In this document: positions 1 through 64,000 of the stretch, one piece after another | Numbering within the stretch: the first letter of the stretch is position 1 | How the letters are laid out: every line of letters begins with the position of its first letter | Source: Bacteroidales bacterium | GTDB taxonomy: Bacteria > Bacteroidota > Bacteroidia > Bacteroidales > WCHB1-69 | Assembly (NCBI GenBank): GCA_016290295.1 | Contig: JAEETJ010000004.1 | Coordinates: 10,546 to 74,545, forward strand | Length of the DNA: 64,000 nucleotides | Reading direction: 5' to 3' | Notes under the pieces: model-generated | Database searches by the model: none | Told to the model about the DNA's origin: nothing | Seen by the model: only the letters and a program-made list of their open reading frames with translations | Position numbers and translations under genes: made by a program

Positions 1-13
1 ATAAATGTACTGT

Positions 14-850
14 TTATTTGATGACTTTTAGACTCAGGTCAAGACTGGCGATATGGTGAGTGAGCGCACCCACAGAGATGAAATCGACACCTGCTTCGGC
101 ATAGCCTCGCATATTATCGAGTGTAATATTGCCTGACGCCTCCGTTTCCACCTTTCCGTCAATCAACTGTACTGCCTCTTTCACCAGTTCGGGAGTAAAG
201 TTATCGAGCATGATACGGTCAACACCCCCGTGATCCAGCACACGTTTAACCTCTTCCAGATTGCGGGTCTCAATTTCGATTTTTAGATCCAAATTATTAT
301 CGGAGAGATATTTACGCGTCTTATCGATAGCATTTTCGATACCTCCCGCAAAGTCGATGTGATTATCTTTCAGCATCACCATGTCGAACAAGCCGAAGCG
401 GTGGTTGGTGCAGCCGCCAAGCTGGACCGCATATTTCTCGAACACACGCATATTCGGAGTGGTTTTGCGGGTATCAAGGATACGGGTTTTGGTACCCTTT
501 ACCACATCGGCATATTTCTTTGCTGTGGTGGCAATGCCGCTCATGCGCTGCATAAAGTTCAGCAAGGTTCTTTCTGCAGTCAGCATTTTCTGTGACGAGC
601 CACGGATAATAAACACGATGTCGCCTTTATGAATTTCGTCGCCATCTTGCTTGAAAGCTTCCATTTTAATGTCCGGGTCAACGCAATGCAGCACTTCCCG
701 TGCCACATCGATACCGGCAATAATGCCGTCGGCTTTGGCCAACAGCCGCATTTCACCTTGGATGGTGGGGTTAATACAAGCTAAAGAGGAGTGATCTCCG
801 TTTCCAATGTCTTCCGCCAATGCGGCCATGATGGTGTCGTGTACAGTCAT
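14..850 (-). CDS. nadC: nicotinate-nucleotide diphosphorylase (quinolinate phosphoribosyltransferase)
   Basis: 278-aa ORF. The translation is full-length NadC-like (LLNFMQRMSGIAT, ILDTRKTTPNMR, HRFGLFDMVMLKDNH, ETEASGNITL). Assigned from family resemblance; no search run. Confidence 0.85.
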   Translation of the reverse strand: MTVHDTIMAALAEDIGNGDHSSLACINPTIQGEMRLLAKADGIIAGIDVAREVLHCVDPDIKMEAFKQDGDEIHKGDIVFIIRGSSQKMLTAERTLLNFMQRMSGIATTAKKYADVVKGTKTRILDTRKTTPNMRVFEKYAVQLGGCTNHRFGLFDMVMLKDNHIDFAGGIENAIDKTRKYLSDNNLDLKIEIETRNLEEVKRVLDHGGVDRIMLDNFTPELVKEAVQLIDGKVETEASGNITLDNMRGYAEAGVDFISVGALTHHIASLDLSLKVIK

Positions 851-858
851 GATTTCAA

Positions 859-984
859 TGTGCTAATTAGTTAATGTGCTAATGTGCAAATGATTTTAGG
901 GAATAGGGATTAGGGGTTAGGGGTTAGTTTTGAATTTTGAATTCTATTTTAATTTGCTAATTTACAAATTTACAAATTTGCTAA
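859..984. repeat. AT-rich short-word tandem repeats (GTGCTAAT, GGTTAGG, TTTTGAAT, CAAATTTA words) filling the intergenic space
   Basis: Direct reading: gtgctaattagttaatgtgctaatgtgcaaatg ... ggattaggggttaggggttag ... ttttgaattttgaatt ... aatttacaaatttacaaatttgctaatt. Confidence 0.7.
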
Positions 985-1482
985 TTAATTTGTAATGTAT
1001 TCGCTGGTAGTGATGGTGTTGCTGTGGTTGAGGGCACGGTCAACGATAAAAAGCTCGTAGCAGATAGTGTCGTAGGGAGAGAAGGGGTTGTTGGCGAAGA
1101 GATTCAGCATAATTTCCCCGGAGATAGACTCTGGGGTATTGTCGCTTAATCGCGGAATCCGCATATTGAGGGTTGAGGGAGTTTCCACTTCCACAAACTC
1201 ACCGTTTTGTTTTTCAAAGTAAGTAATAAAGCAGTTATAGTAATAGATAGAAGAGGTATCAAAGGGGGCCTGCGTGTCGTACTCGTCAAGTCCAATATCA
1301 CCATCTCCGTCCTGAAATTTGAAGATCAGGCATACGTCGGTGCCATCGCTAACATCCTCACTAGGCTCCAAACTAACAAACTCTATAGCAGGAATCTCCG
1401 AGAACTTCTCCGGTTTCTTGCAAGCGGAAAAAAGCAGGGCCAGTAATAGCGGGATCAGAAGCAGAAGACGTTTTCCGTACAT
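985..1482 (-). CDS. hypothetical lipoprotein
   Basis: The ORF 985..1536 is trimmed to the internal Met (MYGKRLLLLIPLLLALLFSAC), which gives a signal peptide plus lipobox Cys. No recognisable domain. Confidence 0.6.
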   Translation of the reverse strand: MYGKRLLLLIPLLLALLFSACKKPEKFSEIPAIEFVSLEPSEDVSDGTDVCLIFKFQDGDGDIGLDEYDTQAPFDTSSIYYYNCFITYFEKQNGEFVEVETPSTLNMRIPRLSDNTPESISGEIMLNLFANNPFSPYDTICYELFIVDRALNHSNTITTSEYITN

Positions 1483-1593
1483 ATATAAATATAAAGGTAC
1501 AATCAGCAAAAATACAATTTTTTTTTGAATTAGCAAATTAGTTAATTCGCTAATGTGCCAATTATTTTATGTTGAGTGTTGATTTTGGCTGGA

Positions 1594-1692
1594 AGGATTA
1601 CAGGATTACAGGATTACAGGATTACAGGATTACGGGATTACAGGATTACGGGATTACAGGATTATAGGATTATAGGGTTATAGGGTTAAAGG
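1594..1692. repeat. about 12 tandem copies of the 8-nt unit AGGATTAC (decaying to GGATTATA/GGGTTATA)
   Basis: Direct reading: aggattacaggattacaggattacaggattacgggattacaggattacgggattacaggattataggattatagggttatagggtt. Confidence 0.9.
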
Positions 1693-1716
1693 ATGGAAAG
1701 GTCTGGAGAGTTAATA

Positions 1717-1763
1717 TTGCATTGTGCATTGTGAATTGTGCATTGTGAATTGTGCATTGTGAA
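1717..1763. repeat. tandem CATTGTG(C/A)A(T) 7-8-nt repeats
   Basis: Direct reading: ttgcattgtgcattgtgaattgtgcattgtgaattgtgcattgtgaa. Confidence 0.85.
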
Positions 1764-1773
1764 ACGTGTAGAT

Positions 1774-1807
1774 AAAAAAAATAGAGACGAGCCATAGCGC
1801 GTCTCTA
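1774..1807 (-). terminator. rho-independent terminator of rplY
   Basis: 8-bp stem TAGAGACG/CGTCTCTA (1782-1789 / 1800-1807). On the minus strand it is followed by a T8 run (plus-strand A-run 1774-1781), just downstream of the rplY stop. Confidence 0.75.
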
Positions 1808-1838
1808 CTTTTAGGAAAATAATGTGATGTAATCTCGA

Positions 1839-2417
1839 TTATTCAGCAGCTTCTTCGGTAGCGGCTTCGCTCACGTTACGAGAAGTGAGGACAGAAACCA
1901 AAATCTTGCCAGGATTGTCAACCACGGTGATATTCGGGACCTTCACATCTGAAACCTTGATAGACTCATTGATTTCCAGTCCGTTGATTGACAGCTCGAT
2001 ATATTCAGGAACATTTTCGAGCAGACCTCTAACTTTCAGTTTTCTAACTTTCTTAGCTAACTTACCACCACGGAGCACACCAGGAGAAGTACCCGTAACT
2101 TTCACCGGAATGTCAATAGTAATAGGTTTGTTTTCAACTACTTCGAGGAAGTCCACATGTAACAATTTGTCAGTTACGGGGTGGAATTGAGTTTCCTGGA
2201 GGATAGCGTTGAATTTTTTGCCGTCGAATTCGACCTGAGCATACTTCACTTCGGGAGTATAGATCAAATCTTTGAACTGACGCTGGTCAACAACGAACTG
2301 ATATTGTTGTTTTCCACCGTAAATTACGCACGGCACAAGGCCTTGAGCACGCTGAGCTTTCGCATCTCGTTTCCCTACGTTCTCTCTTAGAGAACCGCTA
2401 ATAGACACTGATTTCAT
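1839..2417 (-). CDS. rplY: 50S ribosomal protein L25 / general stress protein Ctc
   Basis: 192-aa ORF. The N-terminus (RENVGKRDAKAQRAQGLVPCVIYGG) and overall length are typical of long-form L25/Ctc. Confidence 0.85.
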   Translation of the reverse strand: MKSVSISGSLRENVGKRDAKAQRAQGLVPCVIYGGKQQYQFVVDQRQFKDLIYTPEVKYAQVEFDGKKFNAILQETQFHPVTDKLLHVDFLEVVENKPITIDIPVKVTGTSPGVLRGGKLAKKVRKLKVRGLLENVPEYIELSINGLEINESIKVSDVKVPNITVVDNPGKILVSVLTSRNVSEAATEEAAE

Positions 2418-2562
2418 TTTGCTTAAATTTTACGTTAATAATAGTTGGTCAAAAAAAGTTTGCAAAAATACATTTTTTTTCTTTTAAAAAAGCAATCATC
2501 GTAAAAAAAAAAACACTATTTTTGCACCCTAAAAAAAAGTATAACTAAAACACGTAAAAGAT

Positions 2563-4728
2563 ATGGCAGCAATTGGCGCAATTCGTAAGCATGGAGTGCT
2601 TTTGACGATTATTATTGGACTTGCATTACTTGCATTTATCGTTGGCGACTTTTCCAGTTTGAGAGCAATTTTCTCCGATCAATACACTATGGCAAGTGTA
2701 AATGGTGAGAAATTAAACGAACAATATCAGAAAGAATATGAAGAAAATTCTGCTCTCTGGAAAATATTGTACAACAAACAGACATTGGAAGAGACCGAGA
2801 ACTATCAGATTCACGAGCTCACCTGGAATAACCTGTTGGAAACTAAATTAATTGACAAGGAGTTGGATAAATTGGGCTTGCAGTATTCCAATGAAATGAT
2901 TGAAGCCGCCAGCGACGAAATGATCGCCAGTCTCCGCACCAACCGTCCCAACCAGCTGTTGGCTCAGATGGTGAACGTGATTGCCGAGCAATACGGTGTG
3001 GAAAACGCACTGAGTATCATCTCCAACATCGAAGACTATCGCGATGTGGAAGGCGCTTCTGAACTGTACAATGCCTACAAGGCTATCCAGCGTTTCAACA
3101 TCACCGACGCTAAGAGAATGCACTATTATGCATTGGCTCAGGGTGCCACCTACTTCTCAGACAAGATGGCTGAACAATTGGCCAACCAGAACAAGAACAC
3201 AATGGCCTCTTTCGCCATGCTGAATCCCTACGCTCCCGTTTTCAACGACGTAGTGCCCAGCGTAAGCGACAAGGAAATGAAAGATTGGTATAACAACCAT
3301 AAAAAAGCTTTCGATGTAATGGAGAATCTGCGTGACATCGACGTTGCCGTATTCCCTGTTACTCCCTCTACTGAAGACTTACAGACCATTGAAGACAGTG
3401 TAAGAGCTGAATACCAGCGCTTTGTTGCAGCTCCCTCACTGCTCGAATTCAACATGGCAGAAGAAAAAGGTTTGGTTGACAGTACTTATTATACTGCTGA
3501 AGATATCAATATTGATGAATTGGACAGCTTGATTTTCAAACGCCCTGTTGGTTCAATGATCGAACCTTTCACCTATCAGGATATCGTATGGTATTACGGC
3601 AAAGTTTATGGTGCTGAGATGCGTCCCGACTCTGTCATGGTTGCATTCCTGGTAGTGGATTACAAGACTTCCGCCCAGAATCCTAACGGCACTCGTACCA
3701 AAAAGCAAGCCAGATTGGAAGCTGACAGCTTGAATCAATTGGTGAAGAGCGGTGCTAACATCTTCCAGCTGATGCCCAGCTATTTGGCTGGCCGTCAAGC
3801 TACCGACACCACCCTCTGGGTTCCCGAACGTGGTACTATTCCTTCATTATATAATGAATTTGTACATACTAATATCGGTGGCACCTACGTTCACCAGTCA
3901 GGTTCCGCTTACGTTGTTTACCAGATTCTGGCCAAAACAACTCCTATTGAAAAACGTCAATTCGTAATTTACACCCACGAAATCACTCCATCAGAAGCCA
4001 CTGTTAAAGGTATCAAGAGCAGCGCTAATACTTTGGCTGCCGCAGCTAGCAATGCTGATGAATTGATTGACGCCGCTAATGCACAAGGTGTTCAAGTATT
4101 AAAAGGCACCAACGTGAGAGCTATGGACGCTACCATCTCACAGTTGCCAAACTGCCGCGAAATCGTTAGCTGGGCCTTCTCAAAAGGTGTTAAAACTGAC
4201 GATGTTTCAGACGTCATCAACCTCTCCAACAGAATCTATGCTGTTGCCGCAGTAAGAAACGTTAGAGAAAAAGGTATGCAGAAATTTGATGCTGTGAAGA
4301 CAGACATTGAAAACCAATTGAAAGCTGAAAAGAAAGTAGAAATGATTGCCAACAATGTTAATGAAGAACTTGCAAAAGGCGCTTCACTCCAAGACTTGGC
4401 AGGCAAATACAGCACCACCGTCATGGATAGCATTCCTTTGACTTATTTGGCTGAAAGCTATATGAACAGAAATATCGAAGACCTCGCTATCTCCAAAATC
4501 TTCGCTATGCCAGCTAACAGCAGCAAAGCCGTTGCCGGTAAGAACTACGTATATCTCGTTAATGTAAGCAACTTCAACGACGTTCCCGCTTCTCCCAACT
4601 ACGCTGGAGAAAAAGGCGCCTTGAGAAACATCTGCGTGGGCAGAGGCCGTAACGAAGCAACAATCATGCAGGGTTTGAGAGCTAAAGCCAAAATCTTAGA
4701 CCAAAGAAATATGTTCTATTCCAAATAG
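2563..4728 (+). CDS. PpiD-like periplasmic chaperone / peptidyl-prolyl isomerase (SurA N-terminal domain family)
   Basis: 721-aa ORF. It has an N-terminal membrane anchor (GVLLTIIIGLALLAFIVGDF) and the long alpha-rich body typical of Bacteroidota PpiD-like proteins. Family-level call only. Confidence 0.6.
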   Translation: MAAIGAIRKHGVLLTIIIGLALLAFIVGDFSSLRAIFSDQYTMASVNGEKLNEQYQKEYEENSALWKILYNKQTLEETENYQIHELTWNNLLETKLIDKELDKLGLQYSNEMIEAASDEMIASLRTNRPNQLLAQMVNVIAEQYGVENALSIISNIEDYRDVEGASELYNAYKAIQRFNITDAKRMHYYALAQGATYFSDKMAEQLANQNKNTMASFAMLNPYAPVFNDVVPSVSDKEMKDWYNNHKKAFDVMENLRDIDVAVFPVTPSTEDLQTIEDSVRAEYQRFVAAPSLLEFNMAEEKGLVDSTYYTAEDINIDELDSLIFKRPVGSMIEPFTYQDIVWYYGKVYGAEMRPDSVMVAFLVVDYKTSAQNPNGTRTKKQARLEADSLNQLVKSGANIFQLMPSYLAGRQATDTTLWVPERGTIPSLYNEFVHTNIGGTYVHQSGSAYVVYQILAKTTPIEKRQFVIYTHEITPSEATVKGIKSSANTLAAAASNADELIDAANAQGVQVLKGTNVRAMDATISQLPNCREIVSWAFSKGVKTDDVSDVINLSNRIYAVAAVRNVREKGMQKFDAVKTDIENQLKAEKKVEMIANNVNEELAKGASLQDLAGKYSTTVMDSIPLTYLAESYMNRNIEDLAISKIFAMPANSSKAVAGKNYVYLVNVSNFNDVPASPNYAGEKGALRNICVGRGRNEATIMQGLRAKAKILDQRNMFYSK

Positions 4729-4740
4729 AACTCAGTTCAA

Positions 4741-4807
4741 TAAAAAAAACAACAGCATAGATTAAACCTTTTTGCAAAGCGACAGTCTATGCTGTTTGTT
4801 TTTTTAA
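4741..4807. terminator. long-stem terminator (A-run / hairpin / T-run, potentially bidirectional)
   Basis: aaaaaaaacaacagcataga ... tctatgctgtttgttttttt. About 10-bp stem (ACAGCATAGA/TCTATGCTGT) flanked by an A-run and a T-run, right after the 4728 stop. Confidence 0.65.
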
Positions 4808-4831
4808 ATTTGTAATATAAAATATTATTAT

Positions 4832-7420
4832 ATGAAGCAACTCTACCGTTTTGCCAGCTGCCTCTTTTTTTTGTTTGCCTTCGCATACAGCTACGCACAA
4901 CCCGAAATGGTGAGACCACCCATGCCTGGACAATCAGCCACCTCCGGCTCCATCATGGGTATGATTGTCGATGAAAATGCCAAACCCATCGAATACGCCT
5001 CCATCTATGTCAAGAAAACCACCGACTCGACGATAGCCCAGACCGGCATCACCAACGAAAGTGGTCGTTTTATGATTCAGGAGATTCCTTTCGGAGAATA
5101 TTTTATTGAAATACAATACATTGGATATCGCAAACACTATTCCAAACCCTTCACTATCAGCAAAGAGCAATCTGTTTTCAGAATTCCGAAATTCACTCTG
5201 TCAAACAAAAGCACATCTCTGCAAACCGTAGAGGTAAAAGCTCAGAAAGACATGTTGCAGACCAATCTGGACAAGACGGTGTACAATGTGGAGTCGAGCA
5301 TTATGGCGGACGGAGCCACCGCGATTGAAGTGCTGGAAGAGATTCCCTCGGTGGACGTGGATGTGGAAGGCAATGTAACGGTGCGTGGTAGTGAGAACGT
5401 GACCATTTGGGTGGACGGACGCCCGACCAACCTCACTTTGGACCAGATTCCCGCTTCCATGATTGAGAGTATTGAAGTCATCACCAACCCATCGGCACGT
5501 TTCGATCCCGACGGCATGGCAGGTATCCTCAATGTGGTGCTCAAGAAAAAGAAAGAATCAGGTTTCAACGGTATGGTCTCCTTGGGTGGAGGCATGTCGC
5601 TATATACTTTGGAACCTACTCCCAAGCATTATATTGTGCGCCCGTATATCAACCAATACAATGCCAATGTGAGCTTCAACTATAGCTACGACAAAATCAA
5701 CTTCTTCATCAACTACAGCTATAGAGGTCACAAGTTCAAAAATGGCGGCAAGTTGGACCGCGACTCCTGGTACGGCAACGATACCACCAACCTCAATCAG
5801 ACCAACCTCGGCCAAGGTAGCGGTGGCGGCCACAATGTGTTCACCGGCCTGGACTGGTTCATCAACAAAAAGAATACGCTGAGCTTCTCTTTCGGTTTCC
5901 GCTATGGCACCCATAAAGACACCAGTTCGCTCACTTCCGAAAACGCCGACTGGATTGAGGGAGAGCTATTTCCTTCCTCCTATTATGCACAATTTGGCAA
6001 CGGCAAGAACAAAAACATGAACTTCAATGCCGCCATCAACTACAAGAAGACCTTTGAGGTGAAAGGCCGCGAGCTGACCGCAGATGTCTCCTACAACCAT
6101 GGTTTCGGGGATAATAACAACTGGTCTGTACAGGAATTTGATCTTCCACTGGAATACGACTATTTCCAGAAAACAGTATCCAAATCCTTAAACCGCAATG
6201 CCAATGCCCAAGTTGATTTTGTGACACCCATCGGCAATGGCGGCCGTATTGAGACGGGTTATAAGTTCTCTTATCGCTCCATCGGTCAGGATTATTCATT
6301 GTACAACGCCTACAACACAGACCCCTGGGCTCTGGATTCCTTACAGCTCAACAATTTCGAATACACCGAATATCTGAACGCCTTGTATTTCATTTATTCC
6401 AACACTTTCTGGAAAAAACTGCAGATTCAGGTCGGTTTGCGTGGTGAGATGGCCAATACTTTCTCTAACTTGAAATCAGCCGATACCGTCTATAAGAAAA
6501 ACTACTACAACCTCTTCCCGACGGTGCACATCAGATATGAAATCAACGACAAACACTCTCTGAAGCTGAGTTACTCTCGTCGTGTGCAGCGTCCCAACAT
6601 CTGGCAGCTGAATCCTTACCGAGATATTTCCGACAAGCAGAATGTCCGCTGCGGTAACCCCTATCTGAATCCCGAGATGGCCAACTCACTGGAACTCGGC
6701 TACCAGCTGACCATCAACAAGTCCTTCTTTAGTGCCACGGCCTTCTACCGCCACCGTAGCCACCTTATCACCCGCTACACCACACTGGAGCAGTATATTC
6801 CACAAGACACGACGGAAGACAGCTATATTTATACCCTCACATCATACCAGAACCTCAACCAGAGCCACAATATCGGTGTGGAACTGTTCTATAGCCAGCG
6901 CATCTGGAAATTCTGGAAGATCAATGCTTCCTTCAATTTCTATAGGAATATCATCGAAAGCGACAACCTGCTGGATGAAAACCTCGCCCGCAACTGGGAG
7001 TTCCGTTTCCGTTTGAACCAGACCTTCAGCTTTGGCAACAACTGGGATATCCAGCTGAACTTCCGCTACAGCTCACCTTCGTTGACCACCGGCAGTATGG
7101 GTTGGGGCACCGGAGGCGTAGGCCAGGGACGCCGTTCTGCCCGTTACTCGCTGGATTTCGCCGTTAAGAAAGGCTTCCTGAAGAACAGCTTGGTGGTGAG
7201 TCTGAACATCCGAGACCTTCTCTTCATGGTCAACCAAACCCGTATCCATTCATACCAATACAACGACTATAACGGCTATGACTCTTACAGTCTGCGTGAC
7301 CGCAACGGCTGCCGTATTTCCCTTAATGTGACATACAAGATCAACAACTACAAGCGCAGGAAAATGGAGATGCCTTCCGATGATGGCAATATGGAGTATG
7401 AAGGCGGAGGTGAAGAATAA
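4832..7420 (+). CDS. outer-membrane beta-barrel / TonB-dependent-receptor-like protein with N-terminal carboxypeptidase-regulatory-like domain
   Basis: 862-aa ORF with a signal peptide. It has a CarbopepD_reg-like segment (GSIMGMIVDENAKPIEYASIYV...TNESGRFMIQEIPFGEY), a plug-like region (VTVRGSENVTIWVDGRP), and a C-terminal beta-strand pattern with aromatic-rich repeats. Confidence 0.7.
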   Translation: MKQLYRFASCLFFLFAFAYSYAQPEMVRPPMPGQSATSGSIMGMIVDENAKPIEYASIYVKKTTDSTIAQTGITNESGRFMIQEIPFGEYFIEIQYIGYRKHYSKPFTISKEQSVFRIPKFTLSNKSTSLQTVEVKAQKDMLQTNLDKTVYNVESSIMADGATAIEVLEEIPSVDVDVEGNVTVRGSENVTIWVDGRPTNLTLDQIPASMIESIEVITNPSARFDPDGMAGILNVVLKKKKESGFNGMVSLGGGMSLYTLEPTPKHYIVRPYINQYNANVSFNYSYDKINFFINYSYRGHKFKNGGKLDRDSWYGNDTTNLNQTNLGQGSGGGHNVFTGLDWFINKKNTLSFSFGFRYGTHKDTSSLTSENADWIEGELFPSSYYAQFGNGKNKNMNFNAAINYKKTFEVKGRELTADVSYNHGFGDNNNWSVQEFDLPLEYDYFQKTVSKSLNRNANAQVDFVTPIGNGGRIETGYKFSYRSIGQDYSLYNAYNTDPWALDSLQLNNFEYTEYLNALYFIYSNTFWKKLQIQVGLRGEMANTFSNLKSADTVYKKNYYNLFPTVHIRYEINDKHSLKLSYSRRVQRPNIWQLNPYRDISDKQNVRCGNPYLNPEMANSLELGYQLTINKSFFSATAFYRHRSHLITRYTTLEQYIPQDTTEDSYIYTLTSYQNLNQSHNIGVELFYSQRIWKFWKINASFNFYRNIIESDNLLDENLARNWEFRFRLNQTFSFGNNWDIQLNFRYSSPSLTTGSMGWGTGGVGQGRRSARYSLDFAVKKGFLKNSLVVSLNIRDLLFMVNQTRIHSYQYNDYNGYDSYSLRDRNGCRISLNVTYKINNYKRRKMEMPSDDGNMEYEGGGEE

Positions 7421-7515
7421 GGGAAGTCTCGCTTCGCTCGAGGGGAGTTTGAATTAGCAAATTAGTTAATTAGCAAATTAGTTAATTAGTTAATTGGCAA
7501 ATGTGCAATTGAATT
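7421..7515. repeat. one GGGGAG-hairpin unit followed by 8-nt AATTAGCA/AATTAGTT tandem words
   Basis: gggaagtctcgcttcgctcgaggggagtttg, then aattagcaaattagttaattagcaaattagttaattagttaattggcaaatgtgcaattgaatt. It starts 1 nt after the stop codon. Confidence 0.8.
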
Positions 7516-7609
7516 ATTGGGGATGTTTTGCGGAGGAAAGTCAGAATAAAAATTTCTGATAATTCAGGGATTTTGTTTAATTTTGCAAAATAATTTTTGA
7601 CTACTGACA

Positions 7610-8416
7610 ATGACACCTGATATTACTGATAACATGGCCGCTTTGGTGGAAAAACTTCGCCAGCCGCATCTTTGGGATGAGCAGCCTGTTTTCTGTTTTA
7701 CCTCTGATATTGACTGGGCTTCGGAAGCAGTCATTGGCAACTTCTTCCAGAAGATGCCATTGGAGTTGCTGAAGCTGACCACCTACGTCACCCATGCGTC
7801 AGAAATCATTGAACGCTATTACAAAGATGGGAAAATCATCCGCGGCATACATCCCAATTTCCTGCCAGGCTCCTCGCAAGGCAACAGTTTCCGCGAAGTG
7901 ATTGAGACTTGTCTTTCCTTTGCCCCAGAGGCCACCACTACCCGCTCCCACCGCGCTTTCGATGTCACCGACACAGCCCATATGCTCAAGAACGAGTACC
8001 ATATCCGGACATGCTCCAACTGCATCACGACCATGGCACCCCGTATTGCGCCTTTCTGGATTGAGTCCAAGCTGCTGCAAATACCTGTATTTCTGGAAGA
8101 AGGCAGTTTCCTCTATAATGACCTGGGCTTGTCCATCCAACCCTATCTGAAATATTTCACCTCGCCAGGATTGAAAGTCATCAGTTTTCATCCGATGAAC
8201 ATGGCTTTCAACACCCCTTATATCGCATGGATGCGCCAAATCAAAGACTCCATGAGCCGTGAGGAATTCAACAATATCAGCCATGAGATGATCGAAGCCA
8301 AACGCAACCGCGAGAAAGGAGCCTACGACCTGATTATGGAGATTATCAACCTGGCACAGAAAATTCAAGCTCCTATCCTGTCTATAGAGGAGATTTACCA
8401 ACATACAATAGCATAA
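7610..8416 (+). CDS. polysaccharide-deacetylase-like protein (WbmS-type), function uncertain
   Basis: 268-aa ORF. It has the FCFTSDIDWAS motif and a HPNF.. / SFHPMN pattern reminiscent of the divergent polysaccharide deacetylase family. The competing antisense ORF 7799..8485 has junk composition. Confidence 0.45.
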   Translation: MTPDITDNMAALVEKLRQPHLWDEQPVFCFTSDIDWASEAVIGNFFQKMPLELLKLTTYVTHASEIIERYYKDGKIIRGIHPNFLPGSSQGNSFREVIETCLSFAPEATTTRSHRAFDVTDTAHMLKNEYHIRTCSNCITTMAPRIAPFWIESKLLQIPVFLEEGSFLYNDLGLSIQPYLKYFTSPGLKVISFHPMNMAFNTPYIAWMRQIKDSMSREEFNNISHEMIEAKRNREKGAYDLIMEIINLAQKIQAPILSIEEIYQHTIA

Positions 8417-8426
8417 AACATTTATT

Positions 8427-8978
8427 ATGAGAATATTAGAAAGCGAAAGACTGATTCTGAAACCCGTTGAGCCCGAAGACCTCAACTTTTTGATGGAACA
8501 ACGCTGGGATGCTGACTTGACCGATTATATCATTCATAATCCCATATCCACCTACACCCAGCAGAAATGGTATGAGAAAATCTGCAAAAACGGTGATGTG
8601 GCCATGTCGATTTTCTACAAGGAGAAAGAAGGCGAAGATCCGGTTTTGTTAGGAGCTGTAGGTCTGTACGATTTCAATTACCGCCATCAGCGGGCCACGT
8701 GGAAGACCTTACGCATCCCAAAACAATACCAAGGTCTCGGCTTAGCTTTCGAAGCTTCAAAGATGCTTATTGACTATGGCTTCAACACACTGAACCTCAA
8801 CAAAATCACCAGCGACGTGTTCCCTCACAACGAAAGCATTATCAAATTATTGGCCAAGATGGGCTTCAAAGAAGAAGGCCGCCTGAAACAGCACTACTTC
8901 CATCAGGGAGAGTTTAAGGATGTGCTGATTTATAGCCTGACGAGAGACGAGTACAGACAGTTGACAGTTAACAATTAA
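8427..8978 (+). CDS. GNAT family N-acetyltransferase (RimJ/RimL-like)
   Basis: 183-aa ORF. It shows the N-terminal pattern typical of this family (ERLILKPVEPEDL), an acetyl-CoA-binding-like segment (QYQGLGLAFEA), and a C-terminal GFKEEGRLKQHYFHQGEFKDVLIYSL. Confidence 0.8.
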   Translation: MRILESERLILKPVEPEDLNFLMEQRWDADLTDYIIHNPISTYTQQKWYEKICKNGDVAMSIFYKEKEGEDPVLLGAVGLYDFNYRHQRATWKTLRIPKQYQGLGLAFEASKMLIDYGFNTLNLNKITSDVFPHNESIIKLLAKMGFKEEGRLKQHYFHQGEFKDVLIYSLTRDEYRQLTVNN

Positions 8979-9015
8979 TAATTGATAGTTGACAGTTGAT
9001 AATTTGAAAGTATAT

Positions 9016-9051
9016 AAAAAAAAAGAGTCGTCATTGCTGGCGACTCTTTTT
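9016..9051. terminator. bidirectional rho-independent terminator between convergent GNAT and kbl genes
   Basis: A-run, then 7-bp stem AGAGTCG/CGACTCT (9024-9030 / 9041-9047), then T-run. Confidence 0.75.
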
Positions 9052-9073
9052 AGTTTGTTTTGCTGAACTTTTG

Positions 9074-10264
9074 TTATTTGATAACGCCAAGTTCTTTACC
9101 CACTTTCGTGAAGGCGGCGATGCACTTGTCGAGGTGCTCGGTTTCGTGAGCAGCGGAAATCTGAACACGGATACGAGCCTGATCTTTCGGCACTACGGGA
9201 TAGTAGAAACCGGTAACGAAGATACCCTCTTCCTGCATCTTGGCAGCCATCACCTGTGACAGTTTGGCATCATACAGCATCACAGCGCAAATAGCGGACT
9301 GAGTTGGTTTGATGTCGAAGCCAGCAGCCTGCATCTTGGTCACGAAATACTTGGTGTTAGCGTGCAGCTTATCCTGCAGTTCGTTGGTAGCGGACATCAT
9401 CTCCACCATCTTCACGCCAGCGGCAGCCACCATCGGCGGAATAGAGTTGGAGAACAAATATGGACGTGAACGCTGACGCAGCATGTCAATGATTTCTTTC
9501 TTACCAGTAGTGAAACCACCGATAGCACCACCGAAAGCCTTACCGAGGGTACCGGTCAGGATTTCAATTTTGCCACGCAGGTTAAACTGTTCGGTTACGC
9601 CACGACCAGTCTCACCTACTACACCAGCAGAGTGAGATTCGTCCACCATGACCATAGCGTCGTATTTGTTGGCCAGTTCATAAATCTTATCCAGCGGAGC
9701 CACATTACCGTCCATAGAGAACACACCGTCGGTCACAATCAAGCGGAAACGCTGAGCCTGAGCGGCCTGCAGCTGTTTCTCGAGGTCAGCCATATCGGCG
9801 TTGGCATAACGATAGCGGACAGCCTTGCACAGACGCACACCGTCGATGATAGAAGCGTGGTTCAGTGCGTCGGAAATGATAGCATCCTGCTCAGTCAACA
9901 GAGGTTCGAACACACCACCGTTAGCGTCGAAGCAAGCGGCATACAGGATAGTGTCTTCCGTACCGAAGAACTCAGCGATCTTAGCTTCCAACTGTTTGTG
10001 CAGGTCGGAGCAACCGCAGATGAAACGTACAGAAGCCATACCATAGCCATGGGTATCGAGAGCTTCCTTAGCAGCAGCAATCAGCTTGGGATTGTTAGCC
10101 AGGCCGAGGTAGTTGTTAGCGCAGAAATTCAGCGCTTTCATGCCGTTCTGCAAAGTGATTTCACCGCTCTGCGGAGAAACGATAATACGTTCGTGTTTGT
10201 ATAAGCCGGCATTTTCAATGTCGGTCAATTCTTTTTGAAGATGAGCTTGAAAATTGTTATACAT
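9074..10264 (-). CDS. kbl: glycine C-acetyltransferase (2-amino-3-ketobutyrate CoA ligase)
   Basis: 396-aa ORF. It is an alpha-oxoamine synthase PLP enzyme (NYLGLANNP, VDESHSAGVVGETGRG, GTLGKAFGG with the PLP Lys). It sits adjacent to tdh, the classic threonine degradation pair. Confidence 0.9.
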   Translation of the reverse strand: MYNNFQAHLQKELTDIENAGLYKHERIIVSPQSGEITLQNGMKALNFCANNYLGLANNPKLIAAAKEALDTHGYGMASVRFICGCSDLHKQLEAKIAEFFGTEDTILYAACFDANGGVFEPLLTEQDAIISDALNHASIIDGVRLCKAVRYRYANADMADLEKQLQAAQAQRFRLIVTDGVFSMDGNVAPLDKIYELANKYDAMVMVDESHSAGVVGETGRGVTEQFNLRGKIEILTGTLGKAFGGAIGGFTTGKKEIIDMLRQRSRPYLFSNSIPPMVAAAGVKMVEMMSATNELQDKLHANTKYFVTKMQAAGFDIKPTQSAICAVMLYDAKLSQVMAAKMQEEGIFVTGFYYPVVPKDQARIRVQISAAHETEHLDKCIAAFTKVGKELGVIK

Positions 10265-10284
10265 GATATTTGAATTTAGGATAA

Positions 10285-11238
10285 TTATTTTGCCAATTTA
10301 ACTTTCAGCACCTCAAGCATATCGCGGGTCATTGCATCGAGGTCATATTCCGGTTTCCAGCCCCATTCAGCGCGGGCGCAGCTGTCGTCCATTGAGTTGG
10401 GCCATGAGTCGGCGATACCCTGACGCAGTTCATCGAACTTATAATCCATCTTGAAATCGGGCATATACTTTCTGATAGCGGCAGCAATCTGCTCCGGTTC
10501 GAAACTCATAGCTGTGATATTGAAAGAGTTTCTATGAATCAGTTTAGAAGGATCGGCTTCCATGAGTTCCATGGTGCCTCTCAAAGCGTCGGGCATATAC
10601 ATCATGTCCATATAGGTACCCGGTTTCAGCGGGCAGGTGAACTTACCTTCCTTGATGGCAGCATAGTAAATCTCTACGGCATAGTCGGTGGTACCGCCAC
10701 CGGGCAGAGTGACATTAGAAATCAGGCCTGGGAAACGTACCGAACGGGTATCCACGCCGAAACGTTTGTAGTAGTAGTCGCTCAGCAACTCACCAGTCAC
10801 CTTGGTCACACCATAGATGGTCTGCGGACGCTGGATAGTGTCCTGCGGGGTTTTGTCGTGTGGTGTATTAGCACCGAAAGCTCCGATGGAGCTGGGGGTA
10901 AACAGGGCACAATGGAATTCGCGAGACACCTCAAGGCAATTGAGGAGAGCGCCGATACCTACATTCCAGCCCAGCATGGGATTGGCTTCTGCCTTGGCTG
11001 AAAGGATAGCAGCCAGGTTGAAAATAGAATCAATATTATATTTCTTCACCGCATCGGCAATATCCTGTGCATTGGTAGCGTCAATTTTGCAGGAAGGACC
11101 GCTGTCGGCCAAGTCGCCTTTCAAGGGGTACATCAAATCGGCAGCCACTACATTGTCGGTGCCATAAACTTTTCTCAGCGCGGGAGTGAGTTCAGAACCT
11201 ATCTGTCCACAAGCTCCAATTACTAATATCTTTTTCAT
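10285..11238 (-). CDS. tdh: L-threonine 3-dehydrogenase (NAD-dependent epimerase/dehydratase-type)
   Basis: The ORF is trimmed to MKKILVIGACGQIGSEL (Rossmann GxxGxxG). It has a YGVTK catalytic motif and is immediately upstream of kbl on the same strand. Confidence 0.8.
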   Translation of the reverse strand: MKKILVIGACGQIGSELTPALRKVYGTDNVVAADLMYPLKGDLADSGPSCKIDATNAQDIADAVKKYNIDSIFNLAAILSAKAEANPMLGWNVGIGALLNCLEVSREFHCALFTPSSIGAFGANTPHDKTPQDTIQRPQTIYGVTKVTGELLSDYYYKRFGVDTRSVRFPGLISNVTLPGGGTTDYAVEIYYAAIKEGKFTCPLKPGTYMDMMYMPDALRGTMELMEADPSKLIHRNSFNITAMSFEPEQIAAAIRKYMPDFKMDYKFDELRQGIADSWPNSMDDSCARAEWGWKPEYDLDAMTRDMLEVLKVKLAK

Positions 11239-11264
11239 TGATGATGAGTTTAAATTTTGACCTG

Positions 11265-11272
11265 CAAAGATA
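11265..11272 (-). promoter_or_regulatory. Bacteroidota -7 promoter box (TATCTTTG) for tdh-kbl
   Basis: The minus strand reads ttttttgTATCTTTGcag, about 27 nt upstream of the tdh ATG. It matches the TAnnTTTG consensus. Confidence 0.6.
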
Positions 11273-11365
11273 CAAAAAATGTTGAATCGTTTTTTAATTT
11301 CCATAACAAATTATACGTTTTTATTTATAACTATTCATATTAAAAAAAACATTATATTTGCAAGA

Positions 11366-12298
11366 ATGAAAAAAATGGCAAAATTTATACTCAACATACT
11401 GATTATCATTGCTTTAGCAATACCCCACCGTGGCTTTTCACAGGTGGTTTCTTCCGATTCTGTGCAAAACAGCCAAACCACTGCCGCCGTCAACAATGAC
11501 AAAGCTCAAAACAGCGGCAAAAAATCAGAAGGCAAAGCCAAGAAAAAGACGGGTAAGAGCAATAAGTTTTCCTTCGAGACCTTCGACATGAACTATGCCA
11601 AGGCTCTGAAATATTACGATAACGGACAGTACCTGTCGGCCGCACGTATTTTCGAGGAACTGTACCCTTTGTCATTGGGTACCCCTACCGCCGACACGCT
11701 GCTGTATTTGTTTGCCGACTGTTACTACAAGAACAAAGACTACGAGCTGGCCGCTTTCCATTTCAAGGACTATGCCCGCCACTACCCCGGCACTGAAAAA
11801 GCCGAGGAAGCCCACTATATGTGTGTGAAATCCGTGTTCGAGGTCTCCCCCATATATAGCCTGGACCAGTCATCCACCCTGTATGCCATAGACGAGATGG
11901 ACCTTTTCATCAAGTCCTATCCCCGTAGCAAACATGTGGATGAATGTAACGAGATGTTAGACATATTGCGTGAGAAGCTGGCTCAGAAAGACTTTGAAAT
12001 AGCCAAATTGTATTACAACACTGACAACTATCAGGCAGCGCAAATTGCCATAAAAAATTTCCTCAAAGAATATCCGAACTCAAAATACGCTCACGAAGCC
12101 GTATATATTCTGGTCAAGAACAACCATGAATATGCCAAAAAGAGCGTTAACAAGAAAAAAAGAGAACGTTTTCAAGCTTGTATTGACGCGTTCAAAATCA
12201 TGCAAGCCCAATATCCTAATTCAGGATTTTACATGGATGCCAAGAAATTGGCAGATGATGCACAAGATCAAATCAATAAAATCAAAAATAATAACTAA
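11366..12298 (+). CDS. bamD: outer membrane protein assembly factor BamD-like TPR protein
   Basis: The ORF is trimmed to MKKMAKFILN (signal peptide). TPR-like repeats follow (YAKALKYYDNGQYLSAARIFEEL, LFADCYYKNKDYELAAFHFKDYARHYPG). It lies in the conserved Bacteroidota context upstream of rpoZ-coaBC. Confidence 0.7.
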   Translation: MKKMAKFILNILIIIALAIPHRGFSQVVSSDSVQNSQTTAAVNNDKAQNSGKKSEGKAKKKTGKSNKFSFETFDMNYAKALKYYDNGQYLSAARIFEELYPLSLGTPTADTLLYLFADCYYKNKDYELAAFHFKDYARHYPGTEKAEEAHYMCVKSVFEVSPIYSLDQSSTLYAIDEMDLFIKSYPRSKHVDECNEMLDILREKLAQKDFEIAKLYYNTDNYQAAQIAIKNFLKEYPNSKYAHEAVYILVKNNHEYAKKSVNKKKRERFQACIDAFKIMQAQYPNSGFYMDAKKLADDAQDQINKIKNNN

Positions 12299-12303
12299 TA
12301 TCA

Positions 12304-12645
12304 ATGAAATCAGCAGATTACAAAAAATTAAAGGTTAATCCTTTCGCCATCACACGCGACATCGTTAAAATGGATGATCAAACCGGCAACATTTACAAGA
12401 CCGTCGTCGTATTGTCCAAAAGAGCCAACCAAATCGCCGCTGACCTGAAAGAGGAATTCCACGAAAGATCACAGGAATTTGTCAGTGCCACCGACAATTT
12501 GGAGGAATACCACGAAAACCTCGGGCAGATCGAATTAGCCAAATATTTCGAGCAGTTGCCCAAGCCCACTTTGCTGGCCATCAACGAATACGAAAACAAA
12601 CAGATTTACTTCAACGACGTTGAGAATACCGACCAAAACAGATGA
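12304..12645 (+). CDS. rpoZ: DNA-directed RNA polymerase subunit omega (Bacteroidota long form)
   Basis: 113-aa ORF. It has an Rpb6/omega-like core (NIYKTVVVLSKRANQIA) and conserved bamD-rpoZ-coaBC synteny. Its stop overlaps the coaBC start by 4 nt. Confidence 0.6.
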   Translation: MKSADYKKLKVNPFAITRDIVKMDDQTGNIYKTVVVLSKRANQIAADLKEEFHERSQEFVSATDNLEEYHENLGQIELAKYFEQLPKPTLLAINEYENKQIYFNDVENTDQNR

Positions 12646-13847
12646 GCAACACAGACTGTAAACATATAGTCATTGGCATTACCGGAGGGATAGCGGCTTA
12701 TAAGTCACTATCCCTTATCCGCTTGTTTAAAAGCGCAGGTTACGAGGTGAAAGTTACCGCCACCCAGCATGCTTTGGAGTTCGTGACACCCCTCACCATT
12801 GAGACCTTGTCGCAGAATAAACTCTATACCGACATGTTCGAGCACGGTCACGAAATGGATGTGCATCACATCGCCATGGCCGACTGGGCCGACTGCATTA
12901 TTGTAGCTCCTGCCACCGCCAATATCATTGGCAAATTCGCCAATGGTCTTGCCGATGACGCACTATCCACCCTCCTATTGGCCTGCAACAAGCCCATCTT
13001 CATGGCCCCTGCCATGAACTGCAAGATGTACGCCCATCCGGCAGTACAGCAGAACATGCAGACGCTTCAGCAGCGTGGAGTCCATATCATCGACTCCAAA
13101 TCCGGCTTTTTGGCCTGTGGTGTGGAAGGCAAAGGCCGCATGGAAGAACCCGAGCAGATTTTTGCCACCGTTTGTCAGTTCTTAGACGGTGAGCAAACAC
13201 TCAAAGGCTACAAAGCCCTCGTCTCCGCTGGTCCGACCTACGAACCCATCGACCCTGTCAGATTTATCGGCAACCATTCTTCTGGCCTGATGGGATATGA
13301 ATTAGCAGAAGAACTGGCCCGCCAAGGAGCTGAAGTAACCTTAGTGAGCGGTCCCACACACCTGAGCTGTTCCAGCCATATCAACCGTGTGGATGTCAAG
13401 ACCGCCGGCGAAATGTTCGACCAATGCATGCACTACGGTCCCGCCGCCGACATCATCATCATGGCTGCCGCCGTGGCCGACTATACCCCGAAAGTCACCG
13501 CCAGCCAAAAAATCAAAAAACACGAGGAAGGTCTTAATATCGAACTCGTAAAAACCAAAGATATTTTGTCCACCCTCGGACATCAACGCCGTGAGGGACA
13601 ACTAATTACTGGCTTTGCCTTGGAAACCGAGAACGAATTGGAGAACGCCAAGGGCAAACTGCAAAATAAAAACATCGATATCATCGTTTTAAATTCTATG
13701 AATAACCCGAAGGCCGGCTTCAACAAGCCCACCAACCAAGTGACCATGATGGACAAGGAGGGACAGCTAATCCAAGGTGAGGCCAAAAGCAAAGCCGAAG
13801 TCGCCAAAGAGATTATTCAGTTTATAATCAGTAAATTAAACAAATAG
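12642..13847 (+). CDS. coaBC: bifunctional phosphopantothenoylcysteine decarboxylase / phosphopantothenate-cysteine ligase
   Basis: 401-aa ORF. It has an N-terminal flavoprotein domain (IVIGITGGIAAYKS, IVAPATANIIGKFANGLADD) and a C-terminal CoaB domain (LVSAGPTYEPIDPVRFIGNHSSG). Confidence 0.9.
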   Translation: MSNTDCKHIVIGITGGIAAYKSLSLIRLFKSAGYEVKVTATQHALEFVTPLTIETLSQNKLYTDMFEHGHEMDVHHIAMADWADCIIVAPATANIIGKFANGLADDALSTLLLACNKPIFMAPAMNCKMYAHPAVQQNMQTLQQRGVHIIDSKSGFLACGVEGKGRMEEPEQIFATVCQFLDGEQTLKGYKALVSAGPTYEPIDPVRFIGNHSSGLMGYELAEELARQGAEVTLVSGPTHLSCSSHINRVDVKTAGEMFDQCMHYGPAADIIIMAAAVADYTPKVTASQKIKKHEEGLNIELVKTKDILSTLGHQRREGQLITGFALETENELENAKGKLQNKNIDIIVLNSMNNPKAGFNKPTNQVTMMDKEGQLIQGEAKSKAEVAKEIIQFIISKLNK

Positions 13848-13852
13848 AAATC

Positions 13853-14758
13853 ATGAAACGTTTGTTGGTTTTATTCCTTCTGACCCTGATGACGGCAAGC
13901 TTGTCCGCCCAGGATTTCCAATGTCAGGTGTCTATCAACTCCTCCAAAATCAGCGGTTCCAACCGTGAACGCTACAATGCACTGCAACAGGAGCTGTACA
14001 AGTTCATCAACGACCGGAAATGGTGCCAATACACCTTAAAAACCAACGAGCGTATTGAATGCGGTCTGATGATCAATCTGACCGAGGTGTCCGGTGATGT
14101 GCTGAAAGGCACCATGACCGTCCAGTTGCACCGTCCCGTTTACAAGACCAACTACAAGACCACCGTGCTGAACTTCCAGGACAAGAAAATCCAGTTCACC
14201 TACGATGAAGGACAGCCTTTGGAGTATGATGACAACGTCAACCTAAACCAATTGACCTCTCTCATCGCCTACTATCTGAACCTTTTCTTGGCACTCGATT
14301 TCGACACCTTCTCCATGAACGGCGGTTCACCCTACTACGCCAAATGCCAAAACATTGTCAACTTATGCCAGAGTGTTGCCGAACCTGGTTGGCAGTCTTT
14401 CGAGTCAGGACAGAACAACCGCTACTGGCTCGTTGAGAACCTCACCAACGGCACCTACAGCAAAATCCACGAGTTTTTATACAACTATCACCGTTTAGGT
14501 CTGGATGTCATGGCCGACAATCCCGATGGAGGCAGAGCCGTGATATTCGAGGCGCTCAAATCCCTGCAGCAGGTGGCACGACAGAAATCCAACCTTGTCA
14601 TCGTACAGTATATGGTCGGTGCTAAATCCGACGAAATCATCAATATTTTCAAAGAAGGCTTAGCCAACGAGAAAACACAAGTGGTCAACATCATGAAACA
14701 GTTAGACCCCGCCAACTCATCAAAATATGATGCCATAACCGCCAGCACCAACAAGTAG
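13853..14758 (+). CDS. DUF4835-family protein (T9SS-associated PorD-like)
   Basis: 301-aa ORF with a signal peptide. It occupies the usual Bacteroidota position between coaBC and recN. The family name is recalled from memory and needs an HMM check. Confidence 0.55.
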   Translation: MKRLLVLFLLTLMTASLSAQDFQCQVSINSSKISGSNRERYNALQQELYKFINDRKWCQYTLKTNERIECGLMINLTEVSGDVLKGTMTVQLHRPVYKTNYKTTVLNFQDKKIQFTYDEGQPLEYDDNVNLNQLTSLIAYYLNLFLALDFDTFSMNGGSPYYAKCQNIVNLCQSVAEPGWQSFESGQNNRYWLVENLTNGTYSKIHEFLYNYHRLGLDVMADNPDGGRAVIFEALKSLQQVARQKSNLVIVQYMVGAKSDEIINIFKEGLANEKTQVVNIMKQLDPANSSKYDAITASTNK

Positions 14759-14764
14759 CCAATT

Positions 14765-16432
14765 ATGCTCAAAGCCCTGCAAATAGAGAACTACGCGATT
14801 ATCCGTTCCCTTAAAATCGATTTTGACAAGGGCTTCACGGTTATTACCGGCGAGACAGGTGCAGGCAAATCTATCATCATTGGCGCTTTATCACTGATTT
14901 TAGGCAAACGCGCCGATACAACCGTCCTTCATGATAAAACAAAAAAATGCTTTATCGAAGGCACCTTCGACATCAAATCCTTGCATTTGCAGGATTTCTT
15001 CCAACAAAACGACCTCGACTACCAAGACATCACCTACATCCGACGTGAGGTAACCGAAAACGGCAAATCCAGAGCTTTTATCAACGATACACCGGTTACC
15101 TTGTCGCTGCTCAAAGAGCTGGCTGAAGCATTGGTGGACATCCACTCCCAACACAACAACCTTTTGGTCAACAACGAGAACTTCAGGATTAATGTGTTGG
15201 ATTTATATGCCCGCAATCATTCTCTGTTTGAGGAATACAAAACAACTTATAACGCTTACAAGAAAGCGGAAAAACAATATGCCGAACTGGTCGAGCTGCA
15301 AAAGCAGCAGGCTCAGGAACGCAGCTATCTTGAATATGTGCGTCAAGAACTTCATGATGCCCAGCTGAATGAGGGAGAACAGGAGCAGATAGAACAACAG
15401 ATAGCCCTGCTTTCCAATGCGGAGACCATCAAGTCAAAACTATACCAGAGCATCCAACTTCTTGAAGAAGAGGAAGAAGAAAACATTATTCATCAGCTGC
15501 AAATCATACGTGACCACTGCCAAAGTATCAGTCAATACGATGCAGGAATCGAAGAATTAAGCCACCGTTTGGACAGCAGTCTGCTGGAGCTGAAAGACAT
15601 TGCCAGAGACCTTAGCCTGAAAGAAAGCAAGATTGAAATCAACCCCCAAGAACTGGAAAGGCTGAACGAACGCTTGGACCTGCTGCTGAATTTAGAGCAC
15701 AAGCACCATGTCAACAGCAATGAGGAACTCATTGATTTACTGGCATCGACAGAGGCCAAGTTGGATTCCATGACGGCCAATGACGAGCAGCTTGAGGAAA
15801 GTCAAAAACGCTGTCAGGAACTCTATGGCAAGACTTTGGAATTAGCCACTACCCTTTCCCAATCCCGTCATCAGTGCACTGACAAGTTAGAGCAGGAGAT
15901 GATTGGCCGCATCAAGCTGTTGGGCATGGAATATGGAAATTTCAAGGTAGAAATTATCTCCGGTCAACAACCTGGTCCTAACGGCATCGACAAGGTGCAG
16001 TTTCTGTTTACCGCCAATCGTGGCAGCGAGCTGAACGAGATTGAGAAGACTGCTTCTGGCGGTGAAATCTCACGCCTCATGTTAGCCCTCAAGAGCATTA
16101 TCAACGACAACAGCCTGTTGCCGACCGTTATTTTTGACGAGATTGACTCAGGCATATCGGGCGAAGTAGCCGGCAAAGTGGCATCGCTCATGCAAGAACT
16201 ATCACTTAAACACCAATTGATTGTCATCACCCATCTGCCGCAAATAGCAGCTAAAGGTAAGAAGCACTATTTTGTTTACAAAGATGTTGCCGATGACAAA
16301 ACTTTCACCCAAATCAAAAGTCTGAATAAAGAGGAAAGCATTCGTGAAATTGCCACCATGATGAGTGGCAACCCTGTCAGCGATGCTGCCCTCAAGACCG
16401 CAAAAGAACTGAAAAACAATACTTTATCATGA
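14765..16432 (+). CDS. recN: DNA repair protein RecN
   Basis: 555-aa ORF. It has an N-terminal Walker A (GETGAGKS), a long coiled-coil middle, a C-terminal SGGE signature (ASGGEISRLMLAL) and Walker B (VIFDEIDSGISG). Confidence 0.9.
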   Translation: MLKALQIENYAIIRSLKIDFDKGFTVITGETGAGKSIIIGALSLILGKRADTTVLHDKTKKCFIEGTFDIKSLHLQDFFQQNDLDYQDITYIRREVTENGKSRAFINDTPVTLSLLKELAEALVDIHSQHNNLLVNNENFRINVLDLYARNHSLFEEYKTTYNAYKKAEKQYAELVELQKQQAQERSYLEYVRQELHDAQLNEGEQEQIEQQIALLSNAETIKSKLYQSIQLLEEEEEENIIHQLQIIRDHCQSISQYDAGIEELSHRLDSSLLELKDIARDLSLKESKIEINPQELERLNERLDLLLNLEHKHHVNSNEELIDLLASTEAKLDSMTANDEQLEESQKRCQELYGKTLELATTLSQSRHQCTDKLEQEMIGRIKLLGMEYGNFKVEIISGQQPGPNGIDKVQFLFTANRGSELNEIEKTASGGEISRLMLALKSIINDNSLLPTVIFDEIDSGISGEVAGKVASLMQELSLKHQLIVITHLPQIAAKGKKHYFVYKDVADDKTFTQIKSLNKEESIREIATMMSGNPVSDAALKTAKELKNNTLS

Positions 16433-17058
16433 AAAAAATCATCCTAATCATATTATGCTTTTGTTGCGTTTTCGGTTCATACGCACAAAATAAAGAGAAA
16501 TTCCGCAATGCCAAAGACAGCAAATTTGTCTTTATGAGTACCATTGGTGTAGCTGGTGGTGCTGGCAGCATCAAGATACCTAACCGTGAAATACAAAACC
16601 GTCTGTTTTCTGTCCAAGTTAACCAGCTGTTAGCCTATCAATTCAACCCCAACTTCTTCATGGGTGTGAACTTAGGCATTGACTTCTGGCGTTATACGGC
16701 ATTTATTCCGCTGACTTTCAACCTCAGCGTTAATTTCACCAAGACCAAATTCAGTCCCCACTGGTATGCCAACATGGGTTATTCCTTCAAGTGGTACATG
16801 AACCAGAAACCCGAGTTGACAACCCGCATAATCCAAGGCGCCAAAGCAGGTCCCGTAGTGGAAACCGGTCTCGGCATCAACATCAAAGTCAGCGAGAAAG
16901 TCTCCCTGCTGATATTAGCCACCTACAAGATGCAGCATTCCAGCATCAAATACAGTGTAGCTCATCCTGACGAACCCGACAATTCAGAGTATTTTACCAA
17001 TAGCGAAAAGAATCACCACTACCACTTCGGCGGTGTAAAGTTTGGCATTTTATATTAG
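16429..17058 (+). CDS. small outer-membrane beta-barrel protein (hypothetical)
   Basis: 209-aa ORF with a signal peptide ending SYAQ. It shows an alternating aromatic/hydrophobic strand pattern ending in FGILY. Its start overlaps the recN stop (ATGA). Confidence 0.55.
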   Translation: MKKIILIILCFCCVFGSYAQNKEKFRNAKDSKFVFMSTIGVAGGAGSIKIPNREIQNRLFSVQVNQLLAYQFNPNFFMGVNLGIDFWRYTAFIPLTFNLSVNFTKTKFSPHWYANMGYSFKWYMNQKPELTTRIIQGAKAGPVVETGLGINIKVSEKVSLLILATYKMQHSSIKYSVAHPDEPDNSEYFTNSEKNHHYHFGGVKFGILY

Positions 17059-17107
17059 AAAATCACTTATTCAGCATAAAATAATAATCATAAAAAAATA
17101 CAAAAAC

Positions 17108-20100
17108 ATGAAAAAATCTATCATTCTGATGTGCATTCTGAGCCTGCTGCTCTTCAATTCCGGTATGGCTCAGCGTTCTAACTATTACCGTGTAACGGAT
17201 AACAGTTATAGCGACATCAAAATCTCCTACTCTATTGATGTTCAGAATCTTCAAATTAAGAACATCAAAACTGAGCAAGGTAATTATTGCCAGCTTTCTT
17301 ACGAGGGTATGACTCCCACACAGAATGATGGCCAGCCCGAATTGCCTGTTATCACCAACCTGCTGGAGATTCCCTTTTGCGAGAATATACAAGTGAATGT
17401 GGTTAACAGTACTTACGAGACCTATAACCTTGCTGAACTGGGCATCAACCATCCTATTATGCCGGTGCAGCCTCGCCATCCCAAATCAGAAGACGGTCCC
17501 TTCCCCTTTGTGATTGACGAAGCGACATACGCTACCAACAGCTTTTATGGAATGCCGTTGGCTCAAAGCGAGAAAGTGGGTGTACTTCGTAACATCAACT
17601 TAGGCCATGTAAGTATCGCCCCCTTTGAATACAACCCTGTGACTGGTCAGCTCAGAGTTTGCACACAGTTAGACGTGGAGATCAGCTTTGTGAACCCCAA
17701 CATACCCAGAACCATGGAGATGAAAACCAAACATGGTAACGGCTTGTTTGATGGCCAGCACTGCGGTGTTATCAACCCCATGAACACGCCTGGTTTCAGA
17801 GACGAGATTAACAACGCTCCGATTAAATATTTGATTGTGGCGCACTCCATGTTCAGAAACAACGAACAGATTGCCGAATTCATCAACTGGAAGAAACGCA
17901 TCGGCTATTTGGTAGAGATCGCTTATACTGACGACAGCAATGTAGGTACTACCACTACCAGCATCAAGAACTTTATCAAAGCGAAATATGATAATGCCAC
18001 TACTGAGGATCCCGCTCCTACATTTCTGCTGTTTGTTGGTGACAAGGAACAGATTCCCGCTTTCACCGGCCAATCAAATTCTGGACACATCACCGACTTA
18101 TACTATGCCACCTGGACCACTGGCGACAATATTCCCGACTGCTATTACGGCCGTTTCTCTGCTCAAAATGCCACCCAATTGTCACCTCAGATTGAAAAGA
18201 CGCTGATGTTTGAACAATACTCCATGCCAGACCCGAGCTATTTGGATGATGCCGTTCTGGTAGCCGGCACCGATGCTAATTACGGTCCCACCCATGCGGA
18301 CGGGCAAATCAACTATATCGCCAATAATTATATCAACACCTCCAATGGCTATACTACGGTACATACGCACCTGTACAATTGCAGCACCCAATCCGCCACT
18401 ATCCGTAGTGAAATCGGAGCTGGTGTCGGCTGGGCTAATTATACCGCCCACTGCTCTGCTGAAGGATGGTACGAACCCAGTTTTACCAACAGCCACGTCA
18501 ACTCCATGAGCAATACCAACAAATATGGCTTTATGATTGGAAACTGCTGTGAATCAGGAAGATTCGAACAAACATCCTGTTTTGGTGAGACTCTTTTACG
18601 TGCTTCAAAAAAAGGTGCGGTTATTTATCTCGGTGCCTCCAACAGCACCTATTGGGATGAAGACTATTACTGGGCTGTTGGAGTACGCAGCAACATCAAT
18701 GCCAACCCGACATACGATGCCTCACACCTGGGAGCTTACGACCGCATCTTCCACACCCATAATGAAGCCCATAGCCAATGGTACACCACCGCGGCGGGTA
18801 TCAACATGGCTGGCAATTTAGCTGTTGAATCCTCCTCTTCAACAAGAAAATTGTATTATTGGGAGATTTATCATGTATTTGGTGATCCCTCCATCAAAGC
18901 TTATTTGTCAGAACCGTCAGCCATCACGGCCAACATTCCCAACGGCAGCGTGATAGGTATAAGCTCACTTGATTTCACTGCAGTACCATACGCTTACGTG
19001 GCTTTGACCCAGAACAACGTGCTGATAAGCGCTGCTTTCGCCGATGCAAACGGTCAGGTTAGCTTGGCTTTGCCCGCCGACCTGATTCCCGGCCAATACG
19101 AGATAGCCATCTCGGCTCAGAACTACATCCAGTTCTTCCAAACCATCAATTTCGCTTCTCCCAACAGCTTCTATGCTGTAAGCAATATCGATTTGAACAA
19201 CTGCGCAGCACTCAGCAACGATCATGTCAACGACTGGAACCTGCATGTTGAAAACGTCAGTGCTATCACAGGAAACAATGTAAGAGCCAAAATACAAGCC
19301 CTTACCCCCAACATCTATTTCCTTGTTGACTCCGTTTATATCGGCACCATGAATGGCAACCAGAACTTTGACCTCAACAATGCTTTCACTTCCAGAACCA
19401 GTGCGTCATTGAGCAACAACGAGCAGATTTCCGTCAGAGTGACCATACTCTCAAACAATGGCACTTTTGAGCGTGATTTCACATATAATGCCATCGCTCC
19501 TGAACTTCAGGTGGAGAGCACTATCATCAATGCCGGCACTCCGAATGTTGGCGAAATCAATCCAGGTGAGAGCGGCACCATCACCTTTGTAGTGAAAAAC
19601 AGTGGTCAGAACATCATTACTGGTCTCACAAGCAATTTGATGTCCCATCATAGTGATATCACAGTCAACAGCAACAACGTAACGGTTAATGAAATCAATA
19701 ACGGTGCTACCGTTCAGGTGACCTTTAACATTAGCGTAACCGCCTCTGCTACTATTGGAAGCATGTATCCCATGTCATTCAACATCAACAATGCGGAATA
19801 TGAACTCAACATGCCCTATAATCTGATGATTGGCAGAGCCATGGAAGACTTTGAAAGCAACAGTTTCACCGCTTTCGCATGGAATAACAATAACCAGTAT
19901 CCATGGGAGATTACTACAAGTAACATATATGCTGGCAGTTACAGTGCACGCAGCAACAGCAGCCTTCCTAATGGTAGTGGTGGCTGGTGGGGCGGCGGCA
20001 GCAACAGCAATTCAGACCTCAGCATCACTCTTAATGTAACTGAGGCAAGTCCTATCTCCTATTTCCGTAAGGTATCCTCAGAATCCGGCTACGACAAGTT

Positions 20101-20929
20101 CTCTTTAGCTATTGATGGTGAAACCAAAGAAGAATTGAGTGGTGAAGTAGCATGGAGCCAAGTCAGCTTCGATGTCACTCCTGGCAGTCATACTTTCAGA
20201 TTCAGATACTCAAAAGATTACAGTACAACTTCCGGTAGCGACTGTGCATGGATTGACAACATCATCTTCCCCATCTCCGGCCAGACTATGACCCCCACAT
20301 CACCCGTGCTGGTTATTGACCATTATGACATTGAAGGCACTTACGCCAACAATATCGTGTTGCGTGGCGACGAACCCGTCATCAAAGTCGTCTTCAAAAA
20401 TGTAGGAGGCACGGTGGCTACCAATATCCAAGCCACACTGACTACCGCTGATAACGATATCAGCATCAACAGCAATGGCACCAGCAGCACAGTTGATTTC
20501 CCGTCAATGGCCATCAATTCATCCAAAACCGCACAATACAACATTGCCAAACTCAGTGAGATTACGGAAAGCAACAATGTTATCTTTGATTTCTCACTCA
20601 CCTGTGGCAACATAACCACCAGCTGCCCCATTGCACTGACCTACCTGAATGGCACCAATCCTGGTAGTCCCACGGCCATTGAGACAACAAGCTCCACCAC
20701 CCTGCTCATCTATCCTAATCCCAGCAGCGACCAGATCAATATCCAATGCAGCCACAACATGAAGTCTGTGGAGATTCTTGACATGGCAGGTCGCAGCGTG
20801 CAGCGTGTTGATGGCATTGGCGACAGCAATTACAGTCTGAACATTAGCAACTTGTCACAAGCTCTTTATTTTGTAAGAGTGATAGATGAAAACAACCAGC
20901 CGATTATCAGCAAAATCATCAAAAAATAA
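17108..20929 (+). CDS. peptidase C25 (gingipain-family) cysteine protease, T9SS cargo with C-terminal sorting domain
   Basis: The ORF is trimmed to MKKSIILMCILS (signal peptide). It has the catalytic His region NYTAHCSAEGW and Cys region YGFMIGNCCESG. After the Ig-like regions there is a MAM/lectin-like module (DFESNSFTAFAWNN...DCAWIDNIIFP). The T9SS CTD reads LLIYPNPSSDQINIQ...LYFVRVIDENNQPIISKIIKK. Confidence 0.85.
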   Translation: MKKSIILMCILSLLLFNSGMAQRSNYYRVTDNSYSDIKISYSIDVQNLQIKNIKTEQGNYCQLSYEGMTPTQNDGQPELPVITNLLEIPFCENIQVNVVNSTYETYNLAELGINHPIMPVQPRHPKSEDGPFPFVIDEATYATNSFYGMPLAQSEKVGVLRNINLGHVSIAPFEYNPVTGQLRVCTQLDVEISFVNPNIPRTMEMKTKHGNGLFDGQHCGVINPMNTPGFRDEINNAPIKYLIVAHSMFRNNEQIAEFINWKKRIGYLVEIAYTDDSNVGTTTTSIKNFIKAKYDNATTEDPAPTFLLFVGDKEQIPAFTGQSNSGHITDLYYATWTTGDNIPDCYYGRFSAQNATQLSPQIEKTLMFEQYSMPDPSYLDDAVLVAGTDANYGPTHADGQINYIANNYINTSNGYTTVHTHLYNCSTQSATIRSEIGAGVGWANYTAHCSAEGWYEPSFTNSHVNSMSNTNKYGFMIGNCCESGRFEQTSCFGETLLRASKKGAVIYLGASNSTYWDEDYYWAVGVRSNINANPTYDASHLGAYDRIFHTHNEAHSQWYTTAAGINMAGNLAVESSSSTRKLYYWEIYHVFGDPSIKAYLSEPSAITANIPNGSVIGISSLDFTAVPYAYVALTQNNVLISAAFADANGQVSLALPADLIPGQYEIAISAQNYIQFFQTINFASPNSFYAVSNIDLNNCAALSNDHVNDWNLHVENVSAITGNNVRAKIQALTPNIYFLVDSVYIGTMNGNQNFDLNNAFTSRTSASLSNNEQISVRVTILSNNGTFERDFTYNAIAPELQVESTIINAGTPNVGEINPGESGTITFVVKNSGQNIITGLTSNLMSHHSDITVNSNNVTVNEINNGATVQVTFNISVTASATIGSMYPMSFNINNAEYELNMPYNLMIGRAMEDFESNSFTAFAWNNNNQYPWEITTSNIYAGSYSARSNSSLPNGSGGWWGGGSNSNSDLSITLNVTEASPISYFRKVSSESGYDKFSLAIDGETKEELSGEVAWSQVSFDVTPGSHTFRFRYSKDYSTTSGSDCAWIDNIIFPISGQTMTPTSPVLVIDHYDIEGTYANNIVLRGDEPVIKVVFKNVGGTVATNIQATLTTADNDISINSNGTSSTVDFPSMAINSSKTAQYNIAKLSEITESNNVIFDFSLTCGNITTSCPIALTYLNGTNPGSPTAIETTSSTTLLIYPNPSSDQINIQCSHNMKSVEILDMAGRSVQRVDGIGDSNYSLNISNLSQALYFVRVIDENNQPIISKIIKK

Positions 20930-20934
20930 AACTC

Positions 20935-21489
20935 ATGGCAGACACCTCAGCTCAATTTGACGAAATCGCCAAACAGTGCACCGACCTGTTTTCGAAAAAG
21001 GCCATTGACTATGGCACAGCATGGCATATTCTGCGACTGCCCTCGCTCACCGACCAGATTTATATCAAAGCCCAACGCATTCGCAGCCTGCAAGAGACCG
21101 GTGTAAACAAAGTGGGTGAAGGTATCATTCCTGAGTTTATCGGCATCGTCAACTATTCGGTTATGGCCCTCATCCAGTTGGAGGTAGGCGTAGCTGAGAC
21201 CATGGATGAGATGCTTCCCGCCGACGAGGCCATCAAGCTATACACCAAGTACCTCAATAAAGCCAAGGAGTTGATGATGAACAAGAATCATGACTATGGC
21301 GAGGCTTGGCGCAAGATGCGCATCAGTTCACTCACGGACATCATCTTGATGAAGCTTTTGAGAATCAAACAGATTGAAGACAACCAGGGCAAAACCCTCG
21401 TTTCCGAAGGCCTGGATGCCAACTATTACGACATGATTAACTATGCGATGTTTGCGTTGATTCGCTTAGTGATTGAAGAAGAGGAGTAA
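20935..21489 (+). CDS. DUF1599 domain-containing protein
   Basis: 184-aa ORF with two internal repeats of the DYG.AW....SL.D.I.IK..RI pattern (DYGTAWHILRLPSLTDQIYIKAQRI and DYGEAWRKMRISSLTDIILMKLLRI). Confidence 0.7.
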   Translation: MADTSAQFDEIAKQCTDLFSKKAIDYGTAWHILRLPSLTDQIYIKAQRIRSLQETGVNKVGEGIIPEFIGIVNYSVMALIQLEVGVAETMDEMLPADEAIKLYTKYLNKAKELMMNKNHDYGEAWRKMRISSLTDIILMKLLRIKQIEDNQGKTLVSEGLDANYYDMINYAMFALIRLVIEEEE

Positions 21490-21510
21490 ACGAGACATTT
21501 CAATTGATAG

Positions 21511-21542
21511 AAAAGGTCGGCAGAATCTGCCGACCTTTTTTT
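21511..21542 (+). terminator. rho-independent terminator; marks the left edge of the accessory island
   Basis: aaaaGGTCGGCAGaatCTGCCGACCttttttt: 9-bp GC-rich stem, 3-nt loop, T-run. Confidence 0.85.
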
Positions 21543-21750
21543 CTTATAAAAACTCCTAAAATTCCAATGGCCATCCTGAAGATTTCTATTGTATCAGAAA
21601 ACACACAATATGTTTCTTTTGCATGTTATCATACAATTTTGTCCACTTTTTGAACGAACGATACATTTTATACAACTCTGATTTTTAGCAAATTAACAAT
21701 AACTTTGCTCTTGATTTTATGATTTGGATAAAATAACTTTGCGGACAAAA
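21543..21750 (+). promoter_or_regulatory. cassette promoter module P1 (repeat family, copy 1 of 6)
   Basis: GTCCACTTT box at 21641, TGATTTTTAGCAAATTAACA core, and -7 box TAACTTTG at 21734-21741 (93 nt after the GTCCACTTT box). The ATG follows at 21757. Confidence 0.7.
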
Positions 21751-21756
21751 AAACAA

Positions 21757-22182
21757 ATGAACTTCACGAACAACAAAACTGGTGTCTTTGGACCCATATA
21801 TAACCAATTTCAAAACCAGCCGAAACTGGCTATTAAGCATTTACTTAAAGTACAAAACGGAGAGTGTCCCAAAGCACTGTTTCGCGAAGATATCGGATTT
21901 ATTGATATAGTATGGGGCAAAAATGATCCAAAAACCAACAAAGGATATGGTTTGAAACATATTGTGGAAAAACATGGTCAAAACATAAAATAATTGGGCT
22001 TTGAAGTTGAGGATTTTATTCCAATTGTGGTACAGTTTGGAAACTTATCCGTGAAGAAATCAGATGATAAGAAAATGATATTGGAAAGTGATACATTTAG
22101 AATAGTCATACAAACAAGGTGGGATAATCAGATCAAAATCTTTTTGCTAACAGCCTTTGATTTAAGAAAAAAGCCTGAATAA
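21757..22182 (+). pseudogene. small nuclease-like gene (PBECR/polyvalent-protein-module-like) interrupted by one in-frame TAA at 21991-21993
   Basis: MNFTNNKTGVFGPIYNQF...IDIVWGKND...GYGLKHIVEKHGQNIK-TAA-LGFEVEDF...IFLLTAFDLRKKPE. The two track ORFs (21724..21993 and 21994..22182) are in the same frame and contiguous. The domain assignment is from memory and is tentative. Confidence 0.5.
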
Positions 22183-22254
22183 ATCAGGCTAATTCTTGCA
22201 ATTACCAGGACTGCACTCATTGGTAATTTTACGATAAAGATACTCCCTTTACCA
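22166..22254 (-). ncRNA. candidate small antisense RNA (promoter + ~85-nt transcript + terminator)
   Basis: Minus strand: TTTG, then 19 nt, then TATCTTTG (-7 box, plus-strand coordinates 22261-22268). An internal hairpin AATTACCA/TGGTAATT follows. The terminator AGCCTGA-tttat-TCAGGCT+T6 straddles the stop codon of the plus-strand gene. No expression data. Confidence 0.3.
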
Positions 22255-22368
22255 ACGAGGCAAAGATACAAAAAAAATCATACGAAGCAAAAAATTTCTT
22301 TTCATTTTTTTCACCATGATAGGAAAATAGGTAAAAGATCTTTACCGACATTTTCAGCCTTGCAAAAC

Positions 22369-22560
22369 TTGACGGAATTAGCGGCGGAGCCGCAATCACC
22401 GTATAGACCCAGGCAGAGCGCCTATACCACCCCACCCTCGTAGAGGGTTCAACATCAACAGGCATGGGTATAACACCGTTATTTCTGCCGCGGTGCGGGT
22501 ATCGTGTGCACCGAAGCATTTTGGGCAAGGACACCGCGGAGGGGGGGAGCGTTTGAGACG
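22369..22560 (-). repeat. B module copy 1: ~190-nt GC-rich multi-hairpin element
   Basis: About 90% identical to 23341-23530. Hairpins: GCGGC-gga-GCCGC, ACCCTC-gta-GAGGGT, GTATAG...CTATAC, and an 8-bp stem CCGCGGTG/CACCGCGG (22487-22494 / 22532-22539) enclosing TGCTTCGGTGCA (minus-strand reading). Confidence 0.75.
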
Positions 22561-22775
22561 AAGAAGACACAATAAAAACTCCCAAAATTTCTGCTGCCAT
22601 TCTAAAGATTTTTGGAGCAGCAAAAAACACACAATATGCCTTTTTAGCATGTTATCGTATTATTTCGTCCACTTTTTGAACGAACGTTGCATTTTATACA
22701 ATACTGATTTTTAGCAAATTAACAATACTTTCATACTTGATTTTATGATTTGGATAAGATAACTTTGCAAATAAA
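22561..22775 (+). promoter_or_regulatory. cassette promoter module P2
   Basis: GTCCACTTT at 22667; -7 box TAACTTTG at 22760-22767 (93-nt spacing). Near-identical to P1 and P3. Confidence 0.7.
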
Positions 22776-22788
22776 AAAATTCAAAAAC

Positions 22789-22804
22789 TTGATATATATA
22801 TCAA
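22789..22804. promoter_or_regulatory. perfect 16-bp palindrome TTGATATATATATCAA (candidate operator)
   Basis: Read directly. It lies between P2 and a second -7-like box TAATTTTG (22814-22821), upstream of the small gene + XRE pair. Confidence 0.45.
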
Positions 22805-22828
22805 TTATTTTTATAATTTTGCAACGTC

Positions 22829-23066
22829 ATGAAAAAGAAAAGCACATTGGATAAAATATCCGAATCTCAAAAGGCTACACTCTACTCCATCAGCTTCGAG
22901 AAAGATGGCACAACTGAATTTGAGAAGTTTGTGTCAGAATTCGAGATGATATGTGATAGATTTACAACGGTTTGAAAAAATCTTAAAAGAAAACATTGAG
23001 AAAGGCTATATCAGCGTTCACGAAAAAGAACTTATAGGTACAGACAATATCATTTTCGAAATATGA
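22829..23066 (+). pseudogene. small gene upstream of XRE regulator, apparently frameshifted (+1) near 22970
   Basis: Frame 1 gives MKKKSTLDKISESQKATLYSISFEKDGTTEFEKFVSEFEMICDRFTTV*. The +1 frame continues KILKENIEKGYISVHEKELIGTDNIIFEI*, and its TGA overlaps the ATG of the next gene (ATGA at 23063-23066). Confidence 0.4.
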
Positions 23067-23332
23067 AAAACAAACAAGAATGGTTCAAATCAAAAGTGAA
23101 GCAAGTCCCTCCGGAAATCATGACGGAAGTACAGCTTTCCGCTGGCATTATTGCACGCATTGACAGAATTCTCAAAGAAAAAAACATGACCCAGCGCGAT
23201 TTGGCGAAGAAATTAGGGAAAAACGAAGCCATGGTATCACGATGGACCACAGGGTTCCCTAATTTCACACTTCGTACCTTAGCACAGATTTCCACCGCCT
23301 TGGGCGAACCGCTTATCAAATTGGCAGAGTAG
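23063..23332 (+). CDS. XRE-family helix-turn-helix protein (antitoxin-like regulator)
   Basis: 89-aa ORF. The HTH reads MTQRDLAKKLGKNEAMVSRWTTGFPNFTLRTLAQISTALG. Confidence 0.75.
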   Translation: MKNKQEWFKSKVKQVPPEIMTEVQLSAGIIARIDRILKEKNMTQRDLAKKLGKNEAMVSRWTTGFPNFTLRTLAQISTALGEPLIKLAE

Positions 23333-23340
23333 CCTTCCTG

Positions 23341-23530
23341 AGTTTGACGGAATTAGCGGCGGAGCCGCAATCACCGTATAGACCCAGGCAGAGTGCCTAT
23401 ACCACCCTACCCTCGTAGAGGGTTCAACATCAACAGGCATGGGTATAACTCCGTTATTTTTGCCGCGGTGTAGGTGTCGTGTGCACCGAAGCATTGGGCA
23501 AGGACACCGCGGAAGGAGGTCGATTGAGCT
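23341..23530 (-). repeat. B module copy 2
   Basis: Same hairpin set as B1. Differences include a 2-nt indel (cattttgggc vs cattgggc) and scattered substitutions. Confidence 0.75.
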
Positions 23531-23750
23531 GAAGAAGACACCCCAAAAACTCCCAAAATTTCTGCTGCCATTCCGAAGATTTCTGGAGTAGCAAAAAACA
23601 CACAATATGCATTTTTAGCATGCTATCGTATTATTTCGTCCACTTTTTGAACGAACGATACATTTTTTCATAACACTGATTTTTAGCTAATTAACAATAC
23701 TTTCACGCTTGATTTTAAGATTTGGATAAGATAACTTTGCGGACAAAAAA
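23531..23750 (+). promoter_or_regulatory. cassette promoter module P3
   Basis: GTCCACTTT at 23638; -7 box TAACTTTG at 23732-23739 (94-nt spacing). Confidence 0.7.
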
Positions 23751-23809
23751 ACTTATAGTAAAAAAAACAGTAAGTTATAACATATTGCAACTTTTTTGTA
23801 TTTTTGCCA

Positions 23810-24148
23810 ATGGAAAGAAAAATAATCACTTATGGAAATTATTTTAGATCATTTTTAAAGACGCTATGTGAAAATGTTCGATGGAAATTGGATTATGTAT
23901 TGGATATGTTGAAGACCCAAAAGCGGCTCAACTCGAGGTTCGTCAAACCTATAAGAGAAGGGATTTTTGAATTAAGAATAGAATGGGAAGGTGACATATA
24001 TCGGGTTTTCTTCATTTTCGACGAGGGTAACATTATCGTTCTTTTTAATGGATTCCAAAAAAAAACAAGAAGAACTCCGACTTCAGAGATAGAAAAAGCA
24101 ATAACGATAAAAAAGGAATACTATGAATACAAAAGAAAACAAAATTAA
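23810..24148 (+). CDS. type II toxin, RelE/ParE superfamily (HigB / phage Gp49-like)
   Basis: The ORF is trimmed to the ATG at 23810. The IREGIFELRIEWEGDIYRVFFIFDEGNIIVLFNGFQKKTRRTP pattern is typical of Gp49/HigB-like toxins. It is followed by an overlapping XRE antitoxin gene. Confidence 0.75.
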   Translation: MERKIITYGNYFRSFLKTLCENVRWKLDYVLDMLKTQKRLNSRFVKPIREGIFELRIEWEGDIYRVFFIFDEGNIIVLFNGFQKKTRRTPTSEIEKAITIKKEYYEYKRKQN

Positions 24149-24428
24149 GAGCTATGACACTATACTTGACGAAAGGTATGGTGCCGTTGGCACTCCCGAA
24201 AGGGAAGCTTTCCGCAAAGAAGCATACGCCTACTATATGGGCCAAGTAATACGTGAAGCCCGTCGGGAGGAAAAGATAACCCAGTCCGAACTAGGCAAAC
24301 GGATTGGCGCCAATAAAAGCTACATATCAAGAGTCGAAAACGGACTCATCGACCCCACCATTTCAACCATTTATAGCATTATTACGGCTTTGGGATTAAG
24401 AATTGAGATTGTGCGCCCTGTAGGTTAA
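24123..24428 (+). CDS. HigA-like XRE-family antitoxin
   Basis: 101-aa ORF with HTH ITQSELGKRIGANKSYISRVENGLIDPTISTIYSIITALG. It overlaps the toxin 3' end by 26 nt. Confidence 0.75.
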   Translation: MNTKENKIKSYDTILDERYGAVGTPEREAFRKEAYAYYMGQVIREARREEKITQSELGKRIGANKSYISRVENGLIDPTISTIYSIITALGLRIEIVRPVG

Positions 24429-24510
24429 CATAAACAGCCACAGGTCATTGTTTTTGCAGTTATAATTAGACACCTTTTGGGTATTCTATTTGATGAAATT
24501 CAAACAGCGA

Positions 24511-25086
24511 TTATAAGTCATCTATTGCCGAACTGCGAACCTTTTCGGAATTGGCCTTGTCGTAATAGCCCAATCGAACAGCAGCTGTATTATATTTTGT
24601 CCCAGAAATAATAGACAGCTCAATGTTACCTAGATCTGTAGAGAATATGGTATACCATTCATATTCACCATCTTTTAATGCATACATGATAAGAGCATTA
24701 TCATTCCCATGATAGTCTATAAAACGTTCTCTATTGTCCGATGGAATTCCATATTTTTCAGTCAACATGGATTTTAGAGTTTCATAATCACTTAAAACCG
24801 ATGTCCATGTATCTTTATCAGGAAACAACACTGTGATATGACTCACAACATCGAGGTTTTTCAACGTGGATACCCCAACAACACAATTTTTATATCCCGC
24901 GAAATCACCAGTCAATATGGATATTCCATCTTGAGTTCCCTCGTAGTGGAATCCGGCTTTTACCATGGCATTGGTATATTCCTGTAAGGTGCCATCAATG
25001 GGCACACCCTTAAAAGAAAGATGTTGTTGGGCAAATGCAGTACCTGCAATAATGAGGCAAACGAAAAGGATGATTATTTTTTTCAT
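24511..25086 (-). CDS. secreted hypothetical protein
   Basis: The ORF is trimmed to MKKIIILFVCLIIAGTAFAQQ (signal peptide). No recognisable domain. It starts 28 nt downstream of the radical SAM gene on the same strand. Confidence 0.55.
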   Translation of the reverse strand: MKKIIILFVCLIIAGTAFAQQHLSFKGVPIDGTLQEYTNAMVKAGFHYEGTQDGISILTGDFAGYKNCVVGVSTLKNLDVVSHITVLFPDKDTWTSVLSDYETLKSMLTEKYGIPSDNRERFIDYHGNDNALIMYALKDGEYEWYTIFSTDLGNIELSIISGTKYNTAAVRLGYYDKANSEKVRSSAIDDL

Positions 25087-25114
25087 AGGGCTGTTGGTTT
25101 TTTCAATGTTATGT

Positions 25115-27178
25115 TTATTTATGTTTATATCGTTTATTTGCATGTGCAGGATCTTTGTCATATTCTTTTTTCATCAAATAAAGTTCTGTATTAGACTCTA
25201 TTAGGGATTTTCTGTCATTTTTATAAAAAGATAATAATTCCAAAACCAAAGGATTACAGAATCGTTCGTTATCGTTCTCAAAATTATTTTGATGAATATA
25301 TTCTTTAACTTCTTCCCACTCATTTGATGGAAGTATATTTTCACATTTTTTGAAGCAAGTCCACCAGGAATAAACAGAAAAATGTTCCAAACTATAACCC
25401 AATACTCTTTTTGCAGTCTCTATACCTCTTTCAAGGCCAAGCCATTCAAAGAAAAAACGATAAATAATCATCGTTTCAGGCATTTCAAGCAATTGATGAT
25501 ATTCATTTATATCTTTGCCAAAAGCTTTCTCAAAAAAAGATGTGCCTCGCCCAATCTTGCCCTTGGTGCTATTTAATATGGCTTGAACGGCACGAATATA
25601 TTTTCTATTCCAATATTCTCCAATATAGTCTCGATTATGGGAAAAATCCTCTTTCATCTCATCGTTTTTGCGAATAGGATGGAATTTCATCGGGAAGGAA
25701 TATATACTTATTCCAAGAGTATCGCATAAATCCACATTAATCCTTAAACGCTCATATAAACTGTCTGGATGGTCTTTGTAATTATATAGCAAGTAATTTG
25801 AAAAATCTTTTATTCCTGCATCTTTACACATACGAATTGCCTCACAATATTCGACCTTAGTATGTAGATTATCAAAGGCTATGCGAACGGGACGAATGGC
25901 GATCTGTCCTAACAATCTGGCTTTTTCAGGTGTAAACAATCGAGCATCTAAACCTTGATTAAAATCAACAAAACGAAGTTTACCTTTCCCAGGCTGATAA
26001 TACTTTTTGCCCACATCTTTCAGTTCATCGTATGCAGCAAGAATATTTTCCTTTGTCGCTGAATGTAATTTGTTAATATGATATTTTTGGAACAATATTT
26101 TGTATGCGAGATATGATTCTTCTCTGTTTTTCAACTTATTATAAAGTTCCATTAATAGTCTTTGTGATTTTCGAACATAAGCACGATCATTAACACCTTT
26201 TTGAAGATTATTTATACTTAATCTCAATAAATCCGGTTGCACAAATTTCTCACCCTTAGCGAACCCACAATCCTTAATTTCTTGAATAATTTTATCAAAA
26301 TGATTGGATGCCAAAACATTGTTGTCCATTAAAAGCAGATCTTTTTGTTCACCGTATTTTTTTCGGACATTGTCTATCCGAATTTTTAAAGGGATATAAT
26401 CTTGATAAATAGGCTCTAGAGTTTTTACAGCGCAAAACGCACAATTCCTTATACAACCACGTGTAGTGTATCGATAATACGCATTAGACATAGGATACTG
26501 ATAATCTATCTCATCAAGAATAGAATAGTCTAGTTCTAATTCATCAATAGGAATAGTATTATCCAGATCTAAATCTCCAGGTCGTAGAATCCCGACATGG
26601 ATCCCACCTGGTTTACCATGTTTATGAAGTTTCAAACCCGTAGCTATTGACAATTCATGAGGTTGGATTGAGGCAAGTACCCCTCCAACCATAAGGTTAC
26701 TGTTTTTCTTAACCAAAAATTTTGCGAATTCGACGGTCTCTACAGTGATGTCCCAATAAAATGTGAAGAGAGTCGTCACACAAACGACGTCCCACTCTCG
26801 TTCTCGAGGATGTTTCCAAATTCCTTTCCAATAATAGTCTTTGTATTCAATGAGTTTGGAATATAAAAGAATTGATAATTCAGAACTCTCAAGTTCTAAT
26901 TTGTCAATATACTCTTTGCGTTTTGTACGAATAAATTGAATAACAAACTCTTTTTTTAAATACCATTCAACAGAAGAATCAATCTGGGAAAAAGCATTGA
27001 TACACTTATCAGCAATACGCTCAATCACAAATTGTTTCAAGTCGCCTTTATAAAACACAACTTCATCTCCCACCATTTTGTAGTAAGTAGAGATTTTCAT
27101 CAAACCTACTGGAGGAAACTTATTTGCATAATTAGGTTCAATAAGCAGTACTTTCCGTTTCTTTTTTTGCCTTGTCAT
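25115..27178 (-). CDS. radical SAM enzyme with N-terminal B12-binding-like (Rossmann) domain and long C-terminal extension
   Basis: 687-aa ORF with a CX3CX2C cluster (TTRGCIRNCAFCAV). The N-terminal KVLLIEPNY..PPVGLMKISTYYK..GDEVVFYKGD...VVCVTTLFTF...LMVGGVLAS resembles class B rSAM cobalamin-domain topology. There is no SPASM-type Cys cluster and it is not viperin-like. Its start lies 1 nt after the upstream gene stop. Confidence 0.75.
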   Translation of the reverse strand: MTRQKKKRKVLLIEPNYANKFPPVGLMKISTYYKMVGDEVVFYKGDLKQFVIERIADKCINAFSQIDSSVEWYLKKEFVIQFIRTKRKEYIDKLELESSELSILLYSKLIEYKDYYWKGIWKHPREREWDVVCVTTLFTFYWDITVETVEFAKFLVKKNSNLMVGGVLASIQPHELSIATGLKLHKHGKPGGIHVGILRPGDLDLDNTIPIDELELDYSILDEIDYQYPMSNAYYRYTTRGCIRNCAFCAVKTLEPIYQDYIPLKIRIDNVRKKYGEQKDLLLMDNNVLASNHFDKIIQEIKDCGFAKGEKFVQPDLLRLSINNLQKGVNDRAYVRKSQRLLMELYNKLKNREESYLAYKILFQKYHINKLHSATKENILAAYDELKDVGKKYYQPGKGKLRFVDFNQGLDARLFTPEKARLLGQIAIRPVRIAFDNLHTKVEYCEAIRMCKDAGIKDFSNYLLYNYKDHPDSLYERLRINVDLCDTLGISIYSFPMKFHPIRKNDEMKEDFSHNRDYIGEYWNRKYIRAVQAILNSTKGKIGRGTSFFEKAFGKDINEYHQLLEMPETMIIYRFFFEWLGLERGIETAKRVLGYSLEHFSVYSWWTCFKKCENILPSNEWEEVKEYIHQNNFENDNERFCNPLVLELLSFYKNDRKSLIESNTELYLMKKEYDKDPAHANKRYKHK

Positions 27179-27179
27179 A

Positions 27180-28712
27180 TCAAGCCAAATCTTTAACCAC
27201 TTTTTTTCTTAATTCTTCTAAAAGGTCCCTATGTCGCTTGGGGCAATACGCGAACAACAAATCAAATATTCGCTTTGTGATTTCTATATCACTGTTTGAC
27301 ATTACCTCTTTTAGGGATTCATACGGATCAGTTGGTTTCAACAAATTATTCGTGGAAACGATGTTACTTTTGTCAGATTGCGGCATATCGCTGCCTGTCT
27401 CTATGCTTGAAGCGATAACTTGTTGCTTGTAATGTTCAATTACTTGTTTGGCAGCAACTGATTGTGCATTTTTTGACTTCTCCTTCCGATAAAGCTTGTC
27501 CAGCACAATATTTTTCTCCTCCTGTTTTTCAGGGGTTAGCTTTTCCTCTTTTTCAATTGTATTGATATCTCTGACGACATTCTTAATTTCATTTGCCAAG
27601 TGATATAACTTAACAAGTTCATCAAATTTATCTCTAATGAACGACTTCAATTTCTCAGATTCAGGAGTTGGAGCTAATCCATCTCTAGCACTATTAAGTT
27701 TGATCTTGGGATTCACAATATGTATTTCCCCATAAAAATATTTATTACCTCGTGTTTCGTTTTTGGGAAAGTATTGTGTCAAAATATTAGCATCTCCAAC
27801 CTGTATATTATGTTTGCGTAAACGGAAGCAACTATTTTTATCCGACACAGGAATCTGTTTTGAGAAAGGTGTGTTTGCATACCATCCCCATGCCAACAAA
27901 CCGTATTTCTCATCTTCAAACTTGAAATACTCCAATCTTAAAATATCATCGCCGGTCCCTTCAATTTTTAACCCATATTTTTTCTTTAGAGAAATGCCAT
28001 TGTTGACCGATATTTGGAAAAAACCAACTTTCTGGTGTAAATCTCTATACTCATCGTGAACACAAGTATCAACCAATTGATTCTTAAAAGGCACGGAATA
28101 ATCAACTGGTGCAACTTCCTTGAGATAATCTGATATAACACACTCATCTAACAATTCTGGATAATCAGGGTGGATATTTTCAAGAGTTACAATAAAATAG
28201 TGTTTTGAAGCTTCTTCTTCGTATAGTTTCAAATCTGTAGTCTTATCAATCACTTCCGTTGCTGTAGAGTGGTCTGAATCATCATCTAGAATGTTTTTTA
28301 TTTTATCAATATCAAAGACTATTTCAGACGCCTTATTTTCGCCTTTAAAAGACGTCTTGAAAGAAAGTTTTTTACAAAAATATCCGCCGACCAGTCTTCC
28401 AATGCCAAATTGTCCAGCTGAAGTCTCTCCATCTTTTGAAGAGTCTGCTATATCAAGCAACACCGGTTCCACCTTGTCTATAGATACTCCTGTTCCATTA
28501 TCTTCAATGGTAATTATCTTGTCAGTTTTATTGATAGTGATAGAAATCCTTCCATCAGTTATCTTTGACAAGACACCACTTTGTACCGCATCATTTATTG
28601 CATCCCGTGAATTCTGTATGTATTCTCGATAAATCAATTTTGAATCTCCATACATTTGGAACATAAGCATGGAAATAAGATTCTTACCGACTTTTGATTT
28701 ATGCTCTGTCAT
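27180..28712 (-). CDS. GHKL-superfamily ATPase, Hsp90/HtpG-N-terminal-like (MORC-like conflict-system ATPase)
   Basis: 510-aa ORF. It has the N-box LIYREYIQNSRDAINDAV, the G1 box ITIEDNGTGVS and the G2 box GQFGIGRLVGGYF. The C-terminal half is helical and charged. Confidence 0.75.
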   Translation of the reverse strand: MTEHKSKVGKNLISMLMFQMYGDSKLIYREYIQNSRDAINDAVQSGVLSKITDGRISITINKTDKIITIEDNGTGVSIDKVEPVLLDIADSSKDGETSAGQFGIGRLVGGYFCKKLSFKTSFKGENKASEIVFDIDKIKNILDDDSDHSTATEVIDKTTDLKLYEEEASKHYFIVTLENIHPDYPELLDECVISDYLKEVAPVDYSVPFKNQLVDTCVHDEYRDLHQKVGFFQISVNNGISLKKKYGLKIEGTGDDILRLEYFKFEDEKYGLLAWGWYANTPFSKQIPVSDKNSCFRLRKHNIQVGDANILTQYFPKNETRGNKYFYGEIHIVNPKIKLNSARDGLAPTPESEKLKSFIRDKFDELVKLYHLANEIKNVVRDINTIEKEEKLTPEKQEEKNIVLDKLYRKEKSKNAQSVAAKQVIEHYKQQVIASSIETGSDMPQSDKSNIVSTNNLLKPTDPYESLKEVMSNSDIEITKRIFDLLFAYCPKRHRDLLEELRKKVVKDLA

Positions 28713-28724
28713 AACACTCTGATT

Positions 28725-30377
28725 TTAGCCATTAGGAAATTGCTTGTATGTTGGACGTGGAAATTTAATATTTACCAAAGACCGCAGTGCTGGATTGGAA
28801 ATAATATATTCACCTGGGGAAAGTCTAGTCATCATATTTTGGTATACTTTCGGAATATACCTATAATCAGACTTTGAAACTTCGATTGCATTCGTGCGAC
28901 CATACGCATGCGTAGCACAGTTTCCTTTTACTCTATCGTGTATTGCGCTTCGAAATTGCTCAACCGAAAAAAGTATGATTCCTAAAGAACGACCGCGTTC
29001 GGCAATATCTAGCAATTGCCGTAGAATAGGCGAGTTTTTAGGTACATCGTTTGAAGCATATTTGTTCAATTCATCCACAAACAAAATCACTTTTTCAGGG
29101 ATATCATCACGTTCTGCACCCAATTTCATATCATAAATGGCACGTGCCACACTACCGAATACAAAACTTTGAGTATTCTCGTCTAGGCGGGCAATATCAA
29201 TTACCATTACTTGACCTGCCTTCAAATTATTTTGTATTTCATCTGTAATGTCAACATCCAAATTTGTATGTGTTTTGGCAAATACATCATTTCTAATAGC
29301 TTTACTTATACAACGTTTGAATTTTCTCCAACTAGTAACTTGTATCTCTTTGTTTTTATTGTCTTTATTTCCAGCTTGTGTTGATTTGCTAATAGCATCT
29401 TCTAATGACGACCACTTGTCAATTCCTTGAAAAGCGCCCTCCTTGTTAATGACGAAATTTACGCAACTTTCCAATGTACCAGAGCTATCATCCTCATTGG
29501 CAAGTAGTAAATCTAATTTATCCTGTGATTTTTCAAATGTAAATTTGTATGTAAAAGCTTTTTTATTCTCCTTCTGTCTTTTAACATCGTCTGGTTTGGC
29601 ATAAGTTTGCACATTTTCAACAATACTATCTTTACTATATGGATAATAGTATTTGACATTTTTAAATGGTTCAGCCGACAAACCTAAATCCATATAAATT
29701 TTTTTATCCATATCCGATAAATCTGTATTTGCCTCGTCTATCGCCATCAAGTCCCTTCCTTTTACATTGAAAAAAACGAAAGCAGCAGAACTCCCATCTT
29801 CAAGCCTAAATTTGTGTTGAATAGCATTAAGTAAAAACATGGAGTATGATGTTTTTGCTGCTAAGCCTGAAATACCAGAAATATTAAGATGTGCTCCTTC
29901 TGGACCGATAAGGAAATGAGAGTCCAGTTCCACTTTTACTTTACATGTTTCATCTCCTTGATACATTTGCAAATACCCACATACGAGAGGATGTTTCACA
30001 TCTTTTAACCCAAGAGCAACTTTAATATCCTCTTCATCACAAAGAGAAACCTGTTTGCCGTCTAATACAGGCGTATAAACATCTCCTGTATTACAAACAA
30101 CACGAGCTTTTACATAATTCATTCCCAAATGATTCATATAGCCAACGACTTCTTTAGTATCTCCAAAATCGCTAGAAATATAACTAGTAAAATGACTTGA
30201 TGAATCTGTTACATGGTTAATTTCTTCAACCACACCATATGTAACAGAATCTAACTCGTGTGTAACTTTGACGACATCAAAAGGACTGAGAATACATCGT
30301 TTGTCAGTCCAAAAATAAAACTCGTCAATAGTTGATGGCATATTTTCAGTGGCAGATACTTTACCAATAATTTTCAT
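28725..30377 (-). CDS. HerA-like FtsK/HerA-superfamily ATPase (HAS-barrel + P-loop, DUF87-type)
   Basis: 550-aa ORF. It has an N-terminal HAS-barrel-like segment (KIIGKVSATEN...FDVVKVTHELDSVTYGVVEEINHV), an atypical P-loop (ISGISGLAAKTSY), Walker B (VILFVDELNKY) and a distal ERGRSLGIILFSVEQ segment. Confidence 0.7.
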   Translation of the reverse strand: MKIIGKVSATENMPSTIDEFYFWTDKRCILSPFDVVKVTHELDSVTYGVVEEINHVTDSSSHFTSYISSDFGDTKEVVGYMNHLGMNYVKARVVCNTGDVYTPVLDGKQVSLCDEEDIKVALGLKDVKHPLVCGYLQMYQGDETCKVKVELDSHFLIGPEGAHLNISGISGLAAKTSYSMFLLNAIQHKFRLEDGSSAAFVFFNVKGRDLMAIDEANTDLSDMDKKIYMDLGLSAEPFKNVKYYYPYSKDSIVENVQTYAKPDDVKRQKENKKAFTYKFTFEKSQDKLDLLLANEDDSSGTLESCVNFVINKEGAFQGIDKWSSLEDAISKSTQAGNKDNKNKEIQVTSWRKFKRCISKAIRNDVFAKTHTNLDVDITDEIQNNLKAGQVMVIDIARLDENTQSFVFGSVARAIYDMKLGAERDDIPEKVILFVDELNKYASNDVPKNSPILRQLLDIAERGRSLGIILFSVEQFRSAIHDRVKGNCATHAYGRTNAIEVSKSDYRYIPKVYQNMMTRLSPGEYIISNPALRSLVNIKFPRPTYKQFPNG

Positions 30378-30378
30378 A

Positions 30379-31581
30379 TTAAAACATATTTAGAATTATA
30401 TTTTCATTAACATAATGCGATTTGCAAAAAGATTCAGTTAAGAAAATAGGGTACAAATGATTTGCCCAACGTGAATCTTTCCCAAAACACACGGGATATG
30501 CTTCTCGGATTAACTGTGAACTTATTGTGTTAATTAGTTCCGTTTCAAAAGGGCTATCATCCATTATCACCATTTCGCATTTAATGATATCTGAGAAATG
30601 TGAATCTCGAAAATCACTATTGCGCAGTCTGACATACCATACCGCAAATGCTTGAACAAAACCGTCTTTATTTTGTGATTCATAACGATACACTTTAGTA
30701 CGTTCAAATGGCTTTAACTCGGCAATCGTTCTTGAAAGTCGATTTCCTTCATAATCAGAGAGAAGAGCGGGATCAAATAATTTGGAGACACCGACAACAT
30801 GTGTGTAATTATCTTTAAAGTTATTGAACTGCGTTTTATCAAGGTTTGAAAACCTTGGATTATATTCCAAAGAACCATCTTTAATTAGCCAATGCTCATC
30901 ATCTAGTTTGTTTTCTTGGCAAAGATTTGCCACAAGAAGTTGCTCTTCATCCATCATTTCATTTTGAATCTTAGCTACCGCACGATTCTTATAATTGTCT
31001 TTGTCACGATCCTCACTTGACCCATCAGTTTTGTATAGCAATATCTTATCAATTGTCAAATTTCTATCTGAAATGAATTTGGACTTTAACATTTCAGTAT
31101 TCAAACTTTCGCAAAATGCACGACAAAAGTTCTCACCTCCATCATCATCATCAAAATCATCAGGCATTGCAATGACAATTTTACTACAAAGAGCACCCCT
31201 TTTAACAAGGGATGCATTCTTAATACAATCCCGACTTTTCCGTTCACAACAACCCACTATCACTTGTCCTGCAATTATGGGGAAAATTTTCTTACCAATG
31301 GCAATATCATCTACCTTGTATGTATGGCGTGAACCATCAAGAAAAAAACTAAATATTGGAGGGGGCACAACAGTATGACTTAGTAATTTGGACAAATCGA
31401 CTGTTTTTTTTCGTGTTCTATCTGTTTCTGCAAAGTCACTCTTTGTAGAAATAGAGGCAACCTTATCATCATAATTATAAGCTATGGAATCGTTGTTCAC
31501 TGTGTCCAGTGATAATTTCTTCGTCTTGTAACAATGATATTTGCCATTACCCTGCAACTCTATGAAATCTAATATTTTCAT
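30379..31581 (-). CDS. NurA-like nuclease (RNase H-fold), partner of the HerA-like ATPase
   Basis: 400-aa ORF. The motif order resembles NurA: FLDGSRH, then ..CCER.., then WLIKDGSLEY, then VVGVSKLF, then LYPIFLTESFCKSHY. Its stop lies 1 nt before the HerA-like start. The assignment is motif-based and needs profile or structure confirmation. Confidence 0.5.
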   Translation of the reverse strand: MKILDFIELQGNGKYHCYKTKKLSLDTVNNDSIAYNYDDKVASISTKSDFAETDRTRKKTVDLSKLLSHTVVPPPIFSFFLDGSRHTYKVDDIAIGKKIFPIIAGQVIVGCCERKSRDCIKNASLVKRGALCSKIVIAMPDDFDDDDGGENFCRAFCESLNTEMLKSKFISDRNLTIDKILLYKTDGSSEDRDKDNYKNRAVAKIQNEMMDEEQLLVANLCQENKLDDEHWLIKDGSLEYNPRFSNLDKTQFNNFKDNYTHVVGVSKLFDPALLSDYEGNRLSRTIAELKPFERTKVYRYESQNKDGFVQAFAVWYVRLRNSDFRDSHFSDIIKCEMVIMDDSPFETELINTISSQLIREAYPVCFGKDSRWANHLYPIFLTESFCKSHYVNENIILNMF

Positions 31582-31954
31582 ATTCTTTCAAACTGTTTTT
31601 TCCCCACCCCAAAAAAAATTTATTTCCTATCAAAGTTCCGGAAAGACTTGCAACATAAATAAAGTAACTCCACGCCTAAGCGCAAACATCACTTTTTATA
31701 GAGCTTTTTCAAAACTTTCCAGTTTCTAATATCACAAAAAAAATGCTTTTTTATACTAAGTGTTTTAAAGAGATTGTTTTCTTCTATGGGCAATTATTAT
31801 TTGTTAATGATTAAATTCGTTTTGTGCATCATATGCGTTGCAAAAGTAACATAAATTTCTAAAAAAAACAACAAAAAACTATCTTTTACAACGGTTTTCC
31901 ATTGTTTTTGTTTTGTTGCAAAGTATTGTTATTACTTTGTTGGCATGTTCGCGA

Positions 31955-32305
31955 CTTTCGCGGCAGGCTCATCCCATCATCATAGCAAGCAACACCCGCA
32001 CCGCGGGAGGAGTGATGATGTCGCTCCTACCCCACACTGCGGCCTGCGGCCTTGTGAGGGGTTACTAAAAGGTCGCCTCTGCGAGGCTCAATTGGTACGG
32101 CTTCGCCGTAATATACATACCATTACCCCGCCCTTCGGGCACCCGTTGGAGGCGTTGTCCCTTGTCCGTTCCAGGGGCTTTGCCCCTGTCTGTACCAGGG
32201 GTTTCACCCCTGTCTATGGTCTTTTCGGCCCTACGGGCCTTACTCCGCCCTGTCGATGCGTCCCATCAATTGTCCACCAACGGACGCATGCGATGCGTCC
32301 CTATA
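31955..32305 (+). repeat. C module copy 1: mosaic of GC-rich hairpins (REP/BIME-like)
   Basis: It begins with CTTTCGCGGCAGGC. Contents: CCAGGGGctttgCCCCTG, CAGGGGtttcaCCCCTG, GGCCCtacGGGCC and GGACGCATgcgATGCGTCC. Confidence 0.75.
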
Positions 32306-32401
32306 TATCATATTTATATCAAAAATTTCCGCATGGAAATTTTTACCTTAATACCGCTTTTGCGAATTACTTGCTTAGAAAAACGAGGAGTATGGAGAGC
32401 T

Positions 32402-32543
32402 AAAAAGCCGACTGTTTGAGCTTGCTTTTGCAAGCGAGTTTCGGCTTTTTAGGCTACAGACGACCGTTTTTTAGCGAGCATATTCGCATGCGGAAAAGCC
32501 ACTTTTCTTTGCCCCTTTCTTTTGTGGCTGCAAAAGAAAGGGG
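32402..32543. other. two strong nested hairpins between C1 and P4
   Basis: AAAAAGCCGA...(GCTTGCttttGCAAGC)...TCGGCTTTTT at 32402-32450, and CCCCTTTCTTTTG-tggctg-CAAAAGAAAGGGG at 32512-32543. Confidence 0.7.
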
Positions 32544-32559
32544 AAGAAAAAAAAATCAC

Positions 32560-32700
32560 AACATCTTTTTTGCAACTTTTCGCTCACTTTCGTCCACTTT
32601 TTGACCCGAAAGTGCAAATTGTCAAACCATTGATTTTTAGCAAATTAAAAATTATTTTGCCATTGATTTTTCAGTTCAGGTGTTGTACCTTTGCAGAAAT
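32560..32700 (+). promoter_or_regulatory. cassette promoter module P4
   Basis: GTCCACTTT at 32592; -7 box TACCTTTG at 32686-32693 (94-nt spacing); ATG at 32721. Confidence 0.7.
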
Positions 32701-32720
32701 CAAAAACTAAATAAAAACTT

Positions 32721-33296
32721 ATGGAAAAGAATCGTCCTCAAGTGGGGAGCGGGCCATCCAATTCGGACTCCCCATCAGACAATGTCAATTCTTCTATTAC
32801 GAGTAGCCCTACCGATACCCTTCGTACCTCGAAGAATCCGAGTGCAAAAATAATAAAAAATCCAACACCAATATTGTCAAAAATAAGGAAATTTAAAAAC
32901 AATGACTTCGTCCTAAATTACTCTAAAGGATGGAATGGTGTATTAGTTGGTTTACGAAAACTCCTGCAACTAAATTATGAAGGCGGTTCAAACTATGCAA
33001 ATTACGAAACTCAAAAGGGGATTTTATCATTAAGGCTTTCTGACCATAATGCAAATGGCAACAATTTTAACACAGACCACATCAATATAAGTGTTTATGT
33101 TGCACTGATTGAATATCAGCATGTTGAGACAAGGGTAAAATACATAGAATATAGAATCACGAAAGAAACGTATAATAAATACCCCAAAAAAGTTGTATAT
33201 GAAATTGTAACTGCAGTTGAACGAGCATTGAGTGGTGAAGTGTTTGAATTAAACAATGACATTGCTGAGAAGACGCCTTATGAAATAGAAATCTAG
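32721..33296 (+). CDS. hypothetical protein (disordered Ser/Pro/Asn-rich N-terminus, globular C-terminal ~130 aa)
   Basis: 191-aa ORF directly served by P4. No domain recognised. It has a notable LSLRLSDHNANGNNF segment. Confidence 0.55.
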   Translation: MEKNRPQVGSGPSNSDSPSDNVNSSITSSPTDTLRTSKNPSAKIIKNPTPILSKIRKFKNNDFVLNYSKGWNGVLVGLRKLLQLNYEGGSNYANYETQKGILSLRLSDHNANGNNFNTDHINISVYVALIEYQHVETRVKYIEYRITKETYNKYPKKVVYEIVTAVERALSGEVFELNNDIAEKTPYEIEI

Positions 33297-33377
33297 GGCC
33301 TGACAAGTCTGCTTAAACTCCGCCATGACAATGTGTGCGGGAGCAAGATCGAAATCATCCTTTGCTAAAACAACACA

Positions 33378-33754
33378 CTTTCGCGGCAGGCTCATCCCAT
33401 CATCATAGCTGGCGACACCTGTGCCGCGAGATGGGTATGGGGCATTTTGTACCAGGGGGTTCACCCCTGGCTATGGTCTTTTCGGCCCTACGGGCCTTAC
33501 TCCGCCCAGATGCCACATCCCTACAATTGTACACCAACGGACGCACGCGATGCGTCCCTACAGACTAATCCAGCGGACACATAGAGAAATGCCTACGGCT
33601 GCCGTGATACGACAGCCCTACATGATGTGCGTGCGGACGCGGACGCATGCGATGCGTTCCTACACATAATACCCTGCGGCATCAGGGCGTAAAACTTCCG
33701 AAATTTCAGTTCCACCCTTCCTATCTTCAACCTGGATTCCAAAACCTCCACCTT
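33378..33754 (+). repeat. C module copy 2
   Basis: The anchor hairpin CGCGGCA...TGCCGCG is followed by CCAGGGG/CCCCTGG, GGCCC/GGGCC and three hairpin+CCCTACA units (minus strand reads GTAG+hairpin). About 95% identical to C3 over ~250 nt, estimated by eye. Confidence 0.8.
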
Positions 33755-33892
33755 CTTTTTTTTGCAACTTTTCGAACAATCTTGTCCACTTTCTGATCCA
33801 AAAATACAATTTATTAAACTATTGATTTTTAGCAAATTAACACACAATTTACTATTGATTTTTCTGTACTGATATCGTAACTTTGTGGGCAA
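33755..33892 (+). promoter_or_regulatory. cassette promoter module P5
   Basis: GTCCACTTT at 33784; -7 box TAACTTTG at 33878-33885 (94-nt spacing); ATG at 33906. Confidence 0.7.
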
Positions 33893-33905
33893 AAACAAAG
33901 TACTT

Positions 33906-34898
33906 ATGGCAAAGAAAAAGGATAAGAACGAACAACAAACTATCAAACCAGTCACAAATTGTGACCAGTTCCCAGAGGTAGTGGAAAATTTCCACCACTT
34001 CAAAGAAAACGAATCTATACTAAGTGTTCATGATATTGAAAAACTAATCGTAACGCTCAGAGGCGTACAAGTTATTATTGATCGTGATTTGGCATTTCTA
34101 TATCAGGAAGAAGTCAAACAAATGAACCGTCAGGTGAAGCGTAATATTGAACGTTTCCCTGCAGATTTCATGTTTCAACTGACCAAGGAAGAGTATGCTA
34201 GTTTGAAGTGCCATTTTGGCACTTCAAACGAAAGGGGTGGTGATCGTCGTGCATTACCCTATGCGTTTACCCAACAAGGTATTGGTATGCTCAGCGGGCT
34301 GCTTCGTAGTCAAGTGGCAATTGAGACCAACATCAAGATAATGCGAGCCTTTGTGGGTATGCAACGATACATCGCCGCTAGCATGCAGCTATTCCAGCGG
34401 TTAAACATCGTAGAGCTCCAACAATTGGAGGCCCGACAATGGATGAAAGATACGGAAAACAAAATTGAAAGCATTCTTGAAAGAATCGAAGAGAATTCCC
34501 CAAAAATGCTTCCAGAGCAAATTTTCCACACCGGCTGTGTATGGGACGCATGGGCTTACGTTTCTGACCTCGTTCGAAGCGCCAAAAGCCGAATCATCCT
34601 CATTGATAATTTCGTTGATGACAGGGTGCTTACCATGCTCACCAAACGTACCGAGGGCGTTACGGCTACCATCCACACCCGTTACAGTGAGCAGTTCCTC
34701 ACTGACTTGAAGAAGCACAACGAACAGTATCCTGAAATCCAATTCATCCAGCTCTCTCATCGCCACCACGACCGTTTCTTGATTATCGACGACAAGGTTC
34801 ATTTCCTCGGTGCCAGCGTAAAGGACATGGGCACCGGCCTCTGTGCCATTACAGAGATGAAAGTTGATCCTGAAACCATTTTGGGGCTGTTAAAATAA
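33906..34898 (+). CDS. ORF6N (KilA-N-related) DNA-binding domain protein fused to a PLD-like domain with HxR variant motif
   Basis: The ORF is trimmed to MAKKKDK. ORF6N core: LRGVQVIIDRDLAFLYQEEVKQMNRQVKRNIERFPADFMFQLT...LPYAFTQQGIGMLSGLL. C-terminal HDRFLIIDDKVHFLGASVKD fits the HxKxxxxD(x6)G spacing with R in place of K. Confidence 0.7.
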   Translation: MAKKKDKNEQQTIKPVTNCDQFPEVVENFHHFKENESILSVHDIEKLIVTLRGVQVIIDRDLAFLYQEEVKQMNRQVKRNIERFPADFMFQLTKEEYASLKCHFGTSNERGGDRRALPYAFTQQGIGMLSGLLRSQVAIETNIKIMRAFVGMQRYIAASMQLFQRLNIVELQQLEARQWMKDTENKIESILERIEENSPKMLPEQIFHTGCVWDAWAYVSDLVRSAKSRIILIDNFVDDRVLTMLTKRTEGVTATIHTRYSEQFLTDLKKHNEQYPEIQFIQLSHRHHDRFLIIDDKVHFLGASVKDMGTGLCAITEMKVDPETILGLLK

Positions 34899-34964
34899 CG
34901 ACCTGTTATTAGTACCGACGCTGTGCAGGGCAAGGCCGCCACCTCCCTCTGCTACAGCAACAGC

Positions 34965-35361
34965 CTTTCGCGGCAGGCAAGTTCCGTCATCAAAGCCAGT
35001 GTCCCTTGTGCCGCGAGGTGGGTATGGGGCATTTTTTACCAGGGGGTTCACCCCTGTCTATTCCAGGGGCTTTGCCCCTGTCTGTATTCTTTTCGGCCCT
35101 ACGGGCCTGATTAAGCCATAACACCGCATCCCTACAATTGTTCACCGACGGACGCATGCGATGCGTCCCTACAGACTAATCCAGCGGACACATAGAGACA
35201 TGCCTGCGGCTGCCGTGATACGACAGCCCTACATGATGTGCACGCGGATGCGGACGCATGCAATGCGTCCCTACACATAATACCCTGCGGCATCAGGGCG
35301 TAAAACCTCCGAAATTTCAGTTCCTCTCTCCCCTACTTCAGCTTGGATTCCAAAACCTCCA
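34965..35361 (+). repeat. C module copy 3
   Basis: Same unit order as C2, with an extra CCAGGGGctttgCCCCTG unit. Confidence 0.8.
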
Positions 35362-35505
35362 CCTTCCTTTTTTTTGCAACTTTTCGCTCACTTTTGTCCA
35401 CTTTCTGACCCAAAAGTTCAATTTATTAAACTATTGATTTTTAACAAATTAACAATTACTTTTCCATTGATTTTATGATTTCAACATTGTAACTTTGCGA
35501 GCGGA
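35362..35505 (+). promoter_or_regulatory. cassette promoter module P6
   Basis: GTCCACTTT at 35396; -7 box TAACTTTG at 35490-35497 (94-nt spacing); ATG at 35530. Confidence 0.7.
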
Positions 35506-35529
35506 AACAAACCATTAATTTTAAATACT

Positions 35530-36132
35530 ATGGAAAACAATTTACTTCCCGAAGTGGAAAAGAAAATTATCACCCTCAGAAACCAACAAGTGATATTGGA
35601 TTCAGATGTGGCTGATTTGTATGGTGTGGAAACCAAAGAAATTAATCAAGCAGTAAAAAACAATCCCGAGAAATTTCCCAAAGGATACATTTTTCAACTT
35701 GAAGATCAAGAATTTAGAAATTTGCGGTCAAAAAATTTGACCACAAAATTTTCAAAAACACGACAACTTCCTAAAGCTTTTACCGAAAAAGGACTTTACA
35801 TGTTAGCCACCATTCTCAAAAGTCCTAAAGCGGTGGAAACCACCATTGCCATTGTGGAAGCATATGCCAAATTAAAGGAACTATCACGGGTGATTGTGGA
35901 AGTTCCACATAAAGAGGAGGACAGCATGGAACAAAAGGTTCTCCTACATCGCGGAGGACAGTTAGTGGAAGACATCATGAGCAACATCCTTCCCAAACAA
36001 AGCAGTGAAACCTCCTTCGAACTAAACCTCGCCATGTTCAAATTCAAACATTCAGTAAAACGGGAGAACGAAGACAAAATCAACAGACTTGAAGCGGAAC
36101 TCGCTGAATTAAAGAAGAAAATCAAAACCTAA
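35530..36132 (+). CDS. ORF6N domain-containing protein (short form with C-terminal coiled coil)
   Basis: 200-aa ORF: LRNQQVILDSDVADLYGVETKEINQAVKNNPEKFPKGYIFQLE...LPKAFTEKGLYMLATILKS. Confidence 0.75.
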   Translation: MENNLLPEVEKKIITLRNQQVILDSDVADLYGVETKEINQAVKNNPEKFPKGYIFQLEDQEFRNLRSKNLTTKFSKTRQLPKAFTEKGLYMLATILKSPKAVETTIAIVEAYAKLKELSRVIVEVPHKEEDSMEQKVLLHRGGQLVEDIMSNILPKQSSETSFELNLAMFKFKHSVKRENEDKINRLEAELAELKKKIKT

Positions 36133-36245
36133 CGCTTCGTCCCTACAATTGTCCACCAACGGACGCATGCAATGCGTCCCTACAGACTAATCTAGCGGAC
36201 ACATAGAGAAATGCCTGCGGCTACCGTGATACGACAGCCCTACAG
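36133..36245 (+). repeat. C module copy 4 (truncated: two hairpin+CCCTACA units); right edge of island
   Basis: cgtCCCTACAattgtccaccaacGGACGCATgcaATGCGTCCCTACAgactaatc...GGCTAccgtgatacgaCAGCCCTACAg. Confidence 0.75.
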
Positions 36246-36540
36246 AAAGTTGGTAAAAAAACTTCATGTCAGCTTGATTTTTTGATCACTTTTTTATCAA
36301 GTTTTCATTGAAATATTCAAACGGACATGTGAAATAACAGAACAAAAAATGTTCTTGTTATATAGAAGAAAAAAGTGACGAAGAAGTTATCTATTTTTTG
36401 ACTATCTTTGCACCCTCAAAATTTAGACCTAAAAATATAATAAAGTTATAATATTTCTAAACTCATAAACTCAAAATTCTAAACCCAAACTTACAAATCA
36501 CCATCATTAATTCTTGTTTTTAATTCTTAACTCCAAAAAT

Positions 36541-37734
36541 ATGACCAAACAAAAAGAACCCATCTGGCTGAAAATAGTCCGTATTGCGCTGGCCTGCGTA
36601 TTTCTTTACTCCGGCTTCACCAAAGCCATCGACCCCGTAGCCACGGGCATCACCTTCGACGAATACTTCACCTCCTTCGGCATGAGTTTCATGCACCCGC
36701 TGTCGATGTTCTTCGCCTTCTGCATGACCGCCGCCGAATTCACCCTAGGCTTCATGATGCTCTTCCGTATCAAAATCCGCTTCACCGCATGGTGCTACCT
36801 GCTCTTCATGGTCTTCTTCTTCTTCCTGACCTTATGGCTCGCCATCGCCGAACACCTGGAAGTGAACTACGGCTACAACTTCGGTGTGGTGCGTGACTGC
36901 GGCTGCTTCGGACAGGCTGTACACCTCAGCAATAAAGAGACCTTCCTGAAGAATGTGGTCATCATGATCCCCACCCTGATTGTGTTCTTCAAACGCAAAA
37001 GCATCCCCGACATCCGCCTGACGGAACTGGGACAGTGGTGCTTCGCCGCCATCGGTGCCATGCTCGTATTCGGCTTACAAGCCTACTGCTTCCGCCACCT
37101 GCCTATCATCGACTATAGCAACTGGAAAGTAGGCGAAGATGTGGCCCAGAACTTCATTGACAAACCCGCTGTGCAAGATATCGCATTTATCTATCGGAAC
37201 ACCGCAGATGGCAACCTCGTCACCCTGTCGGAGGATGAACTGATGACCATCGGCGATGAACAGCCTGACTTTTACGATACCTACGAGTATGTGGACCGCA
37301 AAGACAGCATTATCAGTGAATTTGAAAGAGCTCCTCATGAAGGTTTCAATATGCTGGATTCCACTGGTTCGGATATGGCCATGGAAATCTTCCTCAGCGA
37401 AGAACCCGCCTATATCTTCTTCATGCATAATCTGGATGAAACTAATATAAAGGGTATTCAGAGTGAAGAATTTAAGCACATCGTGAACCAATGTCTTGAA
37501 AACGGCATTACTGTGGTGGGTGTTTCCAACTCTGACGAGGAGACCATCCGGAATTTCCGCCAGAACAATAACATTCCTTTCCCCATCTATGAAAATCACA
37601 TCGACCCCATTAAAGGTCCCTTCATGGTGCGTGATGCCGTCCGCTCAAACCCCGGCCTTATCATCATCCAAGGCGGCGTTGTGAAAGGGAAGTATAATTG
37701 GAGAGACTTTGGGAAGGTGAAAACTGATAATTAG
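36541..37734 (+). CDS. DoxX/MauE-family membrane protein with C-terminal thioredoxin-like domain
   Basis: The ORF is trimmed to the ATG at 36541. The N-terminal half has 4 TM helices (IALACVFLYSGFTKAIDP...). The C-terminal soluble domain has the redoxin-like layout PAYIFFMHNLDE...GITVVGVSNSDEE. A TATCTTTG box lies ~130 nt upstream. Confidence 0.6.
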   Translation: MTKQKEPIWLKIVRIALACVFLYSGFTKAIDPVATGITFDEYFTSFGMSFMHPLSMFFAFCMTAAEFTLGFMMLFRIKIRFTAWCYLLFMVFFFFLTLWLAIAEHLEVNYGYNFGVVRDCGCFGQAVHLSNKETFLKNVVIMIPTLIVFFKRKSIPDIRLTELGQWCFAAIGAMLVFGLQAYCFRHLPIIDYSNWKVGEDVAQNFIDKPAVQDIAFIYRNTADGNLVTLSEDELMTIGDEQPDFYDTYEYVDRKDSIISEFERAPHEGFNMLDSTGSDMAMEIFLSEEPAYIFFMHNLDETNIKGIQSEEFKHIVNQCLENGITVVGVSNSDEETIRNFRQNNNIPFPIYENHIDPIKGPFMVRDAVRSNPGLIIIQGGVVKGKYNWRDFGKVKTDN

Positions 37735-37790
37735 CAAATTAGTTAATTAGCAAATGTGCAAATTAAATTAAGAATTAAGAACTTTTCATC

Positions 37791-39917
37791 ATGAAAAAAC
37801 TCGGAACCATAACCTTACTAGCTTGTTTAGCGCTTATGTTTACCCATTGCAGTAACAAAAATGCCCCTATCCAGTATCCGGAAGCCGCTATGGGCAGCGA
37901 CACAGATGTTTATTTCGGTGTAAAAGTAGCCGACCCCTATCGTTGGCTGGAGAACGATACCGCCCCGGAAGTGGAGGCATGGGTACAGCAGCAGAATGAA
38001 ATCACCCAGAACTACTTGCAGAAGATTCCTTTCCGCGAGGACCTCAACAAGCGGTTGACAGCGATTTCCAACTATGAAAAGATTGGAGCACCTTTCAAAA
38101 AACACGGCAAATACTATTTCTACCGCAACGACGGCCTGCAAAACCAAAGTGTTTTGTATGTCAAGGAGAGCTTGGACGGTGAAGCCGAAGTGTTACTGGA
38201 CCCCAACACACTGTCAGACGATGGCACCGTGGCCCTCAACGGCATCAGCTTCTCACACGACGGCAAGTATCTGGCCTATACCATCTCCCGCAGCGGCAGC
38301 GACTGGGTTGAAATCTATGTGCTGGACTTAGCTACCCGCCAGCTGACTAACGACCACATCGAATGGGCCAAGTTCACCAGTGCGGCATGGCACGGCGATG
38401 GCTTCTACTACAGCTGCTACGACCGCCCCGAAGCTGGCAAGGAATACTCCAATATGAACGAAAACCACAAGATTTTCTATCATAAAATGGGTACTGCACA
38501 AGAAGAGGATGTGCTGATTTATGAGAACCCGAAATATCCACAGCGCTTCTATACCGCAAGCACCGACGAGGACGAAACGGTAATGTTTATTTCCGAAGAC
38601 GGTTTTGGTGCAGGCAATAATCTGATGATGAAAGATTTACGCAGACCCAACGCTCCCGTAGTCGCCATCACCACCGATGCCGATTTCATCTACTCACCTA
38701 TTGAGGTCATGGGCAACAATATTTACGTTTATACCAACTACAAAGCTCCGAAATACCGTCTGATGAAGGCCAACATCGACAATCCGAGAATCGAGAACTG
38801 GACAGAAGTGATTCCGGAAAGAGAATATGCGATGAGCTCAGCAGAGATTATCGATGGTAAATTCGTACTCTGCTACAACCAAGACTGCTCCGAGCACGCC
38901 TACGTCTATACTTTGGAGGGCCAAAAAATGCACGAGGTGGAACTGCCTACCTTAGGAACAGTTTGGTTCAGCGGTGATAAAAAAGACAAAGAGGTCTTCT
39001 ACGGATTCTCTTCCTTCACCTTCCCCTCCACCATCTACAAATATGACATTGACAACAATAAATCAGAGTTATACATGGCTCCCAAGGTGGACTTCAAGAG
39101 TGATGACTACCTGACCGAGCAGATTTTCTTCACCAGCAAAGACGGCACCAAGGTTCCCATGTTCATCACCTACAAACGCGGTTTGAACCTGAGGGGCAAC
39201 AACCCCGTATTGCTCTATGGCTACGGCGGTTTCAACATCAGCCTGAACCCCTCTTTCTCCACCATGCGTATTCCGTTCTTGGAGAATGGCGGCATCTATG
39301 CCCAAGTCAACCTCCGTGGTGGCAGCGAATACGGCGAGGAATGGCATCAAGCCGGCACCAAGATGAACAAGCAGAATGTTTTTGACGACTTCATCGCTGC
39401 CGCCGAATACCTCATCAGCGAGAACTACACCAATCCGCAGAAAGTGGCCATCATGGGCGGCTCTAACGGTGGTCTGCTGGTAGGTGCTTGTGTCAACCAG
39501 CGTCCCGACCTGTACCGTGTAGCCATCCCGCAAGTGGGTGTGATGGACATGCTACGCTACCACCTCTTCACCATCGGCTGGAACTGGGCTCCCGACTACG
39601 GCACCAGTGCCGACAGCAAAGAGATGTTTGAGTACCTGTACAACTACTCACCGCTGCACAACATCAAGAACGACGGCACCCCCTACCCTGCCATCTTGGT
39701 GACTACTGCCGACCATGACGACCGTGTGGTACCCGCCCACTCGTTCAAATACACCGCCGCTTTGCAGGCTGCCAACACTGGCAATGCCCCGAAGCTCATC
39801 CGTATTGAGACCAAGGCCGGTCACGGTGGCGGCATGCCCCTCAGCAAGGTGATTGAGGAATATACCGACATCTATGCTTTCATCATGTATAACCTCGGCA
39901 TGAAACCCAAATTCTAA
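37791..39917 (+). CDS. prolyl oligopeptidase (S9A family serine peptidase)
   Basis: 708-aa ORF. It has the N-terminal DPYRWLEND motif, a beta-propeller region, the catalytic GGSNGGLL nucleophile elbow, and the C-terminal DDRV / GHG pattern. Confidence 0.9.
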   Translation: MKKLGTITLLACLALMFTHCSNKNAPIQYPEAAMGSDTDVYFGVKVADPYRWLENDTAPEVEAWVQQQNEITQNYLQKIPFREDLNKRLTAISNYEKIGAPFKKHGKYYFYRNDGLQNQSVLYVKESLDGEAEVLLDPNTLSDDGTVALNGISFSHDGKYLAYTISRSGSDWVEIYVLDLATRQLTNDHIEWAKFTSAAWHGDGFYYSCYDRPEAGKEYSNMNENHKIFYHKMGTAQEEDVLIYENPKYPQRFYTASTDEDETVMFISEDGFGAGNNLMMKDLRRPNAPVVAITTDADFIYSPIEVMGNNIYVYTNYKAPKYRLMKANIDNPRIENWTEVIPEREYAMSSAEIIDGKFVLCYNQDCSEHAYVYTLEGQKMHEVELPTLGTVWFSGDKKDKEVFYGFSSFTFPSTIYKYDIDNNKSELYMAPKVDFKSDDYLTEQIFFTSKDGTKVPMFITYKRGLNLRGNNPVLLYGYGGFNISLNPSFSTMRIPFLENGGIYAQVNLRGGSEYGEEWHQAGTKMNKQNVFDDFIAAAEYLISENYTNPQKVAIMGGSNGGLLVGACVNQRPDLYRVAIPQVGVMDMLRYHLFTIGWNWAPDYGTSADSKEMFEYLYNYSPLHNIKNDGTPYPAILVTTADHDDRVVPAHSFKYTAALQAANTGNAPKLIRIETKAGHGGGMPLSKVIEEYTDIYAFIMYNLGMKPKF

Positions 39918-39925
39918 ACAAAGAG

Positions 39926-40486
39926 ATGACCCAAGTGCTGCTTCATTCTTGTTGTGCTCCATGCTCATCCGCTATCTTGGAGTGGATGCTCAACCATGAC
40001 TATCAGCCGGTCATCTATTATTATAATCCCAATATTTTTCCTGCGGAAGAATATGAGATCCGAAAAAAAGAATGCAGCCGCTATGCACTGAAATTAGGAG
40101 TAAGCATGATTGACGGAGACTACGAACACCAGCAATGGTGCGACATGGTAAGAGGAATGGAAGACGAAGCGGAAAGAGGACCGAGATGCCTGCAATGCTT
40201 CAAGATGCGCTTACTCAAGGCCGCAGAAAAAGCCAAAGAACTGAATATCAGTTTATTCACCACCACTTTGGCTTCTTCAAGATGGAAAGACCTGCATCAG
40301 ATTAACGAGGCAGGTTGCTGGGCCGCCCAACAGGTGGAAGGCACCCAATTCTGGGACAAAAACTGGCGTAAGGACGGCTTGCAGGAACGCAGAAACCAGC
40401 TGCTGAAAGAAAATAATTTCTACAATCAACAATATTGCGGCTGTGAATTCAGTTTAAAAGCGACAGCAGCAAAAATGCAAAAATAA
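39926..40486 (+). CDS. queH: epoxyqueuosine reductase QueH (DUF208)
   Basis: 186-aa ORF with LLHSCCAPCSS at the N-terminus and YCGCEFS near the C-terminus, the typical QueH Cys pattern. Confidence 0.8.
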   Translation: MTQVLLHSCCAPCSSAILEWMLNHDYQPVIYYYNPNIFPAEEYEIRKKECSRYALKLGVSMIDGDYEHQQWCDMVRGMEDEAERGPRCLQCFKMRLLKAAEKAKELNISLFTTTLASSRWKDLHQINEAGCWAAQQVEGTQFWDKNWRKDGLQERRNQLLKENNFYNQQYCGCEFSLKATAAKMQK

Positions 40487-40493
40487 AAACGAA

Positions 40494-41225
40494 ATGCCGC
40501 AAAGAAAAAATATATACAGAAAATTACTAATCCTGCTCTTGCTGGTGACCTTCAGCACAGCCGCCTTCCCGCAGAAAGGAGGCTTCGGCGTTCCCAACCT
40601 GCAGAAATACGACAAGAAAATCTTCCACTTCGGATTCAGCATCGGCTATAATCTCTTCGATTTCAACCTAAAAAACAATGCCTATTACCCGATGAGCGAC
40701 TCCCTGCTGGTCATCAACACCAAGGCCGTCAGCGGTTTCAGCTTGGGCATTGTCACCGATTTGCGAATTTGGAAGTATTTCGACTTGCGTTTCATCCCCG
40801 GACTATCCTTTGGTGAGCGTGTCCTTAACTACGAATTCGCCAACCGCGTAAGAGAAAACGACAAACAACGGCGTGTCGAATCCGTTTACCTGGATTTGCC
40901 CCTGCTGTTCAAAATCAAATCCTCCCGAATGCATAATGTCCGCATTTATGTCATCGGTGGTTTGCAATATAGTCTAGACTTGATTTCCAACCAGAAAAAA
41001 CAGTCCAAGCGTCCCAACGAGATGTTAGTCAAGCTCAACAAGAACGATTTGCAGGGACAAGTGGGCTTCGGCCTGGACTTTTACTGCACTTACTTCAAAC
41101 TTACCACTGAGGTCAAAATGGGCTTCGGCATGCTAAACCTGTTAGTACCCGAAAACCATATTTATACCAGCAATATCACATCTGTAAAATCAAAAACATT
41201 ACAAGTATCTATAATATTTGAATAA
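40494..41225 (+). CDS. PorT/SprT-like outer-membrane beta-barrel protein
   Basis: 243-aa ORF with a signal peptide. FHFGFSIGYN.. and repeated amphipathic strands end in QVSIIFE. The size and pattern resemble the T9SS PorT family; tentative. Confidence 0.5.
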   Translation: MPQRKNIYRKLLILLLLVTFSTAAFPQKGGFGVPNLQKYDKKIFHFGFSIGYNLFDFNLKNNAYYPMSDSLLVINTKAVSGFSLGIVTDLRIWKYFDLRFIPGLSFGERVLNYEFANRVRENDKQRRVESVYLDLPLLFKIKSSRMHNVRIYVIGGLQYSLDLISNQKKQSKRPNEMLVKLNKNDLQGQVGFGLDFYCTYFKLTTEVKMGFGMLNLLVPENHIYTSNITSVKSKTLQVSIIFE

Positions 41226-41227
41226 TC

Positions 41228-42733
41228 ATGGCAAACAACGAAGAACTTTTTAAACAAATCATTTCCCACGCGAAAGAATACGGATTCATTTTCCCATCCA
41301 GTGAAATATACGACGGTCTCAGCGCCGTTTACGACTATGGCGAATATGGTGTAGAACTGAAAAACAACATCAAACAATACTGGTGGAAAGCTATGGTGCA
41401 GTATCACGAGAACATTGTCGGTATCGACAGTGCCATCTTCATGCACCCCACCATCTGGAAGGCTTCCGGCCACGTGGATGCTTTCAACGACCCGCTCATC
41501 GACAACAAGGACTCCAAAAAGAGATACCGTGCCGATGTGCTGATTGAAGACCACATCCAGAAAATCGAGGATAAAATCAACAAAGAAGTTGAAAAAGCCA
41601 AGAAACGCTTCGAGAACTTCGACGAAGACCTGTACCGTAAAACCAACCAGCGTGTAGTGGAATATCAGCAGAAAATCGACGATATCACAGCCCGTTATGC
41701 CGACTTGATGAATAGAACCGACTTAGCCGGCTTGAAGGCGCTGATTGAGGAATTAGGCATTGTCTGCCCGATTTCCGGTACCAAGAACTGGACCGACGTG
41801 CGCCAGTTTAACCTGATGTTCGCCACCCAGATGGGCTCTGTGGCTGAGGGTGCCGACACCATCTACCTGCGTCCCGAGACCGCCCAGGGTATCTTCGTCA
41901 ACTTCCTGAATGTCTATAAGACAGGAAGAATGAAGATTCCGTTTGGCATCGCCCAGATTGGCAAGGCCTTCCGTAACGAGATTGTCGCCCGCCAGTTTAT
42001 CTTCAGAATGAGAGAGTTTGAGCAGATGGAAATGCAGTTCTTCGTTCGCCCAGGTGAAGAGCTCAAATGGTTCGACTACTGGAAACAGACTCGTATCAAA
42101 TGGCATCAGGATTTGGGCATCGCTCCCGAAAACTACCGCTTCCACGACCACGAAAAGCTGGCACATTACGCCAATGCCGCTACCGACATCGAATTCAAGT
42201 TCCCCTTCGGCTTCAAGGAATTGGAAGGTATTCACTCACGTACCGACTTCGACCTTAGCCAGCACGAGAAATATTCCGGCAAGAAACTCCGTTTCTTCGA
42301 CCCCGAGACCAATGAAAGCTATGTACCCTACGTCATCGAGACCTCTATTGGTGTGGACCGTATGTTCTTAGCTGTTTTCAGCCATGCTTACACCGAAGAG
42401 AAGCTGGAAGACGGCTCCACCCGCGTGGTGCTGCGTCTGCCAGCCAAATTGGCTCCTATCAAGGCTGCTGTATTACCTTTGGTGAAGAAAGACGGTCTGC
42501 CCGAAAAAGCCCGCGAGGTCATGGATATGCTGAAGCCTTACATGATGTGCCAGTACGACGAGAAAGACGCCATTGGCCGCCGCTACCGCCGTCAGGACGC
42601 TATCGGTACACCTTATTGCATCACCATCGATAACCAGACGATGGAAGACAATACCGTTACCATCCGTGAGCGCGACAGCATGGAGCAGAAACGCGTGCCC
42701 ATCAAAGAACTGCTTTCCGACATCAAATTCTAA
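41228..42733 (+). CDS. glyQS: glycine--tRNA ligase (homodimeric class II)
   Basis: 501-aa ORF: FIFPSSEIYDGLSAVYDYGEYGVELKNNI, LRPETAQGIF, FRNEI.AR.FIFRMREFEQME. Confidence 0.9.
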   Translation: MANNEELFKQIISHAKEYGFIFPSSEIYDGLSAVYDYGEYGVELKNNIKQYWWKAMVQYHENIVGIDSAIFMHPTIWKASGHVDAFNDPLIDNKDSKKRYRADVLIEDHIQKIEDKINKEVEKAKKRFENFDEDLYRKTNQRVVEYQQKIDDITARYADLMNRTDLAGLKALIEELGIVCPISGTKNWTDVRQFNLMFATQMGSVAEGADTIYLRPETAQGIFVNFLNVYKTGRMKIPFGIAQIGKAFRNEIVARQFIFRMREFEQMEMQFFVRPGEELKWFDYWKQTRIKWHQDLGIAPENYRFHDHEKLAHYANAATDIEFKFPFGFKELEGIHSRTDFDLSQHEKYSGKKLRFFDPETNESYVPYVIETSIGVDRMFLAVFSHAYTEEKLEDGSTRVVLRLPAKLAPIKAAVLPLVKKDGLPEKAREVMDMLKPYMMCQYDEKDAIGRRYRRQDAIGTPYCITIDNQTMEDNTVTIRERDSMEQKRVPIKELLSDIKF

Positions 42734-42747
42734 AGCATTTTGCTCTC

Positions 42748-43974
42748 ATGCCGCAACCTATACTGCTGTTAAAAAACGGCATTCGACTCATACATAAAGA
42801 GATAAATTCGCCAATATCCCATTTCGGCATATTGGTGAATGCTGGTACACGCGACGAAGATCCTGACAAGATGGGCATCGCACATTTTGTGGAGCATACC
42901 ATCTTCAAAGGCACCCAAAAGCGTAGTGCCCATCAGGTTATCCGACGCATGGAGGATGTGGGCGGCGACCTGAATGCCAGCACTTCCAAAGAGGAAACCT
43001 ATTTCCACGCCTCTTTCCTCTCACCCGACTATCCACGGGCGGTGGAATTGCTGGCTGATATCTTCAGCCACTCCACCTTTCCCGAGCAAGAGCTTGAGAA
43101 AGAGAAGGATGTAGTCATTGAGGAAATCAACTACTATAAAGACACCCCCGCCGAACTGATCGTGGATGATTTCGAGACCTTGGTGTTCCAAAATCATCCT
43201 ATGGGGCGCAATATTTTAGGCACACGCAAGGATGTGAAACATTTCAAGCGTGAGGACATCCTGAATTTCATCCGCAAGAATTATGCGCAAAACAACCTTG
43301 TCTTAGCCTCTGTAGGAAACATCTCCACGAAGAAACTGCTCCAGCTCTGCGAACGCTATTTCGCTGATGTACAACTCGTTGACACCCCCACTTCCAGAAC
43401 CGCCTTCAACAACTATCAGGCTCAACATCAAAGGGTTAACAAGCATAGCAACCAATCCCACATCATGATGGGTAACCTCGCGTACGCCATCACCCGTGAT
43501 GAACGAACCGCATTCCAACTGCTCACCAATATTTTAGGTGGTCCGGGCATGAACACCCGACTGAACATGGCCATCCGCGAAAGCAAGGGATTGGCCTACG
43601 GGGTGGAAGCCGTGTATTCCCCTTTCTCAGACACAGGTCTATTCACCATATATATCGGGTGTGAGCATGATACCATTGATCAATGTATCGATTTAAGTTA
43701 TAAAGAACTTAAAAAAATGTGTCAAAACAAGTTGGGAACCATGCAGCTGCACTATGCCAAGAAACAATTCCTGGGACAGCTTGCCATTGCCAACGAAGCC
43801 AAGCTCAACGAAATGATAGCCTTAGGCCGTACTGCCCTCTTTTTCGAGGAGGTGGAAAGCACCGAGGAATCTATTGAAAAGCTGAATGCGGTCACTGCGG
43901 AGGAGCTGCTTCATGCCGCCAATGAAATACTCATTCCCGATCAAATGTCCACATTAATATACGGAAAACCATGA
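42748..43974 (+). CDS. M16 family (pitrilysin/insulinase-like) zinc peptidase
   Basis: 408-aa ORF with the inverted zinc motif HFVEH (HxxEH) followed by a downstream Glu region. Confidence 0.8.
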   Translation: MPQPILLLKNGIRLIHKEINSPISHFGILVNAGTRDEDPDKMGIAHFVEHTIFKGTQKRSAHQVIRRMEDVGGDLNASTSKEETYFHASFLSPDYPRAVELLADIFSHSTFPEQELEKEKDVVIEEINYYKDTPAELIVDDFETLVFQNHPMGRNILGTRKDVKHFKREDILNFIRKNYAQNNLVLASVGNISTKKLLQLCERYFADVQLVDTPTSRTAFNNYQAQHQRVNKHSNQSHIMMGNLAYAITRDERTAFQLLTNILGGPGMNTRLNMAIRESKGLAYGVEAVYSPFSDTGLFTIYIGCEHDTIDQCIDLSYKELKKMCQNKLGTMQLHYAKKQFLGQLAIANEAKLNEMIALGRTALFFEEVESTEESIEKLNAVTAEELLHAANEILIPDQMSTLIYGKP

Positions 43975-45077
43975 GAACCATCAGAGATATTTTCATAGCC
44001 TGCACCCTGCTGTTCCTCGTTGGAGCCTGCCATCACCAGCAAAGCACAGAGGATAGCATAATCATTGACGAGGAGTCCATCACGGCCTTTGCCATGCAAA
44101 TCGAGCAAAGCGTTGTAAATGGTAACCCCAAGGTATATAATGATGCATTCGACAAGGATTACCTCAAGTCTATCATTCGGGATAACTCCATTGTCAACAG
44201 CAGTTTAGATGCCGATTTCGGGCAGGAATACTTTGAAAGCAACTTCCATCTCGGGGATGAGGCTGTACAGGTGGTGGACAATGGGGGTGACTTTAGATTT
44301 GTACGCTATTATTTAAATGTCGAAGACAGCACACATCACATTGTCTTTCGCAGCTACAATGATTTCACGCTTAATTTTTTCGACTATATAATTGATACAG
44401 CTAAAGGCCAACTGGCCATTAAAGACGGTTTCATTTACAATACTGGCAGTCATTTTTCGGATATCATACGCGAGAATGTTTTGCTAAACGTTTTGTATAA
44501 AACTAATCCTGAAGGCATTACATCTACACTCAGCACCATCAAAGAGCTTGGAGGCTCAGGCAAGCACAAGGAGGCCTTGCAACAGTTGCGTCAACATGAA
44601 ATGGAACTCCGTGACTTGTCGTACTACTGGCAACTGTATATCATCAACCTGTACCAAACCTGTCCGAAAGAGCACTACATTGACTCACTCAAGCAACTGG
44701 AAACAAAGGGATTAGATCCACGTATGAGTTTATTGCACCAGATGCTGTTTTACCTCAACGAAGGAATGGCAGAAGCCAATGACAGCACCATTAACCAGTT
44801 GATAGAATATGCGGGAGATGATCCTATTTTCCTCTTGATTTTCGGCAAGACCAATTATTACGCCAAGAGCTATGAAACTGCTTTAGGCTGTTACGAAACG
44901 GCCGAGCAATATTTGCCACCTTTGTGGGATTTATGGTTTGGGAAATTGGAGTGTTATTATGCGATGAACGACCAGGAACATTTCGACCAATGTTTGGAGA
45001 CAGCCAAGAAGAATTACGGTATGACTGATGAAGAGCTTTCCGAGTTGAAGAAAAAGCATTTTTTCAAACAAAAATAG
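43971..45077 (+). CDS. hypothetical lipoprotein (helical repeat-like C-terminus)
   Basis: 368-aa ORF with signal/lipobox LLFLVGAC. Its start overlaps the M16 stop (ATGA). No domain recognised. Confidence 0.55.
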   Translation: MRTIRDIFIACTLLFLVGACHHQQSTEDSIIIDEESITAFAMQIEQSVVNGNPKVYNDAFDKDYLKSIIRDNSIVNSSLDADFGQEYFESNFHLGDEAVQVVDNGGDFRFVRYYLNVEDSTHHIVFRSYNDFTLNFFDYIIDTAKGQLAIKDGFIYNTGSHFSDIIRENVLLNVLYKTNPEGITSTLSTIKELGGSGKHKEALQQLRQHEMELRDLSYYWQLYIINLYQTCPKEHYIDSLKQLETKGLDPRMSLLHQMLFYLNEGMAEANDSTINQLIEYAGDDPIFLLIFGKTNYYAKSYETALGCYETAEQYLPPLWDLWFGKLECYYAMNDQEHFDQCLETAKKNYGMTDEELSELKKKHFFKQK

Positions 45078-45298
45078 CCAAACAGATTACCTTTATCTTG
45101 CCCACGAAGCAGGATATCGCAGTAGCATACTCTTAAATTTGACATCAAATAAAAACACAAATAACTATATATCAACAAGATACATTCAATAAAATCATTT
45201 CAACAAAATTTTATCGTACCTGTTGCTTATATTATAATTTTTTGTATTTTTGCAACCCGATTTTGAAAGTACAAAAAAACAACAAAGAAAGATAAGAA

Positions 45299-45550
45299 AT
45301 GGCAAATCACAAGTCAGCATTAAAAAGAATCAGAGCTAACAACAGAAAAAGATTGGAAAACAGATATTACGCTAAGACCATGCGTAATTCTCTCAGAGAC
45401 ATAAGATTAGTTTCAGACAAAGCTGAAGCACAGAAGAGACTGCCTTTAGTGGTTTCTTTGATTGACAAATTGGCAAAGAAAGGCATTATTCACAAGAACA
45501 AAGCTGCCAACTTGAAATCTGGTTTAATGAAAAAGGTGAACCAATTATAA
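45299..45550 (+). CDS. rpsT: 30S ribosomal protein S20
   Basis: 83-aa ORF, MANHKSALKRIRANNRKRLENR... A TATTTTTG -7 box lies at 45245-45252. Confidence 0.9.
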   Translation: MANHKSALKRIRANNRKRLENRYYAKTMRNSLRDIRLVSDKAEAQKRLPLVVSLIDKLAKKGIIHKNKAANLKSGLMKKVNQL

Positions 45551-45583
45551 GGGTTGATTGGTTTTTTTTCATATTTTTGTGTT

Positions 45584-45619
45584 GCGCTATATATGGGCTA
45601 TCCTGTATATAGCGTTTTT
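45584..45619 (+). terminator. rho-independent terminator of rpsT
   Basis: 9-bp stem CGCTATATA/TATATAGCG followed by TTTTT. Confidence 0.7.
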
Positions 45620-45677
45620 GCTTTTAAAAATTATTTTGTATTTTTGCATTTTCAACATTAACCAAAATTGAATCGAC

Positions 45678-46502
45678 ATGAAAAAAATCGTTTTTTTTGC
45701 CATCACCTTATTGGCAACGTTAGTAATAATTAGTGCTTGTAAAAAAGACAACCCCACCCCCAACGAAAATAACAACACAGAGAACCCAGGCGAGGACTCG
45801 AGTTCAGATAATCCAAATTACCCATCAACAGCGATAGTCATTTCCAATGCTGTTACGGATTACGATGGCAACAAATATGATGCAGTGAAGATTGGCAATC
45901 AAGTATGGATGGCGAAGAATTTGCGCACCAAGCACTATGCAGATGGCACTCCAATACCTGCTGGTGCCAGTGGCATGATAAACTTTCGTTTTGCCCCGAA
46001 TAATAATGAAGATAATGTCCCTGAATACGGTTATCTGTATAGCTGGGAAGTAGCCATGAATTATGCAAATAGTAGCAATTCAAACCCCAGTGGAGTACAG
46101 GGAGTTTGTCCTAATGGATGGCATTTGCCAAGTGAAGCCGAATGGACTCAATTGCAAACTTATATGGGCAGTCAGTCAACCTATCACCCTGATGGTCACT
46201 CAGATTACATTGCCAAAGCTTTGGCAGCTACTTGGGGTTGGAATCAAGGTTATAATACGTATGCAGTGGGCAATGATCAAAGCGCAAATAACGCTTCAGG
46301 GTTTTCAGCTCTTCCTGCAGGTGCATGTAATTTGGGAGTATGCATCGGCTTTGGCGAACATGCAGATTTTTGGAGTTCTACATCATATCCCGACCTCGAC
46401 AACTACGCATATTTCCTTAATATCCATTGCTATAATGAAAAAGCAGCATTAGGCAATGGTAATAAGTCTATCGCAAACTCAGTTCGTTGTGTGCGTGATT
46501 AA
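45678..46502 (+). CDS. FISUMP (Fibrobacter succinogenes major paralogous) domain lipoprotein
   Basis: 274-aa ORF with lipobox VIISAC. It has GNQVWMAKNLRTKHYADGTPIP, GYLYSW, CPNGWHLPSEAEW, and a FWSST...VRCVRD ending typical of the family. Confidence 0.8.
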   Translation: MKKIVFFAITLLATLVIISACKKDNPTPNENNNTENPGEDSSSDNPNYPSTAIVISNAVTDYDGNKYDAVKIGNQVWMAKNLRTKHYADGTPIPAGASGMINFRFAPNNNEDNVPEYGYLYSWEVAMNYANSSNSNPSGVQGVCPNGWHLPSEAEWTQLQTYMGSQSTYHPDGHSDYIAKALAATWGWNQGYNTYAVGNDQSANNASGFSALPAGACNLGVCIGFGEHADFWSSTSYPDLDNYAYFLNIHCYNEKAALGNGNKSIANSVRCVRD

Positions 46503-46525
46503 CCATCCTATCATACCCTGCATAC

Positions 46526-47302
46526 TTATAAGGCTTGGCGGAGGCGGAGGAGTTTCACCAACAAATCGTGTAATTGATTCAAAGGCAGCATATTGGCTCC
46601 ATCGGACAGAGCCTTGGCAGGTTCGGGATGGGTTTCAAGGAACAAGCCATCGTAACCGACAGCTACAGCTGCTTTGGCTAAGGTTTCTATCAGGTCTGGG
46701 CGGCCACCGGTAACCCCTTTCGGCTGGTTGGGTTGCTGCAAGGAATGGGTGGCATCGAAGACCACAGGACAAGCATTACTTTTCAGTTCTTTAATACCAC
46801 GGAAATCCACCACCAAATCGGTATAGCCGAAAGTGGTGCCTCGTTCCGTAATTAACACTTGCTTATTGCCGGCTTCACGAACTTTCTCCACGGCAAATCG
46901 CATCGCCTCGGGCGACATGAACTGTCCCTTCTTAATATTGATAATTTTGCCCGTTTTCGCTGCTGCCACCAGCAAATCGGTCTGTCGGCAGAGGAAGGCC
47001 GGAATCTGCAGCACATCGGCCACCTGGGCCGCCCATGCCGCTTCCTGCTCCGTGTGGATATCTGTCACTATGGGCAGATCCAAATCAGCCTTCACCTTGG
47101 CCAACACCGCCAGTGCTTGCTCATTGCCAATGCCAGTAAACGAATGCAGCGAAGAACGGTTCGCTTTTTTATAGGAAGCCTTGAAATAGTAAGGAATTTC
47201 AAGTTCCACGCATATTTTTTTGATTTCGCGGGCAATCAGGAGAGTGATTTCTTCTCCTTCCACCACACAAGGGCCAGCGATTAAAAAGAAGGGGGTGTTC
47301 AT
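46526..47302 (-). CDS. kdsA: 3-deoxy-8-phosphooctulonate synthase
   Basis: 258-aa ORF: FFLIAGPCVVE, YFKASYKKANRSS, IPAFLCRQTDL, NIKKGQF, ERG..FGY, DATHSLQ. Confidence 0.9.
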   Translation of the reverse strand: MNTPFFLIAGPCVVEGEEITLLIAREIKKICVELEIPYYFKASYKKANRSSLHSFTGIGNEQALAVLAKVKADLDLPIVTDIHTEQEAAWAAQVADVLQIPAFLCRQTDLLVAAAKTGKIINIKKGQFMSPEAMRFAVEKVREAGNKQVLITERGTTFGYTDLVVDFRGIKELKSNACPVVFDATHSLQQPNQPKGVTGGRPDLIETLAKAAVAVGYDGLFLETHPEPAKALSDGANMLPLNQLHDLLVKLLRLRQAL

Positions 47303-47510
47303 TGCAGGTTACAGGTTACAGGTTACAGGTTGCGGAATTTAAAGTTCAGGGTTAGAAAGGTTAGGAAGGTTACAAGATTACAGGATTACAAGATTACAAG
47401 ATTACAAGATTACAGGATTACAAGATTACAGGATTACAGGATTACAGGATTTTGGATTATCAATTATCAATTGTCAATTGTCAACTGTCAATTATCAATT
47501 ATCAATTGTT
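47303..47510. repeat. 208-nt intergenic region made almost entirely of tandem 7-8-nt words (AGGTTAC x4; A(G/A)GATTAC x~10; CAATT(A/G)TC x~7)
   Basis: Direct reading. It fills the whole gap between the kdsA start and the GT2 stop. The track ORF 47330..47548 (RLQDYKITRLQDYRIT...) is an artefact of this repeat. Confidence 0.9.
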
Positions 47511-48644
47511 CTAGCTTCGGCGGGAGAATTTGGCAGCGATATAGATAAAGACGCTTATCAGCGCATAGAGCAAATCAATGAAGAAGATATGCGGAATAAT
47601 GTCTTTTTCTTTCAGTTTAGCTGCGGAAAAGCCAAAAACAAGGTATTGGCACAGCGTTTTGAAAACAAACACCGACAGGGTCGCTATCAGGAAAGGCAAT
47701 ATATACACGGAAAAACCGATACTTAGTCCCAAAAACACGAAAAACAGCAGATTCAGAACGCTATAGGCACCCAAGAGGAAACGCACACCCGGCTTATAGA
47801 AAGAGCGTGTGCTGAGATAACCCTTTTTCTCCTTGAACCAACGGCGGAAATTCACCTTGGGACGAGCGATGGTATAAGATTCGCTAAAATATTCAATATC
47901 AACATTTTTATCCGTAGCGGCACGACCAATAAAGATATCATCATCACCATATTCGATATGATTATGGGAAGCGAAACCACGCTGTTTCATAAACAGGTCC
48001 TTGGTATAAGCCAGGTTCTGTCCCTTGCCCATATACGTCATCTTGGCCAAAGAATACGAGAAATATTGTATTGCGGTTTGCAGCGAATCGAAGCGCAGCA
48101 AGCGGTTGAAGAAACCCGGCTGTTTTTCAATGGAGCAATAACCCAGCACAATCTGCTTGCCATTCACGAAATGCTTGGCCATATTCTGGAGCCAATAAGG
48201 CGAGGCGGGCATGCAATTGGCATCTGTCAACACTATCAACTTATGTTTTGCCTCCTTGATACCGATAGCCAAAGGGAACTTTTTACCTTTAATAGTTGTG
48301 ACAGAAGAGTTTAGGTCAACAAACACCAAATGAGGATACTGTTTTTGGTAATCCTCCACCACCTGTGCCGTCTCGTCATGGGAATTGTCGCTGACTACGA
48401 TGACCTCATAGTCGTTGTATTGTTGCGTAAGGATGGCAGGCAGGGTTCTGCTCAGATGATGCGCCTGATCGCACGAAGTTATGACAATTGATATAGGGTC
48501 CTGACGGTAATCTTTAATCTTTTTAGGTTTATGAAACGCAAAACGGACAAAGATAAATCCATAATACAGTATAAGGAAAAATGCTATTACAGAAAAGCAT
48601 ATCAGGAAAATAAGGGGCAGATTCAAAGGTAAGACAGTTGTCAT
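47511..48644 (-). CDS. family 2 glycosyltransferase (membrane-anchored)
   Basis: 377-aa ORF with an N-terminal TM. It has ISIVITSCDQAHHL...YEVIVVSDNSHDET and LTDANC (DxD-like), plus C-terminal TM helices. Confidence 0.75.
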   Translation of the reverse strand: MTTVLPLNLPLIFLICFSVIAFFLILYYGFIFVRFAFHKPKKIKDYRQDPISIVITSCDQAHHLSRTLPAILTQQYNDYEVIVVSDNSHDETAQVVEDYQKQYPHLVFVDLNSSVTTIKGKKFPLAIGIKEAKHKLIVLTDANCMPASPYWLQNMAKHFVNGKQIVLGYCSIEKQPGFFNRLLRFDSLQTAIQYFSYSLAKMTYMGKGQNLAYTKDLFMKQRGFASHNHIEYGDDDIFIGRAATDKNVDIEYFSESYTIARPKVNFRRWFKEKKGYLSTRSFYKPGVRFLLGAYSVLNLLFFVFLGLSIGFSVYILPFLIATLSVFVFKTLCQYLVFGFSAAKLKEKDIIPHIFFIDLLYALISVFIYIAAKFSRRS

Positions 48645-48724
48645 ATATTGATGTTAATATTAAATACAAAAATATTTTAAAGTTTAGGATTTTTGATGTA
48701 TTTTTGCCGAAATTTACTAACAAA

Positions 48725-49858
48725 ATGCAGTTTATAATTCAACATACTGACCCCAAAAGCTCTGCCCGTGCCGGTTTAATCCATACCGACCATGGTGACA
48801 TTGAAACCCCCATTTTCATGCCTGTAGGCACCGTAGGAGCTGTTAAAGCCGTACATATCAAGAATGTACGGGAAGACATCAAAGCCCAAATCATTCTTGG
48901 CAACACTTATCACTTATACTTACGTCCCGGACTTGAGGTACTTGAAGCCGCCGGTGGCCTACACCGATTCAACGGCTGGGACAGACCGATACTGACTGAC
49001 AGTGGCGGTTACCAGGTATTTTCATTGAGTGCCCGACGCAAAATCAACGCCGAGGAAGGCGTTTGGTTCCAGTCGCACATCGATGGCTCGCGACACCTGT
49101 TCAGTCCCGAGAAAGTAATGGACATTGAGCGCAGCATCGGTGCTGACATCGTCATGGCGTTTGATGAATGCACCCCCTACCCTTGCGACCATGCTTACGC
49201 AGAACAGTCGATGAAAATCACCCACGGCTGGTTGGAGCGTTGCTGCAAGCGTTTTGACGAAACAGAGCCGAAATACGGCTATTCCCAGACCCTGTTTCCC
49301 ATTGTGCAGGGCAGCGTATTCCCCGAACTTCGCAAACGTTCTGCGGAGTTCATTAGCTCGATGAACCGTGAGGGCAATGCCATCGGCGGTGTGTCCGTCG
49401 GCGAGCCCACCGACCTGATGTACGAAATCACGGAATTGTGCTGCCAGCTGCTGCCCAAGGACAAGCCCCGTTACCTGATGGGCGTAGGCACTCCCGCCAA
49501 CATCATTGAGGGCATTTCCATGGGCGTGGATATGTTCGACTGCGTGATGCCCACCCGCAACGGCCGAAACGGCATGATTTTCACCTGGGATGGCATCATG
49601 AACATGCGCAACGAAAAGTGGAAGAACGACTTTACCCCGATAGACGCCAACAGCGACCTGTTCGCCGACCGCGAATACACCCGCGCCTACCTGCGCCACA
49701 TGTACGTGGCTGACGAGATTTTAGGCCCTATGATTGGCAGCATCCACAACCTGCACTTCTATCTGGACTTGGTGAAGACCGCCAGAAAGCACATCGCCGA
49801 CGGCACTTTCGCCAGTTGGAAGAATGAGATTTTACCAAGGATTTCGCAGAGACTGTAA
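48725..49858 (+). CDS. tgt: tRNA-guanosine(34) transglycosylase
   Basis: The ORF is trimmed to MQFIIQHTD. It has ARAGLIHTDHGDIETPIFMPVGT, LTDSGGYQVFSL, and the zinc site region DCVMPTRNGRNG. Confidence 0.9.
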   Translation: MQFIIQHTDPKSSARAGLIHTDHGDIETPIFMPVGTVGAVKAVHIKNVREDIKAQIILGNTYHLYLRPGLEVLEAAGGLHRFNGWDRPILTDSGGYQVFSLSARRKINAEEGVWFQSHIDGSRHLFSPEKVMDIERSIGADIVMAFDECTPYPCDHAYAEQSMKITHGWLERCCKRFDETEPKYGYSQTLFPIVQGSVFPELRKRSAEFISSMNREGNAIGGVSVGEPTDLMYEITELCCQLLPKDKPRYLMGVGTPANIIEGISMGVDMFDCVMPTRNGRNGMIFTWDGIMNMRNEKWKNDFTPIDANSDLFADREYTRAYLRHMYVADEILGPMIGSIHNLHFYLDLVKTARKHIADGTFASWKNEILPRISQRL

Positions 49859-49871
49859 GAGACGTGAAGAC

Positions 49872-50012
49872 GGGGGAGTGACGCACTGCGTGCGTCAAAG
49901 GGGAGTCTCGCACTATGTGCTCGAGGGGAGTCGCGGGCTGCGCCCTTGAGGGGAGTCTCACACTGCGTGTTCGAGGGGAGTTTCGCTACGCTCAAGGGGA
50001 GTTGTTAAATGT
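49872..50012 (+). repeat. five tandem GGGGAG + short hairpin units (~25-28 nt each)
   Basis: gggggagtGACGCACtgcGTGCGTCaaaggggagtctcgcactatgtgctcgaggggagtcgcGGGCtgcGCCCttgaggggagtctcACACtgcGTGTtcgaggggagtttcgctacgctcaaggggag. It lies directly after the tgt stop. Confidence 0.85.
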
Positions 50013-50042
50013 GACGCAGCATCTTACCTTTTAGCTCCATAG

Positions 50043-53000
50043 CTATTTTTTGATAAACTTGGAAACGGAAAAATGCATATCGGTGGTGAGGATGCGTACG
50101 AAGTATAGTCCGCTGGCCAGACTGTTGACGTTGAGGGTGCTCAGTTGCTCGGCCTGTCCGTTATAGCTCATGATCTGGCGACCACTCAAGTCGTAGATCA
50201 CGATTTGCTGTACCGGCTCAGAACTTTGCACATAAAGCATACCCGTGGTGGGGTTGGGGAACACACTGAAAAGTATCTCCTCGCGGGTCGCAACACCTAC
50301 ATTGTCGTCCATGTCCTCCACACATAGGGTGCCCATGCCGGGGAGTACAATGTTGTCCACCCAAGCACAGTCGCTACCATCGATGACACCAGAGTCCTTC
50401 CGATAGCTAAATCTGAAGGTGTGCGTGCCTGAACTGACCGGGAAAGAAGCCTGTGACCAATCGGTGGAACCCGTTTGGCTATCCATCTCAGTATTGTCAA
50501 TGTAAAATTTAAAGAAGTCATAGCCATCCTCAGAAGAAACTTTGCGGAAATAGGAGATGTTTGCAGAGGGGGAACAGTTGACTGTGATGAAGAATTCAGA
50601 TTGGTCGTTGTCGGCCAAGTCCTGTTTGGAACGGATGCAGTAGTTGCCAGCATAGGCTTGCTCATTGGTAACAAACCAAGGGTTATTGTTGGTTTGCCAT
50701 GGGAAAGCGGTCAGATTACCTGTCTCGAAGGTTTCCATAACAGTACCAACAGTCAAGTAGATGGTGTCCACGATGATGTCCTGTCCTACCACACATTTCA
50801 CGTAGAGTGGTACAGTTGTCATGTCCGGAACAGAGGCACCGATTGACACTTGATACTGGGCAGTTGCAGAGGTGCCAGCAGGCAATACCGAGATATTCTG
50901 GGCTGGGGTATTCACGGTCACCAAGCTGTAATGGCTGGTGAGGTGCAGAGCGGCATTGGTCAATGGGCAATGGCCGATGTTGGAGTAGGTCACTGTCACA
51001 TTGGCCATGTCACCTGGAGCGAATGATGCAGTGCCATTCGTGTTCTGAAGGGCCACATTCGCAATGGAAAATATCGGAGTCACAACCATTATCGTGAAAT
51101 ACTTGGTGGTGGTCTCATTGCCGAAGGTGGTAGTAATGACAAAAGGAATCTCGTCGCCATCCCGGGCATCCGCAGGCAACACGATGGTGAAAGCATTATT
51201 GTGCGTGCTGGTGGCGTCAGCGGCGATGCTGTTGTCGCTCACGCTGTTTTGGAGGATGGTGACACCAGGATAGTTGCTGCTGAGCGTGGTGGTCACATTG
51301 GAGGCTGTAGCTACACCGTAGTTAGTCAAGGCCACATCCATATAAACAGTGGAGCCTGGTTGCGGAACACTCTGCTCCGACAAGGAAAAAGAAGAAACGG
51401 CCACAAAGGGGCCCGTCGGGGCAATGACCTGCACAGTCTTGAAGAATTGGATGTGGTTTTGTGCCGATACTGCCAACTCATAATTCCCCGTGATGTTGAC
51501 AGCGCTGAAGGTGAGGCTGGCATAACCGGAAGCATCCGTGAAGGCGGCTGCTATCAACTCGTTGTTGTAGGTCAGGGCCACGTAGGCGTAGGGCACGGTT
51601 TGTACGTCATAGCTGGTGCTGCCCACCAAGAGAAACTCGTCGGAGTTGACGGTCAAGTTGGATGGAATGCCCAAATAGGGTTTCAGGGAAGGGTCGCCCA
51701 TCAGGTGGTAAACCTCCCAGTAGTAAAGCTTTAGATCTGAGCTTGAGCCTTCCACCGCCAGATCTCCGGCAGTCATGTAGCCCGCGATGCTGGTGACCCA
51801 GGCATCGTGATTCTCGCCGTGCGTGTGGAAGATTCTGTCGTAGGCACCCAGATGGTTGGCATTGTATGTCGGGGTGGAGTCTATGGTGCTGCGGAAGCCG
51901 ACAGACCAGTAAAAGTCCTCATCCCAATAAGTGATGTCGGAACCGCCGATATAGCCGACAGCCCCTTTGTCGGGGACACGCAAGAGCATTTCGGCAAAAC
52001 ACTCAGGGTCTCCAAAGGTGCAGGACAGACAGCAGTTCCCGATCATAAAACCGTATTTGTCGGCATTGTTCATATATGGCACGTGGTCACAGGTGAACGC
52101 GGGCTCGTTCCAGCCGTATCCAGAGCCGTGTGCCGTGTAGTTGATCCAACCACATCCGGAGCTGATCTCCTGACGGATGATCGAAGCCTGGCTGGAGCAG
52201 TCATACAAATGCTTGTACACCGTGGTGTAGTTGTGCGTGGCGGAGGTGGTGTTAACGTAATTGTCAAAGATGTAGTTGATCTGACCGTTGAGATGGGTGG
52301 GGGCCCAGATGTCGTCGTTGCCGGCAATCAACACGGCCTTGCCCAGATAGGACGGGTCCGGCATCGTATATTGCTCGTACATCAATGTCTTCTCAATTTG
52401 CGGAAGCAGTTGGTTGATGTTCTGAGCCGAGAAACGACCGTAGTAGCAGTCCGGCAGATGGTCGCCGCTGGTCCAAGTGGCATAGTGCAAGTCCGTCTTG
52501 TGGTTCTGAGTGCCCGTGAATGCGGGTATCTGTTCGACATCGCCGACGAGCAGGACAAAGGTGGGGGCGGGGTTCTCGGCCGTGGCGTTGGTGTACTTCG
52601 TCCGGATATAGTTACTGATGGCCGTGGTCGTGGTGCCTATAGTGTTCGTGTAGGCGACTTCCACAAGATAGCCGATACGCTTTTTCCAGTTGACGAAAGA
52701 CATCAGTTGCTCGTTGTTGGCAAACATATCGTGGGCAATGATCAGATACTTGATGGGAGTGATGTTGAACTCGCTACGCATGTTCATTGGGTTGATGACG
52801 GCCTCCTTGGCAGCATGGAACAACGGACTGTAGTATTTGTTCTTCATCTCCATGGTAGCCGGAATGTTGGCATTCTCGTAAGTAATCTCCACTTCGATAC
52901 GGCTATATACCCTAATCTTGTTCGTGACAGGATTGTAGGCTACAGGACTCACCACCACATTGGCCATATTCACGTCTCGCATGGTGCCGATTTTGTGGGC

Positions 53001-53450
53001 AGTGACCACCTCCGGCTGAGAGGTGTAGAATGCATCGGTGCGATAAACGGCTTCGTTCTTGCTAAAGGTACGTTCTCCCGTATAGGACTTGGAATAGTTC
53101 TGTTGGCAGGGCATCACCGGATAGAGCACATTCAAGGCAGCAGCATCGTATTCCACGTAGTCTGCCGACACAATATGGACGTTGACCTCGTCGCATAAGG
53201 GAATCTCAATCAACTTGGTGAGTTCCGGCAATGACGGGAAACCCACTTTCGTGGAGTTGTCGTAGCCATCCATGATGAGGGAAGAATAGCGGGCGTCTCC
53301 GACTTTCACCGCACTGCTCTGTAATTTGGGCGTATTGAACACAATGGAAAGATTGTTTATCGTGTTCTGCTGGAGTGTGTAGTTCTGTGTCTGTGCACTC
53401 GAAAAGAGAACTCCAATCAGCAAAATACAGAATAATAATATTTTTTTCAT
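50043..53450 (-). CDS. peptidase C25 (gingipain-family) protease paralog, T9SS cargo
   Basis: The ORF is trimmed to MKKILLFCILLIG. It has NYTAHGSGYGW and YGFMIGNCCLSC catalytic regions. Long blocks are collinear with the 17108..20929 protein (FVNWKKRIGYLVEVAYT, PDCYYGRFSAQN, QIEKTLMYEQYTMPDPSYL). The T9SS CTD reads FSVFPNPTTGMLYVQ...LYFVRILTTDMHFSVSKFIKK. Confidence 0.85.
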   Translation of the reverse strand: MKKILLFCILLIGVLFSSAQTQNYTLQQNTINNLSIVFNTPKLQSSAVKVGDARYSSLIMDGYDNSTKVGFPSLPELTKLIEIPLCDEVNVHIVSADYVEYDAAALNVLYPVMPCQQNYSKSYTGERTFSKNEAVYRTDAFYTSQPEVVTAHKIGTMRDVNMANVVVSPVAYNPVTNKIRVYSRIEVEITYENANIPATMEMKNKYYSPLFHAAKEAVINPMNMRSEFNITPIKYLIIAHDMFANNEQLMSFVNWKKRIGYLVEVAYTNTIGTTTTAISNYIRTKYTNATAENPAPTFVLLVGDVEQIPAFTGTQNHKTDLHYATWTSGDHLPDCYYGRFSAQNINQLLPQIEKTLMYEQYTMPDPSYLGKAVLIAGNDDIWAPTHLNGQINYIFDNYVNTTSATHNYTTVYKHLYDCSSQASIIRQEISSGCGWINYTAHGSGYGWNEPAFTCDHVPYMNNADKYGFMIGNCCLSCTFGDPECFAEMLLRVPDKGAVGYIGGSDITYWDEDFYWSVGFRSTIDSTPTYNANHLGAYDRIFHTHGENHDAWVTSIAGYMTAGDLAVEGSSSDLKLYYWEVYHLMGDPSLKPYLGIPSNLTVNSDEFLLVGSTSYDVQTVPYAYVALTYNNELIAAAFTDASGYASLTFSAVNITGNYELAVSAQNHIQFFKTVQVIAPTGPFVAVSSFSLSEQSVPQPGSTVYMDVALTNYGVATASNVTTTLSSNYPGVTILQNSVSDNSIAADATSTHNNAFTIVLPADARDGDEIPFVITTTFGNETTTKYFTIMVVTPIFSIANVALQNTNGTASFAPGDMANVTVTYSNIGHCPLTNAALHLTSHYSLVTVNTPAQNISVLPAGTSATAQYQVSIGASVPDMTTVPLYVKCVVGQDIIVDTIYLTVGTVMETFETGNLTAFPWQTNNNPWFVTNEQAYAGNYCIRSKQDLADNDQSEFFITVNCSPSANISYFRKVSSEDGYDFFKFYIDNTEMDSQTGSTDWSQASFPVSSGTHTFRFSYRKDSGVIDGSDCAWVDNIVLPGMGTLCVEDMDDNVGVATREEILFSVFPNPTTGMLYVQSSEPVQQIVIYDLSGRQIMSYNGQAEQLSTLNVNSLASGLYFVRILTTDMHFSVSKFIKK

Positions 53451-53758
53451 TTTACAATTTTCTTTAATATGGCAATAATTTTGAGAAATAATATCCATTA
53501 TGTCTGCAAAAGTAACAAATTATCCAACACATTGGGCTTTTTTTTGAAAATTTTCCAGCAGCATAAGTACAACTAATTTTTCTTTTTACAATGTTTCAAA
53601 GAAAAAAAATTCTAAAACTTACCTCCTTCAATTCGGCAGAAATGACTAATTTTGCCACCGCAAAAAAACACAGAAAACACACCGTGATTTTGCAAAATCA
53701 AAACACTAAATTAACCCTGTTAAACTATTAATTGTTAACCATCAATTATCAACTATAA

Positions 53759-55807
53759 ATGATCGTTTGTATCGCTGAAAAACCAAGTGTCGCCAGGGAA
53801 ATCGCCAATGTGCTCGGTGCCAAGCAGTCGCACGACGGCTACATCGAGGGCAACGGCTATCAGGTGACCTGGACCTTCGGACACCTGTGTACGCTGAAGG
53901 AGCCGCACGACTACACCTCGATGTGGAAGCAGTGGTCGCTCAGCAGTCTGCCCATGGTGCCTCCCAAATTCGGCATCAAACTCATTGACAGTCCCTCCAT
54001 CAAAAAACAGTTCGGCATTATTGAAGGATTAATGCAGAAAGCCGACCGCATCGTCAACTGCGGTGATGCCGGCCAGGAAGGTGAGCTGATACAGCGCTGG
54101 GTGATGCAGAAAGCCCGTGTCAACTGCCCCGTAGATCGACTATGGATTTCCTCATTGACGGAAGAGTCTATCCGTGAGGGTTTTAAGCAGCTCAAAGAGC
54201 AATCCAACTACCAGCCGTTGTATGAGGCGGGACTGTCGCGCGCCATCGGTGACTGGCTTTTGGGCATGAACGCCACCAGACTCTATACCCTCAAATACGG
54301 CAAAGACCGGCAGGTGCTATCCATCGGCAGGGTGCAGACCCCTACCCTCGCCCTTATCGTGAAGCGCTACCATGAAATACAGAATTTCAAGCCCACCGCC
54401 TATTGGGTGCTGTCCACCATATATCGCGACACCACCTTCACCGCCACCAAGGGCAAGTACCAGTCGGTGGAAGAAGGCCAAGAAGATTTGCAACGCATTA
54501 TCGGTAAAGAGTTTACCATTACCGACATCAGCACCAAGAAAGGCAAGGAGGCACCACCCAGACTTTACGACCTCACTTCTTTGCAGGTGGAGTGCAACAA
54601 GAAATACGGTTTCTCGGCAGAGCAGACCCTGCAGCTGATTCAGAGTTTATACGAGAAAAAACTGACCACCTACCCCCGTGTGGATACCACCTACCTCAGC
54701 GACGATATCTACCCCAAATGCCCTGGCATCCTGAAAGGCATCACAAACTACAGCGCATTGACAGCACCTTTGTTAGGCAAGAAGCTGCCCAAAAGCAAGA
54801 AAGTGTTCGACAACAGCAAGGTCAGCGACCACCATGCCATCATTCCCACGGGACTGAACCCAAAATCGCCGCTGCCGGCTCAGGAAGCTTGTGTTTACGA
54901 CGAGGTTTGCCGCCATTTTATCGCCGTTTTCTATCCCGATTGTGTGTTTTCCAACACCAATGTGACTGGTATCGTGGAAGAAGTGCAGTTCAAGACCACG
55001 GGCAAGCAGATTCTCGACCCTGGATGGAGAGTGGTCATCAAGGCAGAAGCCCCTTCGGGCAAAGACAAAAGCGAGGCCAAGGCCGACAGCAAGAGCAAAG
55101 CCAAGGGCAGTGACGACGAGGATGAGGAAAACAAGAACGAGGAACGGGTGTTGCCCTTATTTGTCAAGGGAGAGCACGGCCCCCACGAACCAACCCTGAG
55201 CGAGAAATGGACCAAGCCGCCCAAGCCATACACCGAAGCCACCTTGCTGCGGGCCATGGAAACGGCTGGCAAGACCGTAGACGACGAGAGTCTGCGCGAG
55301 GTGATGAAAGAGAACGGCATTGGCCGTCCCTCTACCCGTGCAGCCATCATTGAGACGCTATTCAAACGCAACTATATCAAGAAGATACGCAAAAGTCTGG
55401 AACCCACCCCAACGGGCATTGAACTGATTAGCCTGATTCGTGAGGAACTGCTCAAAAGTGCTGAATTGACGGGCATTTGGGAAAAGAAGCTGCGACAGAT
55501 TGAGCAGAAGCAGTACTCCGCCCAGCAGTTCATTGATGAGCTCAAGCAGATGGTAAACGACATTGTGCTGCAGGTATTGCGCGATGACAGTGACCGCCGT
55601 AAGATTGCCACCCCGTCCTCTTCTGCCATCAACAGCAACAACAGCGGCAGCAACAATAGTAGCAATGCCTCCGCTGCCGACAGTATTATCGGCCAGCCCT
55701 GTCCGCTGTGTGGCAAGGGACGCATTATCAAAGGCCGTACAGCATACGGCTGTTCGGAGTGGAAGAGCGGGTGCGGGTGGAGAAAAGCGTTTAAAGTTGA
55801 AAACTGA
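53759..55807 (+). CDS. topB: DNA topoisomerase III
   Basis: 682-aa ORF. It has a Toprim N-terminus (MIVCIAEKPSVAREIA), the catalytic Tyr region (TYPRVDTTYLS), and a C-terminal zinc-ribbon-like CPLCGKG...YGCSEWKSGC. Confidence 0.85.
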   Translation: MIVCIAEKPSVAREIANVLGAKQSHDGYIEGNGYQVTWTFGHLCTLKEPHDYTSMWKQWSLSSLPMVPPKFGIKLIDSPSIKKQFGIIEGLMQKADRIVNCGDAGQEGELIQRWVMQKARVNCPVDRLWISSLTEESIREGFKQLKEQSNYQPLYEAGLSRAIGDWLLGMNATRLYTLKYGKDRQVLSIGRVQTPTLALIVKRYHEIQNFKPTAYWVLSTIYRDTTFTATKGKYQSVEEGQEDLQRIIGKEFTITDISTKKGKEAPPRLYDLTSLQVECNKKYGFSAEQTLQLIQSLYEKKLTTYPRVDTTYLSDDIYPKCPGILKGITNYSALTAPLLGKKLPKSKKVFDNSKVSDHHAIIPTGLNPKSPLPAQEACVYDEVCRHFIAVFYPDCVFSNTNVTGIVEEVQFKTTGKQILDPGWRVVIKAEAPSGKDKSEAKADSKSKAKGSDDEDEENKNEERVLPLFVKGEHGPHEPTLSEKWTKPPKPYTEATLLRAMETAGKTVDDESLREVMKENGIGRPSTRAAIIETLFKRNYIKKIRKSLEPTPTGIELISLIREELLKSAELTGIWEKKLRQIEQKQYSAQQFIDELKQMVNDIVLQVLRDDSDRRKIATPSSSAINSNNSGSNNSSNASAADSIIGQPCPLCGKGRIIKGRTAYGCSEWKSGCGWRKAFKVEN

Positions 55808-55900
55808 AAGTTGAAAGGTAGCAGGTGGAAGGTGGAAGGTAGCAGTAATAAAGGTGTGAGAAGGTGAGTTCAAAATTCAAAATTCAAAAACAAAAAAAAA

Positions 55901-55975
55901 AACTCCCCTCGAACGAAGTGAGACTCCCCTTGAGGGCGAAGTCCGAAACTCCCCTCGAACGAAGTGAGACTCCCC
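55901..55975 (-). repeat. three GGGGAG-hairpin-family units in reverse orientation
   Basis: aaCTCCCCtcgaacgaagtgagaCTCCCCttgagggcgaagtccgaaaCTCCCCtcgaacgaagtgagaCTCCCC, preceded by an AATTCAAA tandem and an A-run. Confidence 0.8.
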
Positions 55976-56028
55976 AAAAAACAACTTACACATTTGCTAA
56001 TTAACTAATTTACAAATTATAACGCACT

Positions 56029-57225
<1,197 letters not shown>

Positions 57226-57561
57226 TCAATTAGTTAATTAGCAAATTAGCAAATTGGTTAATTAGTTAATGTGCTAATTAATTGTGGGTAAACAAAAAAA
57301 GGTGATGTTAGGAATTAGAAATAAACTATTGATAATGGAAATTTTGAGGGACTAGATTTCCAACAATAATGGATTAACCAAGGCCATTCTATTTCACCTT
57401 ACTCATCATCACCAAAAATACTTAAATATAAATAATTCATAATCAACACTATATACAAAACAAACTATTTCAAACAAAATTTCCGTCGTACTTACTTTTG
57501 TATTGATTTTTTTTGTATTTTTGCACTCCAATTTTGATTAACTATTAAAAACCAAATCATA

Positions 57562-57822
57562 ATGAAAAAAGGTATTCATCCAAAAGAGTATAGAACAGTG
57601 GTTTTCAAAGACATGTCCAATGAAATTGCATTCTTGACCAAGTCAACTGTTGCAACGAAGGACACCATTGTTTGGGAAGACGGCAAGGAATATCCCTTGG
57701 TAAAATTAGAAATCTCCAACACTTCACACCCCTTCTTCACAGGTAAGATGAAGCTGGTTGACACCGCCGGTCGTGTGGATAAATTCCGCAGCAAATACGG
57801 CAACTTCGGTAAGAAGAACTAA
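57562..57822 (+). CDS. rpmE: 50S ribosomal protein L31, type B (no zinc-binding Cys)
   Basis: 86-aa ORF: [15 protein letters not shown]...HPFFTGK...[14 protein letters not shown]. There is no CxxC motif. A TATTTTTG box lies at 57516-57523. Confidence 0.85.
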
Positions 57823-57848
57823 GGAAATTTCTTTTTCCGACACCAAAG

Positions 57849-57877
57849 CACCTCCGTTTTCGGGGGTGTTTTTTTTT
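57849..57877 (+). terminator. rho-independent terminator of rpmE
   Basis: Stem CACCTCC/GGGGGTG (one G-U pair), loop gttttc, followed by T9. Confidence 0.75.
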
Positions 57878-57895
57878 GCCCAAAGGAGGGGCGTC

Positions 57896-57945
57896 AATTA
57901 AGAATTAAGAACTAAGAATTAAGAATTAAGAATTAAAAGTTAAAA
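57896..57945. repeat. tandem 7-nt AATTAAG repeats (~6 copies)
   Basis: aattaagaattaagaactaagaattaagaattaagaattaaaag. Confidence 0.85.
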
Positions 57946-58046
57946 ATCCTCAATTATTTAATACATATCACAGTATTTCAAGAATTTTATGTAGCTTTGC
58001 ATTTTCAAGTAAATTCATCAAAATAATCATATCAAAAAGAAACACT

Positions 58047-58967
58047 ATGAAAAAAATCTTTTCAATTTTGGCTATTGCATGCATCGCCATGCTGTTTTCC
58101 GCATGTCACAAAGATGGCATCTTTAATCCCAAGAAAAAAATCCACAAAATCTACGGTTCCAGTTCCTATACCGTAGATGGCAACACCCACAATTTCAGCA
58201 AGGAACTTCAAGAAGTATGGACATGGAACAAGAACAATACCCTTGCAAAAATTGAGACCTACTCCGGAAGTGACATTTATTCCACAGAGACTTTCTCCTA
58301 CAATAATAAAAAACAGATTTTGCGAGCAGATGGAATAGTCCCATCAGAGAACTCCACTTTTGCCATAGAATTCAAATACAAGAATAACAAACTGAGTGAA
58401 GCATCCTATTATTATGACAATTATTTAACCGGAACATATAAATTCACCCATAACAAAAACCAAATCACAAAAATCGAAGAATACTTTGACATGAGTAAGG
58501 GAAGCGGAACCAACCACATCAGAGCTCTGAGATTTATTTTACCCGACCAGCTATATCAAACCATTGAAGAGCAAGATAAAAAAATGCAGACATGTGGCAG
58601 CAAAGGTTATTTGGCCACCGTCTATGAATTCACTTGGGACAAAGATAACATTGTCAAAATGGTAACGACAGAACCAGAAGAAATGGGTGATGGTGAAGGA
58701 TATTCTTTTACCACAGAATTTCAATATGACAATTACAACAACCCATACAATGGTTTTTGGGATGCCGAGGGTGTAGAAATTTTTGGGGGATTCTGCTCCT
58801 CTAAAAACAACATCGTAAAGAAAAACATCATTTATAAAGAAGGTGATTTCAATGAATCATACACCTATGATTACACCTACATTGACAAATTCCCTCTTAC
58901 GGCCAGCCATACACAAGCGGAAGCAAATTACTCCTATACTAATACCCTCGAGTACGAGTACAAATAG
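58047..58967 (+). CDS. hypothetical lipoprotein (tandem paralog 1)
   Basis: 306-aa ORF, MKKIFSILAIACIAMLFSAC (lipobox). Collinear with the next gene: GIFNPKKKIHKIY.SSSYTVDGNT...EVWTWNKNNTLAKIE...LEYEYK. Confidence 0.65.
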   Translation: MKKIFSILAIACIAMLFSACHKDGIFNPKKKIHKIYGSSSYTVDGNTHNFSKELQEVWTWNKNNTLAKIETYSGSDIYSTETFSYNNKKQILRADGIVPSENSTFAIEFKYKNNKLSEASYYYDNYLTGTYKFTHNKNQITKIEEYFDMSKGSGTNHIRALRFILPDQLYQTIEEQDKKMQTCGSKGYLATVYEFTWDKDNIVKMVTTEPEEMGDGEGYSFTTEFQYDNYNNPYNGFWDAEGVEIFGGFCSSKNNIVKKNIIYKEGDFNESYTYDYTYIDKFPLTASHTQAEANYSYTNTLEYEYK

Positions 58968-59007
58968 AATTTCAAGTAAATTCATCAAAATAAACATATC
59001 AAAAAAA

Positions 59008-59940
59008 ATGAAAAAATTCTTTTCAATTTTGGCTGTCGCATGCATTGCCATGTTGTTTTCATCCTGTCACAAGGAAGGGGTCTTCAATCCCAAGAAAAAA
59101 ATCAGCAAAATTTATACTTCCTCCTCTTATACGGTCGATGGAAACACGACGACTTCCAATAGAACACTAACTGAGGAATGGACGTGGAACAAAAACAACA
59201 CCCTGGCCAAAACAGACCATCATTTCGGGCTATACGAAAGCACCGAAACCTATACATACGACAAGAAAAGAGTTGTTCGCATAGACGGCACCACTACTGA
59301 CATCAATTTTGGCCATAGTTACACCTATCGTATTGAATTCAAATACAATGGCAAAGAGTTGTCGGAAGCGGCCTATTACGACGGTGATGAATTGCAAACC
59401 AAGCTCGTATTTACCCATCAGAATGGTAAAATCAGCAAGATAGAACTCCTCGGAATGGGCATGGAATATATGGATAAACAACTCACATCCATGCACTCCT
59501 TGCTTCCGGAGCATTTGTATTCAAGTTTAGAAAAAATGTATAAGAGACGTCTTTCTAAGTCCAACGCCAAAGGCGAGGCCACCTTCAGTTGGGAACTTAC
59601 CTGGGATAAGAACAACGTAAGCAAGGCTATTTGTACAGCAAAATATGCAGAAGAAGTTGAAAAAGAAATCATGGAGTATAAATACGACAGCTACAACAAT
59701 CCTTTCTATGGTTATCTCTCTCCAGAAATGGCCGAGTATTCAGGTGCCGACTATTTTTCCCAAAACAATATTATCCAGATAACAACGCAATATCTAAGCA
59801 GTGATCCTGAGGATGAAGGCAGCACTGATATTGACAACTACTCGTACACCTACGAAGGGAAATACCCTGTAACCTGCACTCATACTGAAACTATCAGTAA
59901 AGACAGCTATACAGACATCACCGAATACGAATACAAATAG
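59008..59940 (+). CDS. hypothetical lipoprotein (tandem paralog 2)
   Basis: The ORF is trimmed to MKKFFSILAVACIAMLFSSC. Same block order as paralog 1, ending TEYEYK. The ~40-nt upstream leader (tttcaagtaaattcatcaaaataa.catatcaaaaa) is also duplicated. Confidence 0.65.
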   Translation: MKKFFSILAVACIAMLFSSCHKEGVFNPKKKISKIYTSSSYTVDGNTTTSNRTLTEEWTWNKNNTLAKTDHHFGLYESTETYTYDKKRVVRIDGTTTDINFGHSYTYRIEFKYNGKELSEAAYYDGDELQTKLVFTHQNGKISKIELLGMGMEYMDKQLTSMHSLLPEHLYSSLEKMYKRRLSKSNAKGEATFSWELTWDKNNVSKAICTAKYAEEVEKEIMEYKYDSYNNPFYGYLSPEMAEYSGADYFSQNNIIQITTQYLSSDPEDEGSTDIDNYSYTYEGKYPVTCTHTETISKDSYTDITEYEYK

Positions 59941-60032
59941 CGTAAGAAAAGCTCATAGTCAAGTATAAAGAACTAAGAGTGAAAAGCAACAATTAGCAAA
60001 TTGGCACATTTACTGATTTGCTAATTTTTTTG

Positions 60033-60040
60033 TATCTTTG
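60033..60040 (+). promoter_or_regulatory. -7 promoter box TATCTTTG for lon
   Basis: ttttttgTATCTTTGccg, 18 nt upstream of the lon ATG (60059). Confidence 0.6.
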
Positions 60041-60058
60041 CCGTTCAATTTTTTTAGC

Positions 60059-62473
60059 ATGGACGATTTATCACTCATCAACGATTTTATCAATAACGAA
60101 GCTAATTTCATACCCTTGTTCTCCTCAGATGATGAAGACGCGTTGAAAAACGAACAAGTGCCGGATTTGCTGCCGATACTGCCCTTACGCAACACTGTTT
60201 TGTTTCCCGGCATGGTGATTCCCATCACCGTGGGCCGCAACAAGTCCATACGCTTGGCACAGGAATACAGTCGCAGCAACGACCCCATCGGTGTGGTAGC
60301 GCAAAAGGACAATGATGTGGAAGAGCCGCAGATGGAGGACATGTACCCTGTGGGCACCCTTGCCCATATCCTGCGTTTCCTTTCCATGCCCGATGGCAGT
60401 GTCACCATCATTGTGCGTGGTCTCAAACGCTTTGAAATCAAGCAATTGGTTCAGACAGAGCCCTATTACAAGGCCTACGTTTCCGAATACATCACCAACG
60501 ACTTTGACCCGGCCATCAAGAGCAAACGCACTTTCAACGCCCTTATCGGCTCCATCAGAGACACGGCCATTTCGATGATCAAGAAATCGCCACAAATTCC
60601 GCAAGAGAGTGCCATCGCCCTCCGCAACATCGAAAGTTCTACCTTCCTGTTAAGTTTCGTCGCTTCAAACCTGTCAGTCAGCGTTGACGAAAAACAGAAA
60701 ATCCTGGAAATAGCAGACATAGAGGAACGTGCCAAATTGGTACTGAAACTACTCAACAACGACTTGCAGATGCTGGAACTGAAAAACCAGATTCAGTACA
60801 AGTCGAAACAGGAATTGGACAAGCAGCAGCGCGAGTATTTCCTGAACCAGCAGATGAAGACCATCCAGCAGGAATTAGGCGGCTCGCCCAGCGAGAAAGA
60901 TTACAATGAACTGAAAGAAAAGGCGGCTAAAAAGAAATGGAACGAGGAGACCAAAGAGCTGTTTGAGAAAGAGTTAGAGAAGCTGCGCCGCACCAATGCC
61001 ATGTCGCCCGACTACTCCGTACAGCTCAACTACCTGGAGCTGCTGGTGGAACTGCCGTGGAACGAGTACAGCGAAGACAATTTCGACTTGGAGCGTGCCC
61101 ACAAGATTCTGGACCGCGACCATTTCGGTTTGGACAAGGTGAAAGAGCGTATCATTGAATATTTGGCCGTGCTGAAGCTGAAAGGCGATATGAAATCGCC
61201 CATCTTGTGTTTGGCAGGCCCTCCGGGCGTAGGTAAAACCTCTTTAGGTCACTCCATTGCCGACGCCCTTGGCCGCAAGTACATCCGCATGTCATTAGGC
61301 GGCCTGCACGACGAATCGGAAATCCGTGGACACCGCAAGACCTATATCGGTGCCATGCCTGGCCGTGTCATCCAGAACATGCGCAAGGCCGGCTGCTCCA
61401 ACCCTGTTTTTGTCCTCGACGAAATCGACAAGGTGACGGGCATGACCGTACAAGGCGACCCCTCCGCAGCCTTACTCGAAGTTCTTGACCCAGAACAAAA
61501 TAGTGCTTTCTACGACAACTATTTGGAGACCACCTTCGACTTGTCGAAGGTACTCTTCATTGCCACAGCGAACAACCTGGGCAATATCCACCCTGCCCTG
61601 CTCGACCGTATGGAAATCATTGACATACCTGGCTACTTGCTGGAAGAGAAGGTTCAGATTGCCAAGAAACATCTCATTCCCAAGCAGTTGAAAGAGCACG
61701 GCATCAAGAAGAGCGAATTATCTTTCCCCGATAAAGTTATTGAACAGATTATCACGGAATACACCCGCGAATCGGGTGTGCGTCTGTTGGAGAAGACCAT
61801 CGCCCGCATCATCCGCAAGAGAGCGGCCCAGCTGGTAAAAACCGGTGAGATGGAGAAGAAAGTCCATTCCGAAGACCTGCAAGAATTGCTGGGTTCTCCC
61901 ATCTTCCAAAAAGAGAAGTCTTTCAACAACGACTGTCCCGGTGTGGCCACTGGCTTGGCTTGGACTGCCGTCGGCGGGGAAATACTCTTTGTGGAGGCTA
62001 TAACCAGTCCCGGCAAAGGCGGTTTAACCATGACCGGCAACTTGGGCGATGTGATGAAGGAGTCGGCCACCATTGCCTACGAGTACCTCAAAGCCCATGC
62101 CTCAGAGTATGGCATTAGCGACGAGACTTTTGAGAAGCAGAAGATACATGTACATGTGCCCGAAGGTGCCACCCCGAAAGACGGCCCCTCCGCCGGTATC
62201 ACCCTGCTCACCGCCATGATTTCCGCCTATACTGGTCGCTTGGTGCGTAACAAGATTGCCATGACCGGCGAAATTACCCTCCGTGGCAAGTTACTGCCCG
62301 TGGGCGGTATCAAGGAGAAGATTCTTGCTGCCAAGCGCTCTGGCATCTACGATATTGTGCTGTCCTCCGACAACAAGAAAGACATCGATGACATCAAGGA
62401 GAACTTTATCGATGGCATGAGGTTCCATTATTTTGACTCGATGAAAGAAGCTCTGGCGTACACTATTAATTAG
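60059..62473 (+). CDS. lon: ATP-dependent endopeptidase Lon
   Basis: The ORF is trimmed to [10 protein letters not shown]. It has a LON N-domain ([19 protein letters not shown]), an AAA+ Walker A (GPPGVGKTS), Walker B (VFVLDEIDK) and the protease Ser region ([11 protein letters not shown]). Confidence 0.9.
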
Positions 62474-62574
62474 CAAATTAGTAAATGTGATAATTAGTTA
62501 ATTATAATTTGAATTTAGAATTCAGAATTCACAACTGTCAACTTAAATAATCGGCTAATCAAAGCTACCGCACG

Positions 62575-62935
62575 AGAGTTTCCATCGGCTACAACAATAC
62601 CGTTTCGCGGCGGTCACATTTTCTGCTTCGGTGCATATATAACCCACGCCGCGACCGTGATGTATGACAATTCCAATTTCTATTGACATGGAATCCCTGA
62701 CGGGATTCGGTGACGGTGTGCACTCATCTTCCCAGGGTGTCGGTGCTCGTACCTCTTACCTCGCACCTTGCCCTGGACTATCGAGCCCTGCAGACCTAAA
62801 GGCCTGCATACATTGGCAACATCAGTTCATTGATGAATGAGTGCAGAAAACACCGATACACAGAGCGGACGCGATTCATCGCGTCCCTACAATGAAATCG
62901 GACACAACAAATTGCATTCCTACAGTAAATTTCAT
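62575..62935 (+). repeat. isolated GC-rich hairpin mosaic related to the island B/C modules
   Basis: The anchor hairpin TCGCGGCG/CGCCGCGA (62604-62611 / 62647-62654) encloses TGCTTCGGTGCA. Further hairpins are GAATCCC/GGGATTC, CCAGGG...CCCTGG, and GGACGCGAttcaTCGCGTCC followed by CTACA. Confidence 0.75.
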
Positions 62936-63005
62936 ATAGCTGTGAATAGTTTTGGAATTTTATGTAAATTTGTCCTTTCAAATTAAGAACAATAAACAAC
63001 TGATT

Positions 63006-64000
63006 GTGAGAAAGTTACAGTTATACACAGGACTATTTTTGCTGATTATTCTGCCATTTTTTTCTCAAGCGCAGGAAACTGACACGACAAAGAAGAAAAT
63101 AAGCCACCGTTTCACCACCTTAAGTTTCGAGGCGAGGGCTGAATTGGAATACTTAGGCACTTACCAATGGGATAACACCAACGACCCCATCACCTATCAT
63201 ATGGATGAGACCGGCTGGAACAGCAACTACGGCTTCCACGGCCAATATTTCAACTTTCTGATTGGCGGAGATATCGGCAACCACATCTCCTATTTCTTCC
63301 GCCAGCGCATCATTCCCAAAGCCGGTTCGGTCAGCTTTTTCGACAACACCGACTTCCTGTACATCCAATACCGCTTCAATGACCAATGGGCGATACGCAT
63401 GGGCAAAGAAGCCCTCTATGTTGGTGGTTTTGAGTACGATGCAGCACCCATTGATGTGTATTACTACACCCATTTCTGGGGCATCATCCATTGTTTCCAA
63501 CTGGGTGTTTCCGTTTCCTATACCGACAAACAGAAGAAAAACAAAATCGCCTTCCAGTTTGCCAACTCACCATATATTTATTATGAAGGCACAGGTAGCG
63601 AATGGAAGAAAGGTCTGTTTTCATACAACCTGTACTGGAATGGCAATTACGGTCCTTTCACCGCTTTGTATTCCATCAACCTGATGGAATATGAGCGTGG
63701 TTCTTTCGTGAATTACATCGCATTGGGCAATAAACTCTCGTTCGACAAATGGTCGATTTATATTGACTACCAGAACCGAGCTGCCAGCTTCAAGCACTTC
63801 TTCCGCGACTTCACCGTGGTAGGTCGATTGGACTGGCATGTCAGTCCAAGTGTAAACCTTTTTGCCAAAGGTGGTTACGACCAAAACTTCGCCGAAGATT
63901 TCTATACTGAGAAACCGATGGATGTGATGATACCCGCGGGACACAACTATCACTTCTATGGTCTTGGCATCGAGTTCAGACCCGCAACTTATCGTGATTT
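63006..64000 (+). CDS. putative porin / outer-membrane beta-barrel protein (3'-truncated by window end)
   Basis: This open frame is not in the supplied track because it has no stop in the window. A GTG start gives MRKLQLYTGLFLLIILPFFSQAQE (signal peptide), then aromatic-rich beta-strand sequence. A TAAATTTG -7 box lies at 62965-62972. The overlapping track ORFs on other frames look spurious. Confidence 0.55.
   Translation, partial: MRKLQLYTGLFLLIILPFFSQAQETDTTKKKISHRFTTLSFEARAELEYLGTYQWDNTNDPITYHMDETGWNSNYGFHGQYFNFLIGGDIGNHISYFFRQRIIPKAGSVSFFDNTDFLYIQYRFNDQWAIRMGKEALYVGGFEYDAAPIDVYYYTHFWGIIHCFQLGVSVSYTDKQKKNKIAFQFANSPYIYYEGTGSEWKKGLFSYNLYWNGNYGPFTALYSINLMEYERGSFVNYIALGNKLSFDKWSIYIDYQNRAASFKHFFRDFTVVGRLDWHVSPSVNLFAKGGYDQNFAEDFYTEKPMDVMIPAGHNYHFYGLGIEFRPATYRD

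Follow-up and report, generated by a model that had tools for sequence, protein, structure and literature searches.

Integrons stack gene cassettes that lack promoters and terminate in attC sites (R''-L''...L'-R', GTTRRRY), and a cluster of attC sites without an integrase is reportedly termed a CALIN (Cury et al. 2016). REP/BIME elements are linked with RAYT transposases (Nunvar 2010; Ton-Hoang 2012; REPIN review PMC8049555). The recombinase-associated acquired interbacterial defence (rAID-1) clusters of Bacteroidales are arrays headed by a XerD-family tyrosine recombinase, with orphan immunity genes as cargo (Ross et al. 2019; bioRxiv 10.1101/471110) and intergenic repeats described as 'reminiscent of integrons' (bioRxiv 10.1101/471110). 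Minimal mobile elements (MMEs) of Neisseria rely on conserved flanking genes and natural transformation (PMC3787668, PMC3082526), and putative mobile promoters (PMPs) are reported to be scattered and mostly reused pairwise (Matus-Garcia, Nijveen and van Passel 2012; PMC3488235, PMC3575422). The island described here, located between a DUF1599 gene and a DoxX-like gene of an uncultured rumen Bacteroidales, can be regarded as a variant of integrase-less or repeat-bounded cassette systems already known (rAID-1, Neisseria MMEs, mobile promoters).

The window (the whole 64 kb stretch of DNA examined) was taken from a metagenome assembly and compared with ~55 loci, ~20 kb being covered around each; all of the compared DNA is likewise metagenome assembly, in which chimeras are possible at repeats. 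Genes were called from Pfam, PADLOC and fold search. The DUF1599–DoxX interval holds six co-oriented cassettes on the + strand, each headed by a P module (~215 nt; 28–34% GC), and GC-rich B and C modules (51–59% GC) stand between the P-headed cassettes. The terminator of the core DUF1599 gene forms the left edge of the island, homology of the core to relatives stopping at 21542; on the right side core homology resumes at 36366, upstream of the core gene that marks the other edge. From left to right, the features are:

21511..21542, + strand: intrinsic terminator of the core DUF1599 gene, GGTCGGCAG-AAT-CTGCCGACC then T7, read from the sequence
21548..21757, + strand: P1, predicted promoter module (nhmmer E 2e-55; alignments), with the TAACTTTG -7 box immediately upstream of the start codon (21757)
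21757..22182, + strand: PBECR1 nuclease-domain gene, a pseudogene in this strain (Pfam PF18809, E 9e-17; translation)
22356..22546, + strand: B1, GC-rich structured module (58% GC; consensus fold -38.8 kcal/mol, 5 pairs with compensatory change)
22574..22784, + strand: P2, predicted promoter module (nhmmer E 1e-54)
22829..23332, + strand: cassette 2, remnant of a 159-aa gene (22829-23062) and XRE-type HTH gene (23063-23332) (translation; Pfam HTH_3)
23331..23519, + strand: B2, GC-rich structured module, folded, 93% identical to B1
23543..23756, + strand: P3, predicted promoter module (nhmmer E 6e-59)
23810..24428, + strand: cassette 3, Gp49/HigB-like toxin (23810-24148) and HigA-like HTH antitoxin (24123-24428)
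24511..25086, - strand: secreted signal-peptide protein, 191 aa (translation shows MKKIIILFVCLIIAGTAFAQQ)
25115..31581, - strand: four-gene operon, ~34-35% GC, large cargo without a P module
31945..32310, + strand: C1, cluster of GC-rich REP-like hairpin units
32300..32560, + strand: AT-rich block with three terminator-like hairpins, which supplies the 5' part of P4
32493..32711, + strand: P4, predicted promoter module (nhmmer E 2.5e-50)
32721..33296, + strand: cassette 4, 191-aa protein without an assigned family
33343..33687, + strand: C2, REP-like hairpin cluster
33688..33902, + strand: P5, predicted promoter module (nhmmer E 3e-54)
33906..34898, + strand: cassette 5, ORF6N DNA-binding domain and PLD-fold C-terminal domain (Pfam ORF6N E 1e-29)
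34930..35298, + strand: C3, REP-like hairpin cluster
35299..35514, + strand: P6, predicted promoter module (nhmmer E 7e-55)
35530..36132, + strand: cassette 6, ORF6N protein, 200 aa (Pfam E 1e-33; PADLOC PDC-S05 E 6e-74)
36121..36244, + strand: C4, terminal REP-like units
36541..37734, + strand: core MauE/DoxX/AhpC-like gene, BT_3928 family

The architecture proposed in the initial annotation, with a conserved promoter module for each forward cassette, structured GC-rich repeats between cassettes and no integrase nearby, is borne out. Pfam scans of the window ORFs, and the gene tables of contigs that overlap the window, gave no integrase, transposase or relaxase match; the 21 kb on the left of the island and the 27 kb on its right are free of recombinase genes. 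An nhmmer search with the P profile returned six matches in the window, all on the + strand (E 1e-50 to 1e-59) and at the positions originally assigned to them. The core 18-mer of P, TGATTTTTAGCAAATTA, has six good copies and one weak match (chance expectation 0.35). Within the 3' ~140 nt, the conserved blocks TTTTTTGCAACTTTTCG, GTCCACTTTYTGA and TGATTTTTAGCAAATTAACAAT are followed by a -33-like element, TTGATTTT, and then by the -7 box, a Bacteroidetes TAnnTTTG sequence located ~25–30 nt upstream of the ATG in each module; promoter function is predicted from this match to the consensus. Each of the six cassettes has one P module before it; cassettes 2 and 3 additionally have their own TAnnTTTG box, separate from P, just upstream of the ATG. 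Every P has a hairpin cluster or hairpin block upstream, and these hairpins could themselves be active sites; the AT-rich block preceding P4 is 95–97% identical in five compared loci (L010, L013, L016, L027, and L032). The P5/P6 and C2/C3 pairs, at first described as near-identical, are each ~85–88% identical.

The unit GGACGCATGCGATGCGTCCCTACA is common to C1–C4 (six copies; none expected). A C unit is a GC-rich imperfect palindrome of 20–25 nt followed by CCCTACA (GTAG on the other strand). The window has 11 copies of this motif on its + strand, of which 10 belong to C modules, and none on its - strand; by these sequence features the C units are REP-like. The hairpin clusters as a whole are REP/BIME-like elements, which most likely serve as insulators, terminators or RNA stabilisers.

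The cargo is of phage-defence and toxin-antitoxin type, and a defence function is accordingly presumed in what follows. The PBECR-like identity first given to the cassette 1 gene is supported by PF18809, although the gene is interrupted here by an in-frame TAA at 21991-21993; an intact 141-aa version is found in L035/L036/L038. The same three loci carry the intact 159-aa gene of cassette 2, of which the supposed small gene before the XRE gene is a frameshifted remnant; this cassette matches PADLOC PDC-M64C (E 2e-22). Cassette 3 matches Pfam PF05973 (E 8e-21), HTH_3 (E 1e-12) and a PHROG 'toxin' family. The cassette 4 protein had no match in Pfam, PADLOC, PHROGs or NCBIfam, and its structure model, of low confidence, had no fold match. 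Cassette 5 is the PADLOC candidate PDC-S05 (E 7e-103), and its AF2 model (pLDDT 82) matches PLD2, NucT, Zucchini and FAM83. The reverse-strand operon encodes proteins of 687 aa (weak radical-SAM match), 510 aa (GHKL ATPase), 550 aa (weak HerA/mad8 matches) and 400 aa (no assigned family); elsewhere it is substituted by AbiH and type I R-M, Dnd, or ApeA-HEPN and HsdMS. The gene for the neighbouring 191-aa secreted protein adjoins the Dnd cluster in L027/L030, the L027 copy being 90% identical.

The predicted presence/absence polymorphism of cassettes at this locus was seen across strains and assemblies: the DUF1599–DoxX interval is a hypervariable defence island in which strains differ by whole cassettes. 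Its size ranges from 3.4 kb, with three cassettes (L026), to more than 15 kb, and L025, L027 and L035 carry different cassettes and large cargo (type I R-M and AbiH, Dnd, or ApeA-HEPN). Several island variants were each recovered from more than one independent assembly (L027/L030, L031/L032, and L035/L036/L038/L011). The left array is 96–98% identical between genomes, whereas the adjacent core is only 85–90% identical, which reflects exchange between lineages.

P is not confined to this interval. The compared DNA (683 kb) contains 112 P profile matches; P always heads a co-oriented small gene, with a median of 15 nt from the end of the profile match to the ATG, and at least nine unrelated cargo families stand behind it at ~8 chromosomal sites in related rumen Bacteroidales. 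The cargo comprises ORF6N (with or without PLD) and RhuM-PLD, KilA-N, DUF1016/YhcG, PBECR1, two LPD3 proteins, HigBA, the 159-aa gene with XRE, and the cassette 4 gene. Further P-headed arrays lie at an FtsX locus (L017/L019), a carbamate kinase locus (L018), a Ser/Thr kinase-guanylate kinase interval (L042-46), a PurH/TPP-enzyme site (L051-53) and a DUF1015-UvrC site (L054-56). Outside this clade P was not seen: among 185,579 species genomes searched, two contained the P pattern, neither of them Bacteroides, and nine metagenome stretches had it as well; P had no match in viral contigs, and neither P nor C had one in phage or plasmid collections. An ORF6N gene from another lineage, 78% identical, is without P. 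C units are also present outside arrays (L028) and in an island that lacks P (L057).

The proposal that breakpoints would fall inside P, B or C modules is borne out for some P modules. One scaffold (L026) has a hybrid P with the crossover within a conserved 22-mer, another hybrid (L022) has its crossover at GTCCACTTTTTGA, and 5' and 3' segments reassort among P copies, with four-gamete violations. L019 differs from L017 by one added cassette and carries a duplication of a ~394-nt block that comprises P, D and another 46 nt. Some of the remaining breakpoints are intragenic and coincide with microhomology. Crossovers are spread over at least three of the conserved blocks in P, a scatter that favours homologous recombination or gene conversion over one fixed site; together with the intragenic breakpoints they fit homologous or illegitimate recombination. 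A dedicated integron-like, site-specific mechanism is unsupported, and the spacers contain no attC-like R''/R' motif pairs. The identical blocks in P, at 13–22 nt, are marginal for RecA-dependent exchange, so that template switching, or a site-specific enzyme acting in trans, may be at work instead.

The explanation given somewhat better than even credence is that the interval is a chromosomal hot spot, in one clade of uncultured rumen Bacteroidales, for defence and toxin-antitoxin genes whose promoter-tagged cassettes are turned over through P and hairpin homology with no dedicated integrase. A cassette unit consists of a cargo gene and the 3' ~140 nt of P, which move together, and the spacer of the 5' ~75 nt of P with the preceding GC-rich hairpin cluster (B, C, or D). 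Because single arrays, the arrays at the ~8 loci and related genomes all share copies of P and of the hairpin clusters, these modules could act as portable homology, so that RecA-type homologous recombination or gene conversion may gain, lose, truncate and reshuffle cassettes, with an occasional contribution from microhomology-mediated deletion. The exchange partners would be the same genome and incoming DNA, presumably brought by a transfer vehicle between lineages, and a dedicated integrase would be unnecessary. The shared promoter would plausibly place unrelated defence genes under one regulatory input.

Two other readings appear rather unlikely, to a similar degree. According to the first, an integron- or REPtron-like system acts in trans, an unlinked enzyme excising and inserting cassettes site-specifically at folded GC-rich B, C or D units or at a site in P; this could be a RAYT-type Y1 HUH transposase, which would fit the GTAG-headed REP-like units, or else a tyrosine recombinase resembling XerD, like that of rAID-1. 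Such an enzyme would account for the strand-specific REP signature (palindrome with GTAG head) and for stems kept by compensatory changes, as in the C unit of L028, for hairpin units at every cassette boundary, and for a truncation junction located exactly at CAATTG, the 5' flank of a C unit. It would also suit arrays that transfer between lineages faster than the core diverges, and the D-type arrays (L017, L018, and L054-56), where the hairpin element at the end has the opposite orientation to the internal ones and resembles the terminal inverted repeats of a transposable unit. Against it, neither the window nor any compared locus contains a recombinase, integrase or Y1 transposase gene, except for an rve-type DDE transposase gene, probably of an IS, at the left end of L055; the crossovers lie at several positions in AT-rich P, not in hairpins; attC-like motifs are missing from the spacers; the hairpin family varies by array (B, C, D) while P is constant; and C units also occur where cassettes are absent.

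According to the second, equally doubtful reading, P is only the promoter/operator of a regulon, kept by regulator binding, and turnover proceeds by ordinary homologous recombination in the flanking core after DNA uptake, as at generic integration hot spots, mosaic P modules being a by-product. The canonical Bacteroidetes -33/-7 promoter at the P end, at the right distance from each ATG, agrees with this, as do the invariant blocks upstream of it, which look like putative protein-binding sites, the exchange of large reverse-strand cargo without P, and the lack of RNA structure in P by RNAalifold. However, selection on binding sites would not hold ~215 nt, spacers included, at 75–95% identity before unrelated genes; the direct hybrids, and indels of cassette size with P/D duplications at their borders, show that recombination uses P; and the arrays, including their non-coding DNA, are better conserved than the core beside them, the opposite of what flank-driven replacement would predict. 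Assembler collapse, mis-joined repeats or a static paralogous array from local tandem duplication are essentially refuted: several short contigs do end inside the PBECR/B1 region, L012 stops inside a P module and the ORF6N, ORF6N-PLD and RhuM-PLD cargos are paralogous, but the same architecture and variants appear in many independent assemblies and studies (JGI, NCBI MAGs, ENA, and Logan; scaffolds to 940 kb), the cargo families are mutually unrelated and the chromosomal sites of P-headed cassettes are too.

Turnover of promoter-tagged cassettes through repeated homology would set these arrays beside several described systems. Like rAID-1, they occur in Bacteroidales as long runs of co-oriented small accessory genes with repetitive intergenic sequence, GC contrast and strain-variable content, but no recombinase is nearby and the cargo is of phage-defence or toxin-antitoxin type (ORF6N-PLD, KilA-N, PBECR1, HigBA, and others). 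With integrons and CALINs they share stacked co-oriented cassettes and hairpin-forming repeats between them, the CALIN concept covering integrase-less arrays; they differ in having a promoter module per cassette, spacers without attC-like pairs and crossovers in the AT-rich promoter module. The C units recall REP/BIME elements as GC-rich imperfect palindromes with a GTAG head, clustered mosaics and compensatory stems, at least one copy lying in an unrelated intergenic region; in contrast to REP/BIME, the copies seen concentrate in defence islands, not across the ~50 kb of core in the window, and three families (B, C, D) fill one positional role. As in MMEs, strain-specific cassettes without mobility genes are located between core genes and exchange is ascribed to homologous recombination, whereas here internal P and hairpin repeats would add portable homology and the arrays are multi-cassette. 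As with PMPs, nearly the same promoter-bearing intergenic DNA precedes non-homologous genes within and between genomes; here, one ~215-nt module systematically heads every cassette of multi-cassette defence arrays.

The interval between the core DUF1599 gene (terminator at 21511-21542) and the DoxX-like gene (36541-37734) is occupied by different genes in different strains. Independent assemblies of this interval were found by exact-protein look-ups, and their contents differ among L025, L026, L027/L030 and L035/L036/L038 (L-numbers denote fetched related loci); the cassette presence/absence polymorphism that the initial annotation had predicted for this locus therefore exists. P, a module of ~215 nt, is present before every forward cassette at these loci and never before the large reverse-strand cargo.

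Contents of the DUF1599-DoxX interval in other assemblies
L026: 3.4 kb between DUF1599 and DoxX, with gene 4 (a 191-aa protein), truncated ORF6N, ORF6N
L025: ApeA-HEPN and HsdS/HsdM (reverse strand), KilA-N, frameshifted gene 4 (58-aa ORF), ORF6N, ORF6N
L027/L030: Dnd genes, KilA-N, gene 4, ORF6N, ORF6N
L035/L036/L038 and the genome RUG14804: intact PBECR1, 159-aa gene and XRE, HigA, then AbiH and type I R-M

The interval has the character of a defence island, a variable cluster of known or candidate defence genes with core genes on either side: the PADLOC candidate defence families PDC-S05 and PDC-M64 are found in the window, and type I R-M, AbiH, Dnd, ApeA-HEPN and AbiE in allelic islands. 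The flanks are ordinary core genes (C25 T9SS peptidase, DUF1599, BT_3928-family DoxX-like protein, prolyl oligopeptidase, QueH, GlyRS and others) of an uncultured Bacteroidales from rumen-type metagenomes. At 17042-20929 (+) and 50043-53498 (-) are two gingipain-like C25 peptidases with T9SS sorting domains, paralogues with ~67% DNA identity over ~1 kb. Between a serine dehydratase gene and lon, GC content is low, at 36-40% (57000-60000); the two ORFs in this stretch (58047-58967 and 58843-59940) match no Pfam family, and it may represent a further small accessory insertion.

The island carries the following cargo, together with a Gp49/HigB-HigA pair, a reverse-strand gene for a signal-peptide protein and a stand-alone ORF6N gene that also matches PDC-S05.

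21757-22182: PBECR1 nuclease-domain gene with an in-frame TAA at 21991-21993, called as two ORFs by assemblers
22829-23062: frameshifted remnant of a 159-aa unknown-family gene, with an XRE regulator (PADLOC PDC-M64C) next to it
25115-31581, - strand: low-GC four-gene operon (GC about 34-35%)
32721-33296, + strand: gene 4, 191 aa

The PBECR1 gene is intact (141 aa) in L035, L036, L038 and L043, and the window copy is probably a recent pseudogene. In L035, L036, L038, L039 and L041 the 159-aa gene is unbroken and runs into the start of XRE; because the XRE regulator matches PDC-M64C, the two may form a two-gene module. The four products of the operon are 687, 510, 550 and 400 aa long: the first matches radical-SAM weakly, the second is a GHKL/HATPase_c_3 ATPase, the third has weak HerA/mad8 matches and the fourth is of unknown type. 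In other strains the slot of the operon is taken by type I R-M and AbiH, by Dnd, or by ApeA-HEPN and HsdMS. No system in PADLOC or NCBIfam matches the operon, which makes it a candidate for a new defence system. Gene 4 has no family match in four libraries, a single-sequence AF2 model (pLDDT 63) has no fold match, and no similarity to LPD3 cassettes was seen. The remaining forward cassette encodes ORF6N fused to a PLD-like domain (PDC-S05, E 7e-103); this domain has no Pfam or PDB match by sequence and was seen by fold search only (AF2 model pLDDT 82; fold matches include PLD2, NucT, Zucchini and FAM83), with the motif H-x-R...D...GAS-x-KD. ORF6N-PLD genes are mosaic between L018 (4915-5898) and L019 (559-1485): the PLD half and the downstream hairpin module D and P are ~93% identical and the ORF6N DNA-binding half < ~70%, a pattern suggestive of shuffling at the level of domains or of a sensor domain under diversifying selection.

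The repeats between these genes are genuine: P and the GC-rich hairpin modules B and C, as first described, are all present, far above chance, by direct-repeat, motif-count and profile searches. The direct-repeat search of the window placed the P family at six sites and gave 93% identity for the B pair and 88% over 300 nt for the C family (33452-33751 vs 35063-35362); the P core 18-mer occurs in six copies plus one weak match (0.35 expected in the window), and a 24-nt C unit in six copies (0 expected). A profile from the six P copies has exactly six matches in 64 kb, all on the + strand (E 1e-50 to 1e-59). GC content is 28-34% in P modules and 51-59% in B and C modules, around a window mean of 44%. 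The weak 18-mer match (37724-37741, three mismatches), directly upstream of the prolyl oligopeptidase gene, was rejected as a seventh P; the P profile does not detect it, so it probably arose by chance or belongs to an ordinary promoter.

The anatomy of P was derived from an alignment of 24, then 49, distinct copies. The 5′ ~75 nt are variable and fall into a few types; they are followed by the invariant blocks TTTTTTGCAACTTTTCG, GTCCACTTTYTGA and TGATTTTTAGCAAATTAACAAT and, 3′ of these, by a −33-like element, TTGATTTT, and the invariant −7 box TAACTTTG. The Bacteroidetes −7 consensus is TAnnTTTG. The ATG lies a median of 15 nt past the end of the P profile match, and the final ~65 nt of P resemble a single promoter duplicated in tandem. 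A P module with a TAnnTTTG box heads each cassette individually, in agreement with the original proposal that cassettes carry their own copy of a conserved promoter, here a promoter predicted from sequence; a sigma-70 promoter scan was uninformative in this Bacteroidetes genome. A conserved hairpin around the GTCCACTTTYTGA block was rejected because RNAalifold on 24 P copies gave no consensus structure, as was a helix drawn by hand, which was paired in 68% of cells vs 65.5% in shuffles. The whole window has no Rfam match at gathering thresholds, so the P, B and C modules belong to no known RNA family; it has no tRNA or tmRNA genes either, so the island is not tRNA-linked.

Beyond this locus, the P pattern was found in only two rumen MAGs among 185,579 species genomes, none of the matches being a Bacteroides genome, and in nine metagenome stretches among JGI metagenomes. 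Pattern scans and the contexts of ORF6N homologues place P-headed cassettes at about eight chromosomal sites:

Site 1: beside FtsX-UppP
Site 2: beside carbamate kinase
Site 3: Ser/Thr kinase to guanylate kinase interval
Site 4: PurH to TPP enzyme (solo cassette)
Site 5: beside DUF1015-UvrC
Site 6: beside dnd-like genes
Site 7: beside a T9SS protein
Site 8: the DUF1599-DoxX locus of the window

The cargo behind P belongs to at least nine unrelated families, in several genomes, and an ORF6N gene from another lineage (78% identical) is without P. A phage or plasmid origin of P was rejected, with 0 matches in viral contigs and only ORF6N coding-region matches in phage and plasmid collections, and P as the end of an IS was rejected for want of a transposase-linked copy in the genome scan.

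The C modules are built as mosaics in which every short palindrome has CCCTACA behind it, and their units are GGACGCATGCGATGCGTCC+CTACA and GGCTGCCGTGATACGACAGCC+CTACA; of the 11 CCCTACA copies in the window, all on the + strand and none on the - strand, 10 lie within C modules. The REP signature is a GTAG head plus a palindrome, and this is what the opposite strand of each C unit reads. C units thus share with REP/BIME elements the GC-rich imperfect palindrome, the GTAG-type head and strand specificity, and the spacers of the present arrays resemble REP/BIME clusters. Typical REP/BIME elements are scattered over extragenic regions of a genome in many copies, and a cognate RAYT (Y1 transposase) gene commonly has REPs at its sides. 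A second defence island from the same sample, L057, contains a C cluster and no P, and L028 has a pair of C units in an unrelated spacer, from rpsT to a DAHP synthase gene, with compensatory changes in their stems. None occur in the remaining ~50 kb of the window, and, as a proxy for genome-wide dispersal, spurious C-module ORFs match only 2 proteins among 5.8 billion, which is compatible with dispersed and with localised copies alike. The spacer between rpsT and the DAHP synthase gene is a second polymorphic spot: it holds a Fib_succ_major lipoprotein gene (45678-46502) in the window and, in L028 (10620-10920), two C-type REP-like units and then about a dozen TGCTACC/TACTACC heptamer repeats.

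B is a GC-rich element of ~170 nt with a stable consensus fold (-38.8 kcal/mol, five pairs with compensatory change) and is found in both orientations. It has no Rfam match and may represent either a structured RNA that has escaped annotation or DNA of the REP-like kind. Its copies are:

22356-22546: window
23331-23519: window
6440-6700: L025
6060-6310: L027
800-1060: L032, inverted

D, a third hairpin family, is used by other arrays, and its terminal copy is inverted. A further module of ~190-260 nt (…CCCATAAGAACAGCTGT…CAAAAGTAGAAAAATTTCC…) is common to L013 (2715-2980), L022 (389-740) and L057 (8700-8900), at the DoxX-proximal island end in two genomes and in the other island, beside PSP1/GldH, in L057; it is a further portable segment located where arrays end.

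The sequences are all from metagenome assemblies, and an assembly artefact or a static paralogous array is very improbable, being refuted by the many independent assemblies and the unrelated cargo. Several loci preserve traces of exchange. The 5′ ~75 nt of P reassort against the cargo-linked 3′ part, with four-gamete violations, and gene 4 has differing P 5′ types in the window and in L027. Hybrid P copies are seen in L026 (B-type 5′ half and P4-type 3′ half, with the switch within a conserved 22-mer) and in L022 (switch at GTCCACTTTTTGA). L019 equals L017 plus one cassette, bounded by a duplicated block of ~394 nt (P, D and 46 further nt). The left array, non-coding sequence included, is 96-98% identical between genomes with the adjacent core at 85-90%, and genomes with such diverged cores also share the AT-rich hairpin block (32300-32560) at 95-97% identity, which implies recent transfer, by some presumed vehicle, or conversion between lineages. 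A purely regulatory P, with turnover driven by the core flanks, is improbable, as it would leave unexplained both the cassette-sized indels bounded by P or D and the arrays that are more conserved than their flanks.

The crossovers fall at several positions, all in the longest identical blocks, and so fit homologous recombination or gene conversion among diverged repeats, not a single-site recombinase. Other breakpoints look illegitimate: the ORF6N-PLD gene is truncated to 238 aa where it is joined to a C unit at a shared CAATTG, and deletions in the genome RUG11690 end within genes. The REP-like units, the CAATTG junction and the inversion of terminal D copies would be consistent with a RAYT or Xer-type enzyme that acts on the hairpins in trans; such an enzyme is nevertheless an unlikely driver, given that crossovers fall inside P and that no such gene lies within the inspected loci. 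The absence of integrase, transposase and relaxase genes claimed at the outset was borne out by Pfam searches of the window ORFs and by the gene tables of overlapping contigs, and no tyrosine recombinase was found in the window or in about 55 related loci (about 20 kb inspected around each); the sole transposase-type gene among the loci is an rve-type DDE gene, probably of an IS, at the left end of L055.

We therefore lean, at somewhat better than even confidence, toward a defence-island hot spot with promoter-tagged cassettes, in which the repeated P and the REP-like spacer clusters would supply portable homology through which cassettes are gained, lost and shuffled; the hairpin clusters would probably insulate or terminate transcription, and the common promoter may co-regulate the cassette genes. 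A wider claim is more tentative and, on balance, doubtful: that this is a genuine integrase-independent cassette system of a rumen Bacteroidales clade, whose adapter of ~215-nt P and REP-like clusters lets unrelated defence genes be plugged in, swapped, co-regulated at many hot spots and exchanged between species, an integron analogue on a mobile promoter driven by homologous recombination alone or by an unlinked RAYT/Xer-type enzyme. If correct, no dedicated mobility genes are needed to assemble and diversify a defence island: with a standard promoter "plug" and repeat "spacers", any small defence gene would at once be expressible, insulated and prone to recombination. A single predicted promoter before at least nine unrelated defence-type families offers a concrete co-regulation hypothesis. 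Any gene behind P is a candidate defence gene (e.g., the 191-aa and 159-aa proteins, stand-alone LPD3 and PBECR1); P and the putatively insulating hairpins could also become engineering parts for rumen Bacteroidales.

Integrons have an adjacent IntI tyrosine recombinase with an attI site; their cassettes end in attC (R″ RYYYAAC ... R′ GTTRRRY, with imperfect internal dyad symmetry) and are generally promoterless, expressed from a common Pc. Here, in contrast, there is no Phage_integrase or other recombinase match among the window ORFs (Pfam) or in the overlapping-contig gene tables, and each cassette has a predicted promoter module, unlike the promoterless cassettes of integrons and CALINs. 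attC-like sites were rejected as spacers: a crude regex (RYYYAAC-N40-130-GTTRRRY, 21501-36300) found no pairs in B or C modules and one chance match, inside the ORF6N-PLD coding region. Lacking IntI and attC sites, and with cassettes that are not promoterless, the island is not an integron or CALIN. The integron-like site-specific recombination suggested earlier is not supported: neither attC-like motifs nor a nearby recombinase was found, and crossovers fall at several positions in P. Full-text literature searches returned no description of a cassette-array architecture of this kind.

Among described systems, the rAID-1 arrays of Bacteroidales come closest; a conserved XerD-family tyrosine recombinase gene heads such an array, and most of its cargo consists of orphan genes for immunity to T6SS or other interbacterial toxins (Ross et al., 2019). 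The present arrays are likewise co-oriented series of small genes with repetitive intergenic sequences. However, no XerD-family recombinase is present in the 64 kb window or about 55 related loci, and the cargo differs (PBECR1, XRE, HigBA, ORF6N with or without PLD, KilA-N, DUF1016, LPD3), with no immunity families detected by Pfam, PADLOC or PHROGs. By comparison with its published description, the island is thus not a member of rAID-1; it would extend this integron-like theme in Bacteroidales to a recombinase-less form. The island behaves like the minimal mobile elements of Neisseria (PMC3787668), with differing genes between two conserved flanks and no mobility genes (window, L026, L025, L027, L029, L035); the Neisseria elements are exchanged by natural transformation, with recombination in their flanks. 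It also shares with putative mobile promoters a homologous intergenic sequence before non-homologous genes and, with its promoter predicted from consensus elements, would be an extreme and systematic case of these (PMC3488235).

Follow-up and report, generated by a model that had tools for sequence, protein, structure and literature searches.

A promoter-like head shared by unrelated genes in the co-directional cassettes of a rumen Bacteroidales defence island

Minimal mobile elements, e.g., the Neisseria MMEs, and defence-island hotspots are swapped by homologous recombination between conserved flanking genes. Cassette arrays are best described for integrons, among them the sedentary chromosomal integrons and the CALINs, which are clusters of attC sites without an integrase (PMC4889954). 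Homologous upstream regions that recur before unrelated genes have been termed putative mobile promoters (PMPs; Matus-Garcia et al. 2012, PMC3488235). Other systems of relevance are mobile insertion cassettes (MICs) and MITEs with passenger genes (e.g., PMC4337579), as well as the RAYT-mobilised REP/BIME/REPIN sequences (PMC8049555). The head sequence described here is best read as resembling both integron cassette arrays and "mobile promoters" while belonging to no described family.

In the uncultured rumen bacterium studied here, a member of the Bacteroidales, the cassettes are stacked one way in a defence island that varies between strains and lies between a DUF1599 gene and a MauE/DoxX gene, where they flank a swappable defence operon. 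The cassette unit is made up of a head, one or two small genes and a GC-rich hairpin tail, and the genes encode toxin–antitoxin, nuclease and ORF6N/KilA-N/RhuM/YhcG-type defence-associated proteins. The original prediction had described the repeated heads; the hairpin tails, the inverted-repeat bracket of sister arrays and the cassette array in a defence island were missed.

In the 64-kb stretch of DNA analysed (the window), the ~137-nt module occurs in six copies (P1–P6), all on the + strand, and no others were found. The GTCCACTTT box was present exactly six times, only on the + strand (21641, 22667, 23638, 32592, 33784 and 35396), while 0.64 occurrences were expected from shuffles and no shuffle reached six. 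Allowing at most one mismatch, TGATTTTTAGCAAATTAACA (block 2) also gave six sites (21679, 22705, 23677, 32631, 33823 and 35435; 0.02 expected from shuffles), and the TA(A/C)CTTTG sites are at 21734, 22760, 23732, 32686, 33878 and 35490. An nhmmer profile of the six copies recovered the same six in the window with E of 1e-33 to 1e-36, the next match having E ~0.9. The predicted box positions and offsets of 93, 93, 94, 94, 94 and 94 nt were confirmed in all six copies. P1 has an additional -7-like TA(A/C)CTTTG at 21700. Each head lies 11–70 nt upstream of an ORF; the distance from the -7 box to the start codon is 15 nt in cassette 1, 27 nt in cassette 4, 20 nt in cassette 5 and 32 nt in cassette 6, in agreement with the 15–32 nt predicted for four start codons, and it is 61 nt in cassette 2 and 70 nt in cassette 3. 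The proposed division into two subfamilies, A (P1–P3) and B (P4–P6, starting with TTTTTTGCAACTTTTCG at the 5′ end), also held; the upstream extension of P1–P3 is ~65 nt, and the TGCTGC...GCAGCA hairpin ascribed to these three heads is degenerate in P1. GC-rich repeats were found upstream of P2–P6, and another follows the last cassette to ~36300, so the feature extends past 35505, where its end had been placed, and the repeated unit is larger than was thought.

Head P1 (21546–21745, + strand) starts directly after the DUF1599 terminator (21511–21539) and includes the pre-head AAAAACTCC..., the box (21641), block 2 (21679) and the -7 box (21734). The cassette 1 gene (21757–22182, +) encodes a PBECR1-family nuclease and is split by an in-frame TAA at 21991–21993; relatives carry an intact 141-aa version. 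It is followed by the first copy of the type A GC-rich inter-cassette repeat (22356–22571, +), which is 93% identical to 23331–23495, and by head P2 (22572–22771, +). Cassette 2 (22829–23332, +) contains a 48-aa remnant of a 159-aa ORF, shortened by a 237-bp deletion relative to RUG14804, and then an XRE-type HTH gene (23063–23332). The second type A repeat (23331–23542, +) and head P3 (23543–23743, +) precede cassette 3 (23810–24428, +), a toxin–antitoxin pair with a Gp49/HigB-like toxin and an XRE/HigA-like antitoxin. The variable middle slot (24511–31581, - strand) is occupied by a low-GC operon of five genes, whose products are a HerA-like ATPase, an HATPase_c_3 protein, a protein that weakly matches radical SAM and two unknown ones; other strains have Dnd genes, type I R-M with ApeA or other operons in this slot, or nothing.

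The B array begins with a region (31945–32560, +) that includes a B1 element (31954–32013), GC hairpins (32171–32303) and segment X with two strong hairpin terminators (32400–32452 and 32503–32552). Segment X takes the place of the usual pre-head in P4 (32561–32697, +), which consists of the core only. The cassette 4 gene (32721–33296, +) encodes a 191-aa protein with no family match, and its tail (33297–33689, +) comprises a degenerate right-end inverted-repeat relic (33322–33352), a B1 element and GC hairpins with CCTACA after each of them. Head P5 (33690–33889, +) has the pre-head TAAAACTTCCGAAATTTC and precedes the cassette 5 gene (33906–34898, +), encoding a protein with an ORF6N domain and a C-terminal domain, which matches PDC-S05, a candidate defence family in PADLOC (E = 2.6e-103). 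The tail of cassette 5 (34899–35300, +) again contains a right-end repeat relic (34918–34941), a B1 element and hairpins, and its predicted single-stranded DNA fold has z = -4.0. Head P6 (35301–35501, +) is followed by the cassette 6 gene (35530–36132, +) for a short ORF6N protein of 200 aa (PDC-S05, E = 5.9e-74), whose close homologs in rumen metagenomes number in the thousands. The terminal tail of the array (36133–36300, +) includes two hairpin units (36121–36244) and an AT-decayed relic of an inverted type C end element (36258–36300). Several of the GC hairpin units are terminator-like.

To describe the heads more widely, 45 distinct ones were gathered from rumen Bacteroidales MAGs and metagenomes. 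The distance between a -33 TTG and the -7 TAnnTTTG is 23 nt start-to-start in 44 of the 45. The -7 element of the heads, TAACTTTG, corresponds to a predicted Bacteroidota primary-sigma promoter; it matches the published sigma-ABfr consensus (PMC7366714), and the same motif was found upstream of operon-leading housekeeping genes in the window. Together, these features support the promoter reading at the sequence level, and we infer that the heads are promoters, with both activity and start site deduced from the motifs. Upstream of the promoter lies ~70 nt of constrained DNA with two invariant blocks in fixed phase, GTCCACTTTYTGA at 93–94 nt and TGATTTTTAGCAAATTAACA at 55 nt before the -7 box, and the 3′ end of the head is a short A-rich leader. 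The box-to-(-7) spacing is 94 nt in 37 heads and 93 nt in the remaining 8. Even in heads down to 56% identity, conservation is block-wise with rigid spacing and without indels. In orthologous short-ORF6N cassettes, 46% of the head core columns are invariant, with one gap column in 130, and the core is 73% identical compared with 49% at fourfold-degenerate sites, which indicates that the ~130-nt core is under purifying selection well beyond the -33 and -7 elements. The suggestion that the conserved DNA is more than a promoter needs was therefore correct, the core being constrained and essentially indel-free. Conservation of the upstream blocks could partly be kept by gene conversion rather than function.

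In scans of 185,579 species genomes and JGI metagenomes, the module was found only in rumen Bacteroidales, and the plasmid and phage collections gave no matches. At no fewer than seven chromosomal sites, heads precede at least nine unrelated gene families: PBECR1, HigB/HigA, the 159-aa ORF with XRE, the 191-aa protein, short ORF6N, long ORF6N, YhcG/DUF1016, RhuM and KilA-N. The heads of one locus are always co-directional. Searches for an integrase, a transposase, an attC consensus, a target-site duplication and an Rfam family found none. At the single-cassette rpsA-PMI locus, the one such locus compared with relatives, the whole intergenic slot was replaced, with no clean insertion.

Strains of the same species differ at the island by whole cassettes and the central defence operon. 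Strain L047 is without the A cassettes and the operon, and its head is of A-type as far as block 2 and of P4-type from there on. The head in L019 switches type at the GTCCACTTT box, and in L046, the 5′ half of the head upstream of cassette 6 is P4-like. Segment X, which is upstream of cassette 4 here, is upstream of cassette 5 in L049. The chimeric-head junctions, only two or three of which were mapped, are inside the two invariant blocks. Given these junctions and the presence or absence of cassettes between strains, "recombination end of a mobile promoter unit" is the better-supported of the alternatives originally offered for the upstream DNA. The identical tracts common to the head subfamilies are only 13 to 20 nt, short for RecA-dependent recombination, and for this reason a dedicated site-specific enzyme may act at the blocks.

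Based on the above results, we suggest that the module is probably a head through which a cassette expresses itself and which also serves as a recombination tract. The head would allow a cassette to be transcribed wherever it is inserted, and the cassettes are probably under common control through their heads. Heads and tails would provide repeated sequence for deleting, inserting, reordering and converting cassettes and whole blocks, most likely through crossovers in the invariant blocks during homology-dependent recombination. It should be noted that a homology-only model leaves the inverted-repeat bracket of sister arrays unexplained, which counts against it. The rigid block-wise conservation would also suit a possible, though doubtful, role of the blocks as candidate operators of one trans-acting regulator that would co-regulate all cassettes, e.g., one of the island's XRE or ORF6N proteins, with recombination at the heads being a by-product of the repeats. 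B- and C-type heads contain three direct repeats of ACTTT at ~10-nt intervals and also an inverted AAAGT, and every sampled genome with heads has an ORF6N cassette. However, this co-occurrence is biased because half of the loci were fetched through ORF6N homologs, the A-type heads are without the inverted AAAGTG arm, and short-ORF6N genes at 78% identity have a different promoter region. That an ordinary promoter region was simply duplicated in tandem, locally and recently, is extremely improbable: P1–P3 are adjacent and 85–90% identical and P4–P6 are adjacent too, but the downstream genes are unrelated, and the idea is contradicted by the same head in other genomes, at other loci and before other genes, by head identity far above that of neutral sites in co-diverged cassettes and by the invariant spacing in 45 heads.

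The strictly co-directional arrays, the n+1 GC elements per n cassettes in the B array and the hairpin units lying solely beside heads would be expected of an integron-like site-specific system, in which a recombinase encoded elsewhere moves head-gene-tail units, the palindromic GC-rich element is an attC analogue folding as single-stranded DNA and the head is a cassette-borne promoter. In type C arrays, every stop codon is directly followed by a short repeat, whose inverted partner is ~110 nt before the next head; the compact inter-cassette element is predicted to form a long bubbled hairpin closed by both repeats (z = -6.6). The TA pairs and small defence genes also recall sedentary integrons (10.1101/2024.07.02.601686). 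We nevertheless consider such a system unlikely, since the mapped junctions are in heads and not in palindromes, the bracket repeats are degenerate within the window, the type A GC repeats fold no better than shuffles, matches to RYYYAAC...GTTRRRY are at or below chance and inside a gene, leaving no attC consensus, and no tyrosine recombinase was seen among ~45 ORFs scanned in the window or in the fetched loci. The module also does not appear to be the 5′ terminus of some common IS or MITE, an origin considered from the outset, as the analysis showed no transposase, no target-site duplication and no copies dispersed elsewhere. The bracket keeps alive the reading as non-autonomous transposable cassettes (a mobile insertion cassette or MITE with passenger) moved by a transposase in trans, whose new copies would target the ends or hairpins of resident ones and so build arrays: in sister arrays (L012, L016, L001, L008 and L011), a 23-nt inverted repeat brackets each cassette, with CCGTCGGCCTTGCCCCCGCACGC on one side of every head-ORF unit and the inverted complement on the other. 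The type C element closes whole arrays as a full inverted copy (in L011, an inverted repeat of 105 nt with 91% identity), its units are found in either orientation, and the same type of cassette recurs at many loci that are unrelated. This origin is quite improbable, given the repeat degeneracy in the window, the wholly replaced rpsA-PMI slot with no clean empty site, the plasmid and phage collections without matches and an orientation per locus whose uniformity is unusual for cut-and-paste elements; no related transposase was seen.

Taking the module as a cassette head, we compared the locus with the known systems. As in integrons and CALINs, small and unrelated cassettes, most of them with a single gene, form arrays that run in one direction, the cassette 3′ ends carry structured palindromes, toxin–antitoxin and anti-phage genes are enriched, and strains gain, lose and reorder cassettes; as in CALINs, there is no integrase beside the array. 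The differences are the lack of an attC sequence consensus and of any IntI found, inter-cassette elements of 150–600 nt versus 57–141 nt in integrons, junctions mapped to heads, and a homologous ~200-nt promoter head per cassette, whereas integron cassettes are mostly promoterless and have no 5′ homology. Like the heads, PMPs are homologous upstream regions of 50–100+ nt, at least 80% identical within subfamilies, that precede non-homologous genes both within a genome and between genomes. However, PMPs are defined by similarity only, without cassette context, while the heads belong to head-gene-tail units in arrays and have rigid internal spacing and mapped recombination junctions. MICs and MITEs with passenger genes are likewise transposase-less passenger units, with inverted repeats as in the type C arrays, but here no target-site duplications or cognate IS were found, the array orientation is uniform and the repeats are degenerate in the window. 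The GC-rich short hairpin mosaics 3′ of genes resemble REPs: each type B hairpin is followed by CTAC(A), so that the complementary strand has GTAG on the 5′ side of the hairpin, as do the REPs of E. coli, and the inter-cassette right-end/left-end repeats (R>...<L) form a REPIN-like inverted doublet. In contrast to the dispersed REPs, these hairpins were found only within 1.5 kb of a head (315 kb sampled), and no RAYT was seen. Finally, as in minimal mobile elements, gene sets vary by strain in fixed core-gene slots (DUF1599-MauE, rpsA-PMI and the FtsX locus), but the units described here carry internal portable homology, in their heads and tails, besides the core flanks.

Apart from the island, the window is an ordinary Bacteroidales chromosome carrying rplY, TonB-dependent receptor, CoaBC, RecN, ProS, TopA, SurA-like and other genes. 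Genes for two gingipain-like Peptidase_C25 proteins, each with a T9SS C-terminal sorting domain, stand on opposite strands 30 kb apart (17042-20929 and 50043-53498). This chromosome is interrupted by the island (21543-36300), with a DUF1599 gene on one side and a MauE/DoxX-AhpC gene on the other. Searches of the window for tRNAs, Rfam families and recombinases gave none. On the + strand, cassettes 1-3 carry a PBECR1 nuclease gene with an in-frame stop, a truncated ORF followed by an XRE gene, and a Gp49/HigB-HigA pair, respectively. They are followed by a minus-strand operon of five genes with low GC content (the middle operon) and by cassettes 4-6, again on the + strand, which encode, in this order, an unknown protein of 191 aa and two ORF6N proteins, the first long and the second short. 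Both ORF6N proteins have matches to PDC-S05, a candidate defence family of PADLOC.

The PBECR1 gene of cassette 1 contains an in-frame TAA at 21991-21993 (...GQNIK*LGFEV), where the relative RUG14804 and locus L010 have GAA (Glu) in an intact 141-aa gene; it is probably a recent pseudogene. The ORF of cassette 2 (22829-23062) is a 48-aa remnant, with a 237-bp deletion relative to a 159-aa ORF that precedes the same XRE gene in RUG14804 and whose product has no Pfam match. Over its C-terminal ~160 aa (34407-34895), the long ORF6N protein of cassette 5 has 49% identity with the C-terminal end of a cassette protein from locus L012 whose N-terminus is RhuM-like. This common domain has no Pfam match, and the likeness points to possible domain shuffling among cassette proteins.

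The original prediction described a promoter-bearing module repeated six times, and the count stands. The box GTCCACTTT has six matches in the window, all on the + strand and exactly where they had been located, against 0.64 expected from shuffles, and the 20-mer TGATTTTTAGCAAATTAACA occurs six times at up to one mismatch against 0.02 expected. The proposed -7 box, TA(A/C)CTTTG, is likewise present in all six copies where it had been placed, at the reported offsets from the box of 93, 93, 94, 94, 94 and 94 nt. A nucleotide profile built from the six ~137-nt copies, as had been suggested, recovered the same six heads in the 64-kb window, with the rest at noise. The division into two subfamilies and the start-codon distances also agree with the earlier description: P1-P3 share 85-90% identity over 137 nt and P4-P6 share 74-80%, while the proteins downstream of the six heads are unrelated to each other. 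The extent of the repeated unit had been underestimated; GC-rich repeats lie before P2-P6 and after the last cassette.

The scan of related genomes proposed at the outset yielded 45 distinct heads, collected by profile searches of pattern-matched loci and of loci fetched via cassette-protein homologs. An exact match was required to one degenerate pattern that ran from the box through block 2; of 185,579 species genomes, only MAGs of rumen Bacteroidales gave hits, as did a dozen rumen metagenome contigs; a pattern match in Flavobacteriales (L007) fails the head profile and was dismissed as chance. As for a phage or plasmid origin, IMG/VR gave one pattern match, probably by chance, and none to a second pattern, and blastn found no matches to the module in phage and plasmid collections. 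Apart from two ORF-less heads (in L009 and L019), all heads are followed after 11-70 nt by an ORF on their own strand. These ORFs fall into at least nine families unrelated to one another: PBECR1, the 159-aa ORF with XRE, HigB/HigA, the 191-aa protein, short ORF6N, long ORF6N, the YhcG/DUF1016 nuclease, RhuM and KilA-N. Heads are co-directional within each multi-head locus, as are all six in the window, and the arrays occupy different chromosomal sites, namely DUF1599-MauE, rpsA-PMI, a protein-kinase locus, and positions adjoining ftsX, a carbamate kinase gene or type I R-M operons. A strict tie between the head and the short-ORF6N gene was rejected, given that homologs with 78% identity have a different promoter region and eight other families carry the head. 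These homologs, in another Bacteroidales lineage (L036-L039), lie behind an upstream region with an operator-like palindrome TTGTCAAGG...CCTTGACAA and the -7 box TATATTTG, and have their own GC-rich hairpins (GATCCCCGCGATCCGCGGGGAT).

The -7 element reads TAACTTTG or TACCTTTG in the six window heads, and TAnnTTTG is matched by 44 of the 45 collected heads, the remaining one being TAACTTTT. The assignment of TAnnTTTG to the Bacteroidota primary sigma factor agrees with the published sigma-ABfr -7 consensus, quoted as TAnnTTTG in PMC7366714. For the -33 element, the sigma-ABfr criterion of TTTG/TTG ~19-21 nt upstream of the -7 element was applied; in 44/45 heads the distance from the start of TTGATTTT to the TA of the -7 box is 23 nt, leaving a spacer of 20 nt. 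The same -7 motif precedes operon-leading housekeeping genes of the window. A sigma-70 promoter scan was uninformative for this phylum. P1 alone contains a second intact TAACTTTG at 21700-21707, 34 nt upstream of the main -7 and with its own TGATTTTT before it, which makes the block 2 region look like a decayed tandem promoter copy, with TTGATTTT-N-TAACTTTG occurring twice.

It had been suggested that the conserved upstream sequence exceeds what a promoter needs, and the comparison of rates bears this out. Pairwise identity among the 45 heads falls to 56%, and the box-to-(-7) distance is 94 nt in 37 heads and 93 nt in eight. In short-ORF6N cassettes that co-diverged with their own heads, pairwise identity was 0.49 at fourfold-degenerate sites and 0.59 at third codon positions. 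The 130-column head core showed 0.73 identity, with 46% invariant columns and one gap column; the 5' leader reached 0.75 and the pre-head (the DNA just 5' of the core) 0.59. The difference between the head core and the fourfold sites argues for purifying selection on the head, well beyond the -33/-7 elements. Conservation is block-wise (TTTTTTGC.AC, GTCCACTTTYTGA, TTGATTTTTAGCAAATTAAC, TTGATTTT and TAACTTTGC), and we infer that the blocks are protein-contact sites, for upstream contacts of RNA polymerase and/or for a regulator. Readings as a known RNA or as a conserved nucleic-acid structure were rejected. A conserved hairpin at the GTCCACTTT box (CACTTTTG...CAAAAGTG, or the box pairing with AAAGTG) showed covariation no better than shuffles, with one compensatory event. 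Rfam covariance models gave no gathering-score matches in the window and chance-level ones at relaxed thresholds, so a known RNA family (riboswitch, leader or sRNA) was discarded. B/C-type heads do have an inverted repeat at the box, with 77-86% of cells paired, and A-type heads lack it.

The GC-rich segments are mosaics of short hairpins of three sequence types. Type A, before P2 and P3, has no significant fold; structured RNA in this repeat was rejected, with folding (z = -0.9 and -0.4) no better than shuffles. Type B is found ahead of P4-P6 and also past cassette 6; its hairpins are each followed by CCTACA, and it folds with z = -4.0. Type C occurs in sister arrays. Several hairpin units are terminator-like. 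Type B units always follow the orientation of the head, and type C units occur in both orientations. None of 42 hairpin-unit matches lies more than 1.5 kb from a head in the 315 kb sampled, and none was found elsewhere in the 64-kb window. The palindrome GGACGCATGCRATGCGTCC, whose copies are confined to the island, is present at 32282-32305, 33539-33562, 33641-33664, 35150-35173, 35252-35275 and 36161-36184, always followed by CTACA; read on the other strand, this places GTAG immediately 5' of the hairpin. GTAG 5' of a hairpin is a hallmark of the E. coli REP elements recognised by RAYT transposases.

Each head-ORF unit of the type C arrays is bracketed by CCGTCGGCCTTGCCCCCGCACGC, some 110 nt 5' of the head, and by the inverted complement of this repeat, which immediately follows the stop codon. 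A 23-nt inverted repeat clearly brackets cassettes in L001, L008, L011, L012 and L016. The compact type C inter-cassette element is a long bubbled hairpin closed by the bracket repeats (z = -6.6), and a full inverted copy of it ends whole arrays, as in L011, where the 105-nt inverted repeat has 91% identity. The window retains degenerate relics only of the bracket repeats (33322-33352, 34918-34941 and 36258-36300). No inverted repeat pair of the kind that marks Bacteroidales invertible promoters, with its arms a few hundred nt apart, flanks any head in the window, and a direct search around the window heads found no terminal inverted repeats.

Contigs with an identical short-ORF6N protein were taken as strain variants of this island. 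In L047, DUF1599 leads straight to cassette 4, without the A cassettes or the middle operon. In other strains the middle slot holds Dnd genes, or type I R-M and ApeA, and there is an extra KilA-N cassette; RUG14804 and RUG11690 have yet other operons in the slot. The window's own middle operon (24511-31581, - strand) encodes proteins of 400 aa, 550 aa (HerA/mad8-like), 510 aa (HATPase_c_3), 687 aa (a weak radical-SAM match) and 216 aa, to which PADLOC assigns no system; given what the slot holds in sister strains, this operon is a candidate for an uncharacterised defence system. A stretch of ~200 nt upstream of it (31619-31817) has 79% identity with the DNA that precedes an unrelated operon, the Dnd operon of L049/L051, and may be a promoter region common to swapped operons. 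A general second conserved head for minus-strand operons was rejected, the ~200 nt being common with the Dnd-carrying strain only.

Exchange has also left chimeric heads. The L047 head changes at block 2 from A-type (starting at its GC repeat and including the box) to P4-type; the ORF-less L019 head adjoining MauE is B-type up to the box and A-type beyond; and the 5' half of the cassette 6 head in L046 is P4-like. The terminator-bearing segment X stands before cassette 4 in the window and before cassette 5 in L049, joining the core head at the T-run in both. At the ftsX locus, L016 equals L011 plus one cassette, with breakpoints inside repeated tail sequence, and smaller deletions fall between repeated hairpins. 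The suggestion that the module is a recombination end thus gains from junctions at the box and block 2 and from cassettes gained or lost between strains. Taken together, the strain variants, chimeric heads and tail breakpoints argue that heads and tails are substrates of cassette gain, loss, reordering and conversion. In the rpsA-PMI slot, a second variable site, an ORF6N cassette in L005 (RUG11690) faces Fib_succ_major/T9SS-tail genes in L052, L053 and L055. The sequences part immediately past the T-run of the rpsA terminator and meet again at the PMI stop codon; the whole intergenic region is replaced, with neither a target-site duplication nor an empty site at this one locus compared. Since relatives carry other genes in the slot, single-cassette insertion at L005 was rejected in favour of replacement.

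The simplest account, and in our judgement a fairly probable one, is that each unit would be a self-contained expression cassette of promoter head, gene and terminator-like tail, exchanged through homology between the repeated cassette ends. However, this account does not cover the inverted-repeat bracket, and the identical tracts at the mapped junctions are short (13-20 nt); for these reasons two rivals were kept. A site-specific, integron-like cassette system seems unlikely, as the attC consensus is absent by regex, and cassettes mobilised in trans seem more doubtful still. Neither a recombinase nor a transposase was found near the arrays, and the single-cassette locus examined showed wholesale rpsA-PMI replacement with no target-site duplication, which counts against both. 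Homology-driven exchange and both rivals would equally allow for a putative common regulator that acts on the blocks.

A bolder proposal, offered tentatively and with rather low confidence, is an undescribed cassette-recombination system of rumen Bacteroidales, a functional analogue of integrons, in which defence/TA cassettes would be assembled and shuffled around swappable defence operons by a dedicated enzyme that is encoded elsewhere and works on the invariant head blocks, the folded tail repeats or both. Its build may differ from that of integrons, with a conserved promoter head and a palindromic tail hairpin supplied by each cassette itself. By comparative sequence evidence, the architecture is real, constrained and confined to an uncultured clade.

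Defence islands are hypervariable. To our knowledge, apart from integrons there is little to explain how their small genes come together and stay expressed. The present locus suggests that an uncultured lineage abundant in gut and rumen has solved island assembly in a modular way: unrelated genes would become interchangeable, self-expressing units by being fitted with a hairpin tail and with a promoter head that is portable and strongly constrained. The architecture is mechanistically informative on how Bacteroidales defence islands are built, and crossovers in the invariant head blocks give a concrete handle on their assembly. The 45 predicted natural promoter variants with fixed geometry could be used in Bacteroidota expression engineering, and the head profile could serve as a sequence tag for new small defence genes in rumen metagenomes.

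A full-text literature search returned no description of this architecture. The array behaves like a sedentary integron or CALIN (PMC4889954), including its co-directional cassettes, but neither of the defining features, attC and IntI, was found. The attC core pattern RYYYAAC...GTTRRRY (57-141 nt, regex) has one match per strand in the island, inside the cassette 5 gene, against 3.75 +/- 2.7 in shuffles, and no IntI/Phage_integrase, which a complete integron has beside the array together with attI, was found among the ORFs scanned in the window or the called genes of the fetched loci. Folding of an integron-type 3' palindrome as single-stranded DNA is seen for types C and B at the z values given for their hairpins, type A not going beyond shuffles. 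The array content is similar to the defence content of integron cassettes (10.1101/2024.07.02.601686). The tails resemble REP/REPIN-RAYT elements, including the GTAG that inspection of the sequence places by the type B hairpin, but are not dispersed through extragenic regions in the 315 kb sampled. The brackets of the type C arrays are similar to those of MITEs and mobile insertion cassettes (PMC4337579), but with no duplication at the one locus compared and no cognate IS seen. Putative mobile promoters are defined as upstream regions of at least 50-100 nt with at least 80% identity before non-homologous genes (PMC3488235); the heads fall under this operational definition, but show far more structure.

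Follow-up and report, generated by a model that had tools for sequence, protein, structure and literature searches.

Intergenic hairpin modules in a Bacteroidales genome resemble fragments of a mosaic mobile repeat

Introduction

BOX elements of Streptococcus pneumoniae are modular intergenic repeats (boxA-boxB-boxC) which are rich in structure, vary in module number and carry no transposase of their own. Their modules keep a fixed order, and their sequences and hosts are unrelated to the Bacteroidales repeat described here. Some REP elements act as 3'-UTR hairpins that stabilise or end transcripts, while CUUCGG is a favoured loop motif in RNA. REP and BIME repeats belong to Enterobacteria and Pseudomonas, where REPIN doublets are moved by RAYT; the criterion applied here for a REP unit was an imperfect palindrome of 20–40 bp tagged GTAG or CGTC at one end. 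MITEs, such as Correia and Nezha, are recognised as small non-coding elements present almost unchanged at unrelated loci within a genome, and integrons by intI with attI, attC sites in constant orientation and promoterless cassettes. The rAID-1 cluster is defined by a XerD-family recombinase gene that heads an array whose intergenic sequences are repetitive (bioRxiv 10.1101/471110).

The window analysed here is the whole 64-kb stretch of DNA, in which two modules, B1 and B2, had been singled out by a first-pass annotation as a structured repeat. The repeat to which they belong resembles REP and BIME elements in being extragenic and GC-rich relative to its surroundings, in having palindromic units with a conserved single-stranded tag by the stem, whose sequence varies while pairing is kept, and in the forms it takes, single units as well as inverted doublets and mosaic clusters, which face either way relative to genes. 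The main core, however, is not a short tagged palindrome: it spans 48–50 bp, with a 34-nt unstructured interior and neither a GTAG nor a CGTC tag. The copies are multicopy and form inverted doublets and clusters as REP and REPIN sequences do, though the partners lie 160–380 nt apart rather than tens of nucleotides. Furthermore, a RAYT gene was not found in the window or near the copies of the fetched loci, and the host belongs to the Bacteroidales, where such families are little described.

The likeness to MITEs lies in relatives of the window copies, which are non-coding elements of 200–620 bp with terminal inverted repeats of ~24 nt, and in one metagenome-assembled genome (MAG), RUG14804, near-identical copies of such an element occupy unrelated loci. 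In contrast to MITEs, the window copies have no terminal repeats, neither a target-site duplication nor a parent insertion sequence was found, and the interior consists of hairpin modules in a mosaic that varies. BIME and BOX elements, too, are assembled from a few kinds of module whose combination and number differ, but here, unlike in BOX, both module order and orientation vary. As with integron attC sites and rAID-1 spacers, the small accessory genes of a tandem array are each followed by a hairpin repeat whose structure is conserved beyond its sequence. However, no tyrosine recombinase is adjacent, copies are dispersed outside arrays, orientation is inconsistent and the cassettes have their own promoters; repetitive spacers as in rAID-1 are present, but the recombinase is absent from the 64-kb window.

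Results

Layout of the modules in the window

The identity of approximately 90% noted earlier between B1 and B2 was borne out by the alignment of the two modules (Table 1) and reached 93% across an ungapped core of 165 nt. The similarity ran past the end of B, through the adjoining 'A' promoter spacer, to ~22790 and ~23760. The 2-nt indel described between the two modules is real by alignment. Indels disrupt the reading frame across the B copies and the overlapping ORF had no Pfam match; the B region is non-coding. The start of B2 is located 9 nt past the stop codon of an HTH gene (23063–23332).

Table 1. Features of the repeat in the window. Positions are those of the window; bit scores are from the covariance model.
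Feature	Position	Strand	Details
B1 module	22369..22565	-	Two parts: B-left 22369–22425, B-right 22426–22565; 91% identical to B2
B1 hairpin GCGGC-gga-GCCGC	22381..22393		Within B-left
B1 short hairpin and box	22434..22461	-	ACCCTC-gta-GAGGGT (22434–22448); box ACATCAACAG (22452–22461)
B1 dyad-symmetric core (HP1)	22488..22539	-	Match 22477–22544(-), 59.7 bits; arms on the plus strand CCGCGGTG 22488–22495 and CACCGCGG 22532–22539; conserved 12-mer centre 22507–22518
B2 module	23341..23535	-	Layout as B1; match 23452–23517(-), 67.5 bits
B2 dyad-symmetric core (HP1)	23463..23512	-	Arms 23463–23470 and 23505–23512; centre 23482–23493
C1 hairpin	31958..32006	+	19.7 bits
C2 hairpin	33381..33429	+	TCGCGGCA...TGCCGCGA; 24 bits; pair 8 is A-T
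C3 hairpin	34968..35016	+	TCGCGGCA...TGCCGCGA; 23.5 bits
Distal solo copy, downstream of lon	62582..62708	+	Match 62600–62665(+), 67 bits; leader CCATCGGCTAC; core 62605–62654 with arms TCGCGGCG 62605–62612 and CGCCGCGA 62647–62654, TGCTTCGGTGCA at 62624–62635; 25-nt linker; box CTATTGACAT 62680–62689; terminal hairpin GAATCCC-tgac-GGGATTC 62691–62708
Block of further hairpin modules, 228 nt	62680..62907	+	Absent at the same locus in L009, L073 and L082

In B1, B-left is the lineage-specific part, while B-right is the family unit and comprises, in minus-strand order, a leader, the stem core, a linker, a CTGTTGATGT box and a CCC/GGG hairpin. The boundary between the two was placed at CTACCCTC because truncated copies at two related loci, L012 (740–880) and L085 (~1455–1590), start exactly there. 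The box listed for B1 is the reverse complement of CTGTTGATGT. The short hairpin beside it is unchanged in 10 B-like copies, and the hairpin within B-left presented one compensated pair among the B-like copies (C-G in four, T-A in three, C.A in one).

Across the family, the unit as read on the window's minus strand begins with a leader of ~25 nt like GCATCAGCTA. The dyad-symmetric core follows, in which an 8-bp inverted repeat, YCGCGGYG/CRCCGCGR, encloses an interior of ~34 nt with a conserved TGCTTCGGTGCA centre; the core is flanked by TTT...A, and the spacing on the two sides of the centre is kept, with 11–13 nt on the left and 11 nt on the right. A linker of ~26 nt, a CTRTTGAYRT box and the short CCC/GGG hairpin come after the core. 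Family-wide, the box (CTRTTGAnRT) is followed by hairpins whose stems differ in sequence and are nevertheless paired.

The 8-bp stem that the first-pass annotation had drawn around TGCTTCGGTGCA is present as an inverted repeat in both B1 and B2. By chance, 0.31 occurrences of this 12-mer would be expected in the window and 0.01 of the pattern CGCGGYR...YRCCGCG; three and six were counted, respectively. In the distal copy, which lies ~130 nt past the lon stop codon in sense orientation, the loop is retained and the two stem differences pointed out earlier are both matched, from C-G to T-A in the outer pair and from T-A to C-G in pair 7. The presence of a related CGCGGCA...TGCCGCG hairpin in three C modules was also confirmed, at 31959–32005, 33382–33428 and 34969–35015 (20–24 bits), with C1 representing a third stem type that is degenerate here (CGCGGCA...CACCGCG) and lacks the TGC..GCA centre. 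The neighbouring hairpins of the C modules read GGACGC...GCGTCC-CTACA; as CTACA is the reverse complement of TGTAG, they carry on the opposite strand the GTAG tag that is a feature of REP sequences (PMC3733652).

A dispersed intergenic family

An exact-pattern search identified 24 copies in eight rumen Bacteroidales MAGs, and a search of rumen metagenomes with the 3' arm left unconstrained gave 28 further stretches. With copies counted within ~8 kb around each match, the covariance model recovered 61 distinct forward copies across the fetched loci, from at least eight rumen Bacteroidales MAGs and from rumen metagenomes. The B1/B2 hairpin is a member of a dispersed repeat family. All copies are intergenic, and most are located outside any gene array, beside ordinary genes such as lon, rubrerythrin and Fib_succ_major paralogues. 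The gene flanking the leader side was co-oriented in 29 copies and opposite in 24, and many copies lay within divergent promoter regions with no gene reading in. Convergent inverted pairs of cores were observed at 9 of ~26 independent loci.

The Prevotella and Bacteroidetes literature yielded no description of the hairpin repeat family. Plasmid and phage collections gave no blastn match to the repeat, and the viral contigs of IMG/VR no match to the core pattern.

Covariation of the main stem

The main stem was paired in 96% of cells across the family and four of its eight pairs were changed on both sides (UA 42/CG 15, GC 58/AU 2, CG 42/UA 16 and GC 53/AU 3). On this larger alignment, the covariation that had been anticipated from the window copies found support: the stem score was 0.173, compared with 0.094 ± 0.007 in shuffles, a value reached by 0 of 500 shuffles and lying above every slid control. 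The two compensated positions of the window are linked, however, and separate two subfamilies, T...CG/CG...A and C...TG/CA...G; they therefore record one lineage split, not two independent events. Where arms differed and yet paired among the copies here, they did so through G.U intermediates only. The earlier argument that selection acts on structure and not on a protein frame thus stands as far as the region is non-coding and stem pairing is kept, but the two changes on which it drew are not independent. A clean double compensatory change may reflect two subfamilies of a palindromic repeat, which is a caution for RNA discovery, and between two copies it need not mean a functional RNA.

Folding, strand and RNA signals

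The whole B module of ~200 nt was compared with dinucleotide shuffles, and a thermodynamic signal was rejected, as its stability was no greater than that of the shuffles (minus strand, z = +0.27; plus strand, z = −1.12). The core interior of ~35 nt likewise showed no folding beyond that of shuffled sequence (mean z −0.1 for one strand and −0.2 for the other). RNAalifold returned in both orientations the outer stem and a 3-bp mini-stem, and nothing else. A candidate extra helix in the core (a bulge with a GG/CC extension) was discarded, with pairs 14–48, 15–47 and 16–46 mostly unpaired. Of the at least four hairpins proposed for the module, the 8-bp main stem held, whereas TATAG/CTATA and ATAAC/GTTAT are not retained in diverged B-like copies. 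A C(UUCG)G-type tetraloop was not supported: TGCTTCGGTGCA does contain CUUCGG, but the predicted mini-stem is UGC/GCA closing a six-base loop. On these predictions, the structural part is the 8-bp stem only.

The strand comparisons gave no sign that RNA is the folded molecule or that the minus strand is the relevant one. Minimum free energies and z-scores of the core were equal on both strands, and the orientation of flanking genes was nearly balanced, as given above. Uncompensated stem changes, scored in the UUCG orientation, comprised 17 C.A against 5 G.U cells, which by our own estimate amounts to ~12 against 4 independent events and is suggestive at best. In our own tally of the mismatch copies, the wobble fell on the transcribed strand in 7 and not in 5, with no relation to incoming transcription.

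Four terminator-like sites were detected in 21400–24600; none was in B1 or B2, where no G+C-rich hairpin with a T-run was found, and an intrinsic terminator was therefore rejected. An Rfam match, which had been named as a possible explanation of the element, was not found either, with zero matches in the whole window at gathering thresholds and none overlapping B1, B2 or the distal copy at E ≤ 10.

Mobile-element features and module turnover

In relatives, terminal inverted repeats enclose non-coding elements that contain the core. One element of 423 nt is common to two contigs of MAG RUG14804 (contig 22, locus L037, and contig 2, locus L059), with 92% identity; its ends are GGAATTATCCCTTTYNGTCTTGT inverted repeats, and the sequences outside them are unrelated. 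Elements of 204, 376 and 617 nt end in these termini as well, and the relatives carrying the termini are L037, L059, L002, L029 and L052. These elements have A/T-rich flanks, in part inverted as well, in which a consistent target-site duplication was not seen. No GGAATTATCCCTTTYNGTCTTGT terminal inverted repeats were found at the window copies within three mismatches, and the homology of the window copies to the bounded elements begins only at the leader.

Close relatives are separated by module-level indels. The 228-nt block downstream of the distal core, which has CAA on both sides, is missing from three relatives (Table 1) and differs in its interior in L063. A truncated B precedes the first A module in L012 and not in the window. 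The modules that recur in varied order are the leader with the core, CTRTTGAnRT with its hairpin, cccaggg...ccctggg, gcaggc..gcctgc and a GTAG-type hairpin.

Pfam scans of all large ORFs identified no transposase, RAYT or integrase in the 64-kb window, and none was located next to any copy in the fetched loci. When 456 ORFs from the fetched loci were clustered, the only ones recurrent near copies were Fib_succ_major paralogues, HTH proteins and syntenic housekeeping genes.

Discussion

We take B1 and B2, with a probability of roughly 60%, to be members of a mosaic repeat family that is intergenic, non-coding and of the MITE or REP/BIME kind. The B hairpin looks like a fragment of a mobile repeat and not a dedicated RNA gene, and the repeat is best read as a previously undescribed family of an already known repeat class. 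The window copies would be derivatives without termini, presumably duplicated in tandem together with the promoter spacer as the accessory-gene array grew; tandem duplication of B and the A spacer would explain the 91% identity that spans both. The machinery that propagates the repeat may recognise the inverted repeat, either as a single-stranded DNA hairpin or as a symmetric double-stranded site. The stem would then be kept because it is recognised, and changes in one arm would persist only if matched in the other. If the repeat affects transcripts, for instance as a 3'-end hairpin, this would be a secondary effect that does not depend on orientation. The conserved 12-nt centre and leader could equally mean a domesticated functional RNA or a protein-binding site.

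An RNA element, whether a hairpin in the 3' UTR by which the upstream transcript is stabilised or ended, or a small RNA with its own promoter, would have its stem kept by selection on RNA folding. The covariation of the stem, the CUUCGG motif in the core and the conserved leader ahead of the stem agree with this explanation, as do the locations of B2 and the distal copy shortly past stop codons (9 nt and, in sense, ~130 nt past lon) and the single-sided changes among B-like copies, which are mostly G.U on the cassette sense strand. We nevertheless regard it as unlikely, since orientation to the gene reading in is mixed and the mismatch tally is 7 versus 5, the interior is unstructured with no strand preference, and many copies lie in divergent promoter regions with no gene reading in; U-tract terminators in B and an Rfam match are likewise absent, and, on reading the sequence, no conserved promoter of the Bacteroidetes type (TAnnTTTG) was found at a fixed upstream distance. 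A DNA inverted repeat recognised by a dimeric protein would be expected to show this compensation pattern too, as would the ends of a mobile element, and a reading as a DNA repeat or mobile element fits the genomic distribution better than one as RNA. If the core were instead a double-stranded site for a dimeric or tetrameric protein, such as a regulator, a nucleoid protein or a recombinase, the apparent compensation would consist of parallel changes in two identical half-sites and a hairpin would never form. The nesting of outer half-sites and an inner TGC-N6-GCA on one dyad axis, the kept spacing, an interior conserved in sequence and not in structure, the equivalence of the two strands and the existence of two stem types as discrete classes are all consistent with such a site. 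It is an improbable account all the same, as a candidate binding protein linked to the copies was not found and a single regulator would not usually have its outer half-sites ~40 bp apart. Moreover, the core is found within elements that have terminal inverted repeats, as well as in mosaics with other hairpins, and this points to a repeat element and not to an operator.

The hairpins might also be attC-like, structure-specific recombination sites at cassette boundaries, with the arrays at 21546–24468 and 31945–36250 built by capture. A B or C module with a CGCGG...CCGCG hairpin follows every cassette in both arrays, L012 and L085 present a similar tandem layout with toxin-antitoxin-like genes, and the stem varies with pairing kept, as in attC sites; integron-like repetitive intergenic sequences have been reported in rAID-1 clusters of Bacteroidales (bioRxiv 10.1101/471110). 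This origin is nonetheless highly improbable in our estimation, given that most copies are outside arrays beside ordinary genes, that the B hairpins are on the minus strand by the following promoter while the C hairpins are on the plus strand by the preceding stop codon, and that the cassettes have their own TAnnTTTG promoter module. An integrase or Xer-like gene was not found in the window, and one strain comparison (L012) revealed the same cassettes in the same order. A related and very speculative idea holds that the core, far from being inert debris, is recognised by a recombinase or transposase specific for its structure or symmetry, which would nucleate hairpin modules and promoter-bearing cassettes at hot spots. 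If true, it would represent an integron-like system without a linked integrase in rumen Bacteroidales, with toxin-antitoxin, ORF6N and defence genes as its cassettes.

For the mosaic mobile repeat that we favour, a description of the family would aid intergenic annotation in MAGs of uncultured rumen Bacteroidales, and, should a protein that recognises the core be found, it would provide a Bacteroidales example for the REP/RAYT and MITE literature. Toxin-antitoxin, ORF6N and defence genes collect at hot spots, which the repeats mark. The repeat array would also explain assembly breaks: many contigs of the source strain end inside it, and of the contigs that encode an identical DUF1599 protein, each has the common arrangement or breaks off in the repeats.

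Copies of the Repeat in the Window

The non-coding modules B1 and B2 aligned at 91% identity, in keeping with the ~90% given in the first-pass annotation, and their similarity ran on past B through the adjoining promoter-bearing A spacer, to ~22790 and ~23760. The duplicated unit is therefore B plus A, ~430 nt. Each module holds a core, namely an 8-bp stem around a conserved 12-mer centre, and a third, solo core (the distal copy) lies downstream of lon. The 12-mer centre occurs three times in the window against 0.31 expected by chance, and the pattern CGCGGYR...YRCCGCG six times against 0.01. As had been noted earlier, both stem differences between the distal copy and B1/B2 are compensated, and the related hairpin CGCGGCA...TGCCGCG is present in all three C modules, with covariance-model scores of 20-24 bits.

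B had also been described as folding into at least four hairpins. Among B-like copies, ACCCTC/GAGGGT is invariant and GCGGC/GCCGC shows one compensated pair, whereas the other two predicted hairpins are not kept in B-like copies 72-76% identical. Taken whole, the ~200-nt module did not exceed dinucleotide shuffles in stability (z = +0.27 on one strand and -1.12 on the other).

Positions of repeat modules and short repeats in the window
Feature	Positions	Strand	Details
B1	22369-22565		Arms CCGCGGTG 22488-22495 and CACCGCGG 22532-22539 (+ strand reading), enclosing TGCACCGAAGCA
B2	23341-23535		Arms CCGCGGTG 23463-23470 and CACCGCGG 23505-23512 (+ strand reading), enclosing TGCACCGAAGCA
Distal copy	62605-62654	Opposite to B1/B2	Arms TCGCGGCG/CGCCGCGA; 12-mer centre identical to B1/B2
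A modules	21546-21764, 22572-22790, 23543-23761, 32566-32693, 33758-33885, 35370-35497		Spacers of ~130-220 nt
GGACGCATGCGATGCGTCC-CTACA hairpins	32295-32305, 33552-33562, 33654-33664, 35126-35136, 35163-35173, 35265-35275, 36137-36147, 36174-36184, 62881-62891	+	Probe match
8-nt-period AT-rich tracts and other short repeats	845-990, 1512-1590, 7440-7530, 37713-37781, 55969-56023, 57208-57296, 59979-60026, 62456-62520; also 1587-1700, 47359-47460

Distribution and Conserved Unit

A pattern scan of one genome per species (CGCGG-N12-24-TGCTTCGGTGCA-N10-22-CCGCG) identified 24 copies, all 47-50 nt long, in eight rumen Bacteroidales MAGs (RUG14804, RUG11690, RGIG7800, ruminal_MAG_113, two red-deer MAGs, RGIG10052 and RGIG9334), together with chance matches of other lengths in GC-rich taxa. 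Of these, RUG14804 is closely related, at 92-98% identity in syntenic parts. When only the 5' arm and the centre were constrained, a metagenome scan gave 28 further stretches, and in nearly all of them the complementary 3' arm is intact. In ~400 kb of fetched sequence, a covariance model made from 40 distinct copies recovered 61 distinct forward copies, including variant centres such as CCUCGG, CUCCGU and CCCUGU. No description of this hairpin repeat family was found in the literature.

The family is dispersed and independent of orientation. All copies are intergenic, in convergent, divergent and tandem regions alike, and the leader-side gene points the same way in 29 cases and the other way in 24. 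ORF clustering over all fetched loci turned up no enzyme that recurs with the copies; frequent neighbours were Fib_succ_major paralogues. Such genes lie directly beside repeat elements, on the 5' or 3' side, at ~6-8 independent loci (L008, L052, L065/L071/L090/L097, L075/L086, L079/L091 and L088/L095), the gene family itself being abundant; the window member (45678-46502) has no repeat element beside it.

Alignment of the flanks defined a conserved unit. A leader similar to GCATCAGCTA lies ~25 nt 5' of the stem; after the core come a linker of ~26 nt, a CTRTTGAnRT box and a short hairpin. The stem of this last hairpin varies in sequence by lineage and keeps its pairing (for example ACCCTC/GAGGGT, GAATCCC/GGGATTC, TCTCCC/GGGAGA, ATCCTC/GAGGAT and TTCCCC/GGGGAA). 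Exactly this two-module layout is seen both in the right-hand 140 nt of B and in the distal copy, and truncated B copies in two fetched loci (L012 from RUG14804, and L085) start exactly at the module boundary CTACCCTC.

Stem Covariation and Subfamilies

Pairing in the 8-bp stem reaches 96% over the 61 distinct copies, with two-sided changes at four of the eight pairs: pair 1 (U-A in 42 copies, C-G in 15), pair 5 (G-C in 58, A-U in 2), pair 7 (C-G in 42, U-A in 16) and pair 8 (G-C in 53, A-U in 3). The covariation score was 0.173, against 0.094 +/- 0.007 in column shuffles (reached by 0 of 500), and it exceeded every slid control, which shows that the inverted repeat has been maintained. The states of pairs 1 and 7 are linked, giving a T type (TCGCGGCG/CGCCGCGA) and a C type (CCGCGGTG/CACCGCGG), which stand at opposite ends of one unit in several elements. 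The difference seen in the distal copy is thus one subfamily split and not two independent events. The argument of the first-pass annotation, that double compensatory changes point to selection on structure, holds insofar as pairing is maintained in the family, but the two changes on which it was built are a single linked split. The main lesson, a methodological one, is that a functional RNA is only weakly indicated when two copies of a palindromic repeat differ by a double compensatory change.

There is no structure beyond the 8-bp stem. On either strand RNAalifold returned the stem, an invariant 3-bp mini-stem and nothing else, and the ~35-nt interior folded no better than shuffles (mean z -0.1 and -0.2). 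The 12-mer had been read as a C(UUCG)G hairpin; the fold predicted for it is a 3-bp UGC/GCA stem around a six-base loop and not the extended form. An extended helix proposed inside the core likewise failed.

No strand preference was observed (mean MFE -22.4 vs -22.3 kcal/mol; z -2.4 vs -2.7). Among uncompensated stem changes read in the UUCG orientation, C.A was commoner than G.U (17 vs 5 cells, an estimated ~12 vs 4 independent events), a bias that showed no relation to a gene reading into the element. With equal folding on both strands and C.A exceeding G.U, the proposal that the minus strand is the relevant one is unsupported.

Mobile-Element-Like Behaviour

The core is carried within non-coding elements bounded by terminal inverted repeats at unrelated loci. 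Two RUG14804 contigs share a ~420-nt core-containing element, 92% identical and with unrelated flanks, whose ends are ~24-nt terminal inverted repeats (GGAATTATCCCTTTYNGTCTTGT); GGAATTATCCCTTTYNGTCTTGT termini also delimit elements of 204, 376 and 617 nt at other places. A search for termini of this type found none at the window copies. Cores also form inverted pairs: in 9 of ~26 independent loci two of them face each other, their starts separated by 220-450 nt, with other hairpin modules between them.

Modules are gained and lost, and close relatives differ in this respect. The 228-nt block 62680-62907 downstream of lon is present in the window, missing from three related contigs, and present with a different interior in RUG14804. 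A truncated B precedes the first A module in RUG14804 and is missing at that place in the window.

Nature of the Repeat

REP/BIME, BOX and MITEs are well-known repeat classes (PMC3733652), and the hairpin repeat family behaves like them. Most likely B is a fragment from a family of mosaic, MITE/BIME-like repeats in rumen Bacteroidales. The propagating machinery would recognise the inverted repeat, in single-stranded form as a hairpin or in duplex form as a symmetric site, and would thereby preserve the stem; B1/B2 may have arisen by tandem duplication of the B+A spacer as the accessory-gene array grew.

An RNA hairpin acting in either orientation, a symmetric protein-binding site and a cassette recombination site each fit fewer of the observations. 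An attC-like site is unlikely: the majority of copies are not in arrays, the B cores sit on the minus strand beside the following promoter and the C cores on the plus strand beside the preceding stop codon, and the cassettes here bring their own promoter module. A more unusual reading, in which an unlinked recombinase recognises the core and assembles cassette hot spots, seems very improbable.

Several known identities were rejected. No Rfam family matched even at E <= 10, which ruled out a known RNA family; no terminator-like site was found within B, against a canonical terminator; and no plasmid, phage or IMG/VR sequence matched, against known mobile DNA. An autonomous element was rejected as well, the 64-kb window being ordinary chromosome (QRPTase, L25, SurA-like, TonB receptor, ProRS, TGT, topoisomerase, Lon and two C25 peptidases) with no transposase, RAYT or integrase.

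Accessory-Gene Arrays and Other Intergenic Repeats

In two tandem arrays, each small accessory gene has an A module in front of it; the arrays encode a PBECR1 nuclease-like protein, an HTH protein, a Gp49/HigB-like plus HTH pair, an unknown 191-aa protein and two ORF6N proteins. The A modules are 62-82% identical between copies, end in a Bacteroidetes-type TAACTTTG (TAnnTTTG) promoter box and look like a portable promoter/5' region. Among the short-read contigs of this strain, which carry the identical DUF1599 protein (L100-L108), most end no more than a few hundred bases past the first A module, so at this locus assemblies are broken by the A/B repeats.

The array genes are decaying in the window strain: the PBECR1-like gene (21724-22182) is split into two ORFs and is intact in RUG14804 (152 aa; L012 1062-1520), and the next cassette gene (22830-23060) has lost ~240 nt at 22948/22949 relative to RUG14804 (159 aa; L012 2165-2644). 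On the minus strand, a promoter-like box TATCTTTG near 22265-22272 and a hairpin-plus-T-run terminator (22190-22172) could delimit a ~90-nt transcript convergent with the PBECR1-like gene, which might be an antisense or antitoxin RNA.

Between the arrays lies a five-gene, low-GC (34-36%) operon (24511-31581, minus), where RUG14804 has other genes. Its products include a 510-aa protein with HATPase_c_3, a 550-aa protein weakly matching defence-system HerA and mad8 models and a 687-aa protein weakly matching radical SAM; the remaining proteins match nothing. It is possibly an uncharacterised defence system.

The GGACGCATGCGATGCGTCC hairpins followed by CTACA number nine, four exact to the probe and five with one mismatch, against ~0.5 expected by chance, and sit inside the C modules and in a cluster downstream of lon. 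REP elements carry a GTAG tag, and CTACA reads as GTAG on the other strand. The ~240 nt at 32310-32550, from the first C module to an A module, are 92-94% identical to sequences at the loci L001, L076, L084 and L096, where the matches adjoin B-like modules, and contain a long hairpin (aaaaagccga...tcggcttttt) that is terminator-like in appearance on both strands. AT-rich 8-nt-period tracts (AATTAGCA/AATTAGTT/AATGTGCA variants) follow many gene ends in both orientations, and two arrays of the 8-mer GGATTACA and 7-mer tracts (CAATTGT/CAATTAT) also occur. These short-period tracts are a second intergenic repeat class in the genome, unrelated to the hairpin repeat.
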